Source: Candidatus Parcubacteria bacterium (GTDB lineage: Bacteria; Patescibacteriota; Patescibacteriia; 2-12-FULL-60-25). From it: a stretch of DNA of 64,000 bases. The stretch is taken from contig JBDKJL010000038.1 of the NCBI GenBank assembly GCA_039796615.1, positions 78,033 to 142,032 of the forward strand, read 5' to 3'. The stretch's first letter is position 1. Every line of letters begins with the position of its first letter. The position numbers were made by a program, and so were the translations under genes. Under the pieces are notes generated by a model. It did no database searches. It was not told the origin of the DNA and worked only from the letters and a program-made list of their open reading frames with translations. This document shows positions 1-64,000 of this stretch, piece by piece.

Positions 1-443
1 TGGATGTGCTCGATGAACGGGAGCGTAAAGAGCACCACGATGGCAAGAAACCATCCACGCCGCCAATGCCGTTGTTCCATGAACCATCCAAGCAGGGCGT
101 ACCCTGCCAAAATGGCTGCGCTCGCGGAAAGAATGAACGTGTGCCACAGCGCGGTGTTAAGAAGGTCGAGGCTCAATGCGGCGATAAGAGCGATGGTGAC
201 GGCGCGGGATTGCGTGATGCGTGCGGGGTGACGGTGTCGAAGAAAACAGACAGCCACGGCAAGAATCGCGGCGACGATCACCACATGGATCGGTTGGATA
301 TCCGCTCCGGTGACAAGGCGCCCCAACCAGGCGAGCGCATTGCGAAAAAAGATTGCGAATAAAAAAAGCACCGCTCCATCCGTATACGCCGCAAGGAATT
401 GAACTCCCTTGCGGCGTAGATCGTGCGATGAGATGTGCCTCAT
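1..443 (-). CDS. Polytopic membrane protein, exosortase/archaeosortase-like candidate (N-terminal part only; runs off the window start)
   Basis: It is absent from the ORF track because it has no stop inside the window. My translation from ATG 443..441 reads MRHISSHDLRRKGVQFLAAYTDGAVLFLFAIFFRNALAWLGRLVTGADIQPIHVVIVAAILAVAVCFLRHRHP...LGWFMEQRHWRRGWFLAIVVLFTLPFIEH. It has several hydrophobic helices and an LP(F) motif after a helix, as seen in exosortases. Its ATG overlaps the TGA of the upstream PEP-CTERM gene (ATGA at 440..443). The family call rests on context and topology only. Confidence 0.4.
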   Translation of the reverse strand, partial: MRHISSHDLRRKGVQFLAAYTDGAVLFLFAIFFRNALAWLGRLVTGADIQPIHVVIVAAILAVAVCFLRHRHPARITQSRAVTIALIAALSLDLLNTALWHTFILSASAAILAGYALLGWFMEQRHWRRGWFLAIVVLFTLPFIEHI

Positions 444-3355
444 GACCCTCTGTTGATGGATGCCCGGACAAGTGCCGATACCCGCCGCCGTTGGTGGAAA
501 AGGAGCAGGCCAATTCCGCAGAAGATGAGTGCCCACTCTTCCGGTTCGGGCACGCCGCCCACCGTAAGAGCCGCCTGACCCATGGGGTGATTAAGGATTT
601 CTCCTCCCGTAACATCGAACGTTACCTCAAACGCATCATCCTGCCCCGCCGCTCGTTCCAACTGCTGCTCCTGCCCACGGGTGACGAGTGCGATAAACGA
701 TGAGTAGGGCGTCACGGCCGGAGATTGTTCCACGATACGGTGAATGTCTTCCGCGGGCTTTCCGGCAGCGATGAGTGATCGAGCCCACAGTGCTGTTGCC
801 GTTTTTTGGAGTGGGTCAGGGCCAGCGACGGTGAGCGTGATGTCTCCGGTGAGCCATGGGAGCAAATCATTGGTCGGCATCGCCGTTTTGAGCCATACAC
901 CGTACGCATCGCTCCCGATGACCGCCGTGGGTGCGGTTGAATTTCCGTTTACGGGAAGTGCGAGGTTGTGCAGGGTTTGTGTTGTGCCGAGATGCGCCAG
1001 CGCTTCTTCCGGCGACGACACCACTGCTCCCCGATTGGTAAGGATACGGTGGGTCAACGCATCGTGATATGCCGGGAAGCGGCCATTCGGATGGATGAGG
1101 TAGAGCGGCAAATACTCGGCGTTTGGTTTTGCGATCGTGGTTTCTTCATCTTCTGCGCTCGCGTCTGTCACAAGGAATACGGCGCTGTATCCCGCAGGAA
1201 GGGCATCAAGCGCCCGAATACGATCCGTGCCGCCAAACGGGATGGGCGGCGTGATGTGCGCAACGGATTCCGGTGTAAGGGCGATGCGTTCGCTCAATAT
1301 GGTGTTGAAGTAAAACAGATCCACCGTGTTCCCCTGCTCCGCAAGGCGTGCAAGCGGCATCTGCTCATTAAGGAACGCCGGGATATCGAAATCGCGGTTG
1401 CTGTAAGAGGTGTCGATCATGAGCGCGATACGCTGGCCACGAATTGCCGCGAGCGGATCACCGAGCTCATTCGCACAGCTCCAGGAGCCCTTCATGATCG
1501 GATTTTGGCTATGAGGGATGTACAAGAACATCTGATCCGGCACTCCCGGAACGGGCGTTTGTACCACATTCGTTGGGCAAGGCGTTTGTGTGTTGCGCGC
1601 GATCATGCCGTTTCGTGCTTCTGCGGCGCGACCATCCACGGTGATCCGTTCGATGGTGTGTTGATCACGATACACATTCCGTTCCTCGGCGATAACGGGC
1701 AATGGGATGTCGCGGGTGATATGGGGAACGGTGTACTCAAAGCGGATGCGTTGCGGTTTTATCACGACCCCCTTGTCGACTTCTTCACCCGTTAAGAGCT
1801 GCCCTTCCGGTGGAATCGGGAATACGCGCAAGGTGTATTGTCGCGGCCCCACCTGCTCCAAGAGCGCCGGGTCTACGGGTCGGAGCCGTATTTGATTTTC
1901 GTATGTGCGTCGTGCTGCACCTTTGGGGGCGATCACCCCTTCATATTCCAGTTCCGGCCCAAGCCACAATCCGGTCATCACGGCGGATTCTGGCAGAGAG
2001 AAGGTATAGAAAACCTCTTGAAACTCGTCGGTGGTGTTTGTGTAGGATTCTTCCACCTGCACAACGGCCATGCCGATATCCTCATACATGTTCGCCGACA
2101 CCAAGTGCTCTGCAACATGAACGTGCGTTTCATCACGATCCAGCAAACTCGCTTTAAGCGGATCGCGGGTATTGGTGGAAGAGAGCGCATCGCGAATCGC
2201 CTCCTTTTCTCCATCTTGGATATGCGTGTCGAACAGGGCGCGGTATTGTTTTTCGGCGCGCTCAACGTCGGCGTTAAATGTTCCGCGGTAAATGAAGGGC
2301 GATGCTAAATGGTTGAACAGACGTTGAAACCCTTCCGCATTTTCTTTGGTGAATCCCACTTGGGTTTGGTATCCCTCGGTGAGGATATTGCTCGAGGCAT
2401 CGCCGATATAACGATATTTTGCCAGGTACGCCGTACGAAGATCGCGACGGAGTTCCTCTTCTTCCTGAACAAGGGTGGCGGCGAGTTCCTGTTGCTCGGC
2501 AAAGGTATCAACGTGTTGCGTATTGATGGCTTGATACTTCATCGAGATGTCTTTGCCTGATTGGAGGGAGAGGAGAACGCCGATAAAAATCAGAAGCACG
2601 GTTGCAGCCCCCGTGACGCCGCCCACGACACGCACAGAAAAATGCTTTTGGAGCCGTGTGAGCGTTGCCAAGAAGGATCGCGCGTACAACGTGGTGGTAA
2701 TGATCGGAGAGGCCAGGAAAAATCCAAGAGTGACAATGCCGAGAAGAAGGGAAAAGAGGATGGAGAAAAAGGCCAACCCTTTTGTGTCGACAAGCGTTTC
2801 CCACACGTCCAGATACGGAAAGGAAATAAATCCACGAATAAAAAAGGCAATAATAATTGGAAGGAAGAACAGCGCGAGCAGCGCGCCATACCCAGCAAGC
2901 AGCAACGCCGCTCCTTGGGAAGCGGTATATAGTGCTTGCTGAAGTTTTGTGCGCGCCTGTTCTTTAAAAAGCAAAAAGAGCGTTCCGATCACGCTCACAA
3001 AACTTCCAAGGGTAAAATACCACAATACGGGCGTCATCTGCCGAATGAAGATCATCCGGATAAGCGCCAAAAAAATCAGGGGCATCTCGATGCAAAAGAG
3101 CAACGTAACCAATTTTTTTGGATCTTTTCGCAAACGGGTAAACGCCCCCACGGCGATGGCTGCCGCAGGGGTGAGGAGTAAAATATAGGCCATCACCGCC
3201 ACGTTCCAGGGGATCTCCTGCGCCGCATTTGAAAGTTCTTGGAACAAAAACGGCGCCGTGGTGCTCACGAAAAGCATGTAGATGCCGTTATAAACCCAAA
3301 AAAGGGCATAGAGGAGGTAGCGATTTGTGAAGAAACGGATCAATGCTTGTTTCAT
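440..3355 (-). CDS. PEP-CTERM family integral membrane protein with VIT-like and VWA domains
   Basis: This is a 971-aa ORF. The N-terminal ~270 aa form multiple TM helices. A VIT-like segment follows (FSLPESAVMTGLWLG...YENQIRLRPVDPALLEQVGPRQYTLRVFPIP), then a VWA domain with a MIDAS DxSxS motif (ALMIDTSYS). The C-terminus, GVPEPEEWALIFCGIGLLLFHQRRR, is the PEP motif plus TM helix plus Arg cluster (nt ~443..553). Size and layout match my recollection of the TIGR02921-type PEP-CTERM integral membrane family. Confidence 0.75.
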   Translation of the reverse strand: MKQALIRFFTNRYLLYALFWVYNGIYMLFVSTTAPFLFQELSNAAQEIPWNVAVMAYILLLTPAAAIAVGAFTRLRKDPKKLVTLLFCIEMPLIFLALIRMIFIRQMTPVLWYFTLGSFVSVIGTLFLLFKEQARTKLQQALYTASQGAALLLAGYGALLALFFLPIIIAFFIRGFISFPYLDVWETLVDTKGLAFFSILFSLLLGIVTLGFFLASPIITTTLYARSFLATLTRLQKHFSVRVVGGVTGAATVLLIFIGVLLSLQSGKDISMKYQAINTQHVDTFAEQQELAATLVQEEEELRRDLRTAYLAKYRYIGDASSNILTEGYQTQVGFTKENAEGFQRLFNHLASPFIYRGTFNADVERAEKQYRALFDTHIQDGEKEAIRDALSSTNTRDPLKASLLDRDETHVHVAEHLVSANMYEDIGMAVVQVEESYTNTTDEFQEVFYTFSLPESAVMTGLWLGPELEYEGVIAPKGAARRTYENQIRLRPVDPALLEQVGPRQYTLRVFPIPPEGQLLTGEEVDKGVVIKPQRIRFEYTVPHITRDIPLPVIAEERNVYRDQHTIERITVDGRAAEARNGMIARNTQTPCPTNVVQTPVPGVPDQMFLYIPHSQNPIMKGSWSCANELGDPLAAIRGQRIALMIDTSYSNRDFDIPAFLNEQMPLARLAEQGNTVDLFYFNTILSERIALTPESVAHITPPIPFGGTDRIRALDALPAGYSAVFLVTDASAEDEETTIAKPNAEYLPLYLIHPNGRFPAYHDALTHRILTNRGAVVSSPEEALAHLGTTQTLHNLALPVNGNSTAPTAVIGSDAYGVWLKTAMPTNDLLPWLTGDITLTVAGPDPLQKTATALWARSLIAAGKPAEDIHRIVEQSPAVTPYSSFIALVTRGQEQQLERAAGQDDAFEVTFDVTGGEILNHPMGQAALTVGGVPEPEEWALIFCGIGLLLFHQRRRVSALVRASINRGS

Positions 3356-3390
3356 AAAGATGATGGAGAATGCCCCTTGGTAATGTGCCT

Positions 3391-3419
3391 ACTATCGCGT
3401 GTGAACATCGGATTGTCAA
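3391..3419 (-). promoter_or_regulatory. Sigma-70-type promoter candidate for the PEP-CTERM gene
   Basis: The minus strand reads TTGACA (3419..3414), a 17-nt spacer, then GATAGT (3396..3391), about 35 nt upstream of ATG 3355. Confidence 0.35.
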
Positions 3420-3444
3420 TCCAACCTTGCAAGAGAAGGTTTCT

Positions 3445-3487
3445 CCACAAAATGAAAACCACCCGATGGCCTCCAGGCATCGGGTGG
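3445..3487 (-). terminator. Rho-independent terminator after the 3508..4071 gene
   Basis: Stem CCACCCGATG (3459..3468) pairs with CATCGGGTGG (3478..3487). On the minus-strand transcript it is followed by UUUUCAUUUUGUGG. Confidence 0.6.
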
Positions 3488-3507
3488 GAATAGGTTTTTC
3501 AGATTTT

Positions 3508-4071
3508 TCACGCGTATCGCACAATGATTTCGCGCGATTCGCATGGACCGAGCCGCGGAATGATGGTGCCTTCTTCTTTAGGCATCGCGAACTGCTCGAG
3601 GGCAATAAGCAAAAGCTCGTCTCCAAACAGAGCGGCGTGTGTTGCTGTTCGTGGAGACAGAAGTTTTAGCAGTTTAGCCCACGCCTCTTTTGCGTGTTTC
3701 ATGAGGATGCGACGCGCATCTTCATCCGCAAGATACACGTGAGGTGGCTGATCCCCAATGCGTTTGGAGAGGCTCGTGAACAGCTCGCGCCATTTATTAT
3801 TATGCCCCATATAGAACTCTTCTCGATGCAGAGGAAAAAAATCCTCGCCACAGAGATCCATACACACCGCTTCCGTCGTTCTCATGGCGCAGGGTGTTGG
3901 AGAACTTATGACGAGTTGAGGGACAAAGTCCTCTGCTCGCCAGGCTGCCCCAAGCTCTAGGGCTTTCCGGTGACTCTCCGGCGTAAGATCACCGGTGGAT
4001 GGACTCGGATCCTTCGCGAGTTCGCCATACCGGACGAGCCGCACGAGAGCTTTGTCATTTTGTGTTGTCAA
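3508..4071 (-). CDS. Histidine phosphatase superfamily (SixA/PGAM-like) paralogue with a degenerate catalytic motif
   Basis: This 187-aa ORF has N-terminal LVRLVRYGE where the family has RHGE (His replaced by Tyr), and a second-His region TATHAALFGDE. It is paralogous to 4068..4625 and 11925..12461. The TTG start overlaps the upstream stop by 4 nt; an alternative GVR-proximal GTG start is possible. Confidence 0.55.
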   Translation of the reverse strand: MTTQNDKALVRLVRYGELAKDPSPSTGDLTPESHRKALELGAAWRAEDFVPQLVISSPTPCAMRTTEAVCMDLCGEDFFPLHREEFYMGHNNKWRELFTSLSKRIGDQPPHVYLADEDARRILMKHAKEAWAKLLKLLSPRTATHAALFGDELLLIALEQFAMPKEEGTIIPRLGPCESREIIVRYA

Positions 4072-4625
4072 GGGATGCTCCTTTCTGTGTCCAGACTGAT
4101 CGTGAGCTCATACGTTCCACCTTTCGCGATCCGCAGCGTCAGCGCTGTCGAGTCTTTTTTGCCGCTGACATACCAGATGGTAATGGGAAGGAACGCCGCA
4201 TGACCGACGACCGCGACGCGGCGATCATCCGGTTTGAGTTGACCCAGGATATACCTCGCGGCCGCTGCCCCGTAGGCATTTATGATGGGTTCAAGCTGGG
4301 CGTCCGCAAGCTGCATAGACAACGTTGCGTTCTGGGGGAGACGCTCAAATCCTGACAACAGCTGTTCGCGCCACTCTGGGTCTTTACCGAAATAGAGTGC
4401 GTCCGCGAGATTAATCGTCACGCCCTCCGGGCATACGGCTACCGCCGTTTCTATTGCTCGTATCGTGCGGGACACGATAACAGTATCCGGAACAAAACCC
4501 TCCCGTTGCCAGAGCGCTCCAACGGCTTGTGCCGTTTCACGACCAGCGGGAGAAAGTGACCGGGCGAAATCATTTGCGCCCGGAAGGGCATCCGCGTGGC
4601 ACACGAACCGGAATGTTCTTTTCAA
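4068..4625 (-). CDS. Histidine phosphatase superfamily (SixA-like) protein, non-canonical CHA motif
   Basis: This 185-aa ORF has FRFVCHADA...SLSPAGRETAQAVGALW at the N-terminus, where the family has RHG/RHA, and a VAVVGHAAFL second-His motif. It aligns by eye with 11925..12461. Confidence 0.6.
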   Translation of the reverse strand: MKRTFRFVCHADALPGANDFARSLSPAGRETAQAVGALWQREGFVPDTVIVSRTIRAIETAVAVCPEGVTINLADALYFGKDPEWREQLLSGFERLPQNATLSMQLADAQLEPIINAYGAAAARYILGQLKPDDRRVAVVGHAAFLPITIWYVSGKKDSTALTLRIAKGGTYELTISLDTERSIP

Positions 4626-4677
4626 AGGAACCTCGCTTGTTGAGAGACACTAGCTCGTTATTGAGACTAGCGAAACG

Positions 4678-4706
4678 ATGATACGCAAAAATCCCTAAAA
4701 TGTCAA
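4678..4706 (-). promoter_or_regulatory. Sigma-70-type promoter (TTGACA-17-TATCAT)
   Basis: The minus strand reads TTGACATTTTAGGGATTTTTGCGTATCAT, about 50 nt upstream of ATG 4625. It is nearly identical to the promoter at 12504..12532. Confidence 0.5.
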
Positions 4707-4725
4707 CTCTAGCCGTCTTATAAAA

Positions 4726-5793
4726 TTAGGATGTTTCGTGGCCGTTTCGTTTTTTGAGGGCGATGTAGAGCTCAATAAAGGCCAGGAGCAGGCTCACGGC
4801 CAAGGGGCCGAGGAGGAAGCCAAAGGGGCCAAAAAAGGTAAGGCCGCCGATCACGGCAAGGAGAACTACCAGGGGGTGGAGTTTCATCCCGCTGCCTACG
4901 AGCGTGGGGCCAAGGAGGTTGTCGATAAGCCCTACGGCGATCATCCCCCAAAGCAATAGTCCAAAGGCTGCGAGGGCGTGGCCGGTGAGGAAGAGGAAAA
5001 TAACGGCCGGGGTGATAACGATCGCTGTTCCCACGCCTGGGATGAGCGCCGTGATGGCCGCCATACTCCCCCACAGCGCGGCGTTGGGTACGCCGAACAG
5101 AAACAGCCCGGTGCCGGTGAGCGTGCCTTGAATGAGGGCGATGGCGAGGTTTCCCTTCATCACACTCGACACGGCGGTTTGAAGCCGGGTAACGATAAGC
5201 TGATCATCACGATCTGCGAGCGGGCTAAGCGTGATGAGATAATTTTTGAGCCGATCACCATCTTTTACCAGGAAGAAAAAAGAAATGAGGAAAATGATGC
5301 TGCCGAGCCCCACCTGTGCAGCGCCAGAAAAAGCAACGCCGATATTTTGAGCCAACGCACCTGCGCCTTGGCGAATGGATTGATTAATATCCACCGTAAA
5401 ATCTGCCGGGATGGGGAGCACGGTGCGCAGTTGCGCGATCCCCGTGTTTATCGCCTCCATAAATCCGTCGCGCGTGCCTCCGGCGAGCGCTTGGTAAACG
5501 GCGCGGGATTCCTGGAATAGTTGCACGCCCAGTGCGGTGATGGGAATAAGAATCACCGCCATGGCGAGCACCGTGGTAACGCCGGCCGCGAGCCCCTCGT
5601 GTCCTCGGAACCATTTTCGGAGTCGCTTATAGGGCGCTTGAAACAAAAACGCGAACATCGCCGCCAGGAGCAAGGTGTTGATGAGCGGCTGCACCATGAG
5701 CGCCACAAGCACGAAACATCCAACGAGGCAGATCAACAAAAAAGCCATGGATGTTTTATCAACCGGCACATGGTGAGAAGGAGAGGAGCGCAT
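4726..5793 (-). CDS. AI-2E family transporter (PerM/UPF0118)
   Basis: This 355-aa ORF has 7-8 TM helices and the typical family layout, with the C-terminal segment IDNLLGPTLVGSGMKLHPLVVLLAVIGGLTFFGPFGFLLGPL. Confidence 0.8.
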   Translation of the reverse strand: MRSSPSHHVPVDKTSMAFLLICLVGCFVLVALMVQPLINTLLLAAMFAFLFQAPYKRLRKWFRGHEGLAAGVTTVLAMAVILIPITALGVQLFQESRAVYQALAGGTRDGFMEAINTGIAQLRTVLPIPADFTVDINQSIRQGAGALAQNIGVAFSGAAQVGLGSIIFLISFFFLVKDGDRLKNYLITLSPLADRDDQLIVTRLQTAVSSVMKGNLAIALIQGTLTGTGLFLFGVPNAALWGSMAAITALIPGVGTAIVITPAVIFLFLTGHALAAFGLLLWGMIAVGLIDNLLGPTLVGSGMKLHPLVVLLAVIGGLTFFGPFGFLLGPLAVSLLLAFIELYIALKKRNGHETS

Positions 5794-5824
5794 GGATCTA
5801 TTTTACGATTTTTTTGAAGGGGGT

Positions 5825-5996
5825 GCAAGCGAAAGCAGAACCCCAGATTCTTTTGGGCACACACAGGAGACACCTCTTATTTATGGGCTGCGAGATTGTT
5901 CCGCATCGTGAGAGGCAGAAAAAACAGCTCTCGCCCATAAATAAGAGGTGTCTCCTGTGTGTGCCCAAAAGAATCTGGGGTTCTGCTTTCGCTTGC
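5825..5996. repeat. 172-bp fold-back element, copy 1 (64-bp perfect arms, 44-nt loop)
   Basis: Left arm 5825..5888 is the exact reverse complement of right arm 5933..5996. Loop 5889..5932 is TGCGAGATTGTTCCGCATCGTGAGAGGCAGAAAAAACAGCTCTC. The element starts 2 nt from the TAG stop of the ABC-F gene. Confidence 0.9.
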
Positions 5997-5998
5997 GT

Positions 5999-7480
5999 CT
6001 ATAGCAATGTCTTTAGATCCAATCGTTCATCAAAACGGATCTGGCTCACGAAGTCGGGCGCGTGGCTCACCAGGATAATGCCGCCCTGGTAGGCTTCGAG
6101 GGCTTTGGCGATCACGGGGAGGTGACGAAAATTAATGTGGTTGGTGGGTTCATCCAAAATCAACAGGCCCGGTTTTTGAAGCACGAAGCGCGCAAAGCAC
6201 AGCAGCCCTTTTTGCCCTTCGGACAGCGCGGCCACGGGTTGCTTGAGGAGATCAGAGGTTAAGAGAAACTCCGCGGCTACAGCGCGCAAGCGTTCGTTAT
6301 CTTTCATGTCCATCATTTCTTCGAGCGAGGCGTAGGCGGTTTTGTCGTAATCCAACCCCGAAAAATCCTGGCGGTAGTAGCCCACACGCAAATCCTTGGC
6401 GAACACGGCTCCTTCGTCGCTATTTTCTGCCAGATGCTGGAGCAACGTGGTTTTGCCGATCCCGTTGGGGCCCGAGATCAAGAGACGTTGCCGCTTCCAG
6501 AGCTTTAGGACGTACGGTTTTCGTACCGGCGCGCGATCTTTGATCACGGTAATGCTGTTGATCGTAACGAGCGCCTCGGGCATGTCTTGTGCGGGGATGG
6601 TGAAGTCGCGGATGGTTTTATCGTCACGACGGATTTCTACGATGTTCTCCTCAGCCTCTTCCACCTGATCCCGGAGCTTGCTGGCGAGTTTACGCATCTT
6701 CCCCCCTTTGTTGGCAAAAAAGTTTACTTTGTCTTTACGATCCTGAATCTCTTTAAGCATCCGTGCATTTTGCATGCGATCGCGTTCCAGGCGCGCGGCG
6801 ATTTCTTCGAGCACGTTGTAATAGTTGCCCACGTATTGCTCCACCTTGCCGGTGTGCACATCGAGATGCAGCACGCCTTCGGAAAAGGTGTTCAAAAAAT
6901 CCGCGTCGTGCGAAATCACGAGCACGGTTTTGGGATACATCATCAAAAATCCGGTGAGGTGCTCGATCCCCTCTTTATCCAGATTGTTCGTTGGTTCATC
7001 CAGGAGCAAAATATCCGGTTCCTGGATGAGCGCGTAGGCCAAAAGCAATCGCGCCTGTTGCCCCCCAGAAAAGGTTTTGATCTGTTGCGTGAGGGGCGCG
7101 TCCAGGTTTACCGTTTCGAGCACATTTTTGATGCGGCGATCCAGATCGTATTGGATTTCCGGAAAAGCGTGCGCAAAAAATTCCGACATCGTGTCGTTGT
7201 GATATTCGCGCGGCATCACCTGCAATCCAATTCCGATGGATGCGCCGCTTTGAATATGCACGGCGCCCTCCTGTGGTTTTGTAGCCCCGGTGATCAGTTT
7301 AAAGATGGTGCTCTTCCCTGCCCCGTTTTGACCCATCACCGTTACCTTGGCGTCTTGGCGTACGGAAAAACTCGCTTCATCTAAAATGGCGCGGCCGTCG
7401 TCGTAACGAAAGGTGACGTCGCTAAATCGGATGATGACATTTCCGTGATCGTTTGCCATAGGTGAGGAGGATGATACCAA
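5999..7480 (-). CDS. ABC-F family ATPase (two ABC domains, no TM domain)
   Basis: This 493-aa ORF has two Walker A sites (GQNGAGKST, GPNGIGKTT), two signature motifs (FSGGQQARLLLAYAL, LSEGQKGLLCFARFV), two Walker B motifs (ILLLDEPTN, LLILDEPTN) and a charged interdomain linker. Confidence 0.9.
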   Translation of the reverse strand: MVSSSSPMANDHGNVIIRFSDVTFRYDDGRAILDEASFSVRQDAKVTVMGQNGAGKSTIFKLITGATKPQEGAVHIQSGASIGIGLQVMPREYHNDTMSEFFAHAFPEIQYDLDRRIKNVLETVNLDAPLTQQIKTFSGGQQARLLLAYALIQEPDILLLDEPTNNLDKEGIEHLTGFLMMYPKTVLVISHDADFLNTFSEGVLHLDVHTGKVEQYVGNYYNVLEEIAARLERDRMQNARMLKEIQDRKDKVNFFANKGGKMRKLASKLRDQVEEAEENIVEIRRDDKTIRDFTIPAQDMPEALVTINSITVIKDRAPVRKPYVLKLWKRQRLLISGPNGIGKTTLLQHLAENSDEGAVFAKDLRVGYYRQDFSGLDYDKTAYASLEEMMDMKDNERLRAVAAEFLLTSDLLKQPVAALSEGQKGLLCFARFVLQKPGLLILDEPTNHINFRHLPVIAKALEAYQGGIILVSHAPDFVSQIRFDERLDLKTLL

Positions 7481-7526
7481 ATCCCGACGATGTCGTCGGG
7501 GTTGGGGTGTCGGCGTTGGTTAGAGG

Positions 7527-7919
7527 TTACGCATGCAGCGCAGCCAAAATGGCGTCGAGCTTGGTGTTCATTTCGCGAAGCAGGCGCGTATCCACAGCGT
7601 TTGCCCGGTCTGCGGGGAGTTGAAGAGGGCGCGCATCGTGTTCAAACGGCTTGCGGCCACCACCAAATTTTGGCGCGCCGCCTTCGCTGCCGCCAAAACA
7701 GTCGCGGCACAGCACCGGTTTCTTTCCATTCGGACGGAAGGGCACCTGGCACTTTTTGCTGCATTCGGCGCACACGGCGTCGTACAACATCGGCGTGCCG
7801 CGTTCGCGGTCGCCATAGGCACCGGGCTTTTTAAAGCCGCCACGGTCGCCTCCACCAAACCGCTTCCCGCCGCTCTTTGAGCCGTATGAAGGTTTCCCTC
7901 CGTGTGTAGGTTTATACAT
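7527..7919 (-). CDS. CxxC-x17-CxxC domain protein with Gly/Lys-rich flanks
   Basis: This 130-aa ORF contains CAEC-SKKCQVPFRPNGKKPVL-CRDC, which has exactly 17 residues between the two CxxC pairs. The flanking regions are GG/K-rich and low in complexity. Confidence 0.75.
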   Translation of the reverse strand: MYKPTHGGKPSYGSKSGGKRFGGGDRGGFKKPGAYGDRERGTPMLYDAVCAECSKKCQVPFRPNGKKPVLCRDCFGGSEGGAPKFGGGRKPFEHDARPLQLPADRANAVDTRLLREMNTKLDAILAALHA

Positions 7920-7930
7920 ATGAGAACGCG

Positions 7931-7959
7931 ACTATACACGTGTTAGGGATATTTGACAA
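7931..7959 (-). promoter_or_regulatory. Sigma-70-type promoter candidate (TTGTCA-17-TATAGT)
   Basis: The minus strand reads TTGTCAAATATCCCTAACACGTGTATAGT, ending 11 nt before ATG 7919. This implies a very short leader. Confidence 0.4.
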
Positions 7960-7974
7960 GGGCGGGAGATGATT

Positions 7975-8664
7975 TTAGAGGTCAAACAACAGAAAATGGG
8001 CGTTTTTTGTTGTGGTTATGGTGAATAACGGCTCCGCGGTGACCCCGCATCCATCCCCTGCCTGAAGGGAAACGCTGTCGATCCCCAGATTCCCTTCGAT
8101 GACCTGAATCCATTGGATACGGCCGGGTTGGGAGGAAAAGACGATCTTGTCGCCCGGGCGTGTGATTCCTCGGTAGAGACGCATCTTTTGGCGCACGACA
8201 ATGCTTTCTGCCCCGCCGTTTTCAGAAGCGATGAGCTGCAGGACGCCGGGTGTAAGGGTGCCGAGCTCTTTTTCTGCATAGCGCGGAGGAAGGCCGCGGG
8301 TATCCGGCTCGATCCAAATTTGGAGCAGATGCACCTCTTCATTTTCCGGGTTGATCTCGCTATGCATCACGCCCGTGCCGGCGCTCATGTATTGGAGATG
8401 GTTCGGACGGATCACCGATCCGTTGCCCATACTATCTTGATGCTCCAATGCTCCGGTGAGCACATACGTAAGAATCTCCATGTCGCGGTGCGGGTGTGGC
8501 CCAAACCCCTTTTTTCCGGCAATCCGATCTTCGTTGATCACGCGCAACGACCCAAACCCCATCCATGCCGGATCATGATAATCCGCAAAGGAAAAGGTGT
8601 GAGCCGTTTTTAGCCAGCCATGATCGGCATGGCCGCGTTCGGCCGCGGGGCGGTGGAGGATCAT
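7975..8664 (-). CDS. Pirin family (bicupin) protein
   Basis: This 229-aa ORF has GFGPHPHRDMEILTYVLTGALEHQDSMGN and MHSE cupin metal-binding motifs typical of pirin/YhhW. Confidence 0.9.
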   Translation of the reverse strand: MILHRPAAERGHADHGWLKTAHTFSFADYHDPAWMGFGSLRVINEDRIAGKKGFGPHPHRDMEILTYVLTGALEHQDSMGNGSVIRPNHLQYMSAGTGVMHSEINPENEEVHLLQIWIEPDTRGLPPRYAEKELGTLTPGVLQLIASENGGAESIVVRQKMRLYRGITRPGDKIVFSSQPGRIQWIQVIEGNLGIDSVSLQAGDGCGVTAEPLFTITTTKNAHFLLFDL

Positions 8665-8676
8665 TGTCCGATTCTG

Positions 8677-9741
8677 CTATTTCTTCCAAATTCCCTTGGC
8701 GGCGCTCCAGGCCAGTTTGGCGAAGAGAACGAGAAGGAGGAAGTACACGAAGTATTGCAACACGAGCAACAGGAGGGTGATGAGGCGCACGGAGAGATCC
8801 TGTGCGATGGTATTTACATCACGCACAAATTCTTTTACAGCCATCTTCCAGGAATCCTTGAGCTGTTCGCCATCCAGGTATTTATTCTCAAAGATGTTTA
8901 CGGAGAACGAGGTGTATTCCACCTGATCCATCTGTTCATTTTTGCCGCGCTCCAATCGATCGAGTTGCGCGTTTACCGTGAGCTGTTCCTGAGTAAGCCG
9001 TTCAATCGTTTGGATTTTACTGTCGATAATTTTGGCCAGGCTCGCGGCATCTTGCGAGGCGGTGGCGAGTGCCGTGATTTGATCGTACGCGCGCGTGGCG
9101 CTATCGAGGGTGCTTGCGATGGTGTCGCGCTTCTTTTTTAAGATGTCGATTTCGCTGGTAAAATCATCCACCGTGCGCTGGATCGTGTGCGTGTTTTCGG
9201 TGAGATCCTTTGGATCCAATCCTTCCAACGTGGCGAGAACACCCTCTGCGCGCGCTTTAACCACTTTGAAGTGGTAGTTGCAATAATGATCGGATTCACT
9301 TGCTACCTCAAAAATAATTTCTTTATCGGCTTTGAGGGCAGACACGGCGCTGCAGGTTTTTTTCAGATCGCGTGTTTCGATGGTGGCGTTGTAATCTGTT
9401 GCTTCAAAATTTTCTGCGCCATCGCCAACAGCTTGCGCGGTATCCATCGGTGATTCTGCCATGATGTTGCGAACGGACAAGCCCGGCATCCCTATTGGTG
9501 CCGTATTACCGATCATTTTGCCGCGCGCAAATAACATATTGCTTCCGTAGGAATCGACGGAAGGCTCACTCATCCCAATGCCGCCCAGCATGCCGCCTCC
9601 TCCCATGCGCAACATCGAATGGAACGGTGTGGCCACGAGCCGAACGCCGATGGCGAGCAGGATAATCACCGCAATCGCTATGCCGAGGATTTTAAGCAGG
9701 GCAAGCGGTTTTGTAGGGATCTTGGAAAAGTCGATGGACAT
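8677..9741 (-). CDS. Membrane-anchored coiled-coil protein, DUF4349-like
   Basis: This 354-aa ORF has an N-terminal TM helix, a central coiled coil (DDFTSEIDILKKKRDTIASTLDSA...QLDRLERGKNE) and a C-terminal TM pair. The layout matches my recollection of DUF4349. Confidence 0.5.
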   Translation of the reverse strand: MSIDFSKIPTKPLALLKILGIAIAVIILLAIGVRLVATPFHSMLRMGGGGMLGGIGMSEPSVDSYGSNMLFARGKMIGNTAPIGMPGLSVRNIMAESPMDTAQAVGDGAENFEATDYNATIETRDLKKTCSAVSALKADKEIIFEVASESDHYCNYHFKVVKARAEGVLATLEGLDPKDLTENTHTIQRTVDDFTSEIDILKKKRDTIASTLDSATRAYDQITALATASQDAASLAKIIDSKIQTIERLTQEQLTVNAQLDRLERGKNEQMDQVEYTSFSVNIFENKYLDGEQLKDSWKMAVKEFVRDVNTIAQDLSVRLITLLLLVLQYFVYFLLLVLFAKLAWSAAKGIWKK

Positions 9742-9771
9742 AGGGAGGGGTTAAGGATTTTTAGAATCTTA

Positions 9772-9943
9772 TCACATAAGCATATGTATAGAGGTATTTT
9801 CTGGCACACACAGGCAGTATCCCTTATTTGTGGGCTGCGAGATTGTTCCGTAGAGGGAGGGGCAGAGAAAACAGCTCTCGCCCACAAATAAGGGATACTG
9901 CCTGTGTGTGCCAGAAAATACCTCTATACATATGCTTATGTGA
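9772..9943. repeat. 172-bp fold-back element, copy 2 (64-bp perfect arms, 44-nt loop)
   Basis: Left arm 9772..9835 is the exact reverse complement of right arm 9880..9943. Loop 9836..9879 is TGCGAGATTGTTCCGTAGAGGGAGGGGCAGAGAAAACAGCTCTC. The outer 8 nt of the right arm contain the last two codons and the TAA stop of the HAD gene (9936..). Confidence 0.9.
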
Positions 9944-10556
9944 GCAGCGCTTCCATATTGCGTATGACGCGCCAGAGCTTGTCATCTTCTGGATGTGGTT
10001 CTGCGTTGAATTGTGGCCACATCATGCGGATGAGGGTGACCCAGGGCGCTTTTTTGTGGACATCCAGGAGTTGCTCGACGGTGTCGTCTACGAAAAAAAT
10101 GGCTCCTTCCCCCATTTGCTGGATCACCTCCCCTTTTGTGCGATCTTTCCATACGTAGTGCGCCTCACGGATGGATGGGCGGAGACTCGTGGCTCCGGCG
10201 ACTTTTGCGCGTTGGATATCGGGGTGTCCGAATGTGAGAATATCGCACGAGCTCGTGCGAGCAAGTTGCGCGATCGTATCAGCGGCACCGGGGAGGAGGA
10301 ATTGATTTCCGTCGGCCATGTAGCCGTAGAATCGTTCGATGTTTTGCGGCATGTCTTCTAATGGCATGCCAAGAAGTTTTAGGTGTCCTTCAAAGGTATA
10401 CCCTTCTCCTGCGCGCGTTTGCGCACGCGCGGCATCCACCTCTTCGGCGGGGTATCCTTGGCCGATCAGTGCGTCTCGAACCAATCCAAAGAGTTGCTCC
10501 GTATCGTAAAGCGTGCGGTCGAAGTCGAAAATCCAGCGGGAAGTGTTGGTATTCAT
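9936..10556 (-). CDS. HAD superfamily hydrolase
   Basis: This 206-aa ORF has N-terminal motif I, WIFDFDRTLYDT (DxDxT), and a later FFVDD motif. Confidence 0.7.
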   Translation of the reverse strand: MNTNTSRWIFDFDRTLYDTEQLFGLVRDALIGQGYPAEEVDAARAQTRAGEGYTFEGHLKLLGMPLEDMPQNIERFYGYMADGNQFLLPGAADTIAQLARTSSCDILTFGHPDIQRAKVAGATSLRPSIREAHYVWKDRTKGEVIQQMGEGAIFFVDDTVEQLLDVHKKAPWVTLIRMMWPQFNAEPHPEDDKLWRVIRNMEALLT

Positions 10557-10580
10557 GGATTTTTATGGTACAAGACCCTC

Positions 10581-11825
10581 ATGACAACGGCAATTATCGG
10601 TGGGGGCGCGGCCGGGCTGATGGCGGCTGCGACGATCTTAGAAGAATCGCCAAGCGCGAGGATTGTTTTGATTGAGAAAAATAATGGATTGGGTAAGAAA
10701 GTGATTATCTCCGGTGGCGGGCGGTGCAACGTAACCACGGGCGTGCGCGATGTAAAAGAGGTGCTCCGTAAATATCCGCGTGGGGAGAAGTTCCTCTCAA
10801 AAGCGATGTATGGATTTTCGCCCGAAGCGGTGTTCGATTGGTTTCAACATCACGGCGTGCCGCTTAAAACAGAAGAAGATTTGCGCGTGTTTCCAAAATC
10901 GAACGACGGCAAAGATGTGGTGGGGGCGTTTGAGCGGCTGTTTCGCGATCCGCGCGTGGATGTGCAGTTGAATGCGCAGGCTACGAGTGTAAAACAGATC
11001 GATGGTGAGTTTGTGATCGCGCTTAAGGGTCGAGACGAAGTGGTGCAGGCCGATCGGCTCATCCTTACCACGGGCGGCCAGGCATATCGCCATACCGGTT
11101 CCACAGGAGATGGATATGCGTTTGCGATGGCGTTTGAGCACTCCATTACTCCCCTTGCGCCCAGCTTGAATGCGTTTTATACCAAAGAAAAATGGCCGAA
11201 AGAGATTTCGGGCTTGTCATTCGTCCGCGCCACCATCACGGCGCATGTTGCCAAGCGGCAATCATTTACTGGTCCGCTTTTGTTTACGCATCGCGGAGTA
11301 ACAGGCCCAGCGGTATTTGCGCTCTCATCATTGATTGCATTTGAGGCGTATGACGCAGCGCATCCTCTCTCTATAACGATCGATCTTTTTCCCGATGTAA
11401 AAACAGAAGATCTGATGCGCCAGCTTACCGAAGCGATCGACGCGCACCCAAAAAAATCCATCGCCAATGTGCTCGACATGCTGTTGCCAAAATCGCTCGT
11501 GCCGATCGTGTGCGGTGAGCTCGGTTTGCTAGGAGATCATCGCGCCAACGATGTGCCGAAAAAAGAACGCAATCGCATCATCGCCTGGCTCAAAGGAATC
11601 CCACTTACGGTGATCGGCCGCGACGCCGGGGATGAATTTGTCACCGCCGGTGGTGTGGAGTTGCTGGAAGTGAATCCTTCTACCATGGAATCACGTCTCT
11701 GCCCCGGATTATTTTTTGCCGGGGAGATTTTGGATGTTGATGGATTTACGGGCGGATATAACTTACAGGCCTCATGGGCAACGGGGAGACTGGCGGGGAG
11801 GAACGCGGTAAAGAAAACAGATTAG
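10581..11825 (+). CDS. FAD-dependent oxidoreductase, HI0933/YhiN (aminoacetone oxidase-like) family
   Basis: I trimmed the ORF track entry (10383..11825) to ATG 10581, giving MTTAIIGGGAAGLMAA (Rossmann GxGxxG). Supporting motifs are ISGGGRCNVT, TGGQAYRHTGSTGDGY and GGYNLQASWATG. The upstream extension overlaps the divergent HAD gene. Confidence 0.85.
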   Translation: MTTAIIGGGAAGLMAAATILEESPSARIVLIEKNNGLGKKVIISGGGRCNVTTGVRDVKEVLRKYPRGEKFLSKAMYGFSPEAVFDWFQHHGVPLKTEEDLRVFPKSNDGKDVVGAFERLFRDPRVDVQLNAQATSVKQIDGEFVIALKGRDEVVQADRLILTTGGQAYRHTGSTGDGYAFAMAFEHSITPLAPSLNAFYTKEKWPKEISGLSFVRATITAHVAKRQSFTGPLLFTHRGVTGPAVFALSSLIAFEAYDAAHPLSITIDLFPDVKTEDLMRQLTEAIDAHPKKSIANVLDMLLPKSLVPIVCGELGLLGDHRANDVPKKERNRIIAWLKGIPLTVIGRDAGDEFVTAGGVELLEVNPSTMESRLCPGLFFAGEILDVDGFTGGYNLQASWATGRLAGRNAVKKTD

Positions 11826-11829
11826 CGGT

Positions 11830-11867
11830 ATAAAATAAAACCACCCATGCTCTCCAGCAATGGGTGG
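11830..11867 (-). terminator. Rho-independent terminator after the SixA-like gene
   Basis: Stem CCACCCAT (11841..11848) pairs with ATGGGTGG (11860..11867). The minus-strand transcript continues with UUUUAUUUUAU. Confidence 0.6.
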
Positions 11868-11924
11868 GGTTGATCGTTGAGGTTTGTTGTTGAGGCCGCC
11901 TCGATGTATCGGGGGGCGGACGTT

Positions 11925-12461
11925 TCAGAGGTTTGGGAGTTCGATTTGGAACCACTCGCATTCGCCGAGGCTGATGTCGAGTATATGATCGTCCTCGCCA
12001 CTCAAGTAGTAGCCAATGCCTACGGCTAGAATGGCGTGCCCAAGGACCGCGACATCCTCGAAATCTTCGGGTTCACTCTCCTGAATTTTTTGGAGGATCA
12101 CGCCGCCTCCCACCGCAGCATATTCGAGTATCGCTTGTTTCGCGGGGGAGTTGAGGTAGTCACGCAATGGTGCGTACTGCAGTGTGGCAAAGGCGAGGTT
12201 CATCGCCTCCGTCCATGCGGGGTTGAGCCCGAAATATAGCTCTTCCTGCACGAACTCGGGAGGGCGCCCGATGGCGATTTCTGTGGTGCGGCAAGCTCGT
12301 GGAGCCGCTGATGCGAGGACGATACGCGGAGAAAATCCATCTGCTCTCCACTGCTTACCGAGTTCTTCGGCTTGCAGGGTTCCTTTGGCAGAAAGCGGAC
12401 GATCTCTGTCGTTTTTGGCCTGTTCTGTGTGCGCATGGCGCCCGATGCGAATTCTTTTCAA
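11925..12461 (-). CDS. Histidine phosphatase family protein, SixA-like (candidate phosphohistidine phosphatase)
   Basis: This 178-aa ORF has N-terminal IRIGRHAHTEQ...RPLSAKGTLQAEELG (RH catalytic dyad) and a VAVLGHAILA second-His motif. Size and layout are those of SixA-type short histidine phosphatases. Confidence 0.7.
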   Translation of the reverse strand: MKRIRIGRHAHTEQAKNDRDRPLSAKGTLQAEELGKQWRADGFSPRIVLASAAPRACRTTEIAIGRPPEFVQEELYFGLNPAWTEAMNLAFATLQYAPLRDYLNSPAKQAILEYAAVGGGVILQKIQESEPEDFEDVAVLGHAILAVGIGYYLSGEDDHILDISLGECEWFQIELPNL

Positions 12462-12503
12462 AGGTGCCTACTTTCTTACTGATCCCGAGATTGGGATGAT
12501 CTA

Positions 12504-12532
12504 ACTATAGCAAAAAATCACTAAAATGTCAA
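12504..12532 (-). promoter_or_regulatory. Sigma-70-type promoter (TTGACA-17-TATAGT)
   Basis: The minus strand reads TTGACATTTTAGTGATTTTTTGCTATAGT, about 40 nt upstream of ATG 12461. Confidence 0.55.
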
Positions 12533-12580
12533 GTTTAAGTGACTTTTTAGCTTAATTGGGCGATTATTCTAAATCAGGGG

Positions 12581-14080
12581 TTAGGCGCGTTTGAGAACGG
12601 TCACGGTTCCCTTATTCGCGTCTACTTCTACAAGATCACCATCTTTAATCACTTTTGTGGCGATTTTTGTGCCGATGATGCAGGGCTTTTTCATTTCGCG
12701 GGCAACGATGGCGGCATGGCAGGTAATTCCTCCCTCGTCGGTAACGAACGCCGCCGCTTTTTGCATGGCGGGGAGATAGTCCGGGCGGGTCATCACGGCA
12801 ACCACGATGTCCCCTTCTTGCACCTTATTGATCTCTTCAACGCTTTCCAAGATGCAGGCGCGGCCTTGAGTAATTCCTTTGCTCGCCACAAAGCCTTTTA
12901 GCGATTGCCCTTCGGCGTGCGAGGTGTTTCCGGTGCCGATGAGGTCGAGTGTTTTAATGAGTGTTTGATCCGTTGTTACGTCGTAGATATCTTTTTCCCA
13001 AAAAATGATGCAGTACTCAATCCGTCGATCCAGTTCGGCGGGATCGATGCGTTCTGCGAGGATGTCGGGGATTTCGGGCGGGAACGCATATTTGAGCTGC
13101 TCAAGTGTGTAATGAGTGCGATTCGCGATCTCCTCCAGCAGAAGACTGAAATAGTGCGTCGCCCAGAACGTTCCTTTTTTTCGTTCATCCTGCCAGGCGT
13201 TCATGTCGTCTGTGATGCGTAAAAGCGTGATGAGCTCTTGCGGAAGCTCGAGCGTATGGATGAGTGCATCTTTTTCAGCGCGATGGGTGGTTGCGAGGGA
13301 TTGAATGGTGGCGATACGTTCATCGATTTTTTCTCCCAACATCTTTTCTAAACGGGCGTCGAAAAACGCCTCATCCAACATGTGGTCTTTAACGTAATTA
13401 TTTTGGATCCAGAAAAAGGAATCCCGATGCGCGCGTATCAGCGCTTGCCGCTGGGATGGATCGGCTTGAACCTGTTTTGCGATCGCAAGGAGCGCGATCT
13501 CTTCCTCTTGTAAAAAGGAGGTGAACACGGGAGCGGTGAGCGTGGCGAAGGATTCTACAAAGGAATGCGCCATCCCGCGTGTTTCCAAGTGCTCTTTGAT
13601 TTTTGAAGCGATCAACGCGTCCGTGCTCAGGGAAAACCCGTCGATGAGCGGTGAGGCGTTGAGCTTTTTTGTGTAAATATCCGCCAACTGTTCGTACGCA
13701 GCACGAAGGTCCGCCGTGCTCCACGCCGCACGGTTTGCCTGGGCGATCGCCGCGCATGCCGTGTAGAATTGTTCTTGCCAGGGCAAGAATGCCTGAACGA
13801 TTTTTTGGCTTACATCCGGATCGTGTGTTGCCGCCTCGATCATTTGTGAGGCCGTGTATGTGAGCTCTTCCAGGCTGTGATACCAATCTGCACGATTTTT
13901 TGAGAATCCAGCATAAGCCAGGCGTTGCCCGAATGGGTATGTGGTGTCTTGGATGCTCGAGATATGGGCATCCCCCAAAAAGAACATGAAGTGCGGGCAC
14001 GCATCAAAGCGTTGCCGGTACCATGTGGCCTTTTCGATCTTCTGCATCCGTTCCTGAATGAGTCCGATATGTTGTTTCAT
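12581..14080 (-). CDS. Single-module protein: unassigned helical domain plus PEP-utilising-enzyme mobile (swivel phosphohistidine) domain
   Basis: This 499-aa ORF ends in GFVASKGITQGRACIL...VVAVMTRPDYLPAMQKAAAFVTDEGGITCHAAIVAREMKKPCIIGT...DGDLVEVDANKGTVTVLKRA. It has no ATP-grasp domain and no TIM barrel. Its ATG lies 3 nt after the stop of the giant gene. Confidence 0.85.
   Translation of the reverse strand: MKQHIGLIQERMQKIEKATWYRQRFDACPHFMFFLGDAHISSIQDTTYPFGQRLAYAGFSKNRADWYHSLEELTYTASQMIEAATHDPDVSQKIVQAFLPWQEQFYTACAAIAQANRAAWSTADLRAAYEQLADIYTKKLNASPLIDGFSLSTDALIASKIKEHLETRGMAHSFVESFATLTAPVFTSFLQEEEIALLAIAKQVQADPSQRQALIRAHRDSFFWIQNNYVKDHMLDEAFFDARLEKMLGEKIDERIATIQSLATTHRAEKDALIHTLELPQELITLLRITDDMNAWQDERKKGTFWATHYFSLLLEEIANRTHYTLEQLKYAFPPEIPDILAERIDPAELDRRIEYCIIFWEKDIYDVTTDQTLIKTLDLIGTGNTSHAEGQSLKGFVASKGITQGRACILESVEEINKVQEGDIVVAVMTRPDYLPAMQKAAAFVTDEGGITCHAAIVAREMKKPCIIGTKIATKVIKDGDLVEVDANKGTVTVLKRA
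12584..12895 (-). repeat. Swivel phosphohistidine domain copy 9 (in the downstream satellite gene)
   Basis: The catalytic His codon of GGITCHAAIV is at 12716..12718. Domain limits are approximate. Confidence 0.8.
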
Positions 14081-14083
14081 AGG

Positions 14084-17000
14084 TTAGGCGCGTTTAAGAA
14101 TGGTAACGGTGCCGGTGTTCGCGTCCACTTCTACCTCATCCCCATCGTGGAGAGCTTGCGTGGCAACTTTGGTTCCTACAAGGCAGGGTTTTTTGAGCTC
14201 GCGGCTCACAATGGCCGCATGAGAGGTGAGACCGCCGGTATCGGTGAGGATGGCGGCGGATTTTTTCATCGCAAAGACGTATTCCGGGGATGTCATGGGC
14301 GCGACCAATATTTCGCCATCTTGGAAGGTTGCTTGTTCGGGATCGAGTAAAATGCGCACCTTGCCCGTGGCTTTACCCGGGCTTGCGATGGTACCGTGAA
14401 AGGAATCCACAAGCGCCTCAAATTTTTCTTGCGCAAAGATTTCCCAATAGTGTTTTGCATCCGCTTCGTGAAAACGCTCCACGCGGTGAACACCATGGAA
14501 CCCTCCATATGAACGTAGAGTGACGCGCTGTTTCTCCCGGATAACACGTGGAATTTCGTCCCAGAACAGGTCGAGAAGGGCGTCGGCATCATTCCCGGTG
14601 CGTCGTGCCGCTTCTTGCAGAAGAAGATATTTGTAATGCAGGCCGATAAAAATATATTTTTTGCGTTCGTCTTGCCACTCAATATTTTTAACAGCCGTTT
14701 CGGCGATATGCTGGATATTCTTATTTAATTTGAATTTTTTGATGCACGCCGTTTTTTTCTTCTGGACGTCTTTAAGACGTGCGGCCGCCGCATCGTCAAA
14801 ATCCTGCGGAATCTCCTTTTTCCGCTCGCGGAAAAATTCTTCGTCTAAGACGCGTACGCCCCCATAGCTATTTTTGAGCCAGTAGTATTTTTTAGCGTGT
14901 GCGGAAATATTTTGTGTTTTGAGGAGCTCGCTCTCCTCTTCTTGGTAGAACGACGCCTCTTCCGGCGCTAACAATACTTCCATGGCTTCTTTGCGTTCTT
15001 TCTCTTGAGGGATGACGTGCGCAAGCTCCGTTTCAAGTAACACATCTGCCCCATAGTTTCCAAGTTCCGGTGGAATAGTGGGTGTCCAGAAGGCGATCAT
15101 CTTTTGATGGTAGTCCGTCCACAGGTCGAGGAACGCGTCATCCGAAAGAGATGTAATGTCGAGTGTATCTATGCGCTGCTGTGTTTTTTCGAGTACCGCA
15201 ATAGCCTCTTTCCATTCTGCATACAACCCTGCACGAAACGGCTCATCAAGCATCTGCGTTTGGAAAACGCGTACGGCCTCTTTTTGCAGAGAAGGAAAGT
15301 CGTTAATCCACACCATACGCTTTTCATGGAACAGCATGAGCCACTCTGGCCAGGGGTATCCGAACCGTTTTTCGAGCATCTCACCACATTCCGTAATAAA
15401 CTCCGACACGAAAAACACGCGTCCCGGCACAGGCCCCCATCGGAATACATTCTTCCCTGCTGGAATACTGACAGGTGTGGAAGATGGATACTCGGTGGAT
15501 GCGCGATGCAGAATTTTGATGATGCCGGTGTTCGCGTCCACCTCCACTTCATCTCCGTTATGGAGCACTTGGGTTGCGATTTTGGTGCCGATGATGCAGG
15601 GCTTCTTCATTTCGCGGCTTACGATGGCCGCGTGGGAGGTGATACCGCCGCTATCGGTAACGAATGCGGCTGCTTTTTGCATGATCGGAACGTAGGCGGG
15701 CGTTGTTTCGGGCGCAACGAGAATCTCGCCTTCTTGAAATGCTTCCATTTCATTTGGCATAAACATCACACGGACAATCCCGGCAACGCGGCCTTTGTTT
15801 GCGATAGATCCCTTAAACGTCGTAATCGCTGTTTCTTGTTTGGGAATAAATTGATCTACAAATGCCTGGAGCTCTGCTCCGGTAACCACAACGATACGGC
15901 CTTGGTGCATAAACGCCCCATGGCCAACTTTTCGTTTTTCAATTTCTGCCGCGTTTGCCTTGATCCCTTGTTGGCACCATTCGATAATTTCTTGGTGCGT
16001 GAGCCAAATAAAATCCTCGTAAGAGATTCCAAGCTTTTTAGACAAATGAGAAAAAAGTGGCCGCGCGGCGTAGCTTACGCGATTCACCGTTTCGGCCGTT
16101 TGTAATCGAAGCCATGCAAATAATCGGGCGACTTCGAGGGCGAAGTGAAGATCCGGGGCGTCGCTTATCGATGCCTTGTGGATTGGCGCGTCTGTGACGG
16201 TATTTATATCTTCGATGAGTCGCTGCGCCGTGTAAGGCGTTCCCCAAAAATGGTGCGTCCCCACCCAGGCGTATGTATCAACTAACTGTTGGAGGCGCTG
16301 ATAGAGCGCGGGATCGTTTGCCTGTAAGCGACCCAACGCTGCGTCGTCCATGTGTTTGTAGCCGTGATTTTCCAAATCCTCCCGGAAGGAAAGAAGCTCC
16401 TGTTTCTGCTCCATGGAAAACGTTTTTCGATCTGGATGCATGTGGCCGGACAGTTCTTCGAGCGCATATCCGTGCTTCCGTGCCGTTTCGGTAATGAAGT
16501 CTTGACCAACATCTCCGATGTAAAAAATCCCGGCCCACGAACCCGTAATCTGGTGGTAGCGGTTAAAGAATTCCCGGAACAATGCGACAGGTTCTTCATC
16601 TGTGAAACGCTCCAGCCTGTCGATGAGTTCCGTGAAGTGATTCAGTGCCTTTTCTGAACGGGCGACATATTCCTGGAAAAAGGAAATATCGTTGATTTTT
16701 AATTTTTCTTTTGTGAGTGCCTTGATCGCGTGGCTACTTTTTGCATCAAAGAATCCGTGCCCGTCGAACGTGAGCACCTCGCCAGTTACCTGGATCCCGA
16801 ACGCTTTTAATGTCTCCCCCTCCCCCCACTGGAACCAGGGCGACCAAGCAAGCGTAGGGCCTTTCCATTGACCCATGTAAACGTAATCCTCTTTACGGAA
16901 AGAGGGGGCGTCTGGAGTATGACGTTTAAGAATTCGAACAATGCCGTTGTTTGCGTCTACCTCCACTTCATCGCCATCCTGCAGTGTATGCGTTGCCGTT

Positions 17001-20000
17001 CTGGTGCCGATGATGCACGGCTTATTTAGTTCGCGCGAAACAATGGCCGCGTGGCAGGTGATCCCCCCTTCGTCGGTGACAATGGCCGCCGCCTCGCGCA
17101 TGAGGGGGACGTATTCTGGACGGGTCATCCCCGTAACGAGGATTTCTCCAAATTGAAAAGAGGAAAACTGATCCAAAGATTTAATCACGCGGACACTCCC
17201 CCGGGCGTACCCCTTATTTCCGATGCTTCCGTGGATTTCGTTTGTGCCTTTCTCGGTTTCGCCGACGAATGCCTCATGGATGAGCTTGGCGTTTTCTTCC
17301 ACGCGGTCGTATGAAATCTCGATTGGTCCAGAATATGGAACGTACACGACATATTCCTCCTCCCGTTTCAGGAGTTCATCTTTGATGGAGGCGACGTAGG
17401 AGGATCCTTGAATGAGTTCCTGGCATGGCAAAATATTTTCGATGAGTTTTCGATCCACTCCCGCTTCTTGGAACAGGCGTTCTGCAATGCGCCATGCGAC
17501 GGTAATCCCCTTTGCGAAATGATTTTTTCGTTCATCGCGTGTTTGCATGACCGTTTGGCAATAACGCACAATGAGCGCCTGCTCTGCGGAAAGCGTACGG
17601 ATCCAACGGTTAAAGGCGTCTTTTTTCTCTGCCTGCTCATGATCCATGTATGCAAGCTCCGCGCGGGCATGCTCTATATCATGAAGGAAGGCGCCGTATG
17701 TTTTTTGAAGTTCTTCACGGACCTGCTCCAATGCGTACACGTTTCGATAGGATGTCCAGAAATATTGGCATGACTCCAGGAGCGTTTCTTCGGGCTCTTT
17801 CGCAATAATCCGACAAAGGAGGTCGCGTTTTTGTGCTCGATCGAACGATTCGGCAACCATCTCTGTTGCGCGTTGCCAAATCGTTTCAATATCCTGTCTT
17901 GAAATGTTGAGATTGGCCGACTGTACGACATTCCAGCACAAATCAATATCAAAAAAGAGGGAAAAATGTGACCACGCGTTTGTTTCCCAGAACTGATCAA
18001 ACGCATGTTGGATGGTCGCTACGAGTGCGGATTCTGGTTGATTTTTAATGTATGGACATCGATACGTTTCATAAAGCGCATCAACCGTTGGGAAATTTTT
18101 ATGAAATTGTTCTAAGCGTCGTTCAAGCGATGAGGGATCTTTTAAAAACGTTTCAAATCCTTCTATGGCGTAACAGGGAAACGTTTTTTCGGGAATCAAT
18201 GTTTGCGTTTGTCCATGATGCCTAATATTGATGAGCCCGTAGTTTACCCCGCAGTGAAAAACAGGGCTGTAGTATTTTTCCGTGTTGTATCTAGACCCAA
18301 AAATAAAGAGGGAGTAATTGTGAAGCGGAGGGTAGATTTTATCCCCGCCGAGTTCATCGATAAATTTTTGCGCGAGAAGCTTTTGCTCACTTTGGCGAGA
18401 CAGAATACGTACGATTCCATTGTTCGCATCCACTTCTACCTCATCCCCATCCTGCAACACCTGTGTGGCGATTTTTGTGCCGACAATGCAGGGTTTTTTG
18501 AGTTCGCGCGCCACGATGGCGGCGTGGGAGGTGATGCCACCGACGTCGGTGATGAACGCGGCCGCCTTTTTCATGGCGGGGAGTAGTTGCGGGCTGGTGG
18601 CGGTAGAGATGAGAATATCCCCCTCCTCTACCTTCCCGTTATGTTGCGGGCCAAACACGAGCTTTACCGTTCCGCGTGCAGTACCCGATTGCGCCACCTG
18701 TCCTTTGAGTTCGCCGTTATTTTCTGTTTTTGGGGGTATCACGCGCGTTTTCACATACGCATCAGCCTCGCTCCCCGTGATGACCGCACAACCATCTCCA
18801 TTTTTAATAATCACGGCATGTTTCCATCGTTCTTCCAAATTTGTGGGGAGAGATGCCGCGCCCTCGATCACGGCAATGAGCTCTTGCGCAGTGAGGGTGC
18901 CAAGAAGCCGCACCGGAACATTGTATTCTGCCGCCAGCCGCTTGAGCATGCGGTTTACGATCACAAATAGGGCTTGTCGGGCTTCTGTGCGGATGGTTTT
19001 GATGAAGATGATGTCTCGCACGGTGCGGAATAGCTGTGCTTCCTGTTCCGTGAGTGCGAGCTCTTTTTGCAGTGCGGCGTGTGGCGCTTTCGGTGAGGGC
19101 GCTACGGATTCACGGATATGCGCGATCTGTTCATCTGTAAGGCCTGTGCCGATGTACCCTTGATCCAACCAGAAGTATTTTTTTTGCAATTCCGCGCTTG
19201 AGGCACTGCTCTGACGGATATCCGCATACGCTTGTTCGGTATGGCTGAGCGCTTCGGGCGCGCCAAGAACGGTAGCGTAATAGGAGGCGGGATGCGGCAG
19301 ATTTTTCCGTTGTGCGAATACGCTCATGAGCCGCTCTGTTACGGCGCCGAAGACATCGGCGAAGGCAACCACCATGCCAAAGCGTGTACAATCTGCCTGG
19401 ATTTCGTAGGCGCGCGCAAGGATCGCCGGATAGTTGGATACGGGGCAAACTTCTATCTGCTCTCGAACCTCGTTCGCATACGCCCAAATCTCATTTGAAT
19501 GCGTGATGGTTTTTTCTTTTAGTTCATCGAGTAACGGTCGGTTGGTGAGCACGGCGTCTGCGCACGTTTGGATGAGCGTTCGAGAAGGCTCCTCCTCTGT
19601 GTAATAGTTAATCACGCTCCCGTTCACCACTTCTAAAAAAGCATCTGGTTCCGACAGACCGATCTGCTCCTTGATGCGCGTATCACGCACCCCTCTCCAG
19701 ACGTTCTCCAGCGTGAGCACGGATGTGTCGACATCTTGGTTGATGCGTGTGTAGGTGCGGTTTTTTGATTCGGCATTTTGCGCACGGTTTAAAATACGCA
19801 CAACGCCGTTATCCGCATCCACCTCCACCTCATCGCCATCATGTAGTGCTTGTGTGGCGATTTTGGTGCCGATGATGCAGGGCTTTTTCATTTCACGAGC
19901 CACGATGGCGGCATGGCAAATAACGCCGCCTTCGTCTGTAACGAACGCACTCGCGCGCTTCATGGCTGACAAAAAATCCGGTGTTGTCATGGGCGCAACC

Positions 20001-23000
20001 AAGACATCCCCTTCTTGAACGTGCACCATGTCGCTTTGTTTCTTTACGATTTGCACACGCCCCCGTACGATTCCTTTATAGGCCACCTGACCCGTGATCG
20101 TGTCGGACGTAGAGATGGCGGTCTCTTTATACGTATATTCTGGATGACTCTGGCCGAATGCCTCGAGTGTCCCGCGGTAATGCTCCGTTCCGTCGATCAT
20201 CACAAATGCCTGCAGCCGCTGCTTCAGCTCTTCTTCAGACGGAAGCGCGTTTAATTCATGTGGGAGCACCACGCCCGCCAGCTCCTCAGAGATGCCTCCA
20301 AGATGGGCGATCATTTTTCTTACAAAAAGATCATTTTCTGCAAAGAAATCCGTGTCTTTTCTTGATTGTACGGAGATCGCTTTTGCGGCATCCGGGCTAC
20401 GGTCATCCAATCCTGAATAAAAGAACAGCGTGAGTTTGAAGATCGCATCGTAAATCAAGTCCGTATATTCTTTGATATCCACGACGTCTGTGAGAGGTCC
20501 CTTTGAGCGTAATTGCGCAAGCCGTACGAGCGGTGCTTTATACGCACGAGCGAGCTCTTCTAAAAATGCCGGATTGGCATTCGCGGATAGGAGTTTTTCC
20601 TGGAACCAGTTGAAGGCTTTTTCGTGTTCCCAAATTTCTACAACCCCTTGATGAACATAATGCGTTAGCATCGGCGGAAACGGATTTTCCCAGCCGAGTG
20701 TTGATTTAATCTGTTCCGTTAAACTCTTTACCCACAACACCTGCATGAAGAGCGTGGTGTCACGGGAATAGGATTTTTTGAAGACGGCTTTTTTATCTGC
20801 TTCTGTGCGTTTCAAAATCCGCACAACGCCATTATTCGCGTCCAACTCCACCTCATCCCCATCTTTGATGGCCTGTGTCGCGATTTTTGCGCCGATGATG
20901 CATGGCACATTGAGTTCGCGGCTCACGATGGCGGCATGGGAAGAAATACCTCCTTCATCGGTGATGATGCCGCCTGCCTTGCGCATGAGGGGGACAAATT
21001 CAGGCCGCGTCATCATGGTGATGAGGATGTCACCCCGCTGTAATCGTTTTGCGGCCGGGCTATCTGGCGATGGCACGATGCGCGCGATTCCTTTGACGTA
21101 GCCTTGGCATGCGACGGCGCCTTTGATTTCATCGACATCTGTACGTGGGAGACGCTTGCAGAGGCGTTCAAAGAGCTCTGTCGCCTTATCCCCCTCAAGA
21201 TACGAGATGTTATTTTCGTGATAGATCGCAATAATCCCCTCGCGTTCGCGACGCTTGAGCATTTCGGCATCGATAGATCCTAAAAAGACGTCTTTTACCT
21301 CGTCGAGTGTGAGATCATTTAGGAGTGCGCGATCGATTCCCTGTCGTGCAAGGCCTTCACAAACGAGTCGCGTACAGCCATAAAGGCCGACATAATTGAA
21401 TCGCTTACGGTCATCACGCCAGATAGCGAGCGTTTGAAAAATTTCAAGAGGGTTTTCTTTTAATCCATGTTTCTTGAGAATTTTTTGTTGCTTTTTTGTC
21501 GGCGAAACGAACGGATGTACGTGGACGTCTTTTGCCTTCTCCCGCAGCCATTGTTCGTCGATTTCTTGGAACGTTTCGTAATCCGTACCGATCCAAAAAA
21601 ATTCGTTCAGGAATGCCTCCGCCGATTTCTTTCCCGCATTGAGGTCTGCGAGTGCCTGTTCAAGCTCTGTCACATACGATTGTTCCTGTGGCATGAGAAG
21701 ATCTGCGGCTTCTTGAGCCGAAAATCCATGCTGCTGCACGATACGGTGGATTTCTTCCTGATCAAATCCGGGATCAAATGAATCGAGGAAAAGGGAAATC
21801 CCCCACATTTCCTGATCTTTTTTGAGAACGGTTTGAAACCGCTCCCAAAGCTCTTCGTTGGTGAGTGTTTTGAGATCCGCTCGCCAGATTTCATGAGACG
21901 CCTCAAATAAGGCTTGTTTCAACCGCTTCCATTCCGTTTCCCATTCGGGTGGAAAACCGTTTTTTGTTCGTTCAAAAAAGGCGTCTGCGACCTGCTTCAT
22001 CCCCGCTAAGTCAAATAAGTTTGTGACGTGTTTTTCTTTGTAATACACACACCAATTCCCGTATCCGATGGAAAGGTATTTTTTAACTCCTTCAAATGAG
22101 GTAAGAGGATACGAAATTTGATGGAATCCGATTTTACCTCCTTGACGGTAGAGGGGGGCTTCTTGTGAAAAGGCTTCGTTGCCCGCCGCTTTTTTGAAAA
22201 TTCGCACAACGCCGTTGTTTGCATCCACTTCTACCTCATCTCCGTTATGGAGTATTTGGGTCGCGATGTTGGTGCCGATGATGCAAGGCTTTTTGAGTTC
22301 TCGGCTTGCGATTGCGGCATGGGATACGATCCCTCCTTCATCAGAAATGATCGCTGCGGCACGTTTCATGCCGACAATAAAATCCGGAGTGGTTGTACTC
22401 GCCACGAGGATTTCTCCTTCTTTGACCGTATTTGCATCCTGACGATTGCGTACGATGCGGACGTATCCACGCGCAACGCCAGGATAAGCGGAGACACCAC
22501 GGCACTCTGTCGCGGATGGATCTGCTGTGGGGATGACCAATTGGATGCGCTTTTGCATCTCTTTCATCGCCTCTCCGGTGAAAACGCCTTGCGGTGTGAT
22601 CAAATACCCCTGCGCACGTTCTTGTAGGGTTTGTGCTGAGGGCGCATGACCCGTTGTGCATTCTTCGACGGTCAGGAGGTCGCGATATTGAACGGGTACA
22701 CCTGTGAATTGGGCAATGGAGTTGCGGAGGACTGCATCGGCTCCTGGGATCATCTTTTCTCCGCGACGACGGAACGTCATGAGGCGTTCTACGATGTCTT
22801 TTTTTGTCGGTTGGTGCTCAAGATTTTCGATCCCCCACCAAACTCCCGTATACCATGACCATACGATTCGTAGTGCTTCGATAAACGACGCGAGTTCTTT
22901 TTGTGTGAGCGCGGATTCTTTTTGAACGATCTGCTCAACGGCGTCGTAGGCCTCGTTTGCGTATTTTAGAAGCCACTCGATATAAGACGCGTCTTGCTCG

Positions 23001-24175
23001 ATGCGGTGATTTACTTCTTCACCTTGTTTGAGCGTTTGTTTTTTATCGAGAAATAGTTGCTGCGCGCCGAGGCGGCCGACCGTTACAAAATATGGTTCGC
23101 TGAGAGATTGACCATCCATCCATGGCTGCGGACCACTTTCCACTTCCGTTGCAATTTGCATTGTCGCTAACGTGAAATCACGCGTTCCAAATAAATCCAA
23201 ACGCGGAATGGCTTCAGGAATTTCCTCTAACGGCTTCAACGTCGTAATCGGTCGGCTTTGCACGATGTAAAAAATTCCATCTTCCATCGCCCACTCAATA
23301 TCGCAGGGGAAACCATAGTGTTGCTCGATGCGGAGGATGAGGTTTGAAAGCTCTTGGATCTGCGGTTCGGTGAGCACTTGGGATTCGCCGAGGGCGGGTG
23401 AAAGGTCGCGCCATTCGTTGCCGCCGTGTGTTGAGCGATAGAGGGCGCGGGTTTGATGGCTTACGTTGATGTCGATAATCCGACGCGGATTTTTTTCCAC
23501 CACGTAGCTATCGGGGGTTACCTGGCCGCTCACGATGGCTTCGCCAAGGCCGAATCCGGCTTCGATAATCAGTTGGTTATAATCTTCGGTTACCGGATGC
23601 ACGGAAAACGCGATCCCGCTGGCGTCGCTTGCCACCATTTTTTGCACCACCACGGCCACGGAAATGCGCTGGCTGTGAAGATCTTTTTCAAACCGATAAA
23701 AAATGGCGCGTGGCGTAAAAAGCGATGCCCAGCAGTTTTGGACATTTTGGAGCAAGGTCTCTTCTGTCGTATTCAAAAAACTATCGAGCTGCCCGGCCCA
23801 GGCGGCGCTGGCGCTGTCTTCGGCGGTGGCAGAGGAGCGCACGGCAACGTGTTCGGCACCGAGTGCCTTAAACTGCACGCGAATATCTTCGGCGATGTCT
23901 TGAGGCATCGCGACACTTTTGATGAGCGCCTGGATTTTTGCCGAAGCCTGCTCCACCGTATGAATCTCCTGATGATTTACGGTGTGGAGCGTGGCGTCGA
24001 TTTCTGTATTCAGCTCTGTTTCCTCCAAAAATCGGTCAAATGTGCTCGCGAGCACCACAAATCCCGGTGGCACCGGGATCCCCGCCTGGGTCATCTCCCC
24101 CAAGGACGCGCCTTTTCCCCCGGCATCCCCCACATCCTCTTTAGAGAGCGCAGAGAACGGTTTTGAGATGGGCAT
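14084..24175 (-). CDS. Giant (3363 aa) PpsA/rifampicin-phosphotransferase-like protein: one ATP-grasp domain followed by seven [helical domain + swivel phosphohistidine domain] modules
   Basis: This is a single uninterrupted ORF starting at ATG 24175. The N-terminus has PPDK_N/PpsA motifs (GGKGASLGEMTQAGIPVPPGF, VAVRSSATAEDSASAAWAGQ, IIEAGFGLGEAIVSGQVTPD, DIEWAMEDGIFYIVQSRPIT). Seven GG-x-x-[SC]-HAAI-x-[SA]-RE...PC-I/V-I/V-G...DGDEVE-V/L-DA-x-x-G motifs place the catalytic His at aa 619, 1080, 1421, 1884, 2375, 2848 and 3319. I did not recognise a PEP/pyruvate-binding TIM barrel. Confidence 0.9.
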   Translation of the reverse strand: MPISKPFSALSKEDVGDAGGKGASLGEMTQAGIPVPPGFVVLASTFDRFLEETELNTEIDATLHTVNHQEIHTVEQASAKIQALIKSVAMPQDIAEDIRVQFKALGAEHVAVRSSATAEDSASAAWAGQLDSFLNTTEETLLQNVQNCWASLFTPRAIFYRFEKDLHSQRISVAVVVQKMVASDASGIAFSVHPVTEDYNQLIIEAGFGLGEAIVSGQVTPDSYVVEKNPRRIIDINVSHQTRALYRSTHGGNEWRDLSPALGESQVLTEPQIQELSNLILRIEQHYGFPCDIEWAMEDGIFYIVQSRPITTLKPLEEIPEAIPRLDLFGTRDFTLATMQIATEVESGPQPWMDGQSLSEPYFVTVGRLGAQQLFLDKKQTLKQGEEVNHRIEQDASYIEWLLKYANEAYDAVEQIVQKESALTQKELASFIEALRIVWSWYTGVWWGIENLEHQPTKKDIVERLMTFRRRGEKMIPGADAVLRNSIAQFTGVPVQYRDLLTVEECTTGHAPSAQTLQERAQGYLITPQGVFTGEAMKEMQKRIQLVIPTADPSATECRGVSAYPGVARGYVRIVRNRQDANTVKEGEILVASTTTPDFIVGMKRAAAIISDEGGIVSHAAIASRELKKPCIIGTNIATQILHNGDEVEVDANNGVVRIFKKAAGNEAFSQEAPLYRQGGKIGFHQISYPLTSFEGVKKYLSIGYGNWCVYYKEKHVTNLFDLAGMKQVADAFFERTKNGFPPEWETEWKRLKQALFEASHEIWRADLKTLTNEELWERFQTVLKKDQEMWGISLFLDSFDPGFDQEEIHRIVQQHGFSAQEAADLLMPQEQSYVTELEQALADLNAGKKSAEAFLNEFFWIGTDYETFQEIDEQWLREKAKDVHVHPFVSPTKKQQKILKKHGLKENPLEIFQTLAIWRDDRKRFNYVGLYGCTRLVCEGLARQGIDRALLNDLTLDEVKDVFLGSIDAEMLKRREREGIIAIYHENNISYLEGDKATELFERLCKRLPRTDVDEIKGAVACQGYVKGIARIVPSPDSPAAKRLQRGDILITMMTRPEFVPLMRKAGGIITDEGGISSHAAIVSRELNVPCIIGAKIATQAIKDGDEVELDANNGVVRILKRTEADKKAVFKKSYSRDTTLFMQVLWVKSLTEQIKSTLGWENPFPPMLTHYVHQGVVEIWEHEKAFNWFQEKLLSANANPAFLEELARAYKAPLVRLAQLRSKGPLTDVVDIKEYTDLIYDAIFKLTLFFYSGLDDRSPDAAKAISVQSRKDTDFFAENDLFVRKMIAHLGGISEELAGVVLPHELNALPSEEELKQRLQAFVMIDGTEHYRGTLEAFGQSHPEYTYKETAISTSDTITGQVAYKGIVRGRVQIVKKQSDMVHVQEGDVLVAPMTTPDFLSAMKRASAFVTDEGGVICHAAIVAREMKKPCIIGTKIATQALHDGDEVEVDADNGVVRILNRAQNAESKNRTYTRINQDVDTSVLTLENVWRGVRDTRIKEQIGLSEPDAFLEVVNGSVINYYTEEEPSRTLIQTCADAVLTNRPLLDELKEKTITHSNEIWAYANEVREQIEVCPVSNYPAILARAYEIQADCTRFGMVVAFADVFGAVTERLMSVFAQRKNLPHPASYYATVLGAPEALSHTEQAYADIRQSSASSAELQKKYFWLDQGYIGTGLTDEQIAHIRESVAPSPKAPHAALQKELALTEQEAQLFRTVRDIIFIKTIRTEARQALFVIVNRMLKRLAAEYNVPVRLLGTLTAQELIAVIEGAASLPTNLEERWKHAVIIKNGDGCAVITGSEADAYVKTRVIPPKTENNGELKGQVAQSGTARGTVKLVFGPQHNGKVEEGDILISTATSPQLLPAMKKAAAFITDVGGITSHAAIVARELKKPCIVGTKIATQVLQDGDEVEVDANNGIVRILSRQSEQKLLAQKFIDELGGDKIYPPLHNYSLFIFGSRYNTEKYYSPVFHCGVNYGLINIRHHGQTQTLIPEKTFPCYAIEGFETFLKDPSSLERRLEQFHKNFPTVDALYETYRCPYIKNQPESALVATIQHAFDQFWETNAWSHFSLFFDIDLCWNVVQSANLNISRQDIETIWQRATEMVAESFDRAQKRDLLCRIIAKEPEETLLESCQYFWTSYRNVYALEQVREELQKTYGAFLHDIEHARAELAYMDHEQAEKKDAFNRWIRTLSAEQALIVRYCQTVMQTRDERKNHFAKGITVAWRIAERLFQEAGVDRKLIENILPCQELIQGSSYVASIKDELLKREEEYVVYVPYSGPIEISYDRVEENAKLIHEAFVGETEKGTNEIHGSIGNKGYARGSVRVIKSLDQFSSFQFGEILVTGMTRPEYVPLMREAAAIVTDEGGITCHAAIVSRELNKPCIIGTRTATHTLQDGDEVEVDANNGIVRILKRHTPDAPSFRKEDYVYMGQWKGPTLAWSPWFQWGEGETLKAFGIQVTGEVLTFDGHGFFDAKSSHAIKALTKEKLKINDISFFQEYVARSEKALNHFTELIDRLERFTDEEPVALFREFFNRYHQITGSWAGIFYIGDVGQDFITETARKHGYALEELSGHMHPDRKTFSMEQKQELLSFREDLENHGYKHMDDAALGRLQANDPALYQRLQQLVDTYAWVGTHHFWGTPYTAQRLIEDINTVTDAPIHKASISDAPDLHFALEVARLFAWLRLQTAETVNRVSYAARPLFSHLSKKLGISYEDFIWLTHQEIIEWCQQGIKANAAEIEKRKVGHGAFMHQGRIVVVTGAELQAFVDQFIPKQETAITTFKGSIANKGRVAGIVRVMFMPNEMEAFQEGEILVAPETTPAYVPIMQKAAAFVTDSGGITSHAAIVSREMKKPCIIGTKIATQVLHNGDEVEVDANTGIIKILHRASTEYPSSTPVSIPAGKNVFRWGPVPGRVFFVSEFITECGEMLEKRFGYPWPEWLMLFHEKRMVWINDFPSLQKEAVRVFQTQMLDEPFRAGLYAEWKEAIAVLEKTQQRIDTLDITSLSDDAFLDLWTDYHQKMIAFWTPTIPPELGNYGADVLLETELAHVIPQEKERKEAMEVLLAPEEASFYQEEESELLKTQNISAHAKKYYWLKNSYGGVRVLDEEFFRERKKEIPQDFDDAAAARLKDVQKKKTACIKKFKLNKNIQHIAETAVKNIEWQDERKKYIFIGLHYKYLLLQEAARRTGNDADALLDLFWDEIPRVIREKQRVTLRSYGGFHGVHRVERFHEADAKHYWEIFAQEKFEALVDSFHGTIASPGKATGKVRILLDPEQATFQDGEILVAPMTSPEYVFAMKKSAAILTDTGGLTSHAAIVSRELKKPCLVGTKVATQALHDGDEVEVDANTGTVTILKRA
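14087..14398 (-). repeat. Swivel phosphohistidine domain copy 8 (giant protein module 7, C-terminal)
   Basis: The motif is GGLTSHAAIVSRELKKPCLVGT, with the His codon at 14219..14221. Limits are approximate. Confidence 0.8.
15500..15811 (-). repeat. Swivel phosphohistidine domain copy 7 (module 6)
   Basis: The motif is GGITSHAAIVSREMKKPCIIGT, with the His codon at 15632..15634. Confidence 0.8.
16919..17230 (-). repeat. Swivel phosphohistidine domain copy 6 (module 5)
   Basis: The motif is GGITCHAAIVSRELNKPCIIGT, with the His codon at 17051..17053. Confidence 0.8.
18392..18703 (-). repeat. Swivel phosphohistidine domain copy 5 (module 4)
   Basis: The motif is GGITSHAAIVARELKKPCIVGT, with the His codon at 18524..18526. 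Confidence 0.8.
19781..20092 (-). repeat. Swivel phosphohistidine domain copy 4 (module 3)
   Basis: The motif is GGVICHAAIVAREMKKPCIIGT, with the His codon at 19913..19915. Confidence 0.8.
20804..21115 (-). repeat. Swivel phosphohistidine domain copy 3 (module 2)
   Basis: The motif is GGISSHAAIVSRELNVPCIIGA, with the His codon at 20936..20938. Confidence 0.8.
22187..22498 (-). repeat. Swivel phosphohistidine domain copy 2 (module 1)
   Basis: The motif is GGIVSHAAIASRELKKPCIIGT, with the His codon at 22319..22321. Confidence 0.8.
23215..24175 (-). other. ATP-grasp nucleotide-binding domain (PPDK_N type) of the giant protein; the only one in the locus
   Basis: It covers aa 1 to about 320 of the giant ORF and carries the PpsA N-terminal motifs listed above. 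The lower boundary is approximate. Confidence 0.8.
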
Positions 24176-24214
24176 ATGTTTATACCCCTTTTTATCGCGT
24201 TTTCGGGGGGTTGT

Positions 24215-25690
24215 CTAGGCGGCTGTGCGGCGTAAAATCCGAACGGTTCCGTGGTTTGCGCGAACCTCCACCAGGTCACCATCGTTAATCGCCTGCGTGG
24301 CGGTTTGTGTGCCGATCACACACGGCTTTCCGAGCTCTCGTGAAACGATGGCGGCATGGCAGGTGATCCCCCCTTCGTTTGTGATAATGGCCAACGCTTT
24401 TTTCATGAGCGGCACAAACTCCGGGCGGGTCATGCTGGTAACCAGAATCTCTCCTTCCTGGAACGATGGGAAATCCGCTTCCGCTAAAATCACGCGCGCG
24501 ATGCCCTTTGCGTACCCCTGCGAGGCGGTTCGGCCATAGAGAATATCTTGCGCGGCGGCACCGGCGAACGCTTGTTCAAGATCAGCGTTGAGCGATTGCG
24601 CTTCTGCGCCCTCAAAGAGCGTTGCGTCTTCTGAAGTTACACGGATCACGACGCCTTCTTCATATCGGTGCTTGAGCGTGTCTGCGGTTAACGACCCATC
24701 GAGGACCTGATCTATTTCGTGCATGGCCAGGAATCGAAGGAGGCGATTCGCGATGCCCGTTTGTTTTTCGAGGTGTACGAGATACGCCTCAATCACATGA
24801 AACCCCATCAGGTTGATTTTTTTACGATGTTCGCGCCAGGCCGTGAGCGCATTAAAAAACCAGAGTGGATTTTCTTTTAATCCATGCGTTTTCGTAATGG
24901 CACGAATGGACGCTTCTTTTGTGGTTGTATAGGCGCGGAGTTCGGCGAGATCTTGTTGGAGACGGTGAGAGTCTCCGGCATAAATGCGCGCTTCATCAAG
25001 AATTTCTTGATCCGTAATTGGTTTAAGACGCGCGTAATTTGCTTGGACGTAATCGAACTGCTGCCGATACGACGTGAGAATGTCTTTGTGCGTGATAAGG
25101 AGGCTATCAAGCATCTCTGGGGAGATCTGAATTTTTTGCAAGAGTTCCAAAAAGGCTTGTTTGCGTTCGTCCGCAAACGTCATTTCGGATGGTGTGGAGA
25201 GGACTTGGACCTCTTCTTTGTTAAGCCCGTGCTGTTCGGCAATTTTTTTGATCTCTTCTTGATCGACGCCAGTATCGAATGCGTCGATAAAAAGGCTCGA
25301 ATCCCAAAAAGCGTGGTAGGCGGTACGGAGTTGTTGAAATGTTTCTCGTGCCGTTGTGGTATCTGCGAATACGGATGGATCGAATGTTTTATGGTAGAGC
25401 GTTTCGATGGCTTGAGCGTGTGCGAGATAGGCTGCATATTGCGTTTGATAGCCCTCTTGCGTGCCGTATTGTTGATAATAGAGCCGAGCGAGATGTTGGA
25501 GCGCCTCAAAATCCCAATACAAAACGCCGTATGTTTTTTGGAAAAACGCATGGAGATCTCCGAACGCGCCACGCTCTCCATTGGCGTTGAGCGCGAATGA
25601 GCCCGCAACATCCATCCATGGCCAGCAGGTGATGGGCATGATTTCACCCTCTTGTTTATAGAGTTTTTTGGGGAGAGGGCGGGGTGTCAT
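24215..25690 (-). CDS. Single-module protein: unassigned helical domain plus swivel phosphohistidine domain (upstream satellite)
   Basis: This 491-aa ORF ends in GRTASQGYAKGIARVIL...ILVTSMTRPEFVPLMKKALAIITNEGGITCHAAIVSRELGKPCVIGT...DGDLVEVRANHGTVRILRR. It stops 39 nt before the start of the giant gene. The exact start is uncertain. Confidence 0.85.
   Translation of the reverse strand: MTPRPLPKKLYKQEGEIMPITCWPWMDVAGSFALNANGERGAFGDLHAFFQKTYGVLYWDFEALQHLARLYYQQYGTQEGYQTQYAAYLAHAQAIETLYHKTFDPSVFADTTTARETFQQLRTAYHAFWDSSLFIDAFDTGVDQEEIKKIAEQHGLNKEEVQVLSTPSEMTFADERKQAFLELLQKIQISPEMLDSLLITHKDILTSYRQQFDYVQANYARLKPITDQEILDEARIYAGDSHRLQQDLAELRAYTTTKEASIRAITKTHGLKENPLWFFNALTAWREHRKKINLMGFHVIEAYLVHLEKQTGIANRLLRFLAMHEIDQVLDGSLTADTLKHRYEEGVVIRVTSEDATLFEGAEAQSLNADLEQAFAGAAAQDILYGRTASQGYAKGIARVILAEADFPSFQEGEILVTSMTRPEFVPLMKKALAIITNEGGITCHAAIVSRELGKPCVIGTQTATQAINDGDLVEVRANHGTVRILRRTAA
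24218..24535 (-). repeat. Swivel phosphohistidine domain copy 1 (in the upstream satellite gene)
   Basis: The His codon of GGITCHAAIV is at 24356..24358. Confidence 0.8.
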
Positions 25691-25736
25691 ACCACAATCA
25701 GGCGCATTGATATCGCGTGGTTCATACGCGGTTTTT

Positions 25737-26132
25737 TTAGTCGCTCACGATAACGGTGAATCCGCCAAAGGACATACGCTTCATATCAAAAGGCATGGGT
25801 TTATTTTTATATTTGGGGTCGTTCATGCTGGAGTCTTTCATCACCTTTGCGTTTACCTGATCGCGATGTGCGCGGCTCTTGTAGGTGATGTAGGAAAAAA
25901 TAATCACTTCGCTCGGTTTTTGTTTCACGATTTTGGGGAACGTAAGCGTAACGCCTTTAGGCTTGAGATCATCCCCTACGCACTCTTTATAATCCAACGC
26001 ACCGTATTTTTTCCAAATACGGCACCCTTCTGCGGCCATGCGGCGATAGGCAGGCAAATTCTTTTTAGACACGACAAGGAGGAAGCCGTCCACGTAGCGG
26101 GAAGATGTTTTCATAGGAGGAGATTGTAGCAT
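25737..26132 (-). CDS. DUF1428 family protein
   Basis: The sequence is (M)KTSSRYVDGFLLVVSKKNLPAYRRMAAEGCRIWKKYGALDYKECVGDDL...FDMKRMSFGGF, which is the typical DUF1428/YbaA-like sequence pattern. ATG 26114 is an alternative start. Confidence 0.7.
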   Translation of the reverse strand: MLQSPPMKTSSRYVDGFLLVVSKKNLPAYRRMAAEGCRIWKKYGALDYKECVGDDLKPKGVTLTFPKIVKQKPSEVIIFSYITYKSRAHRDQVNAKVMKDSSMNDPKYKNKPMPFDMKRMSFGGFTVIVSD

Positions 26133-26206
26133 GGGGATTTTAGTGCGTCTTGGTTGAACTGATAAGGAATCCTTAATAGGTGCTCTGTCTATTCATCTAA
26201 ACGCTT

Positions 26207-26692
26207 CTATCGCATCGGTGCCGTAAATTTCTTCGGATCAAACGCTGTCGCCAGTGGTACGATTTGTGCCGCGAGGGTTGGGAGGTGTTGTTGGAGCTCC
26301 TCTTTGGAAAAGAAACGGATTTCTCTACATTCTTCTGTGGGCGTGAAGTCGAGATGTTCCAGTTCCATGCGGAAGATGACGGTGAGGACGTAATACCATT
26401 CCATCCCACGTCCGGTTCCATGTCGGGTTGTCCAGATATAGGTGGGCGTTTCTTCGATTTGCGTAACGGACAGCCCCATTTCTTCTCGAACTTCGCGTTT
26501 GATGGCGTCTGTAAACTGTTCTCCAAAATCAAGACCCCCACCGGGCAACTCCCATTCAGGGCGGGGGTCTGTGGCACTTCGCCCGGTAAAATCTTTTACG
26601 AGGAGTACCTTCCCGTCACGTACACACATTCCTTTAGCCGTGACGCGGTAAAAAGCATCTGGGAAATCCGGAGAGATTTGCGGAGGTTTCAT
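26207..26692 (-). CDS. NUDIX hydrolase
   Basis: This 161-aa ORF has the Nudix box GGGLDFGEQFTDAIKREVREEMGL. Confidence 0.85.
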   Translation of the reverse strand: MKPPQISPDFPDAFYRVTAKGMCVRDGKVLLVKDFTGRSATDPRPEWELPGGGLDFGEQFTDAIKREVREEMGLSVTQIEETPTYIWTTRHGTGRGMEWYYVLTVIFRMELEHLDFTPTEECREIRFFSKEELQQHLPTLAAQIVPLATAFDPKKFTAPMR

Positions 26693-26700
26693 AGCGACGT

Positions 26701-27615
26701 TTACCGCGCCCCATCGTTTTGCGCGGCTGCCTCCAGCTCCGCAATATTCAGTTTCTTCATTTTGAGCATCACTTGCGTAACCCGATTCATTTTTTCTTTG
26801 TCATCGGTATGCATGAGCTCGTTCATGTTCGTGGGCACGATCTGCCAACTCACGCCGTATTTGTCTTTGATCCAACCGCATTGTTCGGCGGCGGGAACGG
26901 CGGAGAGTTTTTTCCAGTACGTATCGATTTCTTCTTGCGTGTCGCAGTTCACGATCAGTGAGATTGCTTCGTTGAATGTGTAACCGTGTTCGCGCGCAGA
27001 ATCCATGGCGGCGAACCATTGGCCTTCGAGCATCAACTCGCTAAACATCACCGTTCCTTCTTTATCCGGTTCCATGCCGGCGGGATAGTGAGCAATCATG
27101 CCGCGCTTGGCGTTGTTGAATACGGACAGGTAAAAATCCGCCGCTTCCTCTGCCTTGCCGCACAGATCGCCCACGAAGAGGAGCGATGGGATGATGGTGG
27201 GTCGCCGTTCGCCTTCTGGTTTTGTGAGAATGAGTTGCCAAGAGAATCCGTATTTGTCTTGAATCCAACCGTAGCGCTTGCTGAATGGATATTCCTGGAG
27301 CGGCATCAACACCTTTCCGCCTTCGGCGAGCTTGGCCCATACGTCGTCAATCCTCGTGGCGGCATCTGCATCCTGAGACGGATCAAAATTCACCAAGAAC
27401 GAAATGGATGGATTGGGTTTAAAATACGGCCCGGCACTGATGGCTTGGAATTCATACCCCCACAGTTGGAACGACACGATCTCGCAATCTCCCGACGGCG
27501 TGCCGGAGATCGTCGTAATATTTGTGACAGCGGATTCTGGGAATACGGACGCGTAGAAGGCAGCGGCCTCCTTGGCTTCCTTATCAAACCACAGGTGCGG
27601 GACGATTTTTTGCAT
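26701..27615 (-). CDS. Two-domain VOC/PhnB-like (3-demethylubiquinone-9 3-methyltransferase-domain) protein
   Basis: The start is taken at MQKIVPHLWFDKEAKEAAAFYASVFP. The second repeat begins at IIPSLLFVGDLCGKAEEAADFYLSVF. GWIQDKYGFSWQL and GWIKDKYGVSWQI motifs close the two halves. The ORF track start at 27657 is an alternative. Confidence 0.8.
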   Translation of the reverse strand: MQKIVPHLWFDKEAKEAAAFYASVFPESAVTNITTISGTPSGDCEIVSFQLWGYEFQAISAGPYFKPNPSISFLVNFDPSQDADAATRIDDVWAKLAEGGKVLMPLQEYPFSKRYGWIQDKYGFSWQLILTKPEGERRPTIIPSLLFVGDLCGKAEEAADFYLSVFNNAKRGMIAHYPAGMEPDKEGTVMFSELMLEGQWFAAMDSAREHGYTFNEAISLIVNCDTQEEIDTYWKKLSAVPAAEQCGWIKDKYGVSWQIVPTNMNELMHTDDKEKMNRVTQVMLKMKKLNIAELEAAAQNDGAR

Positions 27616-27669
27616 ATGAGAGGTCGATATTATTCGGAGGTTCTTAGCATACCGCATGCCGCCACGATC

Positions 27670-28197
27670 TCAAAGATGCGGCGCGTAGAGGATTTCTACA
27701 AGGGCTTTTAGATCCCCTTTTGCCTTATCGTCCGCTATAAGGCGCCGGTGGAGCTCGGCGGGCGAGAACCAAAAGAATTCGGTGAAGTCATCTGGATTAT
27801 AGTTTGGCGCTTCGTTCATCTCGATCTCCCACACCTTCATGGACGCACTGAGTGTTGGGTAGTCACGCGGTGTAAAGTGTCCAAGAAATGTTGACGAAAC
27901 CCGCTCGGCATCAAGATTCAGCTCTTCCATGAGCTCACGCGCAAACGCCTGCTCGTACGTTTCGGGCCAATCCACATGGCCGCCCATGCTGGTGTCTAAA
28001 CAGTCCGGAAAAATCCGTTTGTGGGGTCCCCGACGAGGAATCCAGATGTCCCCATGGGTGTTTCGCACGAACGCGTTCACCACACGAAAATTCTGCCAAT
28101 TTTTTTCTCCATTCCGTATTTGCCAGCCATCCCCCACCGGGATGTCATCTTTATCAACATGCCAGATACGGTCTTCTGCGGGTTGATGCGTGCTCAT
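27670..28197 (-). CDS. NUDIX hydrolase (IDI-like subgroup by layout)
   Basis: This 175-aa ORF has the Nudix box GGHVDWPETYEQAFARELMEELNL. Confidence 0.8.
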   Translation of the reverse strand: MSTHQPAEDRIWHVDKDDIPVGDGWQIRNGEKNWQNFRVVNAFVRNTHGDIWIPRRGPHKRIFPDCLDTSMGGHVDWPETYEQAFARELMEELNLDAERVSSTFLGHFTPRDYPTLSASMKVWEIEMNEAPNYNPDDFTEFFWFSPAELHRRLIADDKAKGDLKALVEILYAPHL

Positions 28198-28823
28198 AAC
28201 GAGAGTGTAACACCGATATTTTTCAATTGGCCAATCAGCGCGTCCCGATCTGTAAAAAGAATAGGGGTGTACCCCACGATGCTGGCCGTGGAAAGGCTCC
28301 GTTCCGAATCATCGATAAAAGCGAGTTCGGTTACGGGAACACCTAAGCGCTCCGCAAGCATCAAAAATGCCTCGGGTTCGGGTTTCATATACCCAACGTC
28401 TGAAGAAAATAACGCGGCATCGAATAACGCCTCGTATCCTCCGTCTCTAAACGCACGTGCTCCTCTGATGGAGTGATTGCTAAATAGGCCGACCTTCCAT
28501 CCGGCATTCCGCAATTCGCGAATGAGTTCGATCATCTGTTGATCCGCCACCGCTTCCGGCCGACCTTTTATAAAATCCATAAATGAAGACAGAGCATCCT
28601 CTTTTCCAAGTTCGGCTAAAATTCGTCGCCACATTTCGGTGGCTTCTGCATACCCTTTTACGCCCGTTCCTTTATTTACGAGATGGCTATGAAGAAAATA
28701 CGCTCGGCGAAACGTATCCGTGGCTACCCGCAACAACGCGGCCGCGGCCTCATTAAAATTCCCGGCAGGATACTGCACAATCACGCCGCTCCAATCGAAT
28801 CCAATGGCGGTGATTTTTTTCAT
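28194..28823 (-). CDS. HAD superfamily hydrolase
   Basis: The start is taken at MKKITAIGFDWSGVIV (motif I variant). Further support comes from GLFSNHS and AFIDDSERSL (motif IV). The ORF track start at 28889 is an alternative. Confidence 0.7.
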   Translation of the reverse strand: MKKITAIGFDWSGVIVQYPAGNFNEAAAALLRVATDTFRRAYFLHSHLVNKGTGVKGYAEATEMWRRILAELGKEDALSSFMDFIKGRPEAVADQQMIELIRELRNAGWKVGLFSNHSIRGARAFRDGGYEALFDAALFSSDVGYMKPEPEAFLMLAERLGVPVTELAFIDDSERSLSTASIVGYTPILFTDRDALIGQLKNIGVTLSL

Positions 28824-28906
28824 AAAGGAGTATCTCACCGCATGGTAGACAAAATCCCCATTTCTCGATAGGGTGTGCCACGCACGCATTCAAGGAGGTT
28901 TTACAC

Positions 28907-29755
28907 ATGCGCGTTATCACTGGTTTGTTCGTTTACCCCATAAAGTCATGCCGTGGAATCGATCTTAGCGAAGCAACGCTCGATAACCGCGGACTCACCC
29001 ACGATCGTCGCTGGATGGTTGTGGACACCGAAGGGAACTTTCTCACGCAGCGCGAGCACCCGGTTCTCGCTCGTGTGATCCCCCGCTTTTTGAAAGATGC
29101 TCTCACGATCGAAATACAAGGGGACGCGTCGATGCAGGTAACGATTCCTCGATCATCCTGGGAGGGGTCTGATCGCATTCCCGTAACGATATGGGGCGAT
29201 CTCGCGATGGGCGTTGATCAAGGAGCGGAAGCGAACGAGTTTTTTTCGACGCTTCTTCACAAGCCCGCTCGTCTTGTACGGATGCCGGAAGATGAGTGCC
29301 GCGTTCCAAATCGTCGACCGGAGGGGGTCAATGCCCACGTGGGATTTGCGGATGGGTATCCGTTGCTCGTTACCACAGAAGAATCCCTCGCGTTTCTCAA
29401 TGAGCATTTGCCCGTGGATCAGAGTGCGATTCCGATGGCGAGGTTCCGCCCGAATATTGTGCTAAGAGGCGCATTCTCCCCATGGGAAGAGGAGCGTTGG
29501 AGAACGTTCCGAGTCAACCACATCCTCTTTTATGGCATAAAGCCATGTGAACGCTGCTCAATCATCCAGGTGGATCAGCGAACGGGCGTGCGCATGGGTA
29601 AGAGCCCTTTAGAAACGTTGGCCAAAGTTCATCGTGTGAATAAGAAGCCATCGTTCGGGATAAATGTGATTCACGCGACCCCCGGCTATCTTTATGTAGG
29701 AGCCCCTGTTGCGCCGGTCGAATTTGATTCGGCCTTCGATTCCTCCGTTCTTTAA
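28907..29755 (+). CDS. MOSC domain protein (MOSC_N beta-barrel plus MOSC, YcbX-like)
   Basis: This 282-aa ORF starts MRVITGLFVYPIKSCRGIDL. It also has FADGYPLLVTTEESL, RFRPNIVL and a conserved Cys in IKPCERCSII. A strong SD (AAGGAGG) lies at 28890..28897. Confidence 0.85.
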   Translation: MRVITGLFVYPIKSCRGIDLSEATLDNRGLTHDRRWMVVDTEGNFLTQREHPVLARVIPRFLKDALTIEIQGDASMQVTIPRSSWEGSDRIPVTIWGDLAMGVDQGAEANEFFSTLLHKPARLVRMPEDECRVPNRRPEGVNAHVGFADGYPLLVTTEESLAFLNEHLPVDQSAIPMARFRPNIVLRGAFSPWEEERWRTFRVNHILFYGIKPCERCSIIQVDQRTGVRMGKSPLETLAKVHRVNKKPSFGINVIHATPGYLYVGAPVAPVEFDSAFDSSVL

Positions 29756-29780
29756 AAAGCGCGTTCTCTGCTTATAACGA

Positions 29781-29818
29781 CCCCGATGTTGAGGAGACAT
29801 CGGGGTTGCGCTTTTTTA
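29781..29818 (+). terminator. Rho-independent terminator after the MOSC gene (possibly bidirectional)
   Basis: Stem CCCCGATG (29781..29788) pairs with CATCGGGG (29798..29805) and is followed by TTGCGCTTTTTTA. Confidence 0.6.
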
Positions 29819-29843
29819 TGCTCGATCAGGGTCACATTATTTA

Positions 29844-30653
29844 CTAGGCCGCCTCGAAGTATCGTGGGTTCTTTAAGGTATCAAAATATTTACCTTCTAT
29901 CTCAAATAATTTTTCACATAAGCTTTTTACAAACATAGGAGTCAGCAGTAGTCCAGCATAATGACGATAGCGTTCAACTACATCTCGTCTTATTTCATTG
30001 GAATCTTTAGCGTGCCATATTCCACCCTCTTGTATCCCACCTACTATTTCATGTGCGTCAAAACTTGGATGAGTAGGATTACTGGCCACGTCGTAGTAAT
30101 TTGTAAAGAATTTGTCTAAGCCAGAATCCGATTTTATACGAGCATCTCGTTTAGCCATTTTTTCAAGATATTCATCACCCTTCTCAATCATCGTTTGAAC
30201 GTTTACTGAATCGACTTCTCCCACCCTGAGAGTGCCTTTACCTCGATTTCCGAGCATAAAAGGTTCGAGCTTTTTATGCAGCTCATCTGCGTTTAGATCC
30301 TTGCTTAGTAAATCTAGAATCGATGCGAGGAGTGCGGCTGTCTCAAACCACGCCTTTAAGGGTAGATAGATGCCCGTTGTATTTCTACTATTAAACATTT
30401 CGACGAATGCGTTACGCAGATAAAGACTTCGTAGCAAGTTTGCACTGATGAGTCTCTGTATCCAAGTATGGATATGTTTCGGATCTGCAACTGTATAGTT
30501 CAGATCTATATCCGTGTATATGTAATGCCCAATTGACTCAAGATAGCTGGCCACAGCATCCAGGGATCTGTTCATATGCGCATCTGTTGAATCTTTGAAT
30601 TCTTTGGGAAGATTTAATTTAGGATTTGGAAAATCTCTCATCTGCATAAACAC
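29844..30653 (-). CDS. Hypothetical protein (AT-rich island)
   Basis: This is a 269-aa ORF with AT-rich codon usage unlike its neighbours. I recognise no motif in it. Confidence 0.5.
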   Translation of the reverse strand: MFMQMRDFPNPKLNLPKEFKDSTDAHMNRSLDAVASYLESIGHYIYTDIDLNYTVADPKHIHTWIQRLISANLLRSLYLRNAFVEMFNSRNTTGIYLPLKAWFETAALLASILDLLSKDLNADELHKKLEPFMLGNRGKGTLRVGEVDSVNVQTMIEKGDEYLEKMAKRDARIKSDSGLDKFFTNYYDVASNPTHPSFDAHEIVGGIQEGGIWHAKDSNEIRRDVVERYRHYAGLLLTPMFVKSLCEKLFEIEGKYFDTLKNPRYFEAA

Positions 30654-30690
30654 TCTAATTTTAGCATCTTAAGCGGCTTATTTCACTCAC

Positions 30691-31734
30691 CTAATTCTTG
30701 ATCGCATCATCCTGTTCCAGATATCTCTTTGACGCCTTATCGAAATCGGATATGTAGTCGCGGTCTTGAGCGGCATTGTATTTTTTATATTCGCCAAGAG
30801 CCAAGGACTCAGCGACTTCGTGTGTAACCACACCTGCGTTCGTTAGGATTTGTTTTTCATTGAATTGTAAAAAGGCATGCAATTTTTCAACCCAATCTTT
30901 CATGGACATGGTGACGCCATGCTTCGCTTGCATCTCGGCGTAATCTAAATACATGGTAACGATCCTGTTCAAATGATCGAGTTCATTCTCATTTAAATAG
31001 TTTTTCGCGATCACCACGTCTGATTCTCGGATTCTGCCCTTCGGTGCGTTTTTCCACGTTGTCAGCCCCATGTTGATTTGGGTACTATCGGCTCGTTCCT
31101 TCACGATCTCTGCAGCCGTTTTACCCGTGATAGCGAAATGGAGCTTGTTCTGTACGGTTGCGTAAAACTGTTTGGTGAGATCGTTATCCAAAGAATAGTC
31201 AGCACTGCATTGAGCGTAGATGTCGGTAATCTTTTGGTAGAGACGCCGCTCACTCGAGCGAATGTCTCGGATGCGAGCGAGCTGTTCTTCGAAGTAATCT
31301 TTACCAAAAATATGACGAGGATCCTTTAATCGTACGTCATTCATGGTGTACCCCTTGATGATGTACTCTCGGAGTCGTTCTGTCGCCCAGATACGGAATA
31401 GCGTCGCCTGACGGCTATTCACCCGGTACCCAACCGAAATAATGGCGTCAAGATTATAAAATTGAGTTTGGTACGTTTTGCCATCCGTTGCAGTACGTGC
31501 AAATTTTGCACTAACTGAATTTTCGATTAATTCTCCTTCTTTTAAGATGTTCCCAAGATGTTTTGTAACGACCGAGCGTTCAACCCCAAATAATTGAGCG
31601 ATTTTATCTTGCGTGAGCCAAATATTTTCATTCTTGAGAAATATCTCCACGTTTACCCCACCCTCCGGCGTTGTGTAGAGAATGACTTCTGTAAATGAGT
31701 TTTCTGGGATGGCTTTTTTGGGTTTTTTCTGCAT
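30691..31734 (-). CDS. RhuM family (virulence-protein-like) protein
   Basis: This 347-aa ORF contains IWLTQDKIAQLFGVERSVVTKHLGNI...DGKTYQTQFYNLDAIISVGYRVNSRQATLFRIWATERLREYIIKG, which is characteristic of RhuM/PF13310 as I recall it. Confidence 0.75.
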   Translation of the reverse strand: MQKKPKKAIPENSFTEVILYTTPEGGVNVEIFLKNENIWLTQDKIAQLFGVERSVVTKHLGNILKEGELIENSVSAKFARTATDGKTYQTQFYNLDAIISVGYRVNSRQATLFRIWATERLREYIIKGYTMNDVRLKDPRHIFGKDYFEEQLARIRDIRSSERRLYQKITDIYAQCSADYSLDNDLTKQFYATVQNKLHFAITGKTAAEIVKERADSTQINMGLTTWKNAPKGRIRESDVVIAKNYLNENELDHLNRIVTMYLDYAEMQAKHGVTMSMKDWVEKLHAFLQFNEKQILTNAGVVTHEVAESLALGEYKKYNAAQDRDYISDFDKASKRYLEQDDAIKN

Positions 31735-32140
31735 AGATTATCTCCTCCCCAATAATGACTGTATGCCACAGAGGATAGGACGAAGAATAGCAAAGAAGGG
31801 AAATAATCAAAAATCCGCCCTTATTCAAGACGGATTTTTGATGTCTTCTACAAACGTTGTCTTTCCCGCTCCCCCACCCCCCATTAATCGCGATGAGCCT
31901 TTCGTGATGTAGACGACAATACCCAACGCCATCATTTTTTTGCGATCGCGAACTTCGTTAATATTCCCCTAGTTTTTTTGGTTTGCCAGCGACACCACGC
32001 GCCATTCGATCCGTTTTTGAGGGGGACACGAACGGATAGAGACGGCTAGCCACACTATCATACCGTATGTTGGCCGATGTGGATATTTGTGTCCACAGAG
32101 GAGTTAGGGTGGCAGCGCCTCCCCTCCCCTGATACGCTTT

Positions 32141-32545
32141 GTGTCTATGAGTTTTGAACTGCCGCCGGTGATTGAAGAGCCTGAAATGACGATCGAAGAA
32201 CGTGTTCAGTTAGCGAGAGAACTGAGCGAGCGTCAAGAAACATTCCCCTTTCACGGCCTGAAAGAGGGCTCATATGAACTGTTGAAAACGGCCGACGCAG
32301 AGGACGTGTACGGGATGACGACGCCCACGGATCTCTTACTCGCCCGGTGCGCCAAGCACGGCATCAAGGTGGTGTTGGGGGCGCATCCTGAATCGGGTAA
32401 TGCCGTTGCCCTGCCCGGGGATAGTGATGATGTGGTTGCGGACGCCATTCGTCTTGAGCACCTCAAGCTTACTGTAGGTATGGATCCGAAATTGTGGATG
32501 CTGATTCGTGCTGACTTACGCAACGCCGCGTGGCGGAAGGTTTGA
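32141..32545 (+). CDS. Hypothetical protein
   Basis: This is a 134-aa acidic ORF starting with GTG. It is the only plausible frame in this region. Confidence 0.4.
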   Translation: MSMSFELPPVIEEPEMTIEERVQLARELSERQETFPFHGLKEGSYELLKTADAEDVYGMTTPTDLLLARCAKHGIKVVLGAHPESGNAVALPGDSDDVVADAIRLEHLKLTVGMDPKLWMLIRADLRNAAWRKV

Positions 32546-32561
32546 GGGATGTTGGTGCATG

Positions 32562-33017
32562 TTATGGCTGTGTCGGCGCGTAGCGACCCATGAGTTCGGC
32601 TTGTGCAATGATATGGCCGTCCATTGATTTTTCAATATTTCCTTTGGTTGCGCCTTCGTGAAGGTTTAACAAGGAATCAAGTGCGTAGAGTTTAAAGAAA
32701 TAGCGGTGCTCCTTGTCTGGTGGCTTCGGGCCGCTATAATCCAGCTTTCCGCGTGTCCCCTGCCCATGGATTCCTTGTACGCTCCAACCTTCGGTGATCT
32801 CCGTTGTATTTGGGGCTATATTGAATACGATCCAATGCACCCACACAGACACGCCTGCAGCTTCTGGCACGTCTGGATCATCCATGATGAGTGCGAGCGA
32901 CTTGGTGCCTTCGGGCACGTCTTCGATGGTGAGTGGTGGGTTGATATCGTCAAAAGCTTGTCCGTATTTTTCCGGAATCACTTCGCCATTTTTAAATGCA
33001 GCACTTGTGAGGTTCAT
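32562..33017 (-). CDS. YbhB/YbcL family PEBP (Raf kinase inhibitor-like) protein
   Basis: The start is taken at MNLTSAAFKNGEVIPEKYG. Family motifs are LALIMDDPDVP, WVHWIVFNI and GPKPPDKEHRYFFKLYALD. Confidence 0.85.
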   Translation of the reverse strand: MNLTSAAFKNGEVIPEKYGQAFDDINPPLTIEDVPEGTKSLALIMDDPDVPEAAGVSVWVHWIVFNIAPNTTEITEGWSVQGIHGQGTRGKLDYSGPKPPDKEHRYFFKLYALDSLLNLHEGATKGNIEKSMDGHIIAQAELMGRYAPTQP

Positions 33018-41224: not shown

Positions 41225-43300
41225 TTACCGTGTTCGCCCATGCCGCAATTTTTTCACTTTCGGTTTTGAGGCGTCGGGGAGTGCGCTGGTTTTGTCGCGT
41301 TTTTTCATCTCTTTGAGAATTTCGTTGATTTCGTCGCGGAGGATGGCGGCGAGTTCGAATTGAAGATCCGCGGCGGCCTGTTTCATCTCGGCCTCTTTTT
41401 GTTTGAGGACAGATTTGAGATCGTGCGTTTCGGCGCCGAGTTCGAGTTTGAGGATTTCTTTCACGTCTTTTTTGTTCGCGGAGAATCCAAGCATGCCGCT
41501 GATATCTTGAAGCGCTTTGATAATCGTTTGCGGCGTGATGTTGTGTTTTTTGTTATAGGCGAGTTGTTTTTCGCGGCGGCGATCCGTTTCGTCGATGGCG
41601 CGTTTCATGGAACCGGTGATCACATCGGCGTAGAGGATCACCTGGCCACGCACGTTACGCGCCGCGCGGCCGATTGTTTGAATCAGCGATGTGTCGCTGC
41701 GTAAAAATCCTTCTTTATCTGCGTCGAGGATCGCCACGAGGGACACTTCTGGGAGGTCGAGCCCTTCACGAAGCAAGTTGACGCCCACGAGCACGTCGTA
41801 CTCCCCTTTACGGAAGTCGGATAAGATTTCCAACCGCTCGATGGTTTTAATATCGGAGTGAATATAGCGCGCCTTCATTTTTTTCTCGGCCAAGTATTCC
41901 GACAAATCCTCGGCCATCTTTTTGGTGAGAGTCGTCACCAACGTTCGGTCGCCACGTTTGGTGACCTCGGCGATGCGGGCAATCACATCGTCTACCTGCG
42001 ATGGATCTCCTTTTTTCTTTGGCGTGATGGGACGCACGATCACCTCTGGATCCACCAATCCGGTGGGGCGAATGATTTGTTCTACGACCTGTTTGGAATG
42101 CGCCGCTTCATATTTTCCGGGCGTGGCCGATACAAAAATGGCCTGCGTGAGCCGTTCTTCGATTTCGTTGAATCGAAGCGGGCGGTTGTCTTTGGCACTG
42201 GGGAGGCGGAAGCCGTATTCTACGAGCGTTTCTTTGCGCACGCGATCGCCTTCGCTCATCCCGCCGAGTTGTGGCACGGTTACATGCGATTCGTCGATCA
42301 CCACGAGCGATCCTTTGGGGAAATACGCAAAGAGCGTATCCGGCGCGTCGCCTTCGTTGCGGCCAGAGAGGTGACGGGAATAATTTTCAATCCCGTTGCA
42401 ATAGCCCAGATTTTCCATCATTTCCAAATCAAATTTAACGCGACGATCCAGGCGTTCGGCTTCGAGCGGCTTATTATTTTTTTCAAAATATTTCAGGCGA
42501 TCTTTTAATTCTGCGCGAATCGCTTTGATGGCACGCTCGCGTTCGGGGCCAAGGGTAATAAAATGTTTTGCCGGGAACACCCACAGATCGTTTTGTTCAC
42601 GCACCACATGGCGTGTGATGTGATCGAGTTTTACGATGGCCTCTACCACGCCTTTGGGAGCCTCGATGCGATACACGGATTCTTCATGCGCGGGCATGAT
42701 CTCGATCACCTCGCCGCGCGCTCGAAAACTGCCACGCGTGAGCTCTTGCGAGGTGCGCGTAAATTGCATCTCGATGAGGCGATCGAGCACCTTGTTGCGC
42801 GTGATGTCTTCGCCCACGGTAACGTGCACCACCGTTTGCTCGTACGCCTCTGGCGCGCCCAGGCCATAAATACAGCTTACGGAGGCGCAGATAATTACGT
42901 CTTTGCGCGTGAGCAGCGCTTGCGTGGCGGCATGGCGTAACCGATCGATCTCTTCGTTCACCATCGCTTCTTTTTCAATATACGTATCACTCCCGGGCAT
43001 GTACGCCTCTGGCTGATAGTAGTCGTAATAGCTCACGAAATATTCCACGGCATTCTCCGGGAAGAATTCGCGAAATTCATTACAAAGTTGCGCGGCGAGC
43101 GTTTTGTTGTGTGCGATCACGAGGGTAGGTTTTTGCACTTCCTGAATCACATTCGCAATCGTATACGTCTTTCCTGTTCCTGTTGCACCAAGCAATGTTT
43201 GAAACTGATCCCCTCTTTTAACACCTTTCACCAACGCCGCAATCGCTTCCGGCTGATCACCGGAGGGCTGGTAGGGGCGATGGAGGTTAAAGGAGGGCAT
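41225..43300 (-). CDS. uvrB: Excinuclease ABC subunit B
   Basis: The start is taken at MPSFNLHRPYQPSGDQPEAI. Supporting motifs are the Walker A GATGTGKT, VIDESHVT, the helicase motifs and the C-terminal UVR domain (AADLQFELAAILRDEI). Confidence 0.95.
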   Translation of the reverse strand: MPSFNLHRPYQPSGDQPEAIAALVKGVKRGDQFQTLLGATGTGKTYTIANVIQEVQKPTLVIAHNKTLAAQLCNEFREFFPENAVEYFVSYYDYYQPEAYMPGSDTYIEKEAMVNEEIDRLRHAATQALLTRKDVIICASVSCIYGLGAPEAYEQTVVHVTVGEDITRNKVLDRLIEMQFTRTSQELTRGSFRARGEVIEIMPAHEESVYRIEAPKGVVEAIVKLDHITRHVVREQNDLWVFPAKHFITLGPERERAIKAIRAELKDRLKYFEKNNKPLEAERLDRRVKFDLEMMENLGYCNGIENYSRHLSGRNEGDAPDTLFAYFPKGSLVVIDESHVTVPQLGGMSEGDRVRKETLVEYGFRLPSAKDNRPLRFNEIEERLTQAIFVSATPGKYEAAHSKQVVEQIIRPTGLVDPEVIVRPITPKKKGDPSQVDDVIARIAEVTKRGDRTLVTTLTKKMAEDLSEYLAEKKMKARYIHSDIKTIERLEILSDFRKGEYDVLVGVNLLREGLDLPEVSLVAILDADKEGFLRSDTSLIQTIGRAARNVRGQVILYADVITGSMKRAIDETDRRREKQLAYNKKHNITPQTIIKALQDISGMLGFSANKKDVKEILKLELGAETHDLKSVLKQKEAEMKQAAADLQFELAAILRDEINEILKEMKKRDKTSALPDASKPKVKKLRHGRTR

Positions 43301-43302
43301 GA

Positions 43303-43557
43303 TTAAAGCTCTTGATTGATTTTTTCCCAATCGACGCGTCCTAACGTGACTGCTTCAATCTCTTTGATCAGATACTTAAGAGCCTGTTTGGGAATGGTGC
43401 GATGTGGGATTGTGACAGACTTATTCGTCAGTGGCCAGTTGACCATGATGTGATCACCATTCCCACCGCTCTTATCGACAATAAATCCAATGCGTGTGAG
43501 TGCTTTAAGAAATTTTTCGCGAGAAAGATCACCCGGAAGGTGGCTAAGCGGCGGCAT
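43303..43557 (-). CDS. hicA: HicA-like toxin (type II TA, mRNA interferase family)
   Basis: This 84-aa ORF has REKFLKALTRIGFIVDKSGGNGDHIMVNW...VTIPH, matching the HicA pattern (Gf..r..GSH.......vtvP.H). It overlaps the upstream partner gene by 14 nt. Confidence 0.65.
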   Translation of the reverse strand: MPPLSHLPGDLSREKFLKALTRIGFIVDKSGGNGDHIMVNWPLTNKSVTIPHRTIPKQALKYLIKEIEAVTLGRVDWEKINQEL

Positions 43558-43876
43558 ACGCCAATTCTTCTCCGGCGCCCTTTTGTTGAAGCGCCGCTTC
43601 TTTTGCGTACGACGACGGAATACCGAATGCGGTTAAAATGGCATCTTCAATTTTATCCGTTAGCTCAGCTCGATCTTTTCCGAATGTCACGATACTCCCG
43701 TAGCGGAAATTTTCACTAACGGCCACGATCATCCCGTCTTCTTGATGGTGATTGAATTTGATCGGTTCGTTATTACGGAAATATTTTTCTAAATCCACCA
43801 GCCCAGACGGGACAGCCTTATGAGATTGGAGATAGGCCTTAAACAGCCAATCTTTGACGATTTTTGCAGGGCTCAT
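43544..43876 (-). CDS. HicB-like antitoxin candidate
   Basis: This 110-aa ORF is translationally overlapped with the HicA-like gene. The core EDGMIVAVSENFRYGSIVTFGKDRAELTDKIEDAILTAFG resembles the HicB N-terminal fold pattern. The gene order (antitoxin first) is the reverse of canonical hicAB. Confidence 0.45.
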   Translation of the reverse strand: MSPAKIVKDWLFKAYLQSHKAVPSGLVDLEKYFRNNEPIKFNHHQEDGMIVAVSENFRYGSIVTFGKDRAELTDKIEDAILTAFGIPSSYAKEAALQQKGAGEELAYAAA

Positions 43877-44160
43877 ATTAAGAGAGTATGCCTGAGTTTT
43901 TTTTGAAAGGCAAGAAAAGAAACACGCCCCAGCAGAATGCCGAGGCGGTCAAAAATAGCACCTCGTTTCTGTTGTCCACGTGCATTGTCGCGCGGATCAT
44001 TCGGCGGAGGGAGGGCCAAATGCCGTTTGCCAATGAGGCGTCTCTCTGTGCCAACATGCCAGAACCACGGCAACAGAAACGAGGCTGATCAAACCCTACG
44101 AAATTTTGGCATGTCTGTCAAGCTTGATATTTTCGATAAAAGTGGGTATGATCTTCCCTT

Positions 44161-45138
44161 GTGATTGACTGGAAAACGCTCCCCCGCCCCATTGTGGCGC
44201 TGGCACCCATGGCCGACATGACGGACTTGCCGTTTTGTTTGGTGTGCAAGGAATATGGAGCGCCGCTGATGTTCCGCGAAATGGTGAGTAGTGAGGCGGT
44301 AGTACGGATGAATCCGAAGACCCTGGAGATGGCGCGGTTCGACGAGCGCGAGCGGCCGCTTGTACAGCAGATTTTTGGGAGCGATCCGGCGGTGATGGCC
44401 GAGGCCGCACGGATCATTGAGGAGCGTTATCATCCAGACGGGATCGATATCAACATGGGCTGCCCGGTGTATAACATCGTGAGTAACTTTAATGGTGCGG
44501 CACTCATCCGCGAACCGGAGCATGCGGCCGCGATCATCAAAGCGATGAAGGCGGCGGTGAAGGTTCCGGTGAGTGTCAAAACACGTTTGGGTTGGGAAAA
44601 AGATACGGACTGTTTGGAATTTGTAAAAGTAGTGGAGGCGGCAGGCGCGGATCTGATTTCGATGCACGGCCGCACCAAAATGCAGGGATACAGCGGTGTG
44701 AGCAATTGGGATCGGATTGGCGAAGCGCGACAAAACACGTCGCTTCCCTTTTTGGTGAATGGCGACATCGTAACGCCAGAGCACGCGAAGGATGCGCTTA
44801 AGCGCTCTGGTGCCGACGGGGTGCTTATTGGTCGCGGCGCTCTTGGCAACCCATGGGTGTTTCCGCAAATGATTGCCGCGTTGCAGCACGGCAAGGATCC
44901 ACTTCCGCCGGCGTTTGAGGATCGTGTAGGTGTGGCGCTGCAACATGCGCGTCTACACGTTGATCACTACGGCGAACGCGGTTTGGTAAAATTGCGCAAA
45001 CACTTGCCGTGGTATTTTAAAAAAGAATTGCGTCACGATTTTCCGCTTGTTGATTTTACGGATTTACGTTCAAAACTTGTCCGCGTGGAAAATATGGCCG
45101 AGTTGGAAGGAATTTTTGAAACAGCAAAAAGTACGTGA
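44161..45138 (+). CDS. tRNA-dihydrouridine synthase (Dus family)
   Basis: This 325-aa ORF starts with GTG. Motifs are LAPMADMTDLPF, DINMGCPV, KTRLGW, HGRT and VNGDI. Confidence 0.9.
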   Translation: MIDWKTLPRPIVALAPMADMTDLPFCLVCKEYGAPLMFREMVSSEAVVRMNPKTLEMARFDERERPLVQQIFGSDPAVMAEAARIIEERYHPDGIDINMGCPVYNIVSNFNGAALIREPEHAAAIIKAMKAAVKVPVSVKTRLGWEKDTDCLEFVKVVEAAGADLISMHGRTKMQGYSGVSNWDRIGEARQNTSLPFLVNGDIVTPEHAKDALKRSGADGVLIGRGALGNPWVFPQMIAALQHGKDPLPPAFEDRVGVALQHARLHVDHYGERGLVKLRKHLPWYFKKELRHDFPLVDFTDLRSKLVRVENMAELEGIFETAKST

Positions 45139-45172
45139 GGAAGATGATGGATAAAACCACACCCCCTCATGT

Positions 45173-45503
45173 GTCATCCTGAGGAAGGTCGCTCCTGCAG
45201 CCTTTGAAAAGGCAATGGGCCGCCAGCGACCGACGAAGGACCCCTTTGTATTGGGAGAGGGTGATGCAACGCACACCGTGTCGCTTTGCAGGAGAGAGGG
45301 AGAAGTGTGAATATGCGAACCTTTGAAGAAGGATTGTGCGTAAACCCTTCCTACAAAGGATTGCAGAGATAGGAACATTTATCTCTATCCTCCAAGAGAT
45401 GTTTCCTTGCTGAGAAATGTTATCAAAAGAAAGGGGTCCTTCGTCGGTCGCGGGCAATGTGTTGCCCTTACATGGGCTGTGGCGCGACCTTCCTCAGGAT
45501 GAC
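45173..45503. repeat. 331-bp nested inverted-repeat element between convergent genes
   Basis: The outer 20-bp perfect inverted repeat is GTCATCCTGAGGAAGGTCGC (45173..45192) paired with 45484..45503. The inner 22-bp perfect inverted repeat is GCGACCGACGAAGGACCCCTTT (45226..45247) paired with 45430..45451. Several local hairpins lie inside. Confidence 0.85.
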
Positions 45504-45536
45504 TTATGAGAGGCATCCATTTTACTCGTCACTTTC

Positions 45537-46808
45537 CTACAACCTCACCCCCAACTCTTTGTACTCATCGTAATAGTCGTAATAGTCATTCGGAATCGCC
45601 GGGAGATAATGTTCTGGGTCCACCGGGATGCCATCTTCGCGCACCTCAAAGTGCAGGTGCGGGCCGGTAGAGAGGCCGGCGCCAGGGTCGCCCGCGCGGC
45701 CGCCAGAGAGGGCGATGGTTTCGAGGCGATCAACGTACGTATCGGGGAGCGCCACGAATTTTGAAAGGTGGGCGTACACCGTAGCAAACCCGCCCGGATG
45801 GATGATCATGATGTAGTTGCCATACATCCGCCCCAAGCGATTCCAGGCCACATATCCCCCGGCCGCCGCTTTTACCGGCGTGCCCACGGAGGCGCGGATG
45901 TCCGTGCCGGGGTGCTCAAAGAGATATCGAAACGGATAGGTGGGGTCATGAAAAATCGCCGTGATCCCTCGCGATGGTTCCACCGGCCAGTTCATCAATA
46001 CATCCCCACGCGCGAGCGCCGTGTCCACGTTGTTTAAGCGCGCGCGAATTTTTTCTTCCAGCTCGGCGATGTCGCCAGCCGTTTCTTGTTGCTGTTGGTT
46101 CAGCTCATACACGATGCGCGAAAATTCTTGCTCTTTGTTGGCCGTTTCGGCAAGGAGCGAGGCTTTTACGTTGTGCTCTGCCTCGAGCGCCAACTGCTCT
46201 TTTTGCAACGCGCGCCGCTCACTCTCCGTGCGCTCCTGTTTTTGCGCACGCTGTTGCTTTTGTTCTTCGAGAGAGGCTTTGACGGTTTTTACACGATCGA
46301 GCAGCGTGCCGAGATCGCCTTGCAGCCGCTTGATTTCCTCCACATGCGCAAAAAAGGTGGAAAGGGATGGCTGCGATAGCAACACGTCGAGCGGGGTAAC
46401 GGTGTCGGCGCGATGCACCTCGCGGATCAGGGAGGCGAGCAGATCGCGTTGCTTTTGGATGCGCGCCTCTTGTGTGGAAATTTCGGCCTCGAGCAAACGG
46501 ATTTCGAGGGTGAGCGCTTCGATTTCTGTTTTGGTGCGTTCGATGGAAAGGGTTTTTTCGGCAATGCGGTTTTCTAAAATGGCCAGTTGATTTTCGAGTG
46601 TTACCACTTCGGTGCGTCCGGCATTAATCTTTTCGCGATAATTGCCGATGAGCGCATCGAGCTCACGCACGCGGCTTTGTTTTTGTTGGATCTCGGTATT
46701 CAAGCCATCAACATCAGCGGATTGAGCATACGCGGCCGGTGCATTCATCGCAAAAAAAACACCCGCCGTCACAATGCCTAACGTCAATAATTGCCGTGAG
46801 AAACGCAT
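45537..46808 (-). CDS. M23 family metallopeptidase with an N-terminal coiled coil (EnvC-like)
   Basis: This 423-aa ORF has a signal peptide, a long coiled coil and a C-terminal LytM domain (HPGTDI...GPHLHFEVREDGIPVDP). Confidence 0.85.
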   Translation of the reverse strand: MRFSRQLLTLGIVTAGVFFAMNAPAAYAQSADVDGLNTEIQQKQSRVRELDALIGNYREKINAGRTEVVTLENQLAILENRIAEKTLSIERTKTEIEALTLEIRLLEAEISTQEARIQKQRDLLASLIREVHRADTVTPLDVLLSQPSLSTFFAHVEEIKRLQGDLGTLLDRVKTVKASLEEQKQQRAQKQERTESERRALQKEQLALEAEHNVKASLLAETANKEQEFSRIVYELNQQQQETAGDIAELEEKIRARLNNVDTALARGDVLMNWPVEPSRGITAIFHDPTYPFRYLFEHPGTDIRASVGTPVKAAAGGYVAWNRLGRMYGNYIMIIHPGGFATVYAHLSKFVALPDTYVDRLETIALSGGRAGDPGAGLSTGPHLHFEVREDGIPVDPEHYLPAIPNDYYDYYDEYKELGVRL

Positions 46809-46840
46809 GGCGAAGAGTATAGCATGCGGGCGAGGTGTTG

Positions 46841-48331
46841 TTATTTGAAATTTACTTTTTGAATGGCTTTCTCCAACCTCTCCATCGACCGCTCTTTTCC
46901 GAGCGCCCAGAGGAGTTCAAAGGGGCCGGGAGATTTTTCCTGGCCAGAGAGGGCTACGCGGAGGGGCCACAGGGTGTCGCCGTTGCCCCAGGCGTTGGTG
47001 GCGATGAGCTGTTTAATGGGGGCTTCGAGGGCTTCTACGGATGCCCAGGAGGGCTCTGGAAGGCCTTGGAGCAGGCTAAGGACGGCGGTAAGGCGCTCTG
47101 CGGCCTCGGCAGGGGTGGATTTTTTCCAAGGGATGATGGCAGGGTCTACATCAATCGTCGGTTTGAGATACGAACCCACGAGCTCCGGGAGCTCCGTAAA
47201 TCTCACCAAACGGTCGCGCACAAGCAGCGCCATACGATCCATGAGGTTGGAATCGTCGGTAAGTTCGCGGAGCTGCTCGCCCGCTTTATCGAGATAGGTT
47301 TCTTTGGGCAGATTGATGATGTATTGGCCGTTCATCCAATCGAGTTTTTCAAAATTCACCACCGCGCCGCCCTTGTTTACTTTGTCGAGTTTAAAAAGCG
47401 TGCGCAGCTCTTGGCGCGTGTAGATTTCGCGGTCGCCGGTGGGGTTCCATCCAAGCAGCGCCACAAAGTTTACGAGCGCGTCGGGAAGAATCCCTTTGGC
47501 GAGATAATCCTCCACGGCTACGTCGCCCTGGCGCTTGGAGAGTTTGCTGCGATCGGCATTGAGCAGCAGCGGCAAGTGCGCATATTGCGGCGGCGTCCAG
47601 CCAAATGCCTCGTAGATAAACAGATGCTTGGGGGTGCTGGTGAGCCATTCTTCGCCACGGATCACATGTGAGATTTGCATGTCGTGATCATCGCACGTGG
47701 CGGCTAGGTGGTATGTGGGCAGGCCGTCACCTTTAATGATCACCTGATCGTCTACCTGCTGCCAGTCGAACCGCACCTCGCCGCGAATAATGTCGTTAAA
47801 CGACACGTTGCCCTTAAGCGGCACGGCAAGGCGGATCACATATTCGTCACCATTCGCAATCCGTTTTTTTGCCTGTTCGGGCGAGAGCGATCGGCAGGTG
47901 CGGTTGTACCCGGGCGGCAATCCGGCAGCCTGCTGCTCTTCGCGCATGCGCACGAGATCTTTTTCAGAACAAAAGCAGGGATAGGCTTTTCCCATTTCCA
48001 CCAGGTTGTCGGCGTACGCGCGGTGCGTTTCTTTGCGTTTACTCTGGATGTACGGGCCGAACTCACCACTCTCCCCCACTTCGCCGTTGGGTTTCATCAC
48101 CACACCTTCGTCTACCGTAATGCCGCAGGCGCTGAACGCCTTGAGCAAACTTTTATCCGCTCCTTCCACATAGCGGCTTTGATCTGTGTCTTCGATGCGT
48201 AAAATAAACGTGCCGCCCTGTGACCGGGCAAAAAATTCGTTGTACAGCACGGTCCGCAGGTTTCCGATATGCAGAAACCCGGTAGGGCTAATGGCAGAGC
48301 GCACGCGGACAGGAAGAGTCATAGATGGCAA
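46841..48331 (-). CDS. gltX: Glutamate--tRNA ligase
   Basis: This 496-aa ORF has the class I motifs PTGFLHIGNLRT (HIGH) and KLSKRQG (KMSKS). Confidence 0.95.
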   Translation of the reverse strand: MPSMTLPVRVRSAISPTGFLHIGNLRTVLYNEFFARSQGGTFILRIEDTDQSRYVEGADKSLLKAFSACGITVDEGVVMKPNGEVGESGEFGPYIQSKRKETHRAYADNLVEMGKAYPCFCSEKDLVRMREEQQAAGLPPGYNRTCRSLSPEQAKKRIANGDEYVIRLAVPLKGNVSFNDIIRGEVRFDWQQVDDQVIIKGDGLPTYHLAATCDDHDMQISHVIRGEEWLTSTPKHLFIYEAFGWTPPQYAHLPLLLNADRSKLSKRQGDVAVEDYLAKGILPDALVNFVALLGWNPTGDREIYTRQELRTLFKLDKVNKGGAVVNFEKLDWMNGQYIINLPKETYLDKAGEQLRELTDDSNLMDRMALLVRDRLVRFTELPELVGSYLKPTIDVDPAIIPWKKSTPAEAAERLTAVLSLLQGLPEPSWASVEALEAPIKQLIATNAWGNGDTLWPLRVALSGQEKSPGPFELLWALGKERSMERLEKAIQKVNFK

Positions 48332-48418
48332 AAGAATACGGGGATTGGCCAGGGTTGTCTATATGCAAAAGGCTCCCAACAAGTGAGAGCCCTTGGCCGC
48401 AGCTCGAGTGAGCAACGG

Positions 48419-48664
48419 CTACGCTTTTTCGGATTTGAGGAGGAGCGGGATTCCGATGAGGAGCGCGATCGAAAAGATTCCCGCCACGATCCACTCCCAG
48501 CGGTCGAGATTGGCCATCGAGCCGAACGCCAAGAGGAGGCTGAGAAGCAGAATACCGGCCAGGACGGTTTTTAGGCCGATTCCTGTTTTCTGCATAACCC
48601 ACTCGATAAACGAAAAATCCCCGCTATCATCAGTCTCCGAATTAAATGAAGGTGCTTGTTTCAC
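48419..48664 (-). CDS. Small 2-TM membrane protein (start uncertain)
   Basis: The ORF track gives 48419..48712 with a TTG start, but that start overlaps the -10 box of the candidate promoter. GTG 48664 has an AAGGAA SD 9 nt upstream. The C-terminal half is hydrophobic (LKTVLAGILLLSLLLAF..., IVAGIFSIALLIGIPLLL). Confidence 0.4.
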   Translation of the reverse strand: MKQAPSFNSETDDSGDFSFIEWVMQKTGIGLKTVLAGILLLSLLLAFGSMANLDRWEWIVAGIFSIALLIGIPLLLKSEKA

Positions 48665-48702
48665 GGTACTTGGTTCCTTTCTTTGTTGAGAAAACCACAG
48701 CC

Positions 48703-48731
48703 ACCATATCAAATTTCCCTCAAGATGTCAA
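48703..48731 (-). promoter_or_regulatory. Sigma-70-type promoter candidate (TTGACA-17-TATGGT)
   Basis: The minus strand reads TTGACATCTTGAGGGAAATTTGATATGGT. Confidence 0.4.
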
Positions 48732-48793
48732 TTACCTTAGACATAACACAAAAAGGCAGCATTGCTGCCTTTTTGGATGCTTCGTGTAACCGC

Positions 48794-51190
48794 TTACCGT
48801 GTGATGGGGCTAAAGCCTGGCACGGTGAGGCCGCCGTAGGCGATGCCGCGCATCACGTCCCACTCGTGAGTGGTGCGTGGCGCATGGCCAAAGATGGCGC
48901 GGAAAATGGATCCGGCTTGCACCTCGGCGCGAATACTGCGCACGTCGGGGCGAAGGCCGTAGCTCATAATAAGCACCGTTACGTTGTCCGCATTATCGGC
49001 ACGGTTGGGCGCGCGGTCGTAGATTTCGGCGAACACCGCCTCCACCGTCGCTTCCCGTTCAGGAGAGAGCACCACGGGCACCACGCCCTGGCCAATGCGA
49101 ATGACGTTTTGCCAGTCACATTCGTTTTGTGGCATGTGGCCGTAGAGCAGGTTGAAGCTGGCGACGACACCCGCACGCTCCCCTGCGCCAAGGTGGAGCA
49201 AGGATTGCACGCCGTACACTACGAAGTTGCGCAAAATCTGTTCCTGCGTGAGCAAGATCCCCGTGGGGAGAATTTTCGGGAGCACGGTTTGCGCCAACGT
49301 TTGTTCCAACCCAGTGTTGCGCGTAAAGCCGTAGGCTGCGAGCAGTTCATCCAACGCGCCAGTGATCAACGCAGCGTCGGGATATTGTTCCGAGCAGGTA
49401 AGAATCGTTTCATCCGTATCTTGCACGCCGAGCACCTGCGGAGAGGTGTCGGTGATCCCAAGAACGCTCCCACCGCCAAAGCTGCTCCCTGCCGAAGCCG
49501 GGTTTGTGGCATTACCGCCGCCCGTGTCGCCACCGCCTCCGCCGTTACCGCCATTGCCGGAGCCTTGGTCGTTATTCGTAACGGTACAGGTAACGGTTTC
49601 CCCTTCCGTAATCACGCCCGTGCAGCCCTCGCTAAAGCTCACGCTATACCCATGCAGATTTTCGCTGGGGCCAAGCACGTTAAACGCGTTAAGGAATGCC
49701 TGGAAGGCCGATTCCGATACGGCATAGCTCACACCCGCCGGCAACGTGAGCGATGTGCCGCCCGCATCCCCGCGGAATGTGTGCTGTGTTTCTTCCTCCC
49801 CCACTTCGGTGGTAACCGTGAGCAGGAATTCATTGGCTTGGAATGTGCCCTCGCCATCGTTAATCACATTCTTCACGACAATGAGTGTACCCGTGTCGTC
49901 ATCCTCTTCTTCGGTGTTAGTGACGGTGCAGGTAACATCATCGCCATTTTCCAGATAAATTTCGCCTTCGCTATCAACCTCCACGATCCCCTCCTGCCCC
50001 TCGCCGTAATCATCGACACAGGCGATGGACGTGGTAAAACCGGGTACTTCACCTTCCGTAATGACATATTCGCCAGGAGCAAGATTTTCGAGCGTGACGG
50101 AATCGTTATCACCATTGGAGGTGAGAACGCTTTCCTCGTTCAAGAAGATTTCAGCAGATACTTCTGGCGTTACTTCGCTATCCAGGTACACCCATTCTTT
50201 TTCGATCGTAAGTGTTGCGTGCCCCACATGCGTGTTCGTAACGGTACACACGAGCGTGTTGCCGTTTGCGATGGTTCCGCTGCATCCCTCCGAATACGAA
50301 ACGGTGTAATTTGGAATGGGGTTTTCTACGACAGAGTAGCTGCCGCTTACGAGCGGGCGCACCGTAACGGTGTTATCGAGATCCAAGATCAATGAGAAAG
50401 ACGAATCAAAACCTACACTCGATGTTGCGCCGTTGTGCGTGAGCACAAACGAAACATCGTCGGAGGATAACGCGTCTTTATCCACGGTGTTTACGACACG
50501 TTTGATGATTTCAAGGGTGCCTTCCGGGGCGGGAGGAGGTGGCTCCACCGGGAAGGTGACATTGATAGAGTGAGAATCCAAGAACGTGGAATCTCCCGCA
50601 CAGAAGACAGGATTCCCTGCAGGAGAGATTTCACATTGGCGTACTTCTACAACCAGAGCGCAAGATCCTAGAGTTACGCATGCCGCGCTACCAGCGTAGT
50701 TGTGGCGCGCCATCCAGTCACCATTCACGTCTGGCCACTGTGCTCCGGAAAGACGTGTACCATATTTTTCCACAAAACCACCGGAGGGTAAGTAGGTTAC
50801 GGCATCAGGATTACCAACGATTTGGTAGTCTAAAATCGCGTTAATCACATCTCCATTTTCGTCCCGAATCTGCTTGAGACGGATTGGGGGGATTTTGCTT
50901 TCACTGGATGATCCATCGCCCCAGCTGACGCGAATAAATTTATTCAATCCGGTTCCCTCTCCCCCGACGACGCCCTCTAGGTTCAACGTCCATGTTCCGT
51001 CACTGTTTTCTGTCGGAACAAGTGTATCTGGGTTGGTAATAAAGACGTCATGGTCGTTTGAATAACCATCATGCGCCAGCGCTGCCGTGGGTGAAAATCC
51101 AGAGAAGACGGTGAGAGCTATCATTATAGATGACAGCCACTTTGAGGCTACGTTAAGAGCCTTTTTCTTTAAATAGGATTTTTTAGACAT
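48794..51190 (-). CDS. Secreted multi-domain surface protein with repeated prealbumin/Cna-B-like beta-sandwich domains, a Gly-rich linker and an unassigned C-terminal domain
   Basis: The start is taken at MSKKSYLKKK...signal peptide...TAALA. Repeat units start TLEIIKRVVN, TLTIEKEWVY and TLIVVKNVIN, and each ends in (V/T)CTVTN. The linker is GSGNGGNGGGGGDTGGGN. Confidence 0.7.
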   Translation of the reverse strand: MSKKSYLKKKALNVASKWLSSIMIALTVFSGFSPTAALAHDGYSNDHDVFITNPDTLVPTENSDGTWTLNLEGVVGGEGTGLNKFIRVSWGDGSSSESKIPPIRLKQIRDENGDVINAILDYQIVGNPDAVTYLPSGGFVEKYGTRLSGAQWPDVNGDWMARHNYAGSAACVTLGSCALVVEVRQCEISPAGNPVFCAGDSTFLDSHSINVTFPVEPPPPAPEGTLEIIKRVVNTVDKDALSSDDVSFVLTHNGATSSVGFDSSFSLILDLDNTVTVRPLVSGSYSVVENPIPNYTVSYSEGCSGTIANGNTLVCTVTNTHVGHATLTIEKEWVYLDSEVTPEVSAEIFLNEESVLTSNGDNDSVTLENLAPGEYVITEGEVPGFTTSIACVDDYGEGQEGIVEVDSEGEIYLENGDDVTCTVTNTEEEDDDTGTLIVVKNVINDGEGTFQANEFLLTVTTEVGEEETQHTFRGDAGGTSLTLPAGVSYAVSESAFQAFLNAFNVLGPSENLHGYSVSFSEGCTGVITEGETVTCTVTNNDQGSGNGGNGGGGGDTGGGNATNPASAGSSFGGGSVLGITDTSPQVLGVQDTDETILTCSEQYPDAALITGALDELLAAYGFTRNTGLEQTLAQTVLPKILPTGILLTQEQILRNFVVYGVQSLLHLGAGERAGVVASFNLLYGHMPQNECDWQNVIRIGQGVVPVVLSPEREATVEAVFAEIYDRAPNRADNADNVTVLIMSYGLRPDVRSIRAEVQAGSIFRAIFGHAPRTTHEWDVMRGIAYGGLTVPGFSPITR

Positions 51191-51254
51191 AAAGGTTAGT
51201 TCGTATAGTAAAAGCTTAGGGTATGGATTCGTAGAAGTCAATTATATTCTTCAT

Positions 51255-51300
51255 TTTAAAAAAACTGGCTCCCCGAACTGCCGTAGCAGCCGAGGAGCCT
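51255..51300 (-). terminator. Rho-independent terminator after 51332..52201
   Basis: Hairpin GGCTCC...GGAGCC lies at 51267..51299. The minus-strand transcript continues with AGUUUUUUUUAAAA. Confidence 0.65.
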
Positions 51301-51331
51301 CGTTGGCACGCGTTTAGCGTGCGAGTCTTAC

Positions 51332-52201
51332 TTACTCGACGGACACCACCGGTGCTGGGATGCACAGGTAGTCGGCCTCGTCGATGGTATCGCCCTGCAA
51401 GCCAATCGCCGTGCAGACCTCTCCGTCTCCGCAGTCGATGTCGCAGCTGTCGTCCTCTTCACAATCCTCTGCACGGACGCAGGTGTTAAGGCAAGTCTCG
51501 CCTAGGCCGATTTCGGGGATCATACGGCAGAGCTGATCTTCCGTACACACGGGCGCTCCGTCGTCGCCACATGTCTCACCAAACTGCACGCTCGCGGTAA
51601 GTGTTGCAGAACCTCCCAAGAAGCCGGCATCGCCGACGTTTTGGAGACATTGCTCCTCGAGCGCGTCGATGACTGCGGGGGCGACGGGCGGAGTGATGGC
51701 TCCGACGGCCGCGATGAGTCCAGGGCAGTCGTTCGTGTTGAAGCCCGCGCGAACCATCAGCGTCACCGACTCGTCGCCACCAAAGGTTACCGTGAACCAC
51801 TCCGGATCAGTTCCGAGGTACTCGAACCCCGTGAAGTCGTCCATGAATGGAAGGAGCGATGGCGGAAGGCTGAACCAAGTACAGGTAAAGCCGTCACCCG
51901 GCTGCAGGTAGTAGTCCTCGGGTGCCAGGTCGACGTCGATCGAGGCCACAGGAGCGCTGATCAGCGTTGAGCTGTAGAATTCGCCGCCCGACTGGGTGGT
52001 ACACTCCGAGCCCACGCACTGGTAGAAGTCCACTTCCCCCGTACAGGTGTAGCCGATACCGAGCGCATCGGTTCCGGTGAGGCGCATCTCCGTTTTTGCG
52101 AATTCAGTAGTGGCTTCTTCACGCGGCGGTTCGCCACAAGCGGCGATGTTGAGCCCAATGAAGGCTGCGGTAAAAAGGAACAAACTCTTCAAACTGTTCA
52201 T
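51332..52201 (-). CDS. Cys-rich lipoprotein, paralogue of 53291..54097
   Basis: This 289-aa ORF has the lipobox LNIAAC-G. It shares the block GTDPEWFTVTFGGDESVTL with GTDPPVWDVLFGGDTPVSL in the paralogue and has an acidic, Cys-rich C-terminus. Confidence 0.6.
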   Translation of the reverse strand: MNSLKSLFLFTAAFIGLNIAACGEPPREEATTEFAKTEMRLTGTDALGIGYTCTGEVDFYQCVGSECTTQSGGEFYSSTLISAPVASIDVDLAPEDYYLQPGDGFTCTWFSLPPSLLPFMDDFTGFEYLGTDPEWFTVTFGGDESVTLMVRAGFNTNDCPGLIAAVGAITPPVAPAVIDALEEQCLQNVGDAGFLGGSATLTASVQFGETCGDDGAPVCTEDQLCRMIPEIGLGETCLNTCVRAEDCEEDDSCDIDCGDGEVCTAIGLQGDTIDEADYLCIPAPVVSVE

Positions 52202-52379
52202 TATCTTAACTCCAGAAACAGGTTTTTACATTGCTCAAGTGTTGCAAAAGGATTTTTGCTATTCCTTGAACGACGCGCCGGAAGAGTATACGAGATATGA
52301 AAATCCGTCAAGTCTATTCGATAAAATTTAGGGCAATAAAAGTAATGTATATTTTGCTTTTTTAATTATAAAACCTAAA

Positions 52380-52424
52380 CAAAGGCAATTTTAACCCCGG
52401 ATGCCGTAGTGGCAGAGCCGGGGT
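52380..52424 (-). terminator. Hairpin or weak terminator after the 29-codon ORF
   Basis: AACCCCGG (52392..52399) pairs with CCGGGGTT (52417..52424). The loop shares TGCCGTAG with the terminator at 51267..51299. Confidence 0.45.
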
Positions 52425-52443
52425 TGTAGGTAGTAGAGGTTGA

Positions 52444-52533
52444 TTATCCTTCGATTTTTCCGATGATGAAACCTCCAATGGCAAAGAGGGCTAGAACAGC
52501 GAGTCCGGCCATGAGGGCGTTCAGTGGTTCCAT
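52444..52533 (-). CDS. Candidate 29-aa hydrophobic micropeptide
   Basis: It is not in the ORF track because it is under 60 aa. My translation is MEPLNALMAGLAVLALFAIGGFIIGKIEG*. GGAGAG lies 7 nt upstream of the ATG and a hairpin follows the ORF. Confidence 0.3.
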   Translation of the reverse strand: MEPLNALMAGLAVLALFAIGGFIIGKIEG

Positions 52534-52546
52534 GTTTTTCTCTCCT

Positions 52547-53134
52547 TTAGTGAACCGCCGTGGGCGCACTTAAAAAATGGTCGACATTCTCTGGTCCGAA
52601 TTTCATGAGACCCAATAGCTGGATGATCCGTGGATTCCGTGTTAACCGAGCTGACAGATCAAACGTCATGTAGACGTCCGTCGTTTCGCCTTCCGTTACG
52701 ATGATCGGGGCTTGGGACGTGGCGGGATTATCGGCTTCCTTGCATCCATGAGAGTCGATATAGACACATAAGAGCTCTATGCCCGCCTCGCGCAGCTCCA
52801 CGTCATCTCCTGCGTTAAGGGTACAACGCGATTTTTCCCCTTCAAAAATGGCATATTTGCCTATGGGGACGTCTCGAATCTCGAATATCGGGGAGTCTGG
52901 GGTTATTTGGACGGTCGCGATGATGATCCCCTGCGGATCAACGACGAGGAATTTTCCCATGAGCTCGATACTCGGCACTCGATCCCCTATGCGGATCGTT
53001 CCGGTGGGTTTCCCCGTAGAGAAAATGGTTAGTAACAACACACTGCCGAGGAAGAACCCGGCGCCTGCCAAAAATGTTGTGGTTTGTTTCACGTCGCATC
53101 CTCGTTTTTGATTCAGGTTGAATTTTGAAGGCAC
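52547..53134 (-). CDS. Hypothetical membrane-anchored protein
   Basis: This 195-aa ORF has one N-terminal TM helix (FLAGAGFFLGSVLLLTIF). The start is uncertain. Confidence 0.5.
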   Translation of the reverse strand: MPSKFNLNQKRGCDVKQTTTFLAGAGFFLGSVLLLTIFSTGKPTGTIRIGDRVPSIELMGKFLVVDPQGIIIATVQITPDSPIFEIRDVPIGKYAIFEGEKSRCTLNAGDDVELREAGIELLCVYIDSHGCKEADNPATSQAPIIVTEGETTDVYMTFDLSARLTRNPRIIQLLGLMKFGPENVDHFLSAPTAVH

Positions 53135-53200
53135 GAGCCTCCGAAAAAGCGTGCGAATAGAGTATATGAAAAAACGCTATATGTCAAGCTAATTATGCTT

Positions 53201-53240
53201 AAAAAGCAAAACCCCCCTACGTCGCTTTGTAGAGGGGGAG
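53201..53240 (-). terminator. Rho-independent terminator after 53291..54097
   Basis: The minus-strand transcript reads CCCCUCUAC-AAAGCGAC-GUAGGGGGGUUUUGCUUUUU. Confidence 0.65.
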
Positions 53241-53290
53241 GTCCGGGGTCTGGAGAGCAGATCCCTTTCCGTCGTTGCCTATCTCTTGGG

Positions 53291-54097
53291 TTACGTGGGC
53301 GAGATAGGAGGCCCGATGCACACCAGCTCGAACGGGTTTAGCTGGTTGAGATGGCCAACTGGGGTACAGAGCGACCCATTGGCAGCGCCGGAGCAGCCCA
53401 TGCGATCCACCATGGTGGTGGGGTGCAGGCCGCAAGTCTCGAAACAGTCCGCGGGATCGACGACGCCGTTGCTGTGGTGCAACTGCAGGCAGACCTCGGT
53501 CTCTCCGTTGCAGATTTTGCCGTTGCAATCCTCTTCTGTCTCGATGAGCTCCACGGAAAGGCCGAAGCTGGCCCCTCCAGTGAGGTAGGACTGCTCGGCA
53601 TCGCTGGTACCGCCATCCTGGTTTACGTCCCCGGCGATCCGGAGACTGACTGGCGTGTCGCCGCCGAACAGGACGTCCCAGACGGGCGGATCGGTGCCGA
53701 GGAAACGACAATCGACCAAGTTGACTCCGCTGTCGCTGTGGGTGCAGGTGAAAGGCACGGTGGTATCCAATTCTACGGTGTAGCCGCTACCGGGCATGAG
53801 GCCAGTCTCGAGATGAATAGTCACGTTCTCCGCAAGCGTCGTCGCGAACGTACGTACTGGATTGCCCCCGTGCATGATCTTGAACCCGCCGGCGACACGA
53901 AAGAAATCGTCACCGATTGGTGCCATGAGGGCAATCGCAAGTTTGCCTGTGTCGGCGTCGTATGTAGAGGCCTTCTCGCTATCCACGACAGCCAGGGGTG
54001 TGACCCCGGGGGTTTCGTCGCTGCAAGCGAAACTGCCGATCGGGACACCGAACACAAAACTGATAAATAGTATGAGCGAAAGGAGCTTTTGCTTCAT
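53291..54097 (-). CDS. Cys-rich lipoprotein, paralogue of 51332..52201
   Basis: The start is trimmed to MKQKLLSLILFISFVFGVPIGSFAC-S (lipobox). It shares the blocks described for 51332..52201. Confidence 0.6.
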   Translation of the reverse strand: MKQKLLSLILFISFVFGVPIGSFACSDETPGVTPLAVVDSEKASTYDADTGKLAIALMAPIGDDFFRVAGGFKIMHGGNPVRTFATTLAENVTIHLETGLMPGSGYTVELDTTVPFTCTHSDSGVNLVDCRFLGTDPPVWDVLFGGDTPVSLRIAGDVNQDGGTSDAEQSYLTGGASFGLSVELIETEEDCNGKICNGETEVCLQLHHSNGVVDPADCFETCGLHPTTMVDRMGCSGAANGSLCTPVGHLNQLNPFELVCIGPPISPT

Positions 54098-54324
54098 TTT
54101 GGCCAAACCTTTTCTTTTTTCATCTGCCTTTGCTACGAGCGAGGACCATCCCCACTTGCGGCGGCTGGAGCTGTTTTTAGGCAGGCATCCGGCAGGCAAT
54201 GTGGAGAGACCTTAGACGATATTATTGATTTCGTCAAGCATATTCATCTTTTTATGGAAAGTAAGATTGATAATAAAAACAAAAAATAGCCCTGTAGAGC
54301 TATTTTTTATATATCAAATACTAT

Positions 54325-55728
54325 TTACACAAATAACAGAAGCAGGGTAAGCGCCAATACCCCGGTGGCATGAGCCACCACGCTTGGGTGGCGCAGGTGG
54401 AATCGCAACGAAAGCCCGGCCAAAAGGATGGCTCCCAGGAATACGGACATGTAGGCGTAGAACCGTTTGGCTTTATCGTCGAAATTGCCCAAGTCCACCA
54501 CGCCAAATACCTTGGGAGAAACCCGCGTTTCTTGGTTAAACAGGTAGAGATCTTGCGGCTCTGGGGCGGGGGTGAGGGTGGCGAGCACGGTGCTGGCGGC
54601 CTGGCCATGTTCCCCAACGGCAAGGGCGGTAAGGGCTCCGCCTTGCTGCAATGCTTGGGGGTGGTTAATGACGCCATACCACACGCCGGTGCCGGCAGGG
54701 TCTGCCTCTAACCCTGCGCTCGTGCCTCCGAGTGCCACAGATACGTGTGTGGCATTTTTGGCGGCCACGCTAATACGATAGCCCGTGGCGGTAGGCGCGA
54801 TGGAGGCGGAGTCAGCATCGATGGTTGGAGCGATGGCGATGGGCGCCGGTGGTGCAATCGTCTCCGTGTTTGGTGCCGAGATGATTTCTTTTTCCGGAGG
54901 CGCGATGGTTACCACGGGCGCAGGAGCTACCACGGCAGGGGTGGTGACAGCTTCAACCACGGGCGCGGGGGTGGGGTTAGGCGTTGGTGTTGGCGAAACC
55001 GGTGCAGGCGTTGGCGTTTCGATAATAGGCGCAGGGGGCTCTATCGTAGGCGTTTCTACAACCGGAGCTGGGGCTGGTGGCGCCGCGGGGGTTGGGGCGA
55101 TCCCCTCTTTTGGCGTGCCAAACATTTGAACCACAAACACGGTAGGAACGCCGTCGAATTGGCCGGAGGACACGCCCACGCCGATTTCTTGGTAGCGGTT
55201 ATCTAAAATGTTTGCACGGTGGGTGGGGCTGGCCATCCATCCGGCTTGCACGTCTTCGGCCTGCTGAAAATGCACGGCAAGATTTTCGCCCGCATGGCGA
55301 TAGTCGTAGCCCGTGCCACGGATAAAGTTCCAGGGCATGCGGCCATCTGGGCTTTGGTGGGCAAAGTATTGGCCGGCCAACATGTCGTTGGCTTTAGCCT
55401 GCGCCGCCTGTTCGAGCAGGCCGTTTACCGCGAGTAACGGCAATCCAGCGGCGGCACGCGCCGTGTTGGTGAGCGAAAAAATGTTGGCGTTTGTGATGGC
55501 GCTGGAATACAGCGACGCGGCCGGCAACGCAATCGGAATCACAATCGCGAGCGCTTTTACTAAAATAAGAATGACGCTGTATCCCAAAAGAACCCGGTGC
55601 TTTAGCACGTGCGGGCAGTAATCATTATCCGCCGACGGCACGCAATGATCCTTTGCCGAACGGCATACCTTGCCCACGTAGTGAACCACGTGGTTTCCGA
55701 TCGTTGCGGTTGGATAAGAGGTATTCAT
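54325..55728 (-). CDS. CAP (SCP/PR-1-like) domain protein with a Pro/Thr/Ala-rich linker and a C-terminal membrane anchor
   Basis: This 467-aa ORF has the CAP core NDMLAGQYFAHQSPDG...YRHAGENLA...WMASPTHRANILDNRYQEIGVGV. A PAPxxTP-type linker and two C-terminal TM helices follow. Confidence 0.8.
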   Translation of the reverse strand: MNTSYPTATIGNHVVHYVGKVCRSAKDHCVPSADNDYCPHVLKHRVLLGYSVILILVKALAIVIPIALPAASLYSSAITNANIFSLTNTARAAAGLPLLAVNGLLEQAAQAKANDMLAGQYFAHQSPDGRMPWNFIRGTGYDYRHAGENLAVHFQQAEDVQAGWMASPTHRANILDNRYQEIGVGVSSGQFDGVPTVFVVQMFGTPKEGIAPTPAAPPAPAPVVETPTIEPPAPIIETPTPAPVSPTPTPNPTPAPVVEAVTTPAVVAPAPVVTIAPPEKEIISAPNTETIAPPAPIAIAPTIDADSASIAPTATGYRISVAAKNATHVSVALGGTSAGLEADPAGTGVWYGVINHPQALQQGGALTALAVGEHGQAASTVLATLTPAPEPQDLYLFNQETRVSPKVFGVVDLGNFDDKAKRFYAYMSVFLGAILLAGLSLRFHLRHPSVVAHATGVLALTLLLLFV

Positions 55729-55739
55729 GGAAACAGCCC

Positions 55740-55768
55740 AGGATAGCCTAAAATGGTGAATTTGTCAA
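55740..55768 (-). promoter_or_regulatory. Sigma-70-type promoter candidate (TTGACA-17-TATCCT)
   Basis: The minus strand reads TTGACAAATTCACCATTTTAGGCTATCCT. The -10 box ends only 11 nt before ATG 55728. Confidence 0.4.
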
Positions 55769-55934
55769 CAGAACCAGTCTATCATGAAGGGAGGGAGGAG
55801 GGCGAATAGTCCTAAATACGAAACACCCCACCGCGTATGCGAGGGGTGTTAAGGATAGGAAAGAGGTTCGGGGCGTTACGTTTTTCTACGCCCAAAGGAT
55901 CATCAAATGGTGGAGGCGGTGAGAGGCATCCGGA

Positions 55935-56699
55935 TCATTGGGCGGCTCCTTGAATTCTCGCTGCCGGCTCGGGGTTCCTCCGCACCGGGCGGATGTGTTC
56001 ATCGAGGGCGATGAAATGTTTTGAGCTGTTTATTCGCCACGTGATTATTTGCATGGCGAAGTTGAAGCAGAGGCAGCTAAGGAATACGGCGGCGGCAACC
56101 TGATTCGCCGCATCCTGCATTGCCGTTGGTAGATTCGCAGCGAAATCAGGTTGAGGAATGCCCGAAGAAAAATCAAGCGGATCTTTACGCACCGCTGTCA
56201 ATAAAAATGGGATCCCGATGCTTGCGACCATCAGCATGATAACCGTCTTTATCAGAGCGAGGAGGGGAATGACGAACAAGGATGGCGGTTTACGGGGCGA
56301 CTCACAAACCTCGTAGTGGAGAAAATTACAGGTAAGCGCGAGCAGAACCGCCATTGTTCCGATGGTACCGCACCAGCCGCCAACTCTGATGACAGCTACG
56401 GATTGAGCGCCTGCCCCAACGCAGAATAAGATGAGGCCGAGAATGAATGCACGGAGTCCAAGCCATTCTCCGTGATATTCAATTTGCTTGAGTGCAGGCC
56501 AGGTATGGTTGAGCTCCGTATACTTTTCGAGCCACCACCTCCATTTGACAAAGATGCGTTGATAACACACCTCGCATCGATATTCGTACGTTTTGAGTTT
56601 TTGGCCCCAAGACTTCATCTGGACATGATCACCTGTGCAATGACAGTAAACTCTTGGTGGGGTATTTTTGTTATCTGTTACGATGAAACCATAAAGCAT
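55935..56699 (-). CDS. Hypothetical membrane protein with an N-terminal Cys4 (zinc-ribbon-like) segment
   Basis: This 254-aa ORF has CHCTGDH...CEVC followed by about 5 TM helices. Confidence 0.45.
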   Translation of the reverse strand: MLYGFIVTDNKNTPPRVYCHCTGDHVQMKSWGQKLKTYEYRCEVCYQRIFVKWRWWLEKYTELNHTWPALKQIEYHGEWLGLRAFILGLILFCVGAGAQSVAVIRVGGWCGTIGTMAVLLALTCNFLHYEVCESPRKPPSLFVIPLLALIKTVIMLMVASIGIPFLLTAVRKDPLDFSSGIPQPDFAANLPTAMQDAANQVAAAVFLSCLCFNFAMQIITWRINSSKHFIALDEHIRPVRRNPEPAARIQGAAQ

Positions 56700-56777
56700 G
56701 ACATGGCCTTTCGTTTTGGTTGAGATCTTTTTTTATTTTTTCCGTCAAGCAGATTAGATCTTGTTTACATGAGTTTG

Positions 56778-57503
56778 TCAAGAATGAGCGTCTTTTCTAA
56801 GGAAGGTCATTAAAGGAAATACAACCACTGCATGCCAAATTCGTTTCCAGCGGGTCGGCTCATGAAAAAGGCGAAATAACCACTCGAGGCCGAGGGATTG
56901 CATCCATCGAGGGGCGCGCGGAAGGTTGCCGGCCCAGTAATCGATGGCACCGCCGATGCCGATGATGGTTTTAACAGACGGGAGATTCGGGAGGTTGTTA
57001 GCGATCCAACGCTCTTGTTTTGGGTGGCCAAAGGCGACAAGGATTACGTCGGGCGCCTCGAGGATCAGCCGATGCATGGCTTCGTCGTTTGCGGTATCTC
57101 CAACACCGTCGTTGGTAATATTTCCACCATGGAGCGCGATACCGTGCAGATTCGGATGGCGTTGCGTGAGCGCGGTGAGGGCATGCTCCGCTGTCCCTTC
57201 TCCCCCTCCGATAAGAGCGATCTTTTCTTCTTGTGCTGCTGCGTCGCGGATGATCGCTTCTGCGAGATCCACACCGGTAACACGATGAAGCGTGTGTCCA
57301 AAGAGTCGAGCGATCAGTACAAGACCAATGCCGTCGGCCACACGCAGATCAGCTTTTTGTAGTGCCGCGGCGTACGCGGGATCACGTTTTGCAGCAAGCA
57401 AAATTTCTGGATTGGCCGTGACAATCCAGCGAGGGTGCTGTGCGAGCACGTCATCGAGAGAGACCCCCTCGATAGAGATACCAAAGCAAGAAAAAGGAGA
57501 CAT
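56778..57503 (-). CDS. WecB/TagA/CpsF family glycosyltransferase
   Basis: This 241-aa ORF has IVTANPEILL, ADLRVADGIGLV, FGHPKQERW and IGIGGAIDYWAG...LGLEWLFRL. It lies 24 nt downstream of atpC. Confidence 0.85.
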   Translation of the reverse strand: MSPFSCFGISIEGVSLDDVLAQHPRWIVTANPEILLAAKRDPAYAAALQKADLRVADGIGLVLIARLFGHTLHRVTGVDLAEAIIRDAAAQEEKIALIGGGEGTAEHALTALTQRHPNLHGIALHGGNITNDGVGDTANDEAMHRLILEAPDVILVAFGHPKQERWIANNLPNLPSVKTIIGIGGAIDYWAGNLPRAPRWMQSLGLEWLFRLFHEPTRWKRIWHAVVVFPLMTFLRKDAHS

Positions 57504-57527
57504 GCGGGGATTGCGATGGCGCGCCGT

Positions 57528-57947
57528 TTACGCTCCGTGCCGGCTCATGCGGCGGAGGGCGGCGCGTTCGCGGGCGAGTTCGCGTTCGAGGGCAGCGGCG
57601 GCGTGGGCAAAGGCGACGTCGTCTACGTCGCGCGTTTCTTCCATGGCGCGTTTGGCGCGTTCTTTGGCTTCTTTGATGGCGTCGATGGTGAGATGCTCTC
57701 CCCGTTCCGCCATGTCTGCCAGGATGGTGACTTCGTTGCTGCCCACTTGGATAAATCCGCCAGAAATCGCCAGGTCGTCGATCGTTTTATCTGTTTTTGT
57801 CACCGTCGCCACCCCACTTTTCAACATCATCACGAGCGGCGCATGGTTGGGAAGGATCGTAATCTCCCCTTCCGTGGTGGGCAACGACACCGAAAGAACC
57901 TCTTCTTCAAAGAGGATTTTTTCCGGCGTAACAAGTTTCAGTTTCAT
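57528..57947 (-). CDS. atpC: F1 ATP synthase subunit epsilon
   Basis: The start is trimmed to MKLKLVTPEKILFEEEVLSVSLPTTEGEITILPNHAPLV. The upstream extension in the ORF track only reads through the intergenic repeat. Confidence 0.9.
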   Translation of the reverse strand: MKLKLVTPEKILFEEEVLSVSLPTTEGEITILPNHAPLVMMLKSGVATVTKTDKTIDDLAISGGFIQVGSNEVTILADMAERGEHLTIDAIKEAKERAKRAMEETRDVDDVAFAHAAAALERELARERAALRRMSRHGA

Positions 57948-57965
57948 ATTGCGTTTTGTATGCTT

Positions 57966-58092
57966 CGCGATCGTTGCGGCGGGGTCTCGGGGGCGATCGG
58001 CGGGGTAGCCTTTTTTCGGATCTCGGCTAGCGCCTTCGACCGAAAAAAGGTACCACCGCAACGATCGCGAGACATAACGGGGAGTTACATCT
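57966..58092. repeat. atp-operon palindromic element, copy 1 (atpD-atpC spacer)
   Basis: Core 57989..58068 is GGGGGCGATCGGCGGGGTAGCCTTTTTTCGGATCTCGGCTAGCGCCTTCGACCGAAAAAAGGTACCACCGCAACGATCGC. The tail is TAACGGGGAGTTACATCT. An extra outer inverted repeat lies at 57966..57983 and 58054..58071. Confidence 0.85.
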
Positions 58093-59472
<1,380 letters not shown>

Positions 59473-60366
59473 TTAAGCGATATCTAATGCGGCTTTGCCA
59501 GCGGAGATTTCGGAAATCTCGCGGGTGATGCCGGCCTGACGGGCTTGGTTATAGGTGAAGGTGAGATCATCGAGCATCGAAGAAGCGTTGTCGGTGGCCG
59601 AACGCATGGCCATCATGCGAGCTGCGTGCTCGCTAGCGGACGATTCGAGCAGCGCCTGGTAAATGCGCGTTTCGATCACGCGCGGCAGGAGCTGATTGAG
59701 CACCACATCCGGCGATGGCTCAAACACATCATGATGATGGCCGTGCGATCCGCCAAGCGTATCGGTGAGGCCGGTTGCGACGATCGGGAGGAGTTGTTCC
59801 ACGATGGGCGTTTGTACGAGCGCACTTTGATAGTCGGTATACGCGATAAACAATCGATCGCAGTGCCCTTGCGTAAATTGTTGCACCGCGAATTTCCCTA
59901 CGGGCATCGCCGCTTGATACGACGGAGCGTTTGAAATGGCATCAAACGACGCCACGATCTCTGCGCCCGCGCGGCGCACGGCGTGCTGGGCGCGACGACC
60001 CACGGCCACCACGCTTAACGACTCCCCTGCACGCTCGCGCAAAAAGGCCAGTGTTTTTTTGAGCACTTGCGCATTAAACCCTCCGCACAACCCACGATCA
60101 CTCGCAGCCACGAGCACGAGCGTGCGCGGCTTGGCGGGCATTTTTTCGCCACGGCCGAGCAAAAAGGCGTGCATTTCGGGATCGGTGTACCGCAACATGC
60201 GATCAACGAGCTCCGTGGCCGTGCGCGCATAGGCACGGCTGTTGAGCGTGAGCTGCACGCTTTTACGCATCTTGCTGGCCGCCACCATTTCCATGGCTTT
60301 GGTGATCTTCCGGGTGTTACCCACGGAGCGGATGCGGCGTTTAATGAGTTTAGGGGAGATGGCCAT
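59473..60366 (-). CDS. atpG: F1 ATP synthase subunit gamma
   Basis: This 297-aa ORF has IKRRIRSVGNTRKITKAMEMVAASKMRK at the N-terminus and ITREISEI at the C-terminus. Confidence 0.95.
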   Translation of the reverse strand: MAISPKLIKRRIRSVGNTRKITKAMEMVAASKMRKSVQLTLNSRAYARTATELVDRMLRYTDPEMHAFLLGRGEKMPAKPRTLVLVAASDRGLCGGFNAQVLKKTLAFLRERAGESLSVVAVGRRAQHAVRRAGAEIVASFDAISNAPSYQAAMPVGKFAVQQFTQGHCDRLFIAYTDYQSALVQTPIVEQLLPIVATGLTDTLGGSHGHHHDVFEPSPDVVLNQLLPRVIETRIYQALLESSASEHAARMMAMRSATDNASSMLDDLTFTYNQARQAGITREISEISAGKAALDIA

Positions 60367-60385
60367 ATGGAGAAAAACTGTCTGG

Positions 60386-60492
60386 CTCGGGGGCGATCGG
60401 CGGGGTGACCTTTTCGTGGCTCTCGGCTATCGCCTTCGCCCACGAAAAGGCACCTCCGCAACGATCGCGAGAAGTAACGGGGCGTTACATCT
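60386..60492. repeat. atp-operon palindromic element, copy 2 (atpA-atpG spacer)
   Basis: Core 60389..60468 is nearly identical to copy 1, with the inner stem CCTTTTCGTGG/CCACGAAAAGG. The tail GTAACGGGGCGTTACATCT overlaps the last codons and the stop of atpA. Confidence 0.85.
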
Positions 60493-62008
60493 GCGCGAAG
60501 GTTTTGTTCCAGTCTTCGACCGCTTTCTTCAATCCGGTTTCGATGTCGGCGTCGAGGGCGGCTTTTTCGGCCAGGGTTTTCATGAGGCCGGAGTGCTCGT
60601 CGTCGAGGGCGCGGTGGAAACCGGTTTCCCATTCACGCACACGATCGACGGGGATTTCGTCTACATGGCCTTTGGTGACGGCCCAGATCACAGCCACTTG
60701 GTGTTCCATGGAGAGCGGCTGGTATTGATCCTGCTTCATCAATTCTACGGTGCGACGGCCGCGCTCGATCTGTTTGCGCGTGGCGTCGTCGAGATCCGTG
60801 GCGAATTGGGCGAACGCTTCGAGTTCGCGGAATTGCGCCAGATCCAGGCGCACGGGGCCGGCCACTTTTTTCATGGCCTTGGTTTGTGCGGCACCGCCTA
60901 CGCGGCTCACGGATGTTCCCACGGCGATGGCCGGGCGCATCCCTTTGTAGAACAGATCGGTGTCGAGGGCGATCTGCCCGTCGGTGATGGAAATGACGTT
61001 GGTGGGGATGTAGGCACTCACATCGCCGCCCTGGATTTCGATGATCGGGAGCGCGGTGATGCTGCCGCCGCCGTGTTCGGTGTTGCGGCGCACGGCACGT
61101 TCGAGCAGGCGCGAGTGCAGGTAGAACACGTCACCTGGGTAGGCTTCGCGACCCGGCGGGCGGCGGAGCAACAGCGACACTTCGCGGTAGGCCCAGGCGT
61201 GCTTGCTCAAGTCGTCGTACACGATGAGTGCGTCTTCGCCCTGATCCATGAACCATTCGGCGATGGCACAGCCGGCGTATGGCGCGATGAATTGCAGCGA
61301 GGCAGGATCTGACGCGCCGGCCACCACGATGGTGGTGTATTCCAGAGCGCCCGCTTCTTTAAGCACCTGCATGATTTTGGCCACCTTGGATTCTTTTTGG
61401 CCGATCGCCACGTATACGCAGGCAATCCCCTTCCCTTTTTGGTTGATAATCGTGTCGATGGCCACGGCCGTTTTACCCGTTTGCCGGTCGCCGATAATGA
61501 GCTCGCGTTGGCCGCGACCGATCGGGATCATGGCGTCGATGGCCTTGATGCCCGTCATGAGCGGCTGATTTACTTCTTCGCGCGTCATCACGCCGGGCGC
61601 CACTTTTTCCACCGGGTATTCGGCGTCGGCTTTGAGCGCTCCTTTGCCGTCGATGGCTTCGCCGAGCGGGTTTACCACACGACCGCTCATGGCGCGACCC
61701 ACGGGCACAGAGAGCGTTTTTCCGGTGGCACGCACGGATTGCCCGGCGCTCACGGTGGTGATATCTCCCATCACCACGATGCCCACCTGATCTTCGTCGA
61801 GGTTCAACGCCACGCCGCGCGCGCCGCCATCAAATTCCACCATTTCCATGGCGCCGATGGACGAAAGGCCGCTCACGGTGGCGATCCCGTCGCCCACTTC
61901 GCGCACCACGCCCGTTTTTTCACCGGCCGCCGTGTCGCGGAATTCGTTGATTTGTTGTTTGAGGCGTTCAACGATGTCGTGAGCCGCCGTAATGTTGTGT
62001 GTGGTCAT
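60485..62008 (-). CDS. atpA: F1 ATP synthase subunit alpha
   Basis: This 507-aa ORF has the Walker A GDRQTGKT and typical alpha-subunit motifs. It overlaps atpH by 4 nt. Confidence 0.97.
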
Positions 62009-62526
62009 AGGGTAAGTGATTGTTCCAAGCGTCGGATCCGTCCGTGGCGTGTGGCGTCGAACACCCAGTCTCCCGCCTGCACGCGGAGCCCGGCGATCAC
62101 CGTGGGATCCACGCGCGACTCGAGCCAGATGTCTTGTTTAAGCAGGGTAGAAAGGGCGGCCGTGATGCGTTGGAGAAAGGGGGCGGGCAAGGGAATCGCA
62201 CTGGTAACCACGGCATGTTTTTTATGGGAGAGCACCGCCGCCTCTTCGCGGAGCAGCGCCCCGAGCGCCGGGAGCGTGCGCAGTCGGCGATCTTTGGCCA
62301 GGAGTAAAAAAAGATTATACGTCTGCTCCGGTTGATTCGGCGCGGCGAGCGCAAGCGCCTTTCGCCGCGTGTCGCTTGGCATGCTTGGGTCGGCCAAAAA
62401 ACCGCGCAACCCCGGCACCTGCATCACCGCCTGCGCGCACATATCAAACGCCGCAACGGCCGCGCGCGGATCGCTCGAGGCTTGGAGATACGCTTGCGCG
62501 TAGGGGCGAAGGGATAAGCGAGACAT
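62005..62526 (-). CDS. atpH: F1 ATP synthase subunit delta (OSCP)
   Basis: This is a 173-aa ORF. The call rests on its position between atpF and atpA, its size and its C-terminal (I/V)DP(T/S)(V/L)I(A/G)GL motif. Confidence 0.85.
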
Positions 62527-62538
62527 GGGAGAAAAATA

Positions 62539-63093
62539 TTAAACCGTCGCCGTTTCCAATTCTTTCACCGCTCGTTCGATCTCTCGTAGATGCGCGGCCT
62601 CATCGAGTTCACCAGACGTAACCTTTTTCGTGGCTGCAAGCACAAGCCCGGCCACTTCGCGCCGCACGGCCTCTTTGGCCTGCGTGCGCTCGGTGCTGAT
62701 TTTTTCCTTGGCGTCTTGCACTTGCTGGTCGATCTCTTCGGCGGCCTTGTCTACACGCGCCTTGCGTTCTGCGTCTCCGGCGGTGCGCGCTTCGTCCATG
62801 GTTTTATGCGCGGCCGCTTTGGCGTTTGCAAGGAGCGAGGCTTCGGTGGTTTTGGCGCTCGCTAGCCGCGTATCGGCCTCTGCGGCGTTCGCCACGCCTT
62901 CCTCGATTTTTTTGCGCCGCGCTTCGAGCGTTTTTGTGAGCGGCTTGAACACAAAAAAGTGCAGCACCGCGAGCACGATGGCCACGTTTACCAACTGTGC
63001 CACAAACAGCGGCGCGTTGATGCCAAGCGTTCCGAGAACGCCGGTATCTTCTGCGACCTCGGTGGAGTGGGTTGGTTCAAGGGATTCAGTCAT
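62539..63093 (-). CDS. atpF: Fo ATP synthase subunit b
   Basis: The start is trimmed to MTESLEP... It has one TM helix (FVAQLVNVAIVLAVLHFFVFKPL) followed by a long charged helix. The ORF track extension reads through repeat copy 3. Confidence 0.85.
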   Translation of the reverse strand: MTESLEPTHSTEVAEDTGVLGTLGINAPLFVAQLVNVAIVLAVLHFFVFKPLTKTLEARRKKIEEGVANAAEADTRLASAKTTEASLLANAKAAAHKTMDEARTAGDAERKARVDKAAEEIDQQVQDAKEKISTERTQAKEAVRREVAGLVLAATKKVTSGELDEAAHLREIERAVKELETATV

Positions 63094-63144
63094 ATCAGGT
63101 TCGTTGATAGGGGCCTTATGCGATGGGAGCCTTATGAAGCACGC

Positions 63145-63288
63145 AGATGTAGCGCCCCGACCGTGTGTCTCAAGGGCGATCGGCGGGGTGTCCTTTTCGC
63201 GGCTCTCGGCTATCGCCTTCGCCCGCGAAAAGGCACCACCGCAACGATCGCTTGCCAACCAAAACGCAACATCTCGCCCTTGAGACAC
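63145..63288. repeat. atp-operon palindromic element, copy 3 (atpE-atpF spacer), tail module inverted
   Basis: Core 63174..63251 has the inner stem CCTTTTCGCGG/CCGCGAAAAGG. An outer 15-bp inverted repeat lies at 63165..63179 and 63274..63288. The tail motif appears as its reverse complement, AGATGTAGCGCCCC (63145..63158), on the opposite side of the core. Confidence 0.8.
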
Positions 63289-63307
63289 CAACGAGTGCGC
63301 GACAGTC

Positions 63308-63565
<258 letters not shown>

Positions 63566-63639
63566 TTAGCGTCGTGCGGAATCACTTAGGAATGAGGCGG
63601 CTAGTCCGGTTACGTATAACCGGAGCACCCGGGCAGCCC

Positions 63640-64000
63640 TTAGTGCGCTTCGTGTGGTTTTTCGGAGAGCACCGTGAGGTATACCAGCGTGAGCATGGCG
63701 AACACGCTCGCTTGAATGATCCCCACAAGCACCTCCAATAACATGAACGGTGCCGGAATAATGAAGGCGGCCAGGCTGCTCATCACCGTAATCAGCACCT
63801 CTCCGGCAAAAATGTTGCCGAACAACCGCAGCGAAAGCGACACGACTTTTGCTACTTCGGAAACAACTTCTAGGAGCCCGACAAAGAATTCTACAATCGC
63901 CACCACGATCTTCATGGGCTTGAGTGATACGATGGCCTTCCAGAGTGATCCCACCTGGATAAACCGATTGAGGTGCGCAAAAAATCCGATGGCCGTAACG
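63640..64000 (-). CDS. atpB: Fo ATP synthase subunit a (C-terminal part; continues beyond the window end)
   Basis: The essential Arg lies in the context LSLRLFGNIFAGEVL, and the C-terminal helices read EVLVGIIQASVFAMLTLVYL. The frame stays open to position 64000. Confidence 0.85.
   Translation of the reverse strand, partial: VTAIGFFAHLNRFIQVGSLWKAIVSLKPMKIVVAIVEFFVGLLEVVSEVAKVVSLSLRLFGNIFAGEVLITVMSSLAAFIIPAPFMLLEVLVGIIQASVFAMLTLVYLTVLSEKPHEAH

Follow-up and report, generated by a model that had tools for sequence, protein, structure and literature searches.

A probable single-substrate exosortase O system in a Patescibacteria (CPR) genome

Patescibacteria (CPR) are ultra-small bacteria, and the group is described as monoderm, that is, without an outer membrane. 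Two adjoining minus-strand genes at the start of the stretch analyzed here (the window, 64,000 nucleotides of contig JBDKJL010000038.1 from a Candidatus Parcubacteria bacterium) raise the question of whether such a bacterium encodes an exosortase together with a substrate of its own. The in silico work that defined bacterial exosortases in 2006 described them as a trait of outer-membrane bacteria with exopolysaccharide (EPS) genes (PMC1569441). We consider it likely that this CPR genome encodes, at this locus, a dedicated exosortase system of one enzyme and one substrate, in which exosortase O (XrtO) is the probable cutter of a cleavable C-terminal tag on the target protein.

The target gene (440..3355, an ATG open reading frame) encodes a 971-aa PEP-CTERM integral membrane protein, the presumed sole substrate of the adjoining exosortase. 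It scores 389.3 bits against the NCBIfam hypothetical-equivalog model TIGR02921 (E 4.1e-116, cutoff 200, best stretch residues 15-573), the family in which the original prediction had proposed to look; with such a score against a curated family model, chance is of no concern for this frame. The AlphaFold2 model has a mean pLDDT of 83.6 and a pTM of 0.79. Hydropathy, positive-inside analysis, and the AlphaFold2 model delimit an N-terminal polytopic membrane domain (residues 1-263; 2567..3355) of seven transmembrane (TM) helices, as had been anticipated in less detail, with the N terminus inside and the last helix exiting outward; the model helices span residues 12-44, 50-72, 79-102, 109-130, 137-178, 194-236, and 241-263. 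The alternation of K/R-rich loops places residues 262-935, and with them the VIT-VWA part, outside the cell and the C-terminal RRR cluster on the cytoplasmic side. A search with residues 1-400 matched only 369 cluster representatives among 1.84 billion. Among the 150 matches listed, about 120 are 850-1,315 aa long and were matched near the N terminus, and the shorter ones may be fragments. The succession of polytopic N-terminal domain, large ectodomain, and C-terminal PEP tag is the TIGR02921-type architecture.

Within the ectodomain, the predicted VIT-like domain is matched by Pfam VIT (PF08487, 44.8 bits versus 26.5, E 1.6e-11) at residues 429-519 (1799..2071) and contains the most conserved motif of the family, DPALLEQVGPRQYxLRVFP, with invariant columns 496-513. 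The VWA domain (approximately residues 640-800; 956..1438) is divergent. A Pfam search of residues 625-810 returned no family match, even at E up to 10, so the predicted VWA domain finds no backing there and is carried by fold and profile evidence; DTSYS itself is present at residues 648-652. The family profile search reached VWA2 (PDB 5a8j, E 2.8e-4) and 8s05 (E 6.6e-5). The top Foldseek match of the model is inter-alpha-inhibitor heavy chain 1 (ITIH1, PDB 6FPY; E 1.5e-12); the VWA domains of integrin (beta3), Cav alpha2delta, and CMG2 match less strongly (E 1e-3 to 2e-2). The MIDAS residues are D648, S650, and S652 (1400..1414), T710, and D731; all except T710, which is present here and variable across the family, are invariant in 30 aligned homologs with 25-47% identity to the protein.

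The C terminus, GGVPEPEEWALIFCGIGLLLFHQRRRVSALVRASINRGS, consists of VPEP, a 13-aa hydrophobic stretch, RRR, and 13 further residues, as originally described. The PEP-CTERM-type signal occupies residues 935-958 (482..553) and comprises VPEPEEW, the TM helix ALIFCGIGLLLF, and an HQRRR cluster; beyond it lies a 13-aa cytoplasmic tail, VSALVRASINRGS (443..481), predicted to be helical in the AlphaFold2 model. P936, E937, and P938 are invariant in the 30 homologs, and the ends of many PEP-CTERM family models align exactly onto residues 935-958. The original prediction had named a score below PEP-CTERM thresholds as grounds for giving up the sorting signal, and the tail is literally such a case, with 15.6 bits against the generic model TIGR02595, 0.4 under its cutoff of 16. 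We do not hold this to be refuting because the closest homolog (P0002) has a tail that clears the cutoff at 17.7 bits, P-E-P is invariant, the tag subtype tracks XrtO (see below), and tails of this kind are normal in the family; the shortfall against the generic model is marginal and concerns that model only. Two tested family tails with the classical PEP tag score 28.2 (P0036) and 19.1 (P0022). The sequence PEPEEWAL fits the name of the PEPxxWA motif, though not the cutoff of 35 for PEPxxWA-CTERM (NF035944), which scores the tail at 21.4 bits by itself and at 16.5 within the full-length protein. The earlier worry that the 13 residues after RRR might mark a mere terminal anchor is countered by the wider family, where most of approximately 90 homologs carry 5-15 residues after the basic cluster.

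At the junction, agagggtcATGAggcac, the TGA of the target (442..440) shares TG with an ATG at 443..441, giving the predicted ATGA overlap at 440..443 on the minus strand. The XrtO gene that starts here is an open frame of which the 5' part, 147 codons (1..443), lies inside the window before the gene runs off it. This part has approximately five hydrophobic segments, so the earlier description of a polytopic membrane protein with at least four helices was right, and the fragment alone scores 29.8 bits (E 2.5e-7) against TIGR04489 (exosortase O). A public contig, L001, agrees with the window in every one of the 13,355 bases they share, reaches 9 kb past window position 1, and carries the complete gene (L001 12913-14448). 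Its 511-aa product scores 285.9 bits against TIGR04489 (E 5.2e-85, cutoff 250), 33.3 against the TIGR04178 signature (cutoff 23), and 68.6 against Pfam Exosortase_EpsH (PF09721, 25.7), which bears out its candidacy as the cognate exosortase. In an alignment of 69 XrtO sequences, C194-S195-G196, N237, R240, and H261 are invariant; Cys194, Arg240, and His261 lie outside the window and were read from L001. The invariance of this triad argues for a working active site. An HxPExC motif at residues 399-404 is invariant in the same alignment. The C-terminal domain likely resembles EpsI, judged by sequence, as a precomputed EpsI match (PF11984) exists for 4 of 32 XrtO homologs; residues 323-511 of this protein score 14.0 bits (E 0.041), below the threshold of 26.1. 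On the other side of the pair, L001 shows a promoter-like site, TTGACA-17-GATAGT, 36 nt upstream of the target ATG (3391..3419, minus strand; L001 9937-9965), which is weak evidence given that such sites are no commoner in this region than in shuffled sequence.

How far is the pair conserved? Among 80 species-representative loci, 43 have an XrtO gene next to the target gene and on its strand, as do all four additional contigs from the window's clade. Such a succession of enzyme and target genes across genomes is one of the Haft criteria for a dedicated sorting system (PMC3237569). In the window's clade (eight loci), the sortase gene is the second of the two and lies -8 to +6 nt from the target gene. 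Where other lineages have an adjacent XrtO (39 loci), its gene is upstream of the target in 36 and, in the other three, overlaps the target frame counted from stop to stop. Conservation across the eight contigs is limited to this pair; unrelated housekeeping genes, different in each contig, flank it. The remaining 37 of the 80 family loci have no exosortase within 6 kb, so the TIGR02921 family is not always served by a neighboring enzyme. The tag PEPxxW[ALMIV]L is present at all 47 loci with an adjacent XrtO and at none of 28 without one (Fisher p 3e-21), and the pairwise identities among targets correlate closely with those among sortases (r 0.98), both statistics being inflated by shared ancestry, as they are uncorrected for phylogeny and many loci are from Microcoleus; the co-occurrence spans several phyla. 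By these sequence comparisons, target and sortase appear to be inherited jointly.

Could the C-terminal element instead be a plain, uncleaved second anchor, and the exosortase homolog a stable partner, chaperone, or scaffold rather than a protease? The tail falls just under the TIGR02595 cutoff and extends 13 residues beyond RRR, seven N-terminal helices are already present so that cleavage would not release the protein, and a literature search by name found no paper on the TIGR02921 family or XrtO, no tested member of either, and no cleavage experiment. We nevertheless judge this reading quite unlikely. P-E-P is kept throughout homologs as distant as 25% identity while the helix itself varies, the XrtO triad is kept as an active site would be, the tag subtype switches exactly where the neighboring XrtO is absent, and tails beyond the basic cluster are the norm in this family. 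We seriously doubt, too, that XrtO is a general exosortase with many PEP-CTERM substrates elsewhere in the genome, its adjacency to the target being incidental or marking the first of several. Although classical exosortases have numerous targets (a median of 8 in each genome; PMC1569441), and our tail scan covered approximately 73 kb of this genome, no other PEP-CTERM-like tail was counted in the 64-kb window, its 9-kb extension on L001, or three related loci. Moreover, the two-gene unit alone persists in eight differing neighborhoods, its specific tag accompanies XrtO in several phyla, and consecutive genes for an enzyme and a single target are a published hallmark of dedicated systems (PMC3237569; bioRxiv 10.1101/2023.06.07.544157).

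We regard it as extremely improbable that the pair is foreign to CPR, whether acquired by recent horizontal transfer (from Cyanobacteria or some other diderm) or joined to the contig by a chimeric assembly. More than 541 TIGR02921 members occur among species-representative genomes, most of them cyanobacterial, and one locus of the window's clade (L005) is labeled Gastranaerophilales. Against this, the same gene arrangement recurs on two independent assemblies, one from JGI and one from Logan, and the contig carries CPR-like housekeeping genes, including a UvrB that is 78% identical to Candidatus Uhrbacteria and 72-77% identical to “Patescibacteria group” sequences. The GC content of the pair matches its surroundings (54% versus 52.8% for the window). 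The clade is also well separated from other members (23-31% identity for the target, versus 35-72% within the clade, and 17-27% for XrtO) and has its own gene order. Together, these points argue for long residence rather than recent transfer. The closest named target homologs are from Magasanikbacteria and Gottesmanbacteria metagenome-assembled genomes (MAGs).

For the dedicated sortase-substrate pair, which we prefer, we propose the following mechanism. The seven N-terminal helices would insert the 971-aa protein into the cytoplasmic membrane, with approximately 670 residues predicted to be displayed outside as a helical stalk, the VIT domain, a beta domain, the VWA domain with its MIDAS, and a C-terminal alpha/beta domain. 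The PEP-CTERM helix would form a second membrane pass that brings the chain back to the cytoplasm with RRR. XrtO, which combines a polytopic membrane core bearing the Cys194/Arg240/His261 triad with an additional TM helix and an EpsI-like domain on the outside, would recognize the PEPEEW[A/L]L tag variant and cleave at PEP or close to it, on the extracytoplasmic side of the membrane. The analogy with sortase A and archaeosortase A suggests that the new C terminus may then be passed via a thioester intermediate to an envelope acceptor. We infer cleavage, transfer, an acceptor, and a ligand-binding or adhesive role from these features; as the N-terminal domain keeps the protein attached, we propose that processing would remodel or cross-link a surface ligand-binding module without releasing it. 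With low confidence, we suggest one further possibility, that XrtO covalently attaches the freed VIT-VWA C terminus to a monoderm-type envelope component (lipid, peptidoglycan, or S-layer) and so fixes an adhesin-like MIDAS module at the surface, possibly for host-cell attachment.

The nearest relatives of the locus are other pairs of TIGR02921 proteins (e.g., Nostoc Alr1390) with XrtO. Both window proteins pass the curated cutoffs of these families and share with them the 7TM-VIT-VWA-PEP-CTERM architecture, the XrtO triad, the extra XrtO C-terminal domain, and same-strand adjacency. They differ in the target-then-sortase order, in genes that overlap or nearly touch, and in host, which is elsewhere Cyanobacteria, Bacteroidota, Myxococcota, or Proteobacteria and here Patescibacteria. 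The classical PEP-CTERM/XrtA (EpsH) system shares the tripartite tag (PEP, helix, and basic cluster), the superfamily, and the conserved Cys/Arg/His. It has many targets, each with a signal peptide and without internal TM segments, and lies within EPS gene clusters of outer-membrane bacteria (PMC1569441), whereas the window locus has one polytopic target in a monoderm-described lineage and, in agreement with what was first noted, no EPS genes within 10 kb on either side. XrtO was rejected as XrtA (31.5 versus a cutoff of 208).

Dedicated systems with a single VIT-VWA cargo have been described before, namely XrtN/TIGR04477, the Gram-negative dedicated sortase with the marine sortase target TIGR03788, MSEP-CTERM TIGR04286, and GlyGly-CTERM/rhombosortase (PMC3237569). 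The window pair resembles them in its VIT and VWA ectodomain, C-terminal tripartite tag, and adjacent processing enzyme, and its tail aligns locally to the end of the XrtN-target model; VIT-VWA proteins recur as the sole cargo of dedicated sorting enzymes. Cargos of the XrtN, TIGR03788, MSEP-CTERM, and rhombosortase systems have a signal peptide and are not known to have a seven-TM N-terminal domain. Matches of the 971-aa protein to TIGR04477, TIGR03788, and TIGR04286 are confined to the VIT region, and all three assignments were rejected (30.9 versus 250, 24.6 versus 551.65, and 22.9 versus 150, respectively). The likeness to ITIH1 extends over VIT and VWA (approximately 645 alignment columns) at 10-12% sequence identity and a TM-score of approximately 0.34. 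ITIH chains lose a C-terminal propeptide, and the new C terminus is transferred covalently to a glycan. This parallels the proposed cleave-and-transfer as an analogy and does not count as evidence for a common mechanism. ITIH lacks a membrane domain, and it is processed by unrelated chemistry and enzymes. Archaeosortase A/PGF-CTERM of Haloferax volcanii belongs to the homologous superfamily, whose TIGR04178 signature XrtO carries, but it is archaeal, uses a PGF tag, and has many targets including the S-layer protein. To our knowledge, it is the only branch of the superfamily with experimentally shown cleavage and lipid attachment, and it works in cells without an outer membrane. XrtO was likewise rejected as ArtC (20 versus a cutoff of 100).

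The pair had been presented as possibly unusual. With 389 bits for TIGR02921 and 286 bits for TIGR04489, it turns out to be a catalogued pair from known, purely computational families that annotation pipelines already name, and the locus brings no new kind of system; the sole unusual point is its host, a CPR bacterium from a group described without an outer membrane. It is, however, minimal, in that the two genes overlap, a single substrate is presumed, and no accessory gene is conserved, and the strict co-occurrence of PEPxxW[ALMIV]L with XrtO provides a concrete, testable specificity rule. If the envelope-attachment reading is true, exosortase chemistry would require neither an outer membrane nor exopolysaccharide. 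We know of no acceptor for a cleaved bacterial exosortase substrate, and this compact, translationally coupled CPR pair would then be the simplest available system for finding one. The target-XrtO pair is also present in two Chloroflexota loci (L026 and L065).

The target, an open reading frame of 971 amino acids on the minus strand (440..3355), ends in ...GGVPEPEEWALIFCGIGLLLFHQRRRVSALVRASINRGS, which holds the VPEP, hydrophobic helix and RRR cluster described in the original prediction. Its TGA stop codon (442..440) overlaps the ATG (443..441) of a second frame, since the minus strand reads tcATGAggc at the junction, and the two genes are translationally coupled. The second frame, also on the minus strand, stays open from this ATG to the window edge for 147 codons and features approximately five hydrophobic segments, in line with the at least four helices of a polytopic membrane protein in the original prediction. 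All described features of the locus were found where they had been placed.

Both proteins belong to existing families. The target matches the NCBIfam model TIGR02921 (“PEP-CTERM integral membrane protein”), already named in the original prediction, at 389.3 bits (E 4e-116; cutoff 200). The 147-amino acid fragment of its neighbor scores only 29.8 bits against the exosortase O (XrtO) model TIGR04489. An exact protein-sequence look-up recovered two public contigs, one of which (L001; JGI 3300043413) agrees with the window in every one of the 13,355 bases that they share and reaches 9 kb beyond window position 1. The complete XrtO on this contig comprises 511 amino acids and passes TIGR04489 (285.9 bits; cutoff 250), the exosortase/archaeosortase signature TIGR04178 (33.3; cutoff 23) and Pfam Exosortase_EpsH (68.6; cutoff 25.7), which bears out the proposal that the next gene encodes an exosortase.

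The description of the target tail as a textbook PEP-CTERM signal holds for the motif but not for the model scores. P936, E937 and P938 do not vary across 30 homologs (25-47% identity to the target), and residues 935-958 align exactly with the ends of many PEP-CTERM family models; the tail nevertheless reaches 15.6 bits with the generic TIGR02595, just under the cutoff of 16, and 21.4 bits with the PEPxxWA model against a cutoff of 35. The tail of the closest homolog, P0002, does exceed the TIGR02595 cutoff (17.7 bits). The 13 residues beyond the RRR cluster had been raised as a possible objection to a sorting signal; as most of approximately 90 target homologs carry 5-15 residues after the basic cluster, they are no anomaly when judged against the family.

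To place the pair among its relatives, one genome per species (GTDB) was scanned; this returned more than 541 target relatives, from which the best 80 loci were kept. XrtO directly adjoins the target on the same strand in 43 of these; the remaining 37, which include Nostoc, Calothrix, Leptolyngbyaceae and “Moduliflexus”, have no XrtO within 6 kb. The tag was classified in every locus, with four further contigs included in an XrtO-adjacent set of 47. All 47 carry a PEPxxW[ALMIV]L tag. Of the loci lacking XrtO, 28 have adequate flanks, and this tag is absent from every one of them (Fisher's exact p 3e-21, uncorrected for shared ancestry); their tags read PEPSGG, PEPGxxxG, PEASGGW or PEPxxW[LF][GS]. 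Two loci feature the XrtO-type tag without XrtO, and both end at the contig edge where XrtO would sit. This co-occurrence is the strongest evidence here that XrtO reads the tag of its neighbor; relatives of the target that lack an XrtO are presumably served by a general exosortase. Pairwise identities of target and sortase also correlate (r 0.98). We dismiss this as a sign of physical interaction, since vertical inheritance would make any two genes correlate; it reflects joint inheritance of the two genes and nothing more. Overall, family scores, adjacency and the co-occurrence of tag and XrtO support the originally predicted pairing of target and exosortase.

Within an alignment of 69 XrtO sequences, C194-S195-G196, N237, R240 and H261 are invariant, as is an HxPExC motif (residues 399-404) in the C-terminal external domain. 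C194, R240 and H261 correspond to the Cys/Arg/His set that defines the superfamily, and by residue conservation the predicted catalytic triad is intact. The C-terminal domain resembles EpsI (PF11984), in this XrtO at a level below threshold (14 versus 26.1 bits), and 4 of 32 XrtO homologs carry the Pfam hit. The structure was modelled through P0216, a 50%-identical homolog (pLDDT 78); a Foldseek search with this model returned nothing in the PDB below E 0.05.

An AlphaFold2 model of the target, built with 30 homologs as input (mean pLDDT 83.6; pTM 0.79), opens with seven long transmembrane helices (residues 12-263), the N-terminal multi-TM domain of the original prediction. These are followed by a helical region (267-392), a VIT beta sandwich (412-520), a second beta domain (535-615), an alpha/beta domain corresponding to VWA (640-800), a C-terminal domain (810-905), a disordered linker (926-937) and the tag helix (938-954). 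Pfam places the anticipated VIT domain at residues 429-519 and reports nothing significant for the VWA region, the helical linker or the C-terminal domain. Fold and family profile do recover the VWA: the best PDB match of the ectodomain is inter-alpha-inhibitor heavy chain 1 (6FPY; E 1.5e-12 over approximately 645 columns), the VWA domains from integrins, Cav alpha2delta and CMG2 come next with weaker scores (E 1e-3 to 2e-2), and the family profile matches VWA2 (5a8j; E 2.8e-4). Since Pfam itself has no VWA match, we consider it a divergent VWA. The MIDAS residues D648, S650, S652 and D731 are invariant in the family; T710 of the metal site is present in the target and variable across the family.

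Loops rich in lysine and arginine (71-85, 129-142 and 215-242) alternate with acidic loops, and from this pattern the topology, as the original prediction suggested working out, is predicted with both the N terminus and RRR on the inner side of the membrane and residues 262-935 on the outer side. This is the topology that a C-terminal sorting tag requires. On this topology, the VIT-VWA module faces outside with membrane anchors at both ends. Residues 1-400 returned only 369 matches among 1.84 billion cluster representatives; approximately 120 of the 150 listed are proteins of 850-1,315 amino acids matched near the N terminus, and no other domain architecture occurs among those 150. The architecture is therefore fixed, and the N-terminal region yields no independent functional clue. 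A degenerate exosortase as the origin of the seven-TM domain was ruled out by profile-profile comparison of the target and XrtO families (hhalign probability 0.4%).

By analogy with sortase A and archaeosortase A, XrtO would cleave the target on the external side of the membrane, at PEP or close to it, form a thioester on Cys194 and pass the new C terminus of the target to an acceptor. The cleaved product would not be released because the seven-TM domain stays in the membrane; processing would instead detach one of the two anchored ends of the ectodomain or fix that end to another site. VIT-VWA proteins are a recurrent sole cargo of dedicated sorting enzymes, including LPXTG proteins with a dedicated sortase, GlyGly-CTERM proteins with rhombosortase, and PEP-CTERM proteins (PMC3237569); the likeness of the XrtO-target pair to these systems is one of analogy only.

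The closest target homologs share 34-47% identity with it and form the window's clade, which is 35-72% identical within the group and only 23-31% to all others. All eight clade loci (L001, L003-L005, L083-L086) encode the target and then XrtO; among 39 loci of other lineages with an adjacent XrtO, it lies upstream in 36 and overlaps the stop-to-stop frame of the target in three. Four of the eight clade junctions are 4-nt overlaps (ATGA in three, GTGA in one), a fifth overlaps by 8 nt and a sixth leaves a gap of 1 nt; L004 has an ATG 5 nt after the target stop, and in L005 an XrtO start is not evident. Ribosomal proteins, ValRS, HisRS, PGK, FBPase, transketolase halves and PBP variously flank the pair, and because the flanks differ in every contig, target and XrtO form the sole conserved unit. 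As stated in the original prediction, EPS genes do not adjoin the pair, and none occurs within 10 kb. A count of other PEP-CTERM proteins had been proposed as a check; across the approximately 73 kb available, and across three related loci, there is no second PEP-type tail.

Past window position 1, L001 carries the gene for a DrrA-like ABC ATPase (14476-15384), which begins 27 nt after the XrtO stop codon, and then an ABC-2 permease gene (15387-16157). XrtO and the ABC genes may be co-transcribed in this one genome, as no terminator-like site lies between them on L001. The transporter was ruled out as a conserved component of the system, with no homolog beside the pair in seven related contigs; the sole weak ATPase match, in L084, is an FtsE/FtsX-type pair that lies on the opposite strand, approximately 3.4 kb upstream. 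Two minus-strand tandem paralogs of 187 and 185 amino acids (3508-4071 and 4068-4625) immediately precede the target and overlap by 4 nt. The second weakly matches histidine phosphatases (His_Phos_1); the first has no such match, is a paralog by sequence resemblance only and measures 117 amino acids on L001. A third gene of this kind lies at 11925-12461.

The locus adds a divergent new member to an already catalogued pair of families. What sets it apart is the Patescibacteria (CPR) host, a gene order that is inverted and overlapping, and minimal surroundings; its moderate interest is that of a clean test system rather than of a new type of system.

The window encodes dnaG, rpoD, uvrB, gltX, and ATP synthase alpha and beta. 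A Candidatus Uhrbacteria protein shares 78% identity with its UvrB, and many proteins labelled “Patescibacteria group” share 72-77%. Among the best 80 of the more than 541 relatives, the named targets nearest to that of the window belong to Magasanikbacteria and Gottesmanbacteria MAGs. The GC content of the pair (54%) matches that of the window (52.8%). In a sequence search of public runs, the sequence was present in three DNA metagenome runs only (freshwater, aquatic and groundwater) and in no RNA run. Two loci carry discordant labels and may be mis-binned contigs or transfers: L005 (JANQEB010000289.1) is labelled Gastranaerophilales yet has the CPR-clade order and 37% identity to the target, and L030 (CAZGVO010000004.1) is labelled Bifidobacterium and shares its layout and tag (PEPHEWVL) with the Bacteroidetes locus L018.

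PEP-CTERM was originally described as confined to bacteria with an outer membrane and EPS genes (PMC1569441), and CPR bacteria have been placed in a monoderm clade with Chloroflexi (bioRxiv 10.1101/2021.05.31.446380). The exception to an outer membrane-only rule is not limited to CPR, since the XrtO and TIGR02921 pair, with a PEPEEWLL tag, also occurs in Chloroflexota, likewise described as monoderm (L026 and L065, from Anaerolineae and Chloroflexota MAGs). Our literature search turned up nothing on CPR-encoded exosortases or PEP-CTERM proteins, and no paper naming XrtO, TIGR02921 or TIGR04489. Three minus-strand envelope-related genes, all more than 45 kb from the exosortase pair, encode families that we take to be typical of monoderm envelopes: an 815-amino acid protein (48794-51241) whose SpaA_2 prealbumin-fold domain is of a type that takes its name from Gram-positive pilins; a CAP-domain membrane protein (54325-55728); and a WecG/TagA-family glycosyltransferase (56781-57503).

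Elsewhere in the window, a group I intron (Rfam RF00028, 85.9 bits; 33155-33432, minus strand) is directly followed by an apparent tRNA 3' half consisting of the T arm GGTTCGAATCC, acceptor stem and CCA; ARAGORN reports no tRNA anywhere in the window. The 5' part of the intron contains a short open reading frame ending ...CANCHREVHAG..., an HNH-like motif. From these elements, the region 33108-33520 resembles a tRNA gene interrupted by an intron with its own homing endonuclease. Approximately 1.4 kb away, this CPR genome encodes a RhuM-family “virulence protein” (Pfam PF13310, 352 bits; 30694-31734, minus strand), and the intron-split tRNA may mark a mobile island. Finally, a minus-strand open reading frame of 3,363 amino acids (14084-24175) begins with a pyruvate,phosphate dikinase N-terminal (ATP-binding) domain, after which the PEP-utilizers mobile phosphohistidine domain is repeated seven times (571.9 bits in total). 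It is flanked by two paralogs of approximately 495 amino acids (12581-14080 and 24215-25690) that share this C-terminal domain with it, and seven swivel domains in one PEP-utilizer protein are unusual.

Follow-up and report, generated by a model that had tools for sequence, protein, structure and literature searches.

A family of fold-back elements with perfectly matched arms and a conserved apical module: an unusual variant of bacterial palindromic repeats in a Candidatus Parcubacteria genome

What keeps the two arms of a long palindrome identical to each other when copies of the same palindrome have diverged? This question is raised by two fold-back elements in the 64,000-nucleotide stretch of Candidatus Parcubacteria DNA analysed here (the window). 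The window is housekeeping DNA and encodes ATP synthase, primase, sigma-70, UvrB, GltX and the like. An ABC-F protein encoded next to one of the elements is identical to a 'Candidatus Parcubacteria' MAG protein, and its relatives are from Uhrbacteria or Patescibacteria. The parts of the two elements are listed here; a truncated third copy, element 3, is described further below.

5825..5996, no strand assigned: element 1, complete fold-back of 172 bp
5825..5888, no strand assigned: left arm of element 1, 64 nt, made up of a variable part (arm positions 1-26), a T-rich part (27-31), box 1, an 8-nt variable segment and box 2
5856..5867 (mirror 5954-5965), no strand assigned: box 1, GGCACACACAGG, 12/12 identical to element 2 and with two substitutions in element 3
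5876..5888 (mirror 5933-5945), no strand assigned: box 2, CTTATTT(A/G)TGGGC, 12/13 identical between elements 1 and 2
5889..5932, plus strand: apical module of element 1, asymmetric, with a bulged T at 5889
5890-5895 paired with 5927-5932, plus strand: apical 6-bp stem of element 1, GCGAGA/TCTCGC, enclosing a 31-nt loop at 5896-5926
5933..5996, no strand assigned: right arm of element 1, exact reverse complement of 5825-5888
9772..9943, no strand assigned: element 2, complete fold-back with 64-nt arms
9772..9835, no strand assigned: left arm of element 2, 64 nt, with box 1 at 9803-9814 and box 2 at 9823-9835
9836..9879, plus strand: apical module of element 2, with a bulged T at 9836, a 6-bp stem and a 31-nt loop
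9880..9943, no strand assigned: right arm of element 2, with the mirror boxes at 9880-9892 and 9901-9912

The initial annotation had described two fold-backs with mismatch-free 64-bp arms spaced 44 nt apart, and this geometry was confirmed, the arms being 100% complementary in both elements. The 44 nt had also been taken for a loop. The spacing is correct, but the segment is not a fully open loop: the bulged T is followed by 6 bp, which leaves a true loop of 31 nt. The predicted RNA fold of element 1 has an energy of -143 kcal/mol (z = -20.9), and none of 200 shuffled sequences was as stable. Long perfect palindromes are otherwise almost absent from the 64 kb, where only one further hairpin, with 27-bp arms, was detected; this solitary perfect hairpin lies at 38376-38437. 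The ends of the two elements differ, with GCAAGC.../...GCTTGC in element 1 and TCACAT.../...ATGTGA in element 2.

The blocks that the initial annotation reported as shared by the two elements are all present. The 5' end of the loop region, TGCGAGATTGTTCCG, is identical at 15/15 positions, and its 3' end, GCAGA(A/G)AAAACAGCTCTC, at 17/18. Box 2 is kept in all three copies, and its lone A/G change is compensated on the opposite arm. Within the 31-nt loop the ends are conserved and the 11-nt centre is semi-variable (YAKNKKGAGRG). The core 20-mer occurs twice in the window, compared to 0.04 occurrences expected by chance. The apical module folds with similar quality on either strand and showed no strand-specific covariation, which makes covariation uninformative for assigning a strand. 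A conserved peptide encoded by the loop was considered and rejected on inspection of the sequence, as the ATG of element 1 is missing from element 2.

Each element occupies the gap between two co-directional genes on the minus strand, where it lies at, or overlaps, the stop codon of the upstream one. The neighbouring genes are as follows.

4726..5793, minus strand: AI-2E-family transporter gene, downstream of element 1
5999..7459, minus strand: ABC-F ATPase gene, with its stop codon adjoining element 1
8677..9741, minus strand: 354-aa ORF that lies downstream of element 2 and is unrelated to the AI-2E-family gene next to element 1
9936..10556, minus strand: 206-aa ORF, HAD-like (FMN phosphatase in the JGI naming), which takes its last codon and stop from element 2

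Element 1 begins 2 nt past the stop codon of the ABC-F gene, and 31 nt lie between its end and the AI-2E-family gene. In element 2, the stop codon of the 206-aa ORF (9936-9938) lies inside the right arm, and 30 nt separate the element from the 354-aa ORF. A leader common to paralogous downstream genes can be ruled out, since the two downstream proteins are unrelated. The stems are not intrinsic terminators, as the initial annotation had judged from their length: none is predicted at either element, no T-run lies on either side or strand, the stems are 64+6 bp long, and the elements have a G+C content of 45-50%. No promoter was predicted inside element 1 or 2. A scan of both elements against Rfam at gathering thresholds returned no match, so that a known Rfam family can be dismissed, and a permissive scan returned only weak matches far under the cut-offs (best E-value 0.079).

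Comparison with relatives revealed how the elements came to be at these sites. In the nearest orthologous locus, L026, an ABC-F gene whose product is 89% identical is followed by a 36-nt spacer and then by an AI-2E-family gene, whereas the window has a homologous 33-nt spacer plus the 172 bp of element 1. More distant ABC-F loci also lack the element. Orthologues of the 206-aa ORF end in ...EELI*, and the window protein ends in ...EALLT*. Deleting 9773-9942 (170 bp) yields ...EALL*, exactly the length of the orthologues. Since this removal restores the C-terminus to orthologue length, element 2 entered the last codon of the gene and brought a new stop codon with it. The whole 170-172 bp thus forms a discrete insertion, placed in either orientation at a stop codon or beside it within a tightly packed gene array. 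Target duplication was inconsistent: element 1 is flanked by ...GGGGGT and GTCTAT, where a GT/GT duplication is possible, and element 2 by ...TCTTA and GCAGCG, where there is none. A flanking motif, TTCNAAAAA(A)TC, is found 5-6 nt from elements 1 and 2. It was rejected as a target site, being present at the empty site too and absent beside element 3, and is probably a native feature of the gene leaders. No transposase, recombinase or reverse transcriptase gene was found in the window and the extra called genes (~76 kb in total).

We compared independent assemblies of the two loci. The JGI assembly of the same organism has both copies in identical form, and the Logan contigs of SRR35185531, a separate run, match the window at 100% identity. 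One of these contigs, L040, ends at 9914 and includes the outer 30 nt of the right arm of element 2; another, L045, begins at the inner end of the left arm of element 1 and spans the full 64 nt of that arm. An inverted repeat is expected to break a de Bruijn unitig at k-1, and the 30-nt stop equals k-1 for a k-mer of 31, which we take to be the length used for the Logan assembly. The initial annotation had asked whether the palindromes were assembly artefacts. At the level of contigs, the separate run supports the inverted repeats and makes an artefact unlikely.

A third copy was found ~9 kb beyond the left end of the window.

L044:22290-22414, in opposite orientation to the neighbouring gene: element 3, a truncated copy cut by the end of the JGI contig

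The 44-nt apical module of element 3 is identical to that of element 1 at 39/44 positions and to that of element 2 at 41/44. Its box 2 is unchanged, box 1 carries the two substitutions, and the short variable segment is 1 nt shorter. All 17 visible bases of the right arm are perfectly complementary to the left. Element 3 also abuts or overlaps a stop codon, the TAA of a 263-aa gene, and its loop is inverted relative to that gene. The orientation that the initial annotation gave as common to the family, 3' of a minus-strand gene and upstream of the next, therefore holds for elements 1 and 2 and fails for element 3.

The family comprises at least three copies, all within ~19 kb; neither the rest of the window nor a further 12 kb of this genome contains another. 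A profile built from the three copies (nhmmer) detected no further copy in the remaining ~57 kb of this genome and no half-elements or solo arms, nor were near-identical sister copies seen in the ~76 kb. The same profile found no copy in 138 kb from the nearest CPR relatives. Exact-word scans, which would miss diverged family members, were equally negative: TGGGCTGCGAGATTGTTCCG gave 19 matches in the JGI metagenome contigs, all in conserved coding sequence (...LGCEIVP...) and none with arms, and TTATTTNTGGGCTGCGAGA gave 12 matches in 185,579 species-representative genomes, all by chance in unrelated genomes. Several of these 12 matches lie inside a conserved coding sequence, ...LFMGCEI.... Four scans of the IMG/VR viral contigs, with the conserved blocks and a palindromic box-1 pattern, gave no or only chance matches, and distant-mode blastn against phage and plasmid collections found no similarity. 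Within the collections scanned, the family thus appears specific to this organism.

We then examined how the arms differ between copies. The initial annotation counted more than 30 differences between elements 1 and 2; the actual number is 28 in 64 positions. Its claim that every difference is mirrored on the opposite arm was fully borne out (28/28). Arm divergence is 44% between the two elements and 0% within either. Neither a mismatch nor a G-T/G-U pair was found in the 2 x 64 pairs, or in the 17 visible pairs of element 3. Given the mirrored differences and the lack of mismatch or wobble, templating of one arm from the other, as was proposed at the outset, is the most economical explanation. 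A second, unrelated hairpin family is present in operon gaps of the same assembly, and its stems are imperfect, with wobble pairs and compensatory changes. The perfection of the stem is therefore specific to the 172-bp family, and the survival of imperfect stems in the second family indicates that perfect stems were not imposed by the assembler. The absence of G-T/G-U from ~140 pairs argues against pure RNA-level selection and, together with the inverted third copy, points to a process at the level of DNA. Template switching is a documented means by which imperfect inverted repeats (quasipalindromes) are corrected into perfect ones (PMC7202029), and it has been proposed as the cause of the preferential conservation of perfect inverted repeats (PMC5941160).

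The outer arms had been described as completely different between the two copies. At first sight this is so, with only 7/26 identities in the outermost 26 nt of elements 1 and 2 and different termini again in element 3. However, the 39 variable columns of elements 1 and 2 contain 12 identities, 16 transitions and 11 transversions. The purine/pyrimidine class is kept in 28/39 of these columns (P = 0.005 analytically, 0.006 against random segments of the window), and the transition:transversion ratio of 16:11 departs from the ~1:2 expected for unrelated sequences (P = 0.005). Elements 1 and 3 have CCAGATT.TTTTG in common, and 17/31 outer-arm bases match with a 1-nt shift. By these measures the outer arms are diverged homologues rather than unrelated sequences: they are saturated, and their likeness fades outward from the core with no sharp boundary. 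On the same evidence the copies are old paralogues, in which the unconstrained arm segments are saturated and the differences are mostly transitions. The variable segments had no match longer than 11 nt in the window and the fetched loci, which rules out guides or captured spacers. The empty sites indicate that the outer arms are neither captured flank nor a pre-existing hairpin, since the whole 170-172 bp is inserted. The description of the family as the reverse of a MITE is consequently too strong; the outer arms are homologous and belong to the discrete insertion.

Collectively, these results tentatively suggest that the family is a lineage-specific, non-autonomous REPIN/MITE-like palindromic repeat whose core is a putative recognition site for a protein. 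We hold this reading at somewhat less than even confidence, since no partner protein was seen and only three copies are known. The small size, lack of coding capacity, three copies and empty orthologous sites (L026 and the orthologues of the 206-aa ORF) are traits of MITE-type elements. A trans-acting protein whose gene lies elsewhere in the genome probably recognises the apical module with its extrahelical T. By analogy, this core resembles the hairpin determinants read by HUH/Y1 enzymes, and the likeliest partner would be a mobilising enzyme that acts on the hairpin form, in the way that REPINs and IS200/IS605 are moved by HUH/Y1 enzymes. The two arms of each element probably stay identical through template-switch correction. 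During replication, a mutation in one arm would be either reverted or copied across to the other, likely by intramolecular template switching or by hairpin-templated repair, and the palindrome would evolve in concert. Erasing or copying each new mutation in this way would give mirrored divergence between copies and none within them. If transcribed, the ~70-bp stem would offer an orientation-independent site for RNase III or a protector of 3' ends; such RNA-level effects are likely to be by-products, as in Correia elements. RNase III cleavage and cruciform formation, both foreseen by the initial annotation, are plausible as predicted consequences of the stem.

Several observations count against the REPIN/MITE-like reading. 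Classical MITEs have conserved termini and a target duplication, and this family has neither. With no copy found in any other genome scanned, ongoing mobility or insertion polymorphism is without support in the scanned data. The arm length of 64 bp is the same in both elements despite the saturated outer arms, which looks more constrained than neutral drift with indels predicts, and a function for the host would likewise be compatible with a core that stays conserved in old copies. Conservation and perfection are both read from a very small sample of three copies, two of them complete.

The strongest alternative is a structured, cis-acting RNA, which we regard as possible though unlikely. The elements would then be operon-internal processing or stability elements placed after stop codons, serving as an RNase III site or a block to 3' exonucleases; changes in the stems would be compensatory substitutions, and the conserved loop would serve as a contact between RNA and protein. 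The setting favours this, as all copies lie in very short intergenic gaps 3' of a stop codon and are almost certainly transcribed, and neither a promoter- nor a terminator-like site is predicted at element 1 or 2. Differences rich in transitions that keep the purine/pyrimidine class are what G-U intermediates would produce, and operon gaps of the same genome harbour a second hairpin family with compensatory changes. However, selection on RNA tolerates wobble, which that second family has, whereas ~140 stem pairs here contain neither a G-U pair nor a mismatch. Inversion of element 3 means that its conserved asymmetric loop would be transcribed as the complement, and neither strand is clearly favoured by the fold of the apical module or by its covariation. 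The lack of an Rfam match and the absence of the element from the orthologous gaps of relatives also count against it.

Could youth alone account for the perfect arms? Each copy would then be a very recent insertion from a different, long-diverged master, with no correction at work. The orthologous sites of the nearest relatives are empty, which bounds the age of the insertions from above and not from below, and in the only other sample with the elements they are 100% identical. Yet arms that diverge by 44% between copies that are each perfect would require masters that stayed perfect, which again needs correction or regeneration, and the ~76 kb contain no near-identical sister copies. We consider this explanation improbable.

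A further possibility to which we give little credence is that the elements represent an undescribed class of self-templating fold-back DNA. Here the apical hairpin with its extrahelical base would be the sole inherited recognition module. We think it just as doubtful that, in such a class, one arm is regenerated by snap-back at transposition or by continuous hairpin-directed repair and the ends are set by their distance from the core, a scheme from which identical 64-bp geometry, perfect arms and non-conserved termini would follow. In the stricter form, one arm and the loop are propagated, the second arm is rebuilt by snap-back synthesis from the 6-bp stem, and arm perfection is reset at each transposition. 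The perfect arms alongside an asymmetric, conserved apical hairpin able to prime fold-back synthesis, the equal arm lengths of elements 1 and 2 and the absence of target duplication are all consistent with this form. Nevertheless, candidates for a polymerase, reverse transcriptase or nuclease are absent from the window and the extra called genes, no half-elements or solo arms were found, and ordinary template-switch correction explains the data equally well. We know of no precedent for a self-templating fold-back family, and this form has, in our estimate, a slim chance of being correct.

More doubtful still is a site for protein binding or recombination at the DNA level, in which a site-specific recombinase, a nucleoid protein or a cruciform-binding protein would attach to the symmetric boxes and the asymmetric centre, and the palindromy would allow a cruciform to be extruded. 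The arrangement of two inverted box pairs, set at constant distances about an asymmetric core that has an extrahelical base, would suit such a site, as would the clustering of three copies, one of them inverted, within 19 kb. Protein binding, however, does not require palindromic spacer segments, no recombinase gene is nearby, and the copies are separated by conserved housekeeping genes such as that for ABC-F.

Insertion of a 120-bp conserved element into the loops of pre-existing, locus-specific hairpins, for example terminators, is largely refuted and very hard to credit: the solitary 27-bp-arm hairpin in the window and an outer 26 bp that seems unrelated at first inspection speak for it, but the empty site L026 is a 36-nt spacer with no such hairpin, the frame at element 2 is restored by removing 170 bp and not 120 bp, the outer arms keep the purine/pyrimidine class and are partly shared by elements 1 and 3, and they have no T-run. 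Least credible of all is an artefact of assembly or amplification, whether through collapse of an imperfect repeat or through a chimeric fold-back; inverted repeats can be collapsed by short-read de Bruijn assemblers and two contigs do terminate within the elements, but a specific conserved core recurs at three loci with locus-specific differences, two assemblies and the separate-run contigs agree at 100%, imperfect hairpins persist in the same assembly, and the elements fit the reading frames sensibly.

If the REPIN/MITE-like reading with arm correction is true, the family would provide a clean natural case of concerted evolution inside a small bacterial palindrome, and a natural reporter of template-switch or hairpin-directed correction in an unculturable organism. 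It would also extend hairpin-type repeats such as REPINs and MITEs to the CPR/Patescibacteria, whose genomes are so tiny and tightly packed that every 172-bp insertion is costly. The architecture is also inverted, its centre being conserved and its ends free, and one may ask what defines the ends of such an element. There are practical consequences as well. Palindromes of this kind break short-read assemblies, as the two contigs that end within them illustrate, and they alter gene ends, with element 2 providing a new last codon and stop codon.

How do these elements compare to known systems? The attC sites of integrons have conserved core sites, R''(RYYYAAC) and R'(GTTRRRY), on the outside, a variable centre and imperfect stems. 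Like attC, which is recognised as a folded single strand and relies on an extrahelical base for its function, the elements form imperfectly symmetric hairpins with an extrahelical base and are found directly after stop codons, and they too would be recognised in folded form. They are nevertheless not attC sites: the element ends have no core sites, the conservation is central, there is no integrase, and housekeeping genes lie between the copies.

Closer in general appearance are MITEs and the Correia (CREE) and ERIC elements, which are likewise non-coding sequences of 100-200 bp that form a full-length hairpin and occur in intergenic, often transcribed gaps in either orientation. In contrast to MITEs, which have conserved terminal inverted repeats, a fixed target duplication and imperfect stems, the termini here are the least conserved part, no consistent duplication is present and the arms are perfect. 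No parent IS or transposase of the MITE type was seen in the ~76 kb, and the elements contain no conserved ORF. Correia elements interact with RNase III and are defined by 26-bp conserved terminal inverted repeats, a TA duplication and a Neisseria-type core (PMC2649163). Identity with them can be rejected, as the elements have neither conserved termini nor a TA duplication, and the phage and plasmid collections gave no similar sequence.

Quasipalindrome correction and arm-to-arm gene conversion in large palindromes predict exactly what is seen in the arms, namely mirrored differences between copies and no mismatches within them. Such correction has been demonstrated in E. coli, on short inverted repeats, rather than for a dispersed CPR family with 64-bp arms, and it accounts for the perfection but not for the conserved core or the insertion.

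The closest parallel is with REPINs, long hairpins with compensatory changes that a single-copy RAYT gene mobilises in trans (PMC3116915). Like the 172-bp family, REPINs are multi-copy, extragenic and without coding capacity. In each case a pair of inverted conserved boxes gives rise to one long hairpin, and the paired segments that are less conserved change by compensation, seen in the 172-bp family as mirrored changes. Both are also thought to be active as a single-stranded hairpin served by an enzyme encoded elsewhere; no gene for a RAYT (Y1 HUH transposase), which repeats of the REPIN type usually flank, was found in the ~76 kb of this genome. They differ in that REPINs have conserved 16-mers at their ends and a variable spacer, whereas here the conserved module is apical and likeness fades toward the ends. 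REPIN stems are imperfect and those described here perfect over 64 bp, and REPINs number tens to hundreds of copies compared to the three known here. The boxes, moreover, are not themselves small palindromes and have no evident GTAG/CGTC-type REP tag. Together, these comparisons place the 172-bp family as an unusual variant of known bacterial palindromic repeats, not as a new kind of system.

The leader of the downstream gene next to each of the two 172-bp perfect fold-backs, elements 1 and 2, carries the motif TTCNAAAAA(A)TC, with the element lying 5-6 nt upstream of it in the sense of the gene. The motif was located at three sites:

Window 5800-5818, beside element 1
Window 9750-9766, beside element 2
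L026 (a relative's locus, ABC-F 89% identical) 3594-3610, at the empty site orthologous to element 1

Because the empty orthologous site also has the motif, it is native flank. AAAA+T was found in only 6 of the 38 leaders in the window. TTCNAAAAA(A)TC is either a mildly preferred target or a motif of gene leaders.

A reverse-transcriptase gene (RVT_1, 413 aa) was found in a related CPR genome (ABC-F 81% identical), lying a few kb away from that genome's orthologous ABC-F locus, and the window has no counterpart of it:

L024:14369-15610 and L025:9093-10334, RVT_1 gene

A second hairpin-repeat family, unrelated to elements 1-3 and ~90 nt per copy, was observed between the genes of the ATP synthase operon; a further copy sits outside the window:

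Window about 57984-58076, 60385-60475 and 63168-63258, copies in the operon gaps
L049:699-791, further copy

Its conserved ends are CGATCGGCGGGGT ... ACC(A/T)CCGCAACGATCG, and its stems are imperfect with clear compensatory changes (TTCGG/CCGAA, CGTGG/CCACG and CGCGG/CCGCG). An Rfam scan at the gathering threshold gave no match to the family. A partial motif of this family is present at window 55696-55723, where this genome's two JGI contigs break.

A further structure, with arm complementarity of 74-77% and an MFE of -201 kcal/mol (z = -12.5), had no match in Rfam:

Window 45130-45545, 416-nt imperfect fold-back filling the gap that separates the convergently oriented dus and M23-peptidase genes

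Region 33060-33660 is probably a tRNA gene split by an intron, with a homing endonuclease. An apparent tRNA 3' half, GTGGGTTCGAATCCCAC...GGAGCCA (minus strand), directly follows the intron; ARAGORN reported no tRNA in the whole window.

Window 33155-33432, minus strand, group I intron (RF00028, 85.9 bits)
Window 33332-33658, minus strand, HNH-type ORF of 108 aa overlapping the intron

The window also encodes a protein of unusually large size for a CPR genome:

Window 14084-24175, minus strand, 3363-aa ORF with PPDK_N and PEP-utilizer domains

Two smaller genes with PEP-utilizer domains flank it, and a 100-nt stretch (19849-19948) is 88% identical to part of the adjoining 499-aa gene.

Finally, a solitary perfect palindrome lies within the 527-nt gap between dnaG and the divergently oriented ORF starting at 38520:

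Window 38376-38437, 27-bp arms, 8-nt loop and A5/T5 flanks

This palindrome looks like a bidirectional terminator, yet its location is that of a promoter region.

What the first reader, a model, noticed from the sequence alone, without database searches (positions are those of the whole stretch)
11925..25690. One ATP-grasp domain and nine phosphohistidine swivel domains: a 3363-aa multi-headed PpsA/RPH-like phosphotransferase with two single-module satellite genes
Three co-directional, almost abutting minus-strand genes form this locus: 24215..25690, 14084..24175 and 12581..14080, with gaps of 39 nt and 3 nt.

Seen in the sequence:
- Together they encode exactly one PpsA/PPDK-type ATP-grasp nucleotide-binding domain (giant protein aa 1 to ~320; motifs GGKGASLGEM, VAVRSSATAEDS, DIEWA..YIVQSRPIT).
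- They also encode nine copies of the PEP-utilising-enzyme mobile domain with an intact catalytic His (GG-x-x-[SC]-HAAI...PC[IV][IV]G...DGD.VE[VL][DR]A).
- The nine His codons are at 24356, 22319, 20936, 19913, 18524, 17051, 15632, 14219 and 12716.
- Inside the giant ORF the His-to-His spacing is 341-491 aa.
- Each swivel domain is preceded by its own roughly 230-380-aa helical region that I cannot assign to a family.
- I recognised no PEP/pyruvate-binding TIM barrel (the third domain of PpsA/PPDK/PTS enzyme I) in any of the three proteins.

From established knowledge: the characterised architecture that is ATP-grasp plus substrate-binding domain plus swivel His without a TIM barrel is the rifampicin phosphotransferase (RPH) family, and that family has one substrate domain and one His.

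Inference: this may be an array of RPH-like heads, each with a diverged substrate-binding domain, all charged by a single ATP-grasp domain. Heads 1 and 9 would be charged in trans. That would make a multi-substrate small-molecule (antibiotic or xenobiotic) phosphotransferase or a long His-to-His phosphorelay. I do not know of a described system with this layout.
Basis: partly seen in the sequence, partly recalled or inferred. Interest (0 to 1): 0.92.

Follow-up and report, generated by a model that had tools for sequence, protein, structure and literature searches.

The report
Nine-headed RPH-like dikinase array
A tiny-genome Parcubacteria bacterium spends about 14 kb on a kinase machine with one ATP-binding domain and nine different rifampicin-phosphotransferase-like "heads"; the same one-to-many design recurs, as giant proteins or as rows of separate genes, across ultrasmall bacteria and archaea, and I found no paper describing it.

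Summary
Three abutting minus-strand genes (491, 3363 and 499 aa) hold exactly one PPDK_N ATP-grasp domain, nine PEP-utilizers swivel domains with intact His, and no PEP/pyruvate TIM barrel.

The unassigned "helical regions" match no Pfam family. AlphaFold2 plus Foldseek and profile searches show they are diverged rifampin-phosphotransferase (RPH) acceptor-binding domains. Three heads keep RPH's catalytic R-E/D-x-x-K motif 159-162 residues before the His.

The layout is not a one-off or an assembly artefact:
- About 47 other proteins of 1850-4275 aa from CPR bacteria and DPANN archaea have one ATP-grasp plus 3-9 heads, drawn combinatorially from about 15-20 head types.
- Other genomes carry the same system unfused: up to 14 single-head genes in a row, a lone 315-aa ATP-grasp, and often a His_Phos_1 phosphatase.
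- These arrays are often led by an Xre-HTH-fused head that is the orthologue of the first gene here.

Best reading: a hub-and-spoke small-molecule water dikinase in which one ATP-grasp charges many substrate-specific heads, in cis and in trans. Acceptors are unknown. A regulatory, PTS-like role is a live rival.

It is a new variant of a known kind and was not found in the searched literature. Interest 0.8.

The parts
24215..25690 (-). SatA: free-standing head (type-4 RPH-like acceptor domain aa 1-378, then swivel, His445). It is the first gene of the block. It is the orthologue, lacking the HTH, of the Xre-HTH-fused heads that lead arrays in other Patescibacteria.
   Evidence: AF2 pLDDT 94.4 and Foldseek top hit RPH. 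R286-E287-x-x-K290 aligns with RPH R666/E667/K670. HTH-fused homologues; 33-36% identity to the L088, L089 and L007 HTH-heads.
23216..24175 (-). The only ATP-grasp (PPDK_N) nucleotide-binding domain of the locus, giant aa 1-320. It is the proposed hub.
   Evidence: PF01326 aa 18-314, 317.7 bits. Foldseek: RPH ATP-grasp 5hv6 TMt 0.93, rmsd 1.9 A, 38% identity; HpeI 9goj TMt 0.70. 69% identical to a stand-alone ATP-grasp gene in L007.
22193..23215 (-). Head B1 (giant aa 321-661): short type-0 module plus swivel, His619.
   Evidence: AF2 of aa 1-661 gives pLDDT 89.7 and its best match is full-length RPH. Type 0 is linked to the long types through type 10 by hhalign.
20810..22192 (-). Head B2 (aa 662-1122): type-4 module plus swivel, His1080. 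Motif R920-D-D-R-K924.
   Evidence: 25% identity to the SatA module, E 6e-31.
19787..20809 (-). Head B3 (aa 1123-1463): short type-0 module plus swivel, His1421.
   Evidence: Homologous to free-standing 335-341-aa heads in L088 and L003 (E 2e-19, 4e-35).
18398..19786 (-). Head B4 (aa 1464-1926): type-3 module plus swivel, His1884.
   Evidence: Type 3 is homologous to type 4 over 333 columns, hhalign probability 99.5.
16925..18397 (-). Head B5 (aa 1927-2417): type-2 module plus swivel, His2375. Motif R2213-D-E-R-K.
   Evidence: Homologous to free-standing heads in L088 and L007.
15506..16924 (-). Head B6 (aa 2418-2890): type-7 module plus swivel, His2848.
14084..15505 (-). Head B7 (aa 2891-3363, plus stop): type-4 module plus swivel, His3319. 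Motif Q-D-E-R-K.
   Evidence: 38% identical over 348 aa (E 3e-81) to a free-standing 478-aa head gene in L007, which shows fusion/fission equivalence.
12581..14080 (-). SatC: free-standing head (type-4 module plus swivel, His455). Motif Q-D-E-R-K.
   Evidence: 63% identical to a free-standing 494-aa head in the L088 array.
11925..12461 (-). 178-aa His_Phos_1 (histidine-phosphatase superfamily) protein with an intact RH...S...R catalytic core. It is a recurrent partner of the arrays.
   Evidence: PF00300 E 9e-6; weak SixA-like hits. Core invariant across seven array-linked homologues. His_Phos_1 is the most frequent neighbour family across 16 multi-head loci, 6 of 149 ORFs.
12504..12532 (-). 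Strong sigma-70-like promoter match (TTGACA-17-TATAGT with TG, 11 of 12) between SatC and the His_Phos_1 gene. It may give the phosphatase its own transcription start.
   Evidence: This is a consensus match only; the number of matches in the region is not above the shuffle expectation.
25737..28889 (-). Co-directional upstream block: DUF1428, NUDIX, a glyoxalase-fold PF06983 protein, NUDIX, HAD hydrolase. These are possible accessory or house-cleaning genes; membership in the system is uncertain.
   Evidence: HAD (5 of 149) and NUDIX (3 of 149) are the next most frequent neighbour families of multi-head loci. HAD and glyoxalase genes are also adjacent in L001.

Best explanation
The locus encodes a hub-and-spoke small-molecule water dikinase of the RPH / HpeHI branch of the PEP-utilising superfamily.

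Proposed mechanism:
1. The single ATP-grasp domain (giant aa 1-320) binds ATP and transfers its beta-phosphate to the catalytic His of a swivel domain, releasing AMP and Pi. This step is inferred from the family mechanism.
2. There are nine such swivel domains. Each is tethered by a roughly 10-15-residue linker to its own RPH-like acceptor-binding domain. Seven of these heads follow one another in the same polypeptide and two are separate proteins (SatA, SatC).
3. Each charged swivel docks back on its own acceptor domain and passes the phosphate to a head-specific small molecule. The nine heads belong to five diverged module types, so several different acceptors are expected. Their identity is unknown.
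4. Charging of the satellites, and probably of distal heads, happens in trans.

Context:
- The giant gene is a fusion of what other CPR/DPANN genomes encode as an operon of separate genes.
- The adjacent His_Phos_1 phosphatase either resets phospho-His heads or acts on the phosphorylated products; which one is inferred and unresolved.
- In related genomes the first head carries an Xre HTH, so the phosphorylation or occupancy state of that head probably feeds back on transcription of the array.
For: Shown by the tools:
- Domain count: one PPDK_N, nine PEP-utilizers with intact His, no TIM barrel.
- Fold: SatA and giant aa 1-661 model with high confidence, and their best PDB matches are RPH over ATP-grasp, acceptor domain and swivel.
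- Motif: RPH's essential R666-E667 and K670 (PMC4844700) align with invariant R286-E287-x-x-K290 of the SatA family. The Arg-to-His distance is 159 residues in both. Heads B2 and B5 keep the motif exactly, and B7 and SatC keep it as Q-D-E-R-K.
- One superfamily: all long module types are mutually homologous (hhalign 96-99.9%), and the short types link to them through type 10.
- Conservation pattern fits a shared hub: the nine swivel cores are 59-74% identical to each other and the ATP-grasp is 69% identical to a stand-alone one elsewhere. The acceptor modules are at most 31% identical or not detectably similar.
- One ATP-grasp per protein: each of 46 listed giants (P0001-P0044, P0046, P0048) has exactly one GGKG[AS] motif, with 3-9 heads shuffled from about 15-20 types.
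- Split versions exist. They have a lone 315-337-aa ATP-grasp and 5-14 single-head genes (L007, L012, L013, L030, L088). Stand-alone ATP-grasp proteins make up all of the top 120 hits in CPR.
- Fusion/fission: a free head in L007 is the orthologue of internal head B7, and a free head in L088 is 63% identical to SatC.

From the literature: trans charging, and phosphotransfer by the head alone, were demonstrated for HpeHI (PMC12167813).
Against: - No acceptor is identified and no activity or expression data exist.
- Four of the nine heads (B1, B3, B4, B6) show only a conserved Arg-bearing helix, not the full R-E/D-x-x-K motif. They could be catalytically different or inactive.
- How a swivel 3000 residues from the ATP-grasp is charged is unknown. 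Linkers are short, and the model of aa 1-661 has pTM of only 0.60.
- The HTH-fused orthologues and the phosphatase partners fit a signalling system at least as naturally as a purely metabolic enzyme.
- The phosphatase profile resembles broad-specificity PhoE/CobC/PGM enzymes more than SixA, so a phospho-His reset role is unproven.
- Foldseek TM-scores for the multi-domain models are moderate (0.45-0.55).
Confidence: 0.7

Rival explanations
1. Regulatory phospho-signalling system. The heads are sensors or phospho-carriers whose His~P state, set by the ATP-grasp and reset by the His_Phos_1 phosphatase, controls transcription through the HTH-fused head and perhaps other proteins. This would be analogous to the PTS or to the PPDK-derived regulatory kinase VadK. 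Bulk phosphorylation of metabolites would not be the main purpose.
For: - Most SatA homologues carry an N-terminal Xre HTH.
- They are the first gene of arrays in L088, L089 and L009.
- His_Phos_1 is the commonest neighbour family, and the window's copy has its only PDB sequence hit in a putative SixA phosphohistidine phosphatase.
- VadK shows that an ATP-grasp plus swivel protein can be regulatory (PMC13400623).
Against: - The window's own SatA lacks the HTH.
- The second-site catalytic motif for transfer to a small molecule is invariant in the HTH family itself.
- Up to 14 diverged heads per genome is more than a simple switch needs.
- The phosphatase profile is generic.
- This reading is compatible with the main explanation rather than exclusive of it.
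Confidence: 0.15
2. Reverse operation. The heads take phosphate from scavenged phosphorylated compounds onto their His, and the ATP-grasp uses it to make ATP from AMP and Pi. This would be an energy-harvesting device for a fermentative symbiont.
For: - Head-level phosphotransfer is reversible in HpeH, which moves phosphate from 4-phosphoacetophenone to another phenol (PMC12167813).
- PPDK runs towards ATP in some anaerobes (established knowledge).
- CPR organisms have very limited ATP-generating capacity (established knowledge).
Against: - The ATP-grasp is of the PpsA/RPH (water dikinase) type, whose first partial reaction is strongly exergonic in the forward direction.
- Ordinary phosphate esters are too low in energy to drive the reverse reaction.
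- Nothing in the data bears directly on direction.
Confidence: 0.05
3. A long His-to-His phosphorelay passing phosphate from swivel to swivel along the chain.
For: Only the linear arrangement of seven swivel domains.
Against: - Each swivel is paired with its own acceptor domain that keeps RPH-like second-site residues.
- The same heads work as independent genes in other genomes, in varying order and number.
- Swivel-to-swivel transfer is not known in this superfamily.
Confidence: 0.03
4. A genuine phosphoenolpyruvate synthase, as the public record names it.
For: The giant exceeds the NCBIfam cut-offs for PEP synthase (NF005057: 1086 against 598 bits; TIGR01418: 1003 against 740). PDB sequence hits are led by PEP synthases.
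Against: - Those scores are sums over eight stretches, namely the ATP-grasp plus repeated swivels.
- No PF02896 PEP/pyruvate TIM barrel is present in any of the three proteins.
- The structure models match RPH better than PEP synthase.
- The name is therefore an annotation artefact of repeated domains.
Confidence: 0.01
5. An assembly chimera or decaying pseudogene created by repeats.
For: It is a MAG contig with nine repeated domains.
Against: - The repeats are only 64-72% identical at DNA level, far too diverged to mis-join.
- The ORF is open for 10,092 nt and all nine catalytic motifs are intact.
- About 47 independent giants come from other studies, in two domains of life.
- Flanking satellites are conserved in an archaeal locus.
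Confidence: 0.02

Closest known systems
Rifampin phosphotransferase RPH (RPH-Lm; PDB 5FBS/5FBT/5FBU, 5HV1)
   Same: - Same domain order: ATP-grasp, then helical acceptor-binding domain, then C-terminal swivel His. No TIM barrel.
- It is the best structural match for both models.
- The R-E-x-x-K second-site motif sits at the same distance from the His.
- The ATP-grasp is 38% identical, TMt 0.93.
   Different: - RPH has a 1:1:1 domain stoichiometry; here it is 1:9 (7 in cis, 2 in trans).
- The modules are too diverged for Pfam, and the giant scores below the NCBIfam RPH cut-off (654 against 999 bits).
- Two heads are short variants lacking about 130-150 residues of the helical domain.
- Rifampin as substrate is not implied.
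Two-component small-molecule dikinases HpeHI, CreHI and phenylphosphate synthase PpsAB
   Same: - The ATP-grasp and the acceptor-plus-swivel unit can be separate proteins with trans charging (PMC12167813).
- SatA and SatC have the HpeH architecture.
- Related CPR loci have a stand-alone ATP-grasp like HpeI.
- HpeI is a structural match of the hub.
   Different: - Those systems pair one ATP-grasp protein with one head protein for phenolic catabolism in free-living bacteria.
- Here one hub serves 5-14 diverged heads.
- The modules match the PRK08296 models only in the swivel region. That those models represent HpeH-like proteins is my assumption.
PEP synthase (PpsA) / pyruvate phosphate dikinase
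   Same: The ATP-grasp and swivel domains are closest in sequence to PpsA. The two-step His-mediated dikinase chemistry is the same.
   Different: No PEP/pyruvate TIM barrel. The swivel follows the acceptor domain instead of preceding it.
Bacterial PTS (Enzyme I, then HPr, then many Enzyme II; PRD-containing regulators)
   Same: - Functional analogy only: one energy-coupling entry point distributes phosphate through His to many substrate-specific units.
- One unit is coupled to transcription, and a His phosphatase (SixA acting on NPr) exists in the PTS-Ntr branch.
- The swivel domain is homologous to that of EI.
   Different: - The donor is ATP through an ATP-grasp, not PEP through a TIM barrel.
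- There is no HPr, EIIA/B or membrane permease.
- The acceptor domains are RPH-like.
VadK (Mtb Rv1127c), a PPDK-derived regulatory kinase
   Same: A PPDK-derived protein that autophosphorylates on a catalytic His and is used for regulation rather than central metabolism (PMC13400623).
   Different: The abstract describes one autophosphorylating kinase that acts through protein partners. I did not check its domain layout; nothing in the abstract suggests RPH-like acceptor domains or multiple heads.

Membership tests
RPH-type small-molecule dikinases (ATP-grasp + acceptor domain + swivel, no TIM barrel) | PpsA/PPDK-type ATP-grasp nucleotide-binding domain | tested here: met
   PF01326 aa 18-314, 317.7 bits. 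Foldseek to RPH ATP-grasp 5hv6: TMt 0.93, rmsd 1.9 A.
RPH-type small-molecule dikinases (ATP-grasp + acceptor domain + swivel, no TIM barrel) | Swivel phosphohistidine domain with the catalytic His in a GG-x-x-x-H loop | tested here: met
   Nine PF00391 matches, all with GG-x-x-[SC]-H-A-A-I.
RPH-type small-molecule dikinases (ATP-grasp + acceptor domain + swivel, no TIM barrel) | Helical acceptor-binding domain with the RPH RIF-BD fold, placed between ATP-grasp and swivel | tested here: met
   Directly tested for SatA (type 4) and for aa 1-661 (type 0) by AF2 and Foldseek. Extended to the other heads by hhalign homology, probability 96-99.9 among long types.
RPH-type small-molecule dikinases (ATP-grasp + acceptor domain + swivel, no TIM barrel) | Second-site catalytic residues equivalent to RPH R666, E667 and K670 | tested here: inconclusive
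   Exact in SatA, B2 and B5. Q-D-E-R-K in B7 and SatC. Only a conserved Arg helix in B1, B3, B4 and B6.
RPH-type small-molecule dikinases (ATP-grasp + acceptor domain + swivel, no TIM barrel) | One acceptor domain and one His per ATP-grasp (single-headed enzyme) | tested here: not met
   One ATP-grasp to nine heads in this locus.
RPH proper (rifamycin-inactivating phosphotransferase equivalog) | Score above the NCBIfam equivalog cut-off; rifampin phosphorylation | tested here: not met
   NF041857 scores 654 bits against a cut-off of 999, and NF000283 scores 453 against 1700, both summed over 8 stretches. Activity is not testable here.
PEP synthase / PPDK | C-terminal PEP/pyruvate-binding TIM barrel (PF02896) | tested here: not met
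   No PF02896 hit in any of the three proteins at E<=0.01. The modules alone give no Pfam hit.
Two-component dikinases (HpeHI / CreHI / PpsAB) | ATP-grasp and acceptor-plus-swivel on separate polypeptides, with trans phosphorylation | tested here: inconclusive
   SatA and SatC are head-only proteins. Related loci have a lone ATP-grasp. In this window the ATP-grasp is fused to seven heads. Trans transfer itself is not testable here.
PTS Enzyme I | HPr-binding subdomain plus PEP-binding TIM barrel | tested here: not met
   Only the swivel region matches EI models and structures.
Known anti-phage defence systems (PADLOC) | Match to any PADLOC protein model | tested here: not met
   No hits for five proteins of the locus.

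The most novel reading that the evidence does not exclude
CPR bacteria and DPANN archaea, which largely lack a PTS (my recollection, not checked here), may possess an ATP-driven functional counterpart of it. In this reading one highly conserved ATP-grasp 'entry enzyme' distributes phosphate through near-identical swivel His domains to a genome-specific set of 5-14 interchangeable substrate-specific heads. One head is fused to an Xre HTH and reports substrate availability or phosphorylation state to transcription. A dedicated His_Phos_1 phosphatase resets the system. It would be a combined salvage or detoxification and sensing network, built by fusion, fission and shuffling of about 15-20 head types exchanged between the two domains of life.
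Probability: 0.25. Interest if true: 0.92.

Novelty: new variant of a known kind. Interest (0 to 1): 0.8.

Why it matters
CPR and DPANN organisms have genomes of roughly 1 Mb (established knowledge, not measured here) and large gaps in their metabolism, yet this one spends about 14 kb on the system and relatives carry up to 14 heads. That implies strong selection.

If each head phosphorylates a different compound, the arrays could account for 'missing' kinases in these lineages or form a broad inactivation battery against host-derived or competitor compounds.

Mechanistically, a single nucleotide-binding domain serving many swivel carriers is a new solution in the PEP-utilising superfamily. 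The free fusion and fission of heads resembles modular assembly-line enzymes.

The HTH-fused heads would be a new class of one-component regulator gated by a phosphohistidine swivel.

In practice, public annotation pipelines name these proteins 'phosphoenolpyruvate synthase' because repeated swivel domains inflate the score. This wrongly credits these genomes with a gluconeogenic step.

Tried and rejected
- Pfam and NCBIfam on the nine modules alone gave nothing. NCBIfam PRK08296, RedH and PigC models match only the ATP-grasp or swivel parts.
- PADLOC defence models gave no hits, so a known defence system was dropped.
- A conserved ~250-aa accessory protein inside the arrays: all-against-all BLAST of candidate ORFs showed no single shared partner, only scattered pairs. 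Pfam on ten of them found a His_Phos_1, an HD, an M29 peptidase, a prenyltransferase and six unknowns.
- The partner phosphatase as a SixA-type phosphohistidine phosphatase: the single-sequence hit to a putative SixA is weak (E 0.024). A profile of seven partners hits broad PhoE/CobC/PGM enzymes far better than SixA, so no specific claim is made.
- A link between HTH-heads and sugar-phosphate operons was suggested by L006 but was not reproduced in L087, L088 or L089, so it was dropped.
- Repeat-driven misassembly was rejected on 64-72% DNA identity.
- The genome-contig scan was dominated by swivel-only matches to ordinary PpsA. Only about 30 of 79 loci were informative.


Full report
**1. Observation**

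The three minus-strand ORFs exist exactly as described: 24215..25690 (491 aa, here SatA), 14084..24175 (3363 aa) and 12581..14080 (499 aa, SatC). The gaps are 39 and 3 nt.

Pfam finds one PPDK_N ATP-grasp (giant aa 18-314, 317.7 bits). It finds seven PEP-utilizers swivel domains in the giant and one in each satellite, and no PF02896 TIM barrel.

All nine GG-x-x-[SC]-HAAI motifs are intact. The His residues are at giant aa 619, 1080, 1421, 1884, 2375, 2848 and 3319, at SatA 445 and at SatC 455.

At DNA level the nine 229-nt swivel-coding repeats are only 64-72% identical. Repeat-driven misassembly is therefore not a concern.

The exact protein is in public records as 'MAG: Phosphoenolpyruvate synthase [Candidatus Parcubacteria bacterium]' on a 153-kb contig. 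A fourth co-directional gene, 11925..12461, encodes a 178-aa His_Phos_1 protein.

**2. What the unassigned regions are**

None of the nine 232-388-aa regions matches a Pfam family. BLAST shows they are very diverged from one another, at most 31% identical and often not detectably similar.

- An AlphaFold2 model of SatA, built on 59 homologues, has pLDDT 94.4 and pTM 0.91. Its best PDB matches are the six RPH-Lm entries (E 3e-12 to 1e-10). The four best have TMq 0.51-0.55 over about 570-595 columns. Swivel-only hits start at E 2e-6.
- A profile of the same alignment matches RPH residues 664-866. It places RPH G-Y-R666-E667-Y-P-K670 on the family's W-R286-E287-H-R-K290.
- In RPH, R666 and E667 are essential for the second phosphotransfer and K670 belongs to the same network (PMC4844700).
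- The Arg-to-His distance is 159 residues in both proteins.
- Within the window, SatA, B2 and B5 keep R-[ED]-x-R-K. B7 and SatC have Q-D-E-R-K. B1, B3, B4 and B6 keep only an Arg-bearing helix.
- A model of giant aa 1-661 has pLDDT 89.7 and pTM 0.60. It matches full-length RPH best (E 6.5e-38), ahead of PEP synthase 2OLS (7e-24). Its ATP-grasp superposes on RPH's at TMt 0.93, 1.9 A and 38% identity, and on HpeI at TMt 0.70.

**3. The layout recurs**

A search with the giant returned, besides itself, 47 proteins of 1850-4275 aa. The sources that give a name assign them to Parcubacteria/Paceibacterota, Nanoarchaeota or 'archaeon' MAGs. Each of P0001-P0044, P0046 and P0048 has exactly one GGKG[AS] ATP-grasp motif and 3-9 swivel His. 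The hub is usually N-terminal but sometimes internal or C-terminal.

- Clustering the 220 inter-swivel modules gives about 15-20 recurring types in two size classes, about 230-260 and 350-410 aa. The types are combined differently in every protein. The window's giant reads 0-4-0-3-2-7-4, and both satellites are type 4.
- hhalign shows all long types are homologous over their full length (probability 96-99.9). The short types connect to them through type 10 as internal-deletion variants.
- A type-4 module profile finds 2825 cluster representatives among 1.84 billion (1601 at E<=1e-10). Most of the 150 best-scoring are single-head proteins of 450-570 aa.

**4. Fused and split forms of one system**

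Related loci encode the same parts as separate genes.

| Locus | Taxon as labelled | Content |
|---|---|---|
| L007 | Paceibacterota | ten head genes, an HTH-fused head, a lone 331-aa ATP-grasp, two His_Phos_1, one LMWPc |
| L012 | Nealsonbacteria | 14 swivel ORFs in 22 kb, plus a His_Phos_1 and an HD protein |
| L013 | labelled 'uncultured Gammaproteobacteria' (TPA MAG; label doubtful) | ten heads, then an ATP-grasp |
| L030 | Buchananbacteria | five heads with a 316-aa ATP-grasp |
| L088 | not named | HTH-head, then 673-aa ATP-grasp plus short head, then 493- and 494-aa heads, His_Phos_1, three more heads |
| L015 | Woesearchaeota | one 3768-aa protein with eight heads |
| L003 | archaeal gene context (family-A DNA ligase, tRNA-intron endonuclease) | a 3462-aa giant flanked by satellites, as here |

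- Orthology ties the forms together. L088's free 494-aa head is 63% identical to SatC. L007's free 478-aa head is 38% identical (E 3e-81) to internal head B7. The HTH-heads are the best matches of SatA.
- Stand-alone ATP-grasp proteins of 314-340 aa, 69-85% identical to one another, fill most of the top 120 hits; all 120 carry PF01326 only.
- Within the window the swivel cores are 59-74% identical, and the hub is 69% identical to L007's lone hub, while the modules are barely alignable. This is the pattern expected if every swivel must dock on one shared hub while the acceptor domains diversify.

**5. Neighbours**

Among 149 non-core ORFs around 16 multi-head loci, the most frequent Pfam families are His_Phos_1 (6), HAD hydrolase (5) and NUDIX (3).

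- The window itself has the His_Phos_1 gene downstream. Upstream it has DUF1428, two NUDIX genes, a glyoxalase-fold protein and a HAD hydrolase.
- The array-linked His_Phos_1 proteins keep the RH...S...R catalytic core.
- As a profile they resemble broad-specificity PhoE/CobC/PGM enzymes more than SixA. Their target, phospho-His head or phosphorylated product, is therefore open.

**6. Mechanism**

Shown by the tools:
- the domain inventory;
- the RPH-like fold;
- retention of the second-site motif in at least three heads;
- the one-hub-to-many-heads stoichiometry;
- the fusion/fission equivalence of heads;
- the recurrent phosphatase neighbours.

Taken from established knowledge of RPH and HpeHI (PMC4844700, PMC12167813): the ATP-grasp transfers the beta-phosphate of ATP to the swivel His, releasing AMP and Pi. 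The swivel then moves to the acceptor domain and phosphorylates a small molecule. A separate ATP-grasp protein can charge a head protein in trans, and a head alone can shuttle phosphate between substrates.

Inferred:
- the nine heads here are all charged by the one hub;
- they act on several different acceptors;
- the phosphatase resets or counteracts the system;
- the HTH-fused orthologues of the first head couple the system to transcription.

**7. Rivals**

- A mainly regulatory, PTS- or VadK-like role is the strongest rival, and it is partly compatible with the main reading.
- Reverse ATP-harvesting and a His-to-His relay have little support.
- The public name 'phosphoenolpyruvate synthase' is an artefact. 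The NCBIfam PpsA models are exceeded only because eight partial stretches are summed, and the TIM barrel is absent.

**8. Novelty**

Five full-text searches found RPH, the two-component dikinases, VadK and a CPR resistome survey that merely counts rph-like hits (PMC8651080). None describes multi-headed proteins or head arrays.

A 1:3 protein also exists in Chloroflexota, so multi-heading is not strictly confined to CPR/DPANN.

I class the finding as a new variant of a known kind: known chemistry and folds in a new one-to-many, modular, operon-scale architecture with regulatory and phosphatase partners.

Noticed in passing
P0075-P0193; L007:10001-11692, L088:9001-10674, L089:9001-10677, L009:9761-11437: A large Patescibacteria family of ~560-aa proteins fuses an Xre-type HTH (PF13443/PF01381/PF12844) to an RPH-like head with an intact swivel His and the R-E-x-x-K motif. 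It is usually the first gene of a head array. It looks like a new kind of one-component regulator gated by a phosphohistidine swivel. The window's SatA is its HTH-less orthologue.
   Followed up: partly
window 14084-24175: Annotation artefact. The giant passes the NCBIfam equivalog cut-offs for PEP synthase (1086 against 598 bits; 1003 against 740) only because repeated swivel domains are summed. This explains the public name 'Phosphoenolpyruvate synthase' despite the missing TIM barrel. Metabolic reconstructions of CPR/DPANN genomes may wrongly infer PpsA from such proteins.
   Followed up: yes
window 33155-33432 (-), with ORF 33332-33658 (-): A complete group I intron (Rfam RF00028, 85.9 bits, E 2e-20). 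It overlaps the 3' part of a 108-aa ORF whose Cys/His motifs look to me like an HNH endonuclease (judged by eye from the translation, no domain search run). No tRNA or rRNA gene was detected in the window, so the host gene is unidentified.
   Followed up: partly
window 30691-31734 (-) and the 30-32 kb region: A RhuM-family virulence protein gene (E 2e-105) lies in a stretch where GC drops to 0.43 against about 0.52 around it. This suggests a foreign or mobile insert next to the detox-like gene block.
   Followed up: no
window 4071-4649 (-) and 5999-7480 (-); L001:87-773: A second His_Phos_1 gene and an ABC-F type ATPase (two ABC_tran domains plus ABC_tran_Xtn) lie a few kb downstream of the locus. 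In L001 an ABC_tran_Xtn gene and a His_Phos_1 gene sit directly beside the 3111-aa giant, which hints at conserved synteny.
   Followed up: no
L087:18799-19689: A gene whose product combines HATPase_c/MORC-like domains with a PEP-utilizers swivel domain. It lies 8 kb from an HTH-head. This is an unusual fusion of a GHKL ATPase with a phosphohistidine swivel.
   Followed up: no
P0055-P0060: Very long PpsA-containing fusion proteins (1880-3269 aa), one of them named Candidatus Omnitrophota. They join a complete PEP synthase (with TIM barrel) to glycolytic enzymes: PGK, enolase, phosphoglycerate mutase, FBP aldolase and PFK.
   Followed up: no
P0052 and P0053: A Chloroflexota 1964-aa protein has one ATP-grasp and three swivel domains from a different RPH-like lineage. 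A 'Nymphon striatum' (sea spider assembly) 2528-aa protein has two ATP-grasp and two swivel domains. Multi-heading has therefore arisen outside CPR/DPANN too.
   Followed up: partly
L035-type record titles (e.g. L008, L013, L026, L037): Several contigs carrying typical CPR/DPANN head arrays are labelled 'uncultured Gammaproteobacteria' or 'Methanosarcinales' in third-party MAG assemblies. These are probably binning or labelling errors rather than true hosts.
   Followed up: no

Follow-up and report, generated by a model that had tools for sequence, protein, structure and literature searches.

The window analyzed in this study is a 64,000-nucleotide stretch of a Candidatus Parcubacteria contig (assembly GCA_039796615.1, JBDKJL010000038.1, positions 78,033 to 142,032). 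A minus-strand ORF at positions 14084-24175 of this window encodes a 3363-aa protein, which by Pfam contains one PPDK_N ATP-grasp domain at aa 18-314, as well as seven swivels of the PEP-utilizers type, with catalytic His residues at aa 619, 1080, 1421, 1884, 2375, 2848 and 3319. The ATP-grasp region (aa 1-318; 23222-24175, minus strand) matched PF01326 with an E value of 1.2e-94. Two satellite ORFs on the same strand, A (12581-14080) and B (24215-25690), flank the large ORF, and each is composed of one helical region and one swivel. Thus, nine phosphohistidine swivels (PF00391; 7+1+1 copies) are located within 12584-24508, each directly 3' of its own helical region, at minus-strand positions 24218-24508, 22196-22471, 20813-21088, 19790-20065, 18401-18676, 16928-17203, 15509-15784, 14087-14371 and 12584-12868. 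An earlier note on this DNA had proposed a single ATP-grasp. Indeed, Pfam and tblastn gave exactly one ATP-grasp and nine swivels within the window, and no second ATP-grasp copy was detected there by tblastn. The third catalytic His lies 341 aa past the second (aa 1421 vs 1080), as that note had also stated.

The large protein scored 1086 bits against the NCBIfam PEP synthase equivalog NF005057 (cut-off 598), and the nearest relative of the window's swivels was an archaeal PEP synthase (8A8E, E 2e-51). These matches would fit a genuine PEP synthase or pyruvate phosphate dikinase in which swivels were amplified and helical regions are inert spacers. However, the NF005057 matches span only model positions 9-342 (ATP-grasp) and 353-461 (swivel) of 798, and the score is a sum over eight stretches. 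The C-terminal PEP/pyruvate-binding domain of the PEP synthase models NF005057 and TIGR01418 (positions ~470-798) was not matched, and no PEP-utilizers_C domain was found by Pfam. Besides, the helical regions are conserved as a family, share signature motifs and have a fold similar to that of rifampin phosphotransferase (RPH), as described below. This explanation is therefore already contradicted, and we regard it as extremely improbable. The case also represents an annotation trap: the PEP synthase cut-off is passed only through the summed swivel repeats, and because these repeats inflate the score, metabolic reconstructions could wrongly credit such organisms with PEP synthesis.

The helical regions fall into two length classes, about 250 aa in modules 1 and 3 and 369-404 aa in the remaining modules. 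All regions of the long class are on the minus strand, and most carry both an aromatic motif and, downstream, a basic motif. These are module 2 (aa 661-1029; 21089-22195) with EFFWIGTDY (21578-21604) and IWRDDRKRF (21398-21424); module 4 (aa 1463-1833; 18677-19789) with KYFWLDQGY (19154-19180) and the variant IRTEARQAL (18968-18994); module 5 (aa 1926-2324; 17204-18400) with QYFWTSYRNVY (17735-17767) and TRDERKNHF (17516-17542); module 6 (aa 2417-2797; 15785-16927) with TYAWVGTHH (16250-16276) and a variant basic motif, AWLRLQTAE (16091-16117); module 7 (aa 2890-3268; 14372-15508) with KYYWLKNSY (14864-14890) and EWQDERKKY (14654-14680); satellite A (aa 1-404 of 499; 12869-14080) with SFFWIQNNY (13394-13420) and AWQDERKKG (13172-13198); and satellite B (aa 1-394 of 491; 24509-25690) with QFDYVQANY (25034-25060) and AWREHRKKI (24815-24841). 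All 13 motif strings quoted in the earlier note were found at the expected modules, and the module 6 basic counterpart (aa 2687) was absent from its list. The positional homology which that interpretation assumed also holds, as the motifs occupied the same columns both in MAFFT and when aligned by hmmalign to a family profile of 75 sequences. The spacing between them was 60-75 aa (53 aa in module 6). Long-class regions were linked by significant BLASTP matches, most strongly module 2 to satellite B (4e-31), module 7 to satellite A (1e-16) and module 2 to module 7 (3e-15), and more weakly module 2 to modules 4 (1e-4) and 5 (3e-4) and module 6 to satellite B (3e-3). Among 210 related modules, the two motifs were the most conserved helical positions, with the signatures [YF][FY]W-x2-[NS][NS]-Y and W-[RQK]-[DE]-x-R-K; in the basic motif, R was conserved in 95% and K in 93%. 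Modules 4 (IKTIRTEAR) and 6 (WLRLQTAE) lack this R-K pair. The basic motif had been placed at a helix start, but in an AF2 model of satellite A its position is mid-helix, within a helix of 41 residues (aa 281-321).

The short class consists of module 1 (aa 319-568; 22472-23221, minus strand), which has an N-terminal GTRDFTLATMQ and a basic patch, FRRRGEK, and module 3 (aa 1122-1370; 20066-20812, minus strand), which has the motifs YSRDTTLFMQ and SRKDTDFFAEND. In both, the match to the family profile began only at position ~305, in agreement with two length classes. They were said to lack both motifs; indeed, neither the aromatic motif nor the W-x-D portion of the basic one is present, but a basic pair is kept, with RRR of module 1 and SRK of module 3 aligned with R-K-K on ungapped extension (a tentative alignment, to within one residue). 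The two classes had also been viewed as independent domains. We found instead that the short class corresponds to the long class with a deletion, and is homologous to it at both ends: hhalign of M3-type modules (those of the module 3 type) against the long class gave two collinear matches (E values 3.8e-7 and 5.5e-5), and modules 1 and 3 are missing ~170 columns in the center, where both motifs are located. The homology emerged only with deeper profiles; direct BLASTP and hhalign of module 1 or 3 against the seven-sequence alignment, or against each other, were not significant. Module 1 matched an M3-type profile over aa 393-567 (E 0.0037) and, by BLASTP, the M3-type module of protein P0099 (E 3e-8). 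The order of secondary-structure elements in AF2 models agreed between the classes (pLDDT of the module 3 model, 86.8). Modules 1 and 3 would then be the same domain minus a sub-domain of about five helices (~107 aa in satellite A) that bears the aromatic motif.

An exhaustive profile search of the helical family yielded 5349 cluster representatives (50% identity), compared with only two proteins by a word-indexed search with profile A1, which reflects the sensitivity limit of the latter. In a scan with the satellite A helical region, the only genomes matched were those of Patescibacteria (CPR) and DPANN archaea. For every module, a separate counterpart exists in genomes other than this one, with helical identity of 38-61%, compared with 17-40% among modules of the window. 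For example, the best counterpart of module 2 was P0049/P0003 (43-44% identity), that of module 5 was found in locus L018 (49-50%), and module 3 has stand-alone homologues of ~340 aa (P0153-P0158, 46-53%). Orthologues of satellite A (58-61% identity) occur in metagenome-assembled CPR/DPANN genomes, and the closest relatives of satellite B are proteins of ~560 aa fused to an HTH domain (P0010, P0019 and P0001, 37-41%). At the sequence level, this separate conservation of each module type fits distinct specificities.

The motif GGxx[SC]HAAI with the catalytic His was present in all nine swivel domains, and yet the swivels are not near-identical as had been claimed: protein identity was 52-70% (mean 60%), and the nine DNA copies of 229 nt were 64-72% identical. 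Each swivel resembled the one in its counterpart module from another genome (64-85%) more than it resembled neighboring swivels of the same protein (52-70%). Judging from these identities, swivel conservation is a family-wide property, and it does not indicate that the swivels of this genome serve a shared partner, contrary to how the earlier note had read it. Homogenization of swivels within the genome was also considered and ruled out by the closer counterparts elsewhere and the limited DNA identity.

These comparisons bear on how many of the modules are enzymes. It is conceivable, though unlikely, that only some of them are, and that modules 1, 3, 4 and 6 are non-catalytic ligand sensors, docking scaffolds or phosphohistidine buffers, leaving about five active sites. 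Modules 4 and 6 do not have the R-K pair, modules 1 and 3 lack the entire central part, and many relatives have an HTH_26 DNA-binding domain fused to the module, suggestive of sensing in at least some lineages. On the other hand, the catalytic His motif is retained in all nine swivels, and M3-type modules also exist on their own, as conserved proteins in which an Arg is invariant. The variant motifs are likewise maintained: module 4 shares [FY]IKxxRxxxRQ with its counterpart P0051 (39% identity), and both variant motifs of module 6 are nearly identical in P0131 (60% identity overall). Since they are kept in counterparts that are only 39-60% identical overall, we conclude from the alignments that these variants are under selection and not decaying.

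A Pfam/NCBIfam scan of the seven long helical regions gave nothing meaningful (best match DUF6698, E 9e-4, one member). The AF2 model of satellite A (pLDDT 94.5, pTM 0.92) was compared with PDB by Foldseek, and six RPH-Lm entries led the matches (E values 4e-13 to 3e-11). The four best, 5FBT, 5HV1, 5FBU and 5FBS, had query-normalized TM scores of 0.53-0.57 over 560-590 columns at about 12-13% identity, and all other PDB matches covered the swivel only (TM 0.21 or lower). RPH was also the top Foldseek match of the short-class model, with TM of only 0.33-0.34, barely above swivel-only matches. Homology thus supports the long-class helical regions as probable diverged copies of the RPH substrate-binding (RIF-binding) domain, a fold that also occurs in PpsA, CreH and HpeH. 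The suggestion that helical parts are specificity domains accordingly gains support from an RPH-like ligand-pocket fold, as opposed to a scaffold, but the argument from swivel near-identity that accompanied it fails.

With regard to the basic motif, HMMER aligned family profile positions 273-486 with RPH residues 651-866 and placed 'aWrDeRKk' on G664-Y-R666-E667-Y-P-K670-Y, with posterior values of about 0.5-0.6 at the motif. When swivels were excluded from both helical profiles, hhalign gave the same register (E = P = 6.9e-4 over 162 columns, at a probability of only 27%). Helical-only profiles A1 and A6 (the latter from the RK helix to the swivel start) did not find RPH chains in PDB; at the level of sequence, the connection to RPH thus depends on hhalign and on the alignment anchored by the swivel. 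In RPH, mutants R666A and E667A abolished rifampin phosphorylation, and K670 is part of a hydrogen-bond network around the phosphate (PMC4844700). The equivalent positions in the 210 modules were R/Q/K in 91%, D/E in 87% and K in 93%, plus the neighboring R in 95%. At moderate alignment confidence, equivalents of Arg666, Glu667 and Lys670 were all aligned in modules 2 and 5 and satellite B, and the Arg666 position was Gln in module 7 and satellite A. These alignments lend moderate support to the view that the basic motif is equivalent to Tyr665-Arg666-Glu667-x-x-Lys670 of RPH, in the helix responsible for positioning the phosphohistidine.

We think it probable that the helical regions are acceptor-binding phosphotransfer domains of small-molecule dikinases, and that one ATP-charging domain is multiplexed to up to nine acceptor sites, seven of them in fused modules and two in separate subunits. 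Because each of the nine helical domains represents a lineage conserved in its own right, one charging domain with up to nine different acceptor sites is the most likely arrangement. By analogy with RPH, PpsAB and HpeHI, the single N-terminal ATP-grasp would bind ATP and pyrophosphorylate the swivel His; the gamma-phosphate would leave as Pi, and AMP would be released. The swivel carrying His~P would then swing back to the center of its own helical domain, where the W-[RQ]-[DE]-x-R-K helix may hold the phosphohistidine and the phosphate, and a hydroxyl group on the bound acceptor would receive the phosphate. For module 1, which lies beside the ATP-grasp, charging could take place within one polypeptide, and the other modules would rely on transient docking similar to that of two-component enzymes. 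Our results show domain composition, homology, fold, motif conservation and module lineages; catalytic activity, charging in trans and the number of active modules are inferred.

Related loci are informative about the phosphate donor. Arrays range from two to ten or more modules, fused or split, and the largest has at least ten modules in a 4782-aa ORF of a Nanoarchaeota genome (a six-frame ORF with no start codon defined). One ATP-grasp per array was found as a separate gene in L004, L009 and L020 and in fused form in L008, L018 and L021. However, a satellite A-type gene had no ATP-grasp inside 10 kb in L002, L005, L010-L015 and L019, which is weak evidence as the loci span only +/-10 kb. Given these loci, the ATP-grasp may not be the only phosphate donor. 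Modules might even act mainly as ATP-independent phosphotransferases or a relay, moving phosphate between phosphorylated metabolites or from another donor. In this respect, HpeH by itself phosphorylates acetovanillone with 4-phosphoacetophenone as the donor (PMC12167813). Moreover, phosphatase-type genes (HAD, two NUDIX and His_Phos_1) are located near the array on the same strand of the window, and a PTA_PTB domain is fused to the module in P0005 and adjoins it in L002. The recurrence of an ATP-grasp fused or adjacent to modules, in the window as well as in the six loci with one, makes such a role quite improbable as the main one. Across 22 loci, ORF clustering revealed no recurrent gene partner except TrmB-like regulators in 6 loci. 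Conserved neighborhood was also tried as a substrate clue and rejected, as neighbors differ between loci.

Extending the dikinase interpretation, it is possible, though we would lean against it as a complete account, that this is a multiplexed dikinase, with fused or split arrays typical of the ultra-small CPR/DPANN lineages, in which one ATP-grasp charges many swivels, each swivel feeds a different small-molecule acceptor bound by its own RPH-like domain, and broad ATP-driven phosphorylation could trap or inactivate many host or environmental compounds. Metabolism of CPR and DPANN organisms is poorly understood, and 10 kb devoted to one gene in a small genome implies an important function. 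In addition, a family of 5349 representatives for which there is no Pfam or NCBIfam model gains a testable mechanism and a putative catalytic motif. In the literature searched, we found no description of multi-swivel or CPR/DPANN dikinase arrays, and a comparison of the three proteins with anti-phage defense systems in PADLOC-DB gave no match at E <= 0.01.

Several known families share parts of this organization. In the prodigiosin-type enzymes PigC, RedH and HapC, an ATP-grasp and a swivel likewise flank a central substrate domain, and their NCBIfam models matched the ATP-grasp and swivels; however, they have a single module, scores were 649-672 against cut-offs of 1300-1350, and there were no biosynthetic genes around the window array. 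The PRK08296 group of NCBIfam families, in which proteins of 568-633 positions have the swivel at the C-terminus, matched only the swivel of window proteins. PEP synthase and pyruvate phosphate dikinase have closely related ATP-grasp and swivel domains and the same His~P shuttle chemistry, but their acceptor fold is different, a PEP/pyruvate-binding TIM barrel that was not found in the array. RPH (RPH-Lm; PDB 5FBS, 5FBT, 5FBU and 5HV1-3) has the same three domain types, an ATP-grasp, a helical substrate-binding domain and a C-terminal His swivel. It differs in having one of each in a single architecture of ~865 aa, compared with one ATP-grasp for nine substrate and swivel modules, and its swivel motif is GGLMTHGAV, in contrast to the PEP-synthase-like GGxT[SC]HAAI of the window. 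The rifamycin-inactivating phosphotransferase models NF041857 and NF000283 gave 654 bits (cut-off 999) and 453 bits (cut-off 1700), below the cut-offs even when summed over eight stretches, and PF27448 is recorded on RPH fragments but not on the window's genes. Of the features common to RPH, PpsAB and HpeHI, those found here were a PPDK_N ATP-grasp, a GGxxxH swivel at the C-terminus of the acceptor module and, in the long class, a RIF-binding-type fold. HpeHI, CreHI and PpsAB consist of a subunit with substrate-binding and swivel domains and a separate ATP-grasp subunit, which form transient complexes (PMC12167813). The two satellites and the split arrays of L004, L009 and L020 have this layout. 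Hosts of PpsAB, CreHI and HpeHI are aromatic-degrading Proteobacteria and Actinobacteria, whereas the helical family was found in CPR and DPANN genomes. Finally, these systems, like other known dikinases of this type, have one acceptor subunit or domain per ATP-grasp, whereas the ratio in the window array is 1:9, a new stoichiometry that raises the question of how far-off swivels reach one ATP site.

The dikinase array consisted of three genes on the reverse strand. Its central ORF (14084-24175, -) encodes a 3363-aa protein in which a PPDK_N ATP-grasp domain (aa 18-314; Pfam, E 1e-94) precedes seven PEP-utilizers (phosphohistidine, here swivel) domains detected by Pfam, with catalytic His, located by the motif GGxx[SC]HAAI, at aa 619, 1080, 1421, 1884, 2375, 2848 and 3319. 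The modules are numbered by their helical regions (M1-M7) and swivels (S1-S7). Two satellite genes, each coding for one helical region and one swivel, flank this ORF: satB (24215-25690, -; 491 aa) lies 39 nt upstream and satA (12581-14080, -; 499 aa) 3 nt downstream. Over the whole 64-kb window we found one ATP-grasp and nine swivels, and Pfam detected no PEP/pyruvate-binding domain in the array. Bacterial housekeeping genes (rpoD, dnaG and uvrB) are present on the same contig. In 6 of the 9 swivels, a Thr is located two residues ahead of the catalytic His (GGxT[SC]H), which is the site of the regulatory Thr in PEP synthase and PPDK; this residue was Val in S1, Ser in S2 and Ile in S3. Met occupies this position in rifampin phosphotransferase (RPH) and HpeH.

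An earlier note had divided the helical regions into a long class (M2, M4-M7, satA and satB), characterized by an aromatic and a basic motif, and a short class (M1 and M3). All 13 motif strings quoted there were found in the modules named, and the motifs proved positionally homologous, occupying identical columns in a MAFFT alignment and in an hmmalign alignment to a 75-sequence family profile. Judged by sequence comparison, the long-class regions demonstrably share ancestry, with BLASTP E values of 4e-31 (M2-satB), 1e-16 (M7-satA), 3e-15 (M2-M7), 1e-4 (M2-M4), 3e-4 (M2-M5) and 3e-3 (M6-satB). The basic-motif counterpart of M6 (AWLRLQTAE, aa 2687) is aligned yet degenerate. M2 and satB are the most similar pair of helical regions. 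Besides, a 74-nt direct repeat with 70% identity (window 21396-21469 and 24813-24886) spans, in these two modules, the sequence coding for HGLKENP...W-R-[DE]-x-R-K. The swivels had been described as near-identical, but their actual protein identity was 52-70% (mean 60%), and that of the DNA copies 64-72%.

M1 and M3 had been regarded as a separate kind of domain; instead, they are the same domain minus its central part. Comparison of short and long helical profiles by hhalign gave two collinear matches, short 18-129 with long 16-130 (E 5.5e-5) and short 166-245 with long 300-383 (E 3.8e-7, probability 93%), so the short class is the long-class domain without ~170 central columns, which carry both motifs. 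A structure model of M3 (pLDDT 86.8) showed the element order of satA, less five helices (satA 171-277), and Foldseek ranked RPH top for this model, with a TM of only 0.33-0.34. M3 has stand-alone homologues of ~340 aa (46-53% identity), in which YSRDTT, GVVEIWE and FFYxGxDER are conserved motifs, as is [AS]R[KRE]xxDFF with its invariant Arg. M1 belongs to this class as well, in diverged form: its aa 393-567 matched the M3-type profile (E 0.0037), and BLASTP against the M3-type module of a related protein (P0099) gave an E value of 3e-8. Tentatively, RRR of M1 and SRK of M3 may be aligned by ungapped extension with R-K-K of the long motif, to within one residue.

Neither Pfam nor NCBIfam has a model for the helical region, and a word-indexed search yielded only 2 relatives. 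When 1.84 billion cluster representatives were searched exhaustively by HMMER with a helical-only profile, 5349 matched at E <= 1e-3, 3364 at E <= 1e-10 and 605 at E <= 1e-30. Among the best 150 of the 5349 matches, many contained 2-4 modules (914-2648 aa) and many others, which are the nearest relatives of satB, were ~560 aa long with a ~65-100 aa region N-terminal to the module. In one related protein (P0001; locus L001, 4019-5731), an N-terminal HTH_26 (XRE-type) DNA-binding domain is fused to one helical and swivel module, suggesting a regulator dependent on ligand or phosphorylation; from their leading region, the other ~560-aa proteins may be built similarly. Over 210 non-identical full-length modules, conservation (%) of the aromatic motif was Y61/F32 - F51 - W70/Y20 - x - x - N48 - N50 - Y83 and that of the basic motif W63 - R43/Q36/K12 - D68/E19 - E39 - R95 - K93 - K44. 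These two motifs are the signature of the family. The helical region of satA, used as query in a genome scan, gave 18 loci, all from MAGs (top identity 60%); some were labelled generically or doubtfully, and all those with informative labels were Patescibacteria/CPR (Parcubacteria, Saccharibacteria, Doudnabacteria) or DPANN archaea (Nanoarchaeia, Iainarchaeum). One related protein (P0056, 2648 aa) has Trp at conserved Gly sites (e.g. EGWITCHAAI, WFGLGEAVVSG), which suggests that its source organism reads UGA as Gly and that the sequence was translated with UGA as Trp.

When a confident AlphaFold2 model of satA based on the 75-sequence alignment (pLDDT 94.5, pTM 0.92) was compared with PDB by Foldseek, the top six matches were RPH-Lm entries (E 4e-13 to 3e-11). 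Of these, the best four had a query-normalised TM of 0.53-0.57 over 560-590 columns, corresponding to helical domain plus swivel, and the remaining Foldseek matches covered the swivel only (TM <= 0.21). This model argues strongly for an RPH-like fold of the long-class helical region. Positions 273-486 of the full family profile aligned with RPH 651-866, reaching ~120 positions past the swivel, and 'aWrDeRKk' was set on RPH G664-Y665-R666-E667-Y668-P669-K670-Y671. Because profiles of the helical part alone did not retrieve RPH from PDB, the family profile was compared by hhalign with one of RPH-family fragments after the swivels had been taken out of both, which gave 162 columns with E = P = 6.9e-4 (probability 27%) in the same register. 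In RPH, Arg666 binds to an oxygen of the phosphate and Glu667 keeps the catalytic His825 in place, alanine at either residue abolishes rifampin phosphorylation, and Lys670 is a member of the same hydrogen-bond network (PMC4844700). Given these roles and the shared register, the basic motif is most likely the phosphotransfer helix, and we have moderate confidence in its residue-level equivalence with RPH. It lies inside a 41-residue helix of the structure model instead of at a helix start, as had been proposed, and the aromatic motif of satA is located at the end of helix 208-222 and in the loop after it.

Helical identity between modules inside the window was 17-40%. For each module, other genomes contained a separate best counterpart, far closer than the window paralogues, with helical identities of 43-44% (M2), 49-54% (M3), 39% (M4), 50% (M5), 60% (M6), 38-39% (M7), 61% (satA) and 38-41% (satB). 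Also, M6 and M4 have variants of the active-site motifs (AWLRLQTAETVN and YAWVGTHHFWGTPYT in M6, [FY]IKxxRxxxRQ in M4), and these were kept in the respective counterparts. The modules are therefore old lineages, each maintained separately, as would be predicted from distinct acceptor specificities. The swivels were likewise closer to those of their counterparts (64-85%) than to neighbouring swivels (52-70%), so that a helical region and its swivel are inherited as one unit. With these values, swivel conservation, previously taken as a sign of a shared partner, is a general property and uninformative in this regard.

Arrays elsewhere include five tandem genes in each of L002 and L004 and eight genes in L020. 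A six-frame ORF of 4782 aa with undefined start codon in a Nanoarchaeota MAG (L021, 1793-16138) has at least ten helical and swivel modules and an N-terminal ATP-grasp 70% identical to that of the window, and is followed by a separate 577-aa module ORF. P0005 (1836 aa) has a PTA_PTB (phosphate acetyl/butyryl transferase) domain between modules, and in L002 a PTA_PTB gene (4764-5759) directly precedes the array, with HAD and PfkB genes after it. As in the window, one polypeptide combines the ATP-grasp with the array in L008, L018 and L021, whereas the ATP-grasp is a separate ~290-320-aa gene in or beside it in L004, L009 and L020. Several loci had modules with no ATP-grasp within 10 kb, and phosphate could conceivably come from another donor or from ATP-independent exchange, as by HpeH alone. 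Such split enzymes have precedents: HpeHI, CreHI and PpsAB work by forming transient complexes of an ATP-grasp subunit with a substrate and swivel subunit (PMC12167813). Composition, fold and homology are observed here, as are the conservation of motifs and the lineages of modules; for activity, charging in trans, number of active modules and substrates, we infer a scheme with one charging domain common to nine acceptor domains. The ATP-grasp would charge the swivel His, with AMP and Pi leaving, and the swivel would then dock onto its own RPH-like domain, where the W-[RQ]-[DE]-x-R-K helix would position His~P and the bound acceptor would receive the phosphate.

Genes for a HAD hydrolase, NUDIX, PhnB-like (3-dmu-9_3-mt), second NUDIX and DUF1428 protein lie upstream of the array (25737-28889, -), and one for a His_Phos_1 histidine phosphatase downstream (11925-12461, -). 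They are closely spaced on the same strand as the three dikinase genes and may form a single long operon with these, in which hydrolases of phosphoesters and pyrophosphates abound. These neighbours were not conserved at other loci and the context gave no consistent clue, the sole strong recurrence being the PhnB-like gene in L001. ORF clustering revealed TrmB-like transcription regulators near module genes in L001, L005, L014, L017, L019 and L020 as the only recurrent neighbour family. At window 30001-32000, G+C fell to 0.43 versus about 0.50-0.55 around; a gene for a RhuM-family virulence protein (ORF 30691-31734, -) lies at the same place, and the stretch may be a small island that was acquired.

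On 14084-24175 (-), NF005057, the PEP synthase equivalog of NCBIfam, scored 1086 bits versus a cut-off of 598, and automatic annotation would probably call the 3363-aa protein PEP synthase. Only the sum of eight partial stretches passes the cut-off, none of them matching the part of the model that binds PEP/pyruvate, and PEP synthase was rejected for lack of this domain. The RPH equivalog was also rejected (654 bits versus a cut-off of 999). PF27448, a newer Pfam family with records upstream of the swivel in RPH-family fragments (P0160-P0278), was not among precomputed matches of the window genes or their relatives. No account of multi-swivel arrays was found in the literature searched. By domain content and fold, the array belongs to the RPH/phenol-type dikinase superfamily and, by analogy, would work as RPH and the two-component dikinases of the phenol type do; this kind of dikinase is already known, and what is new here is the architecture.
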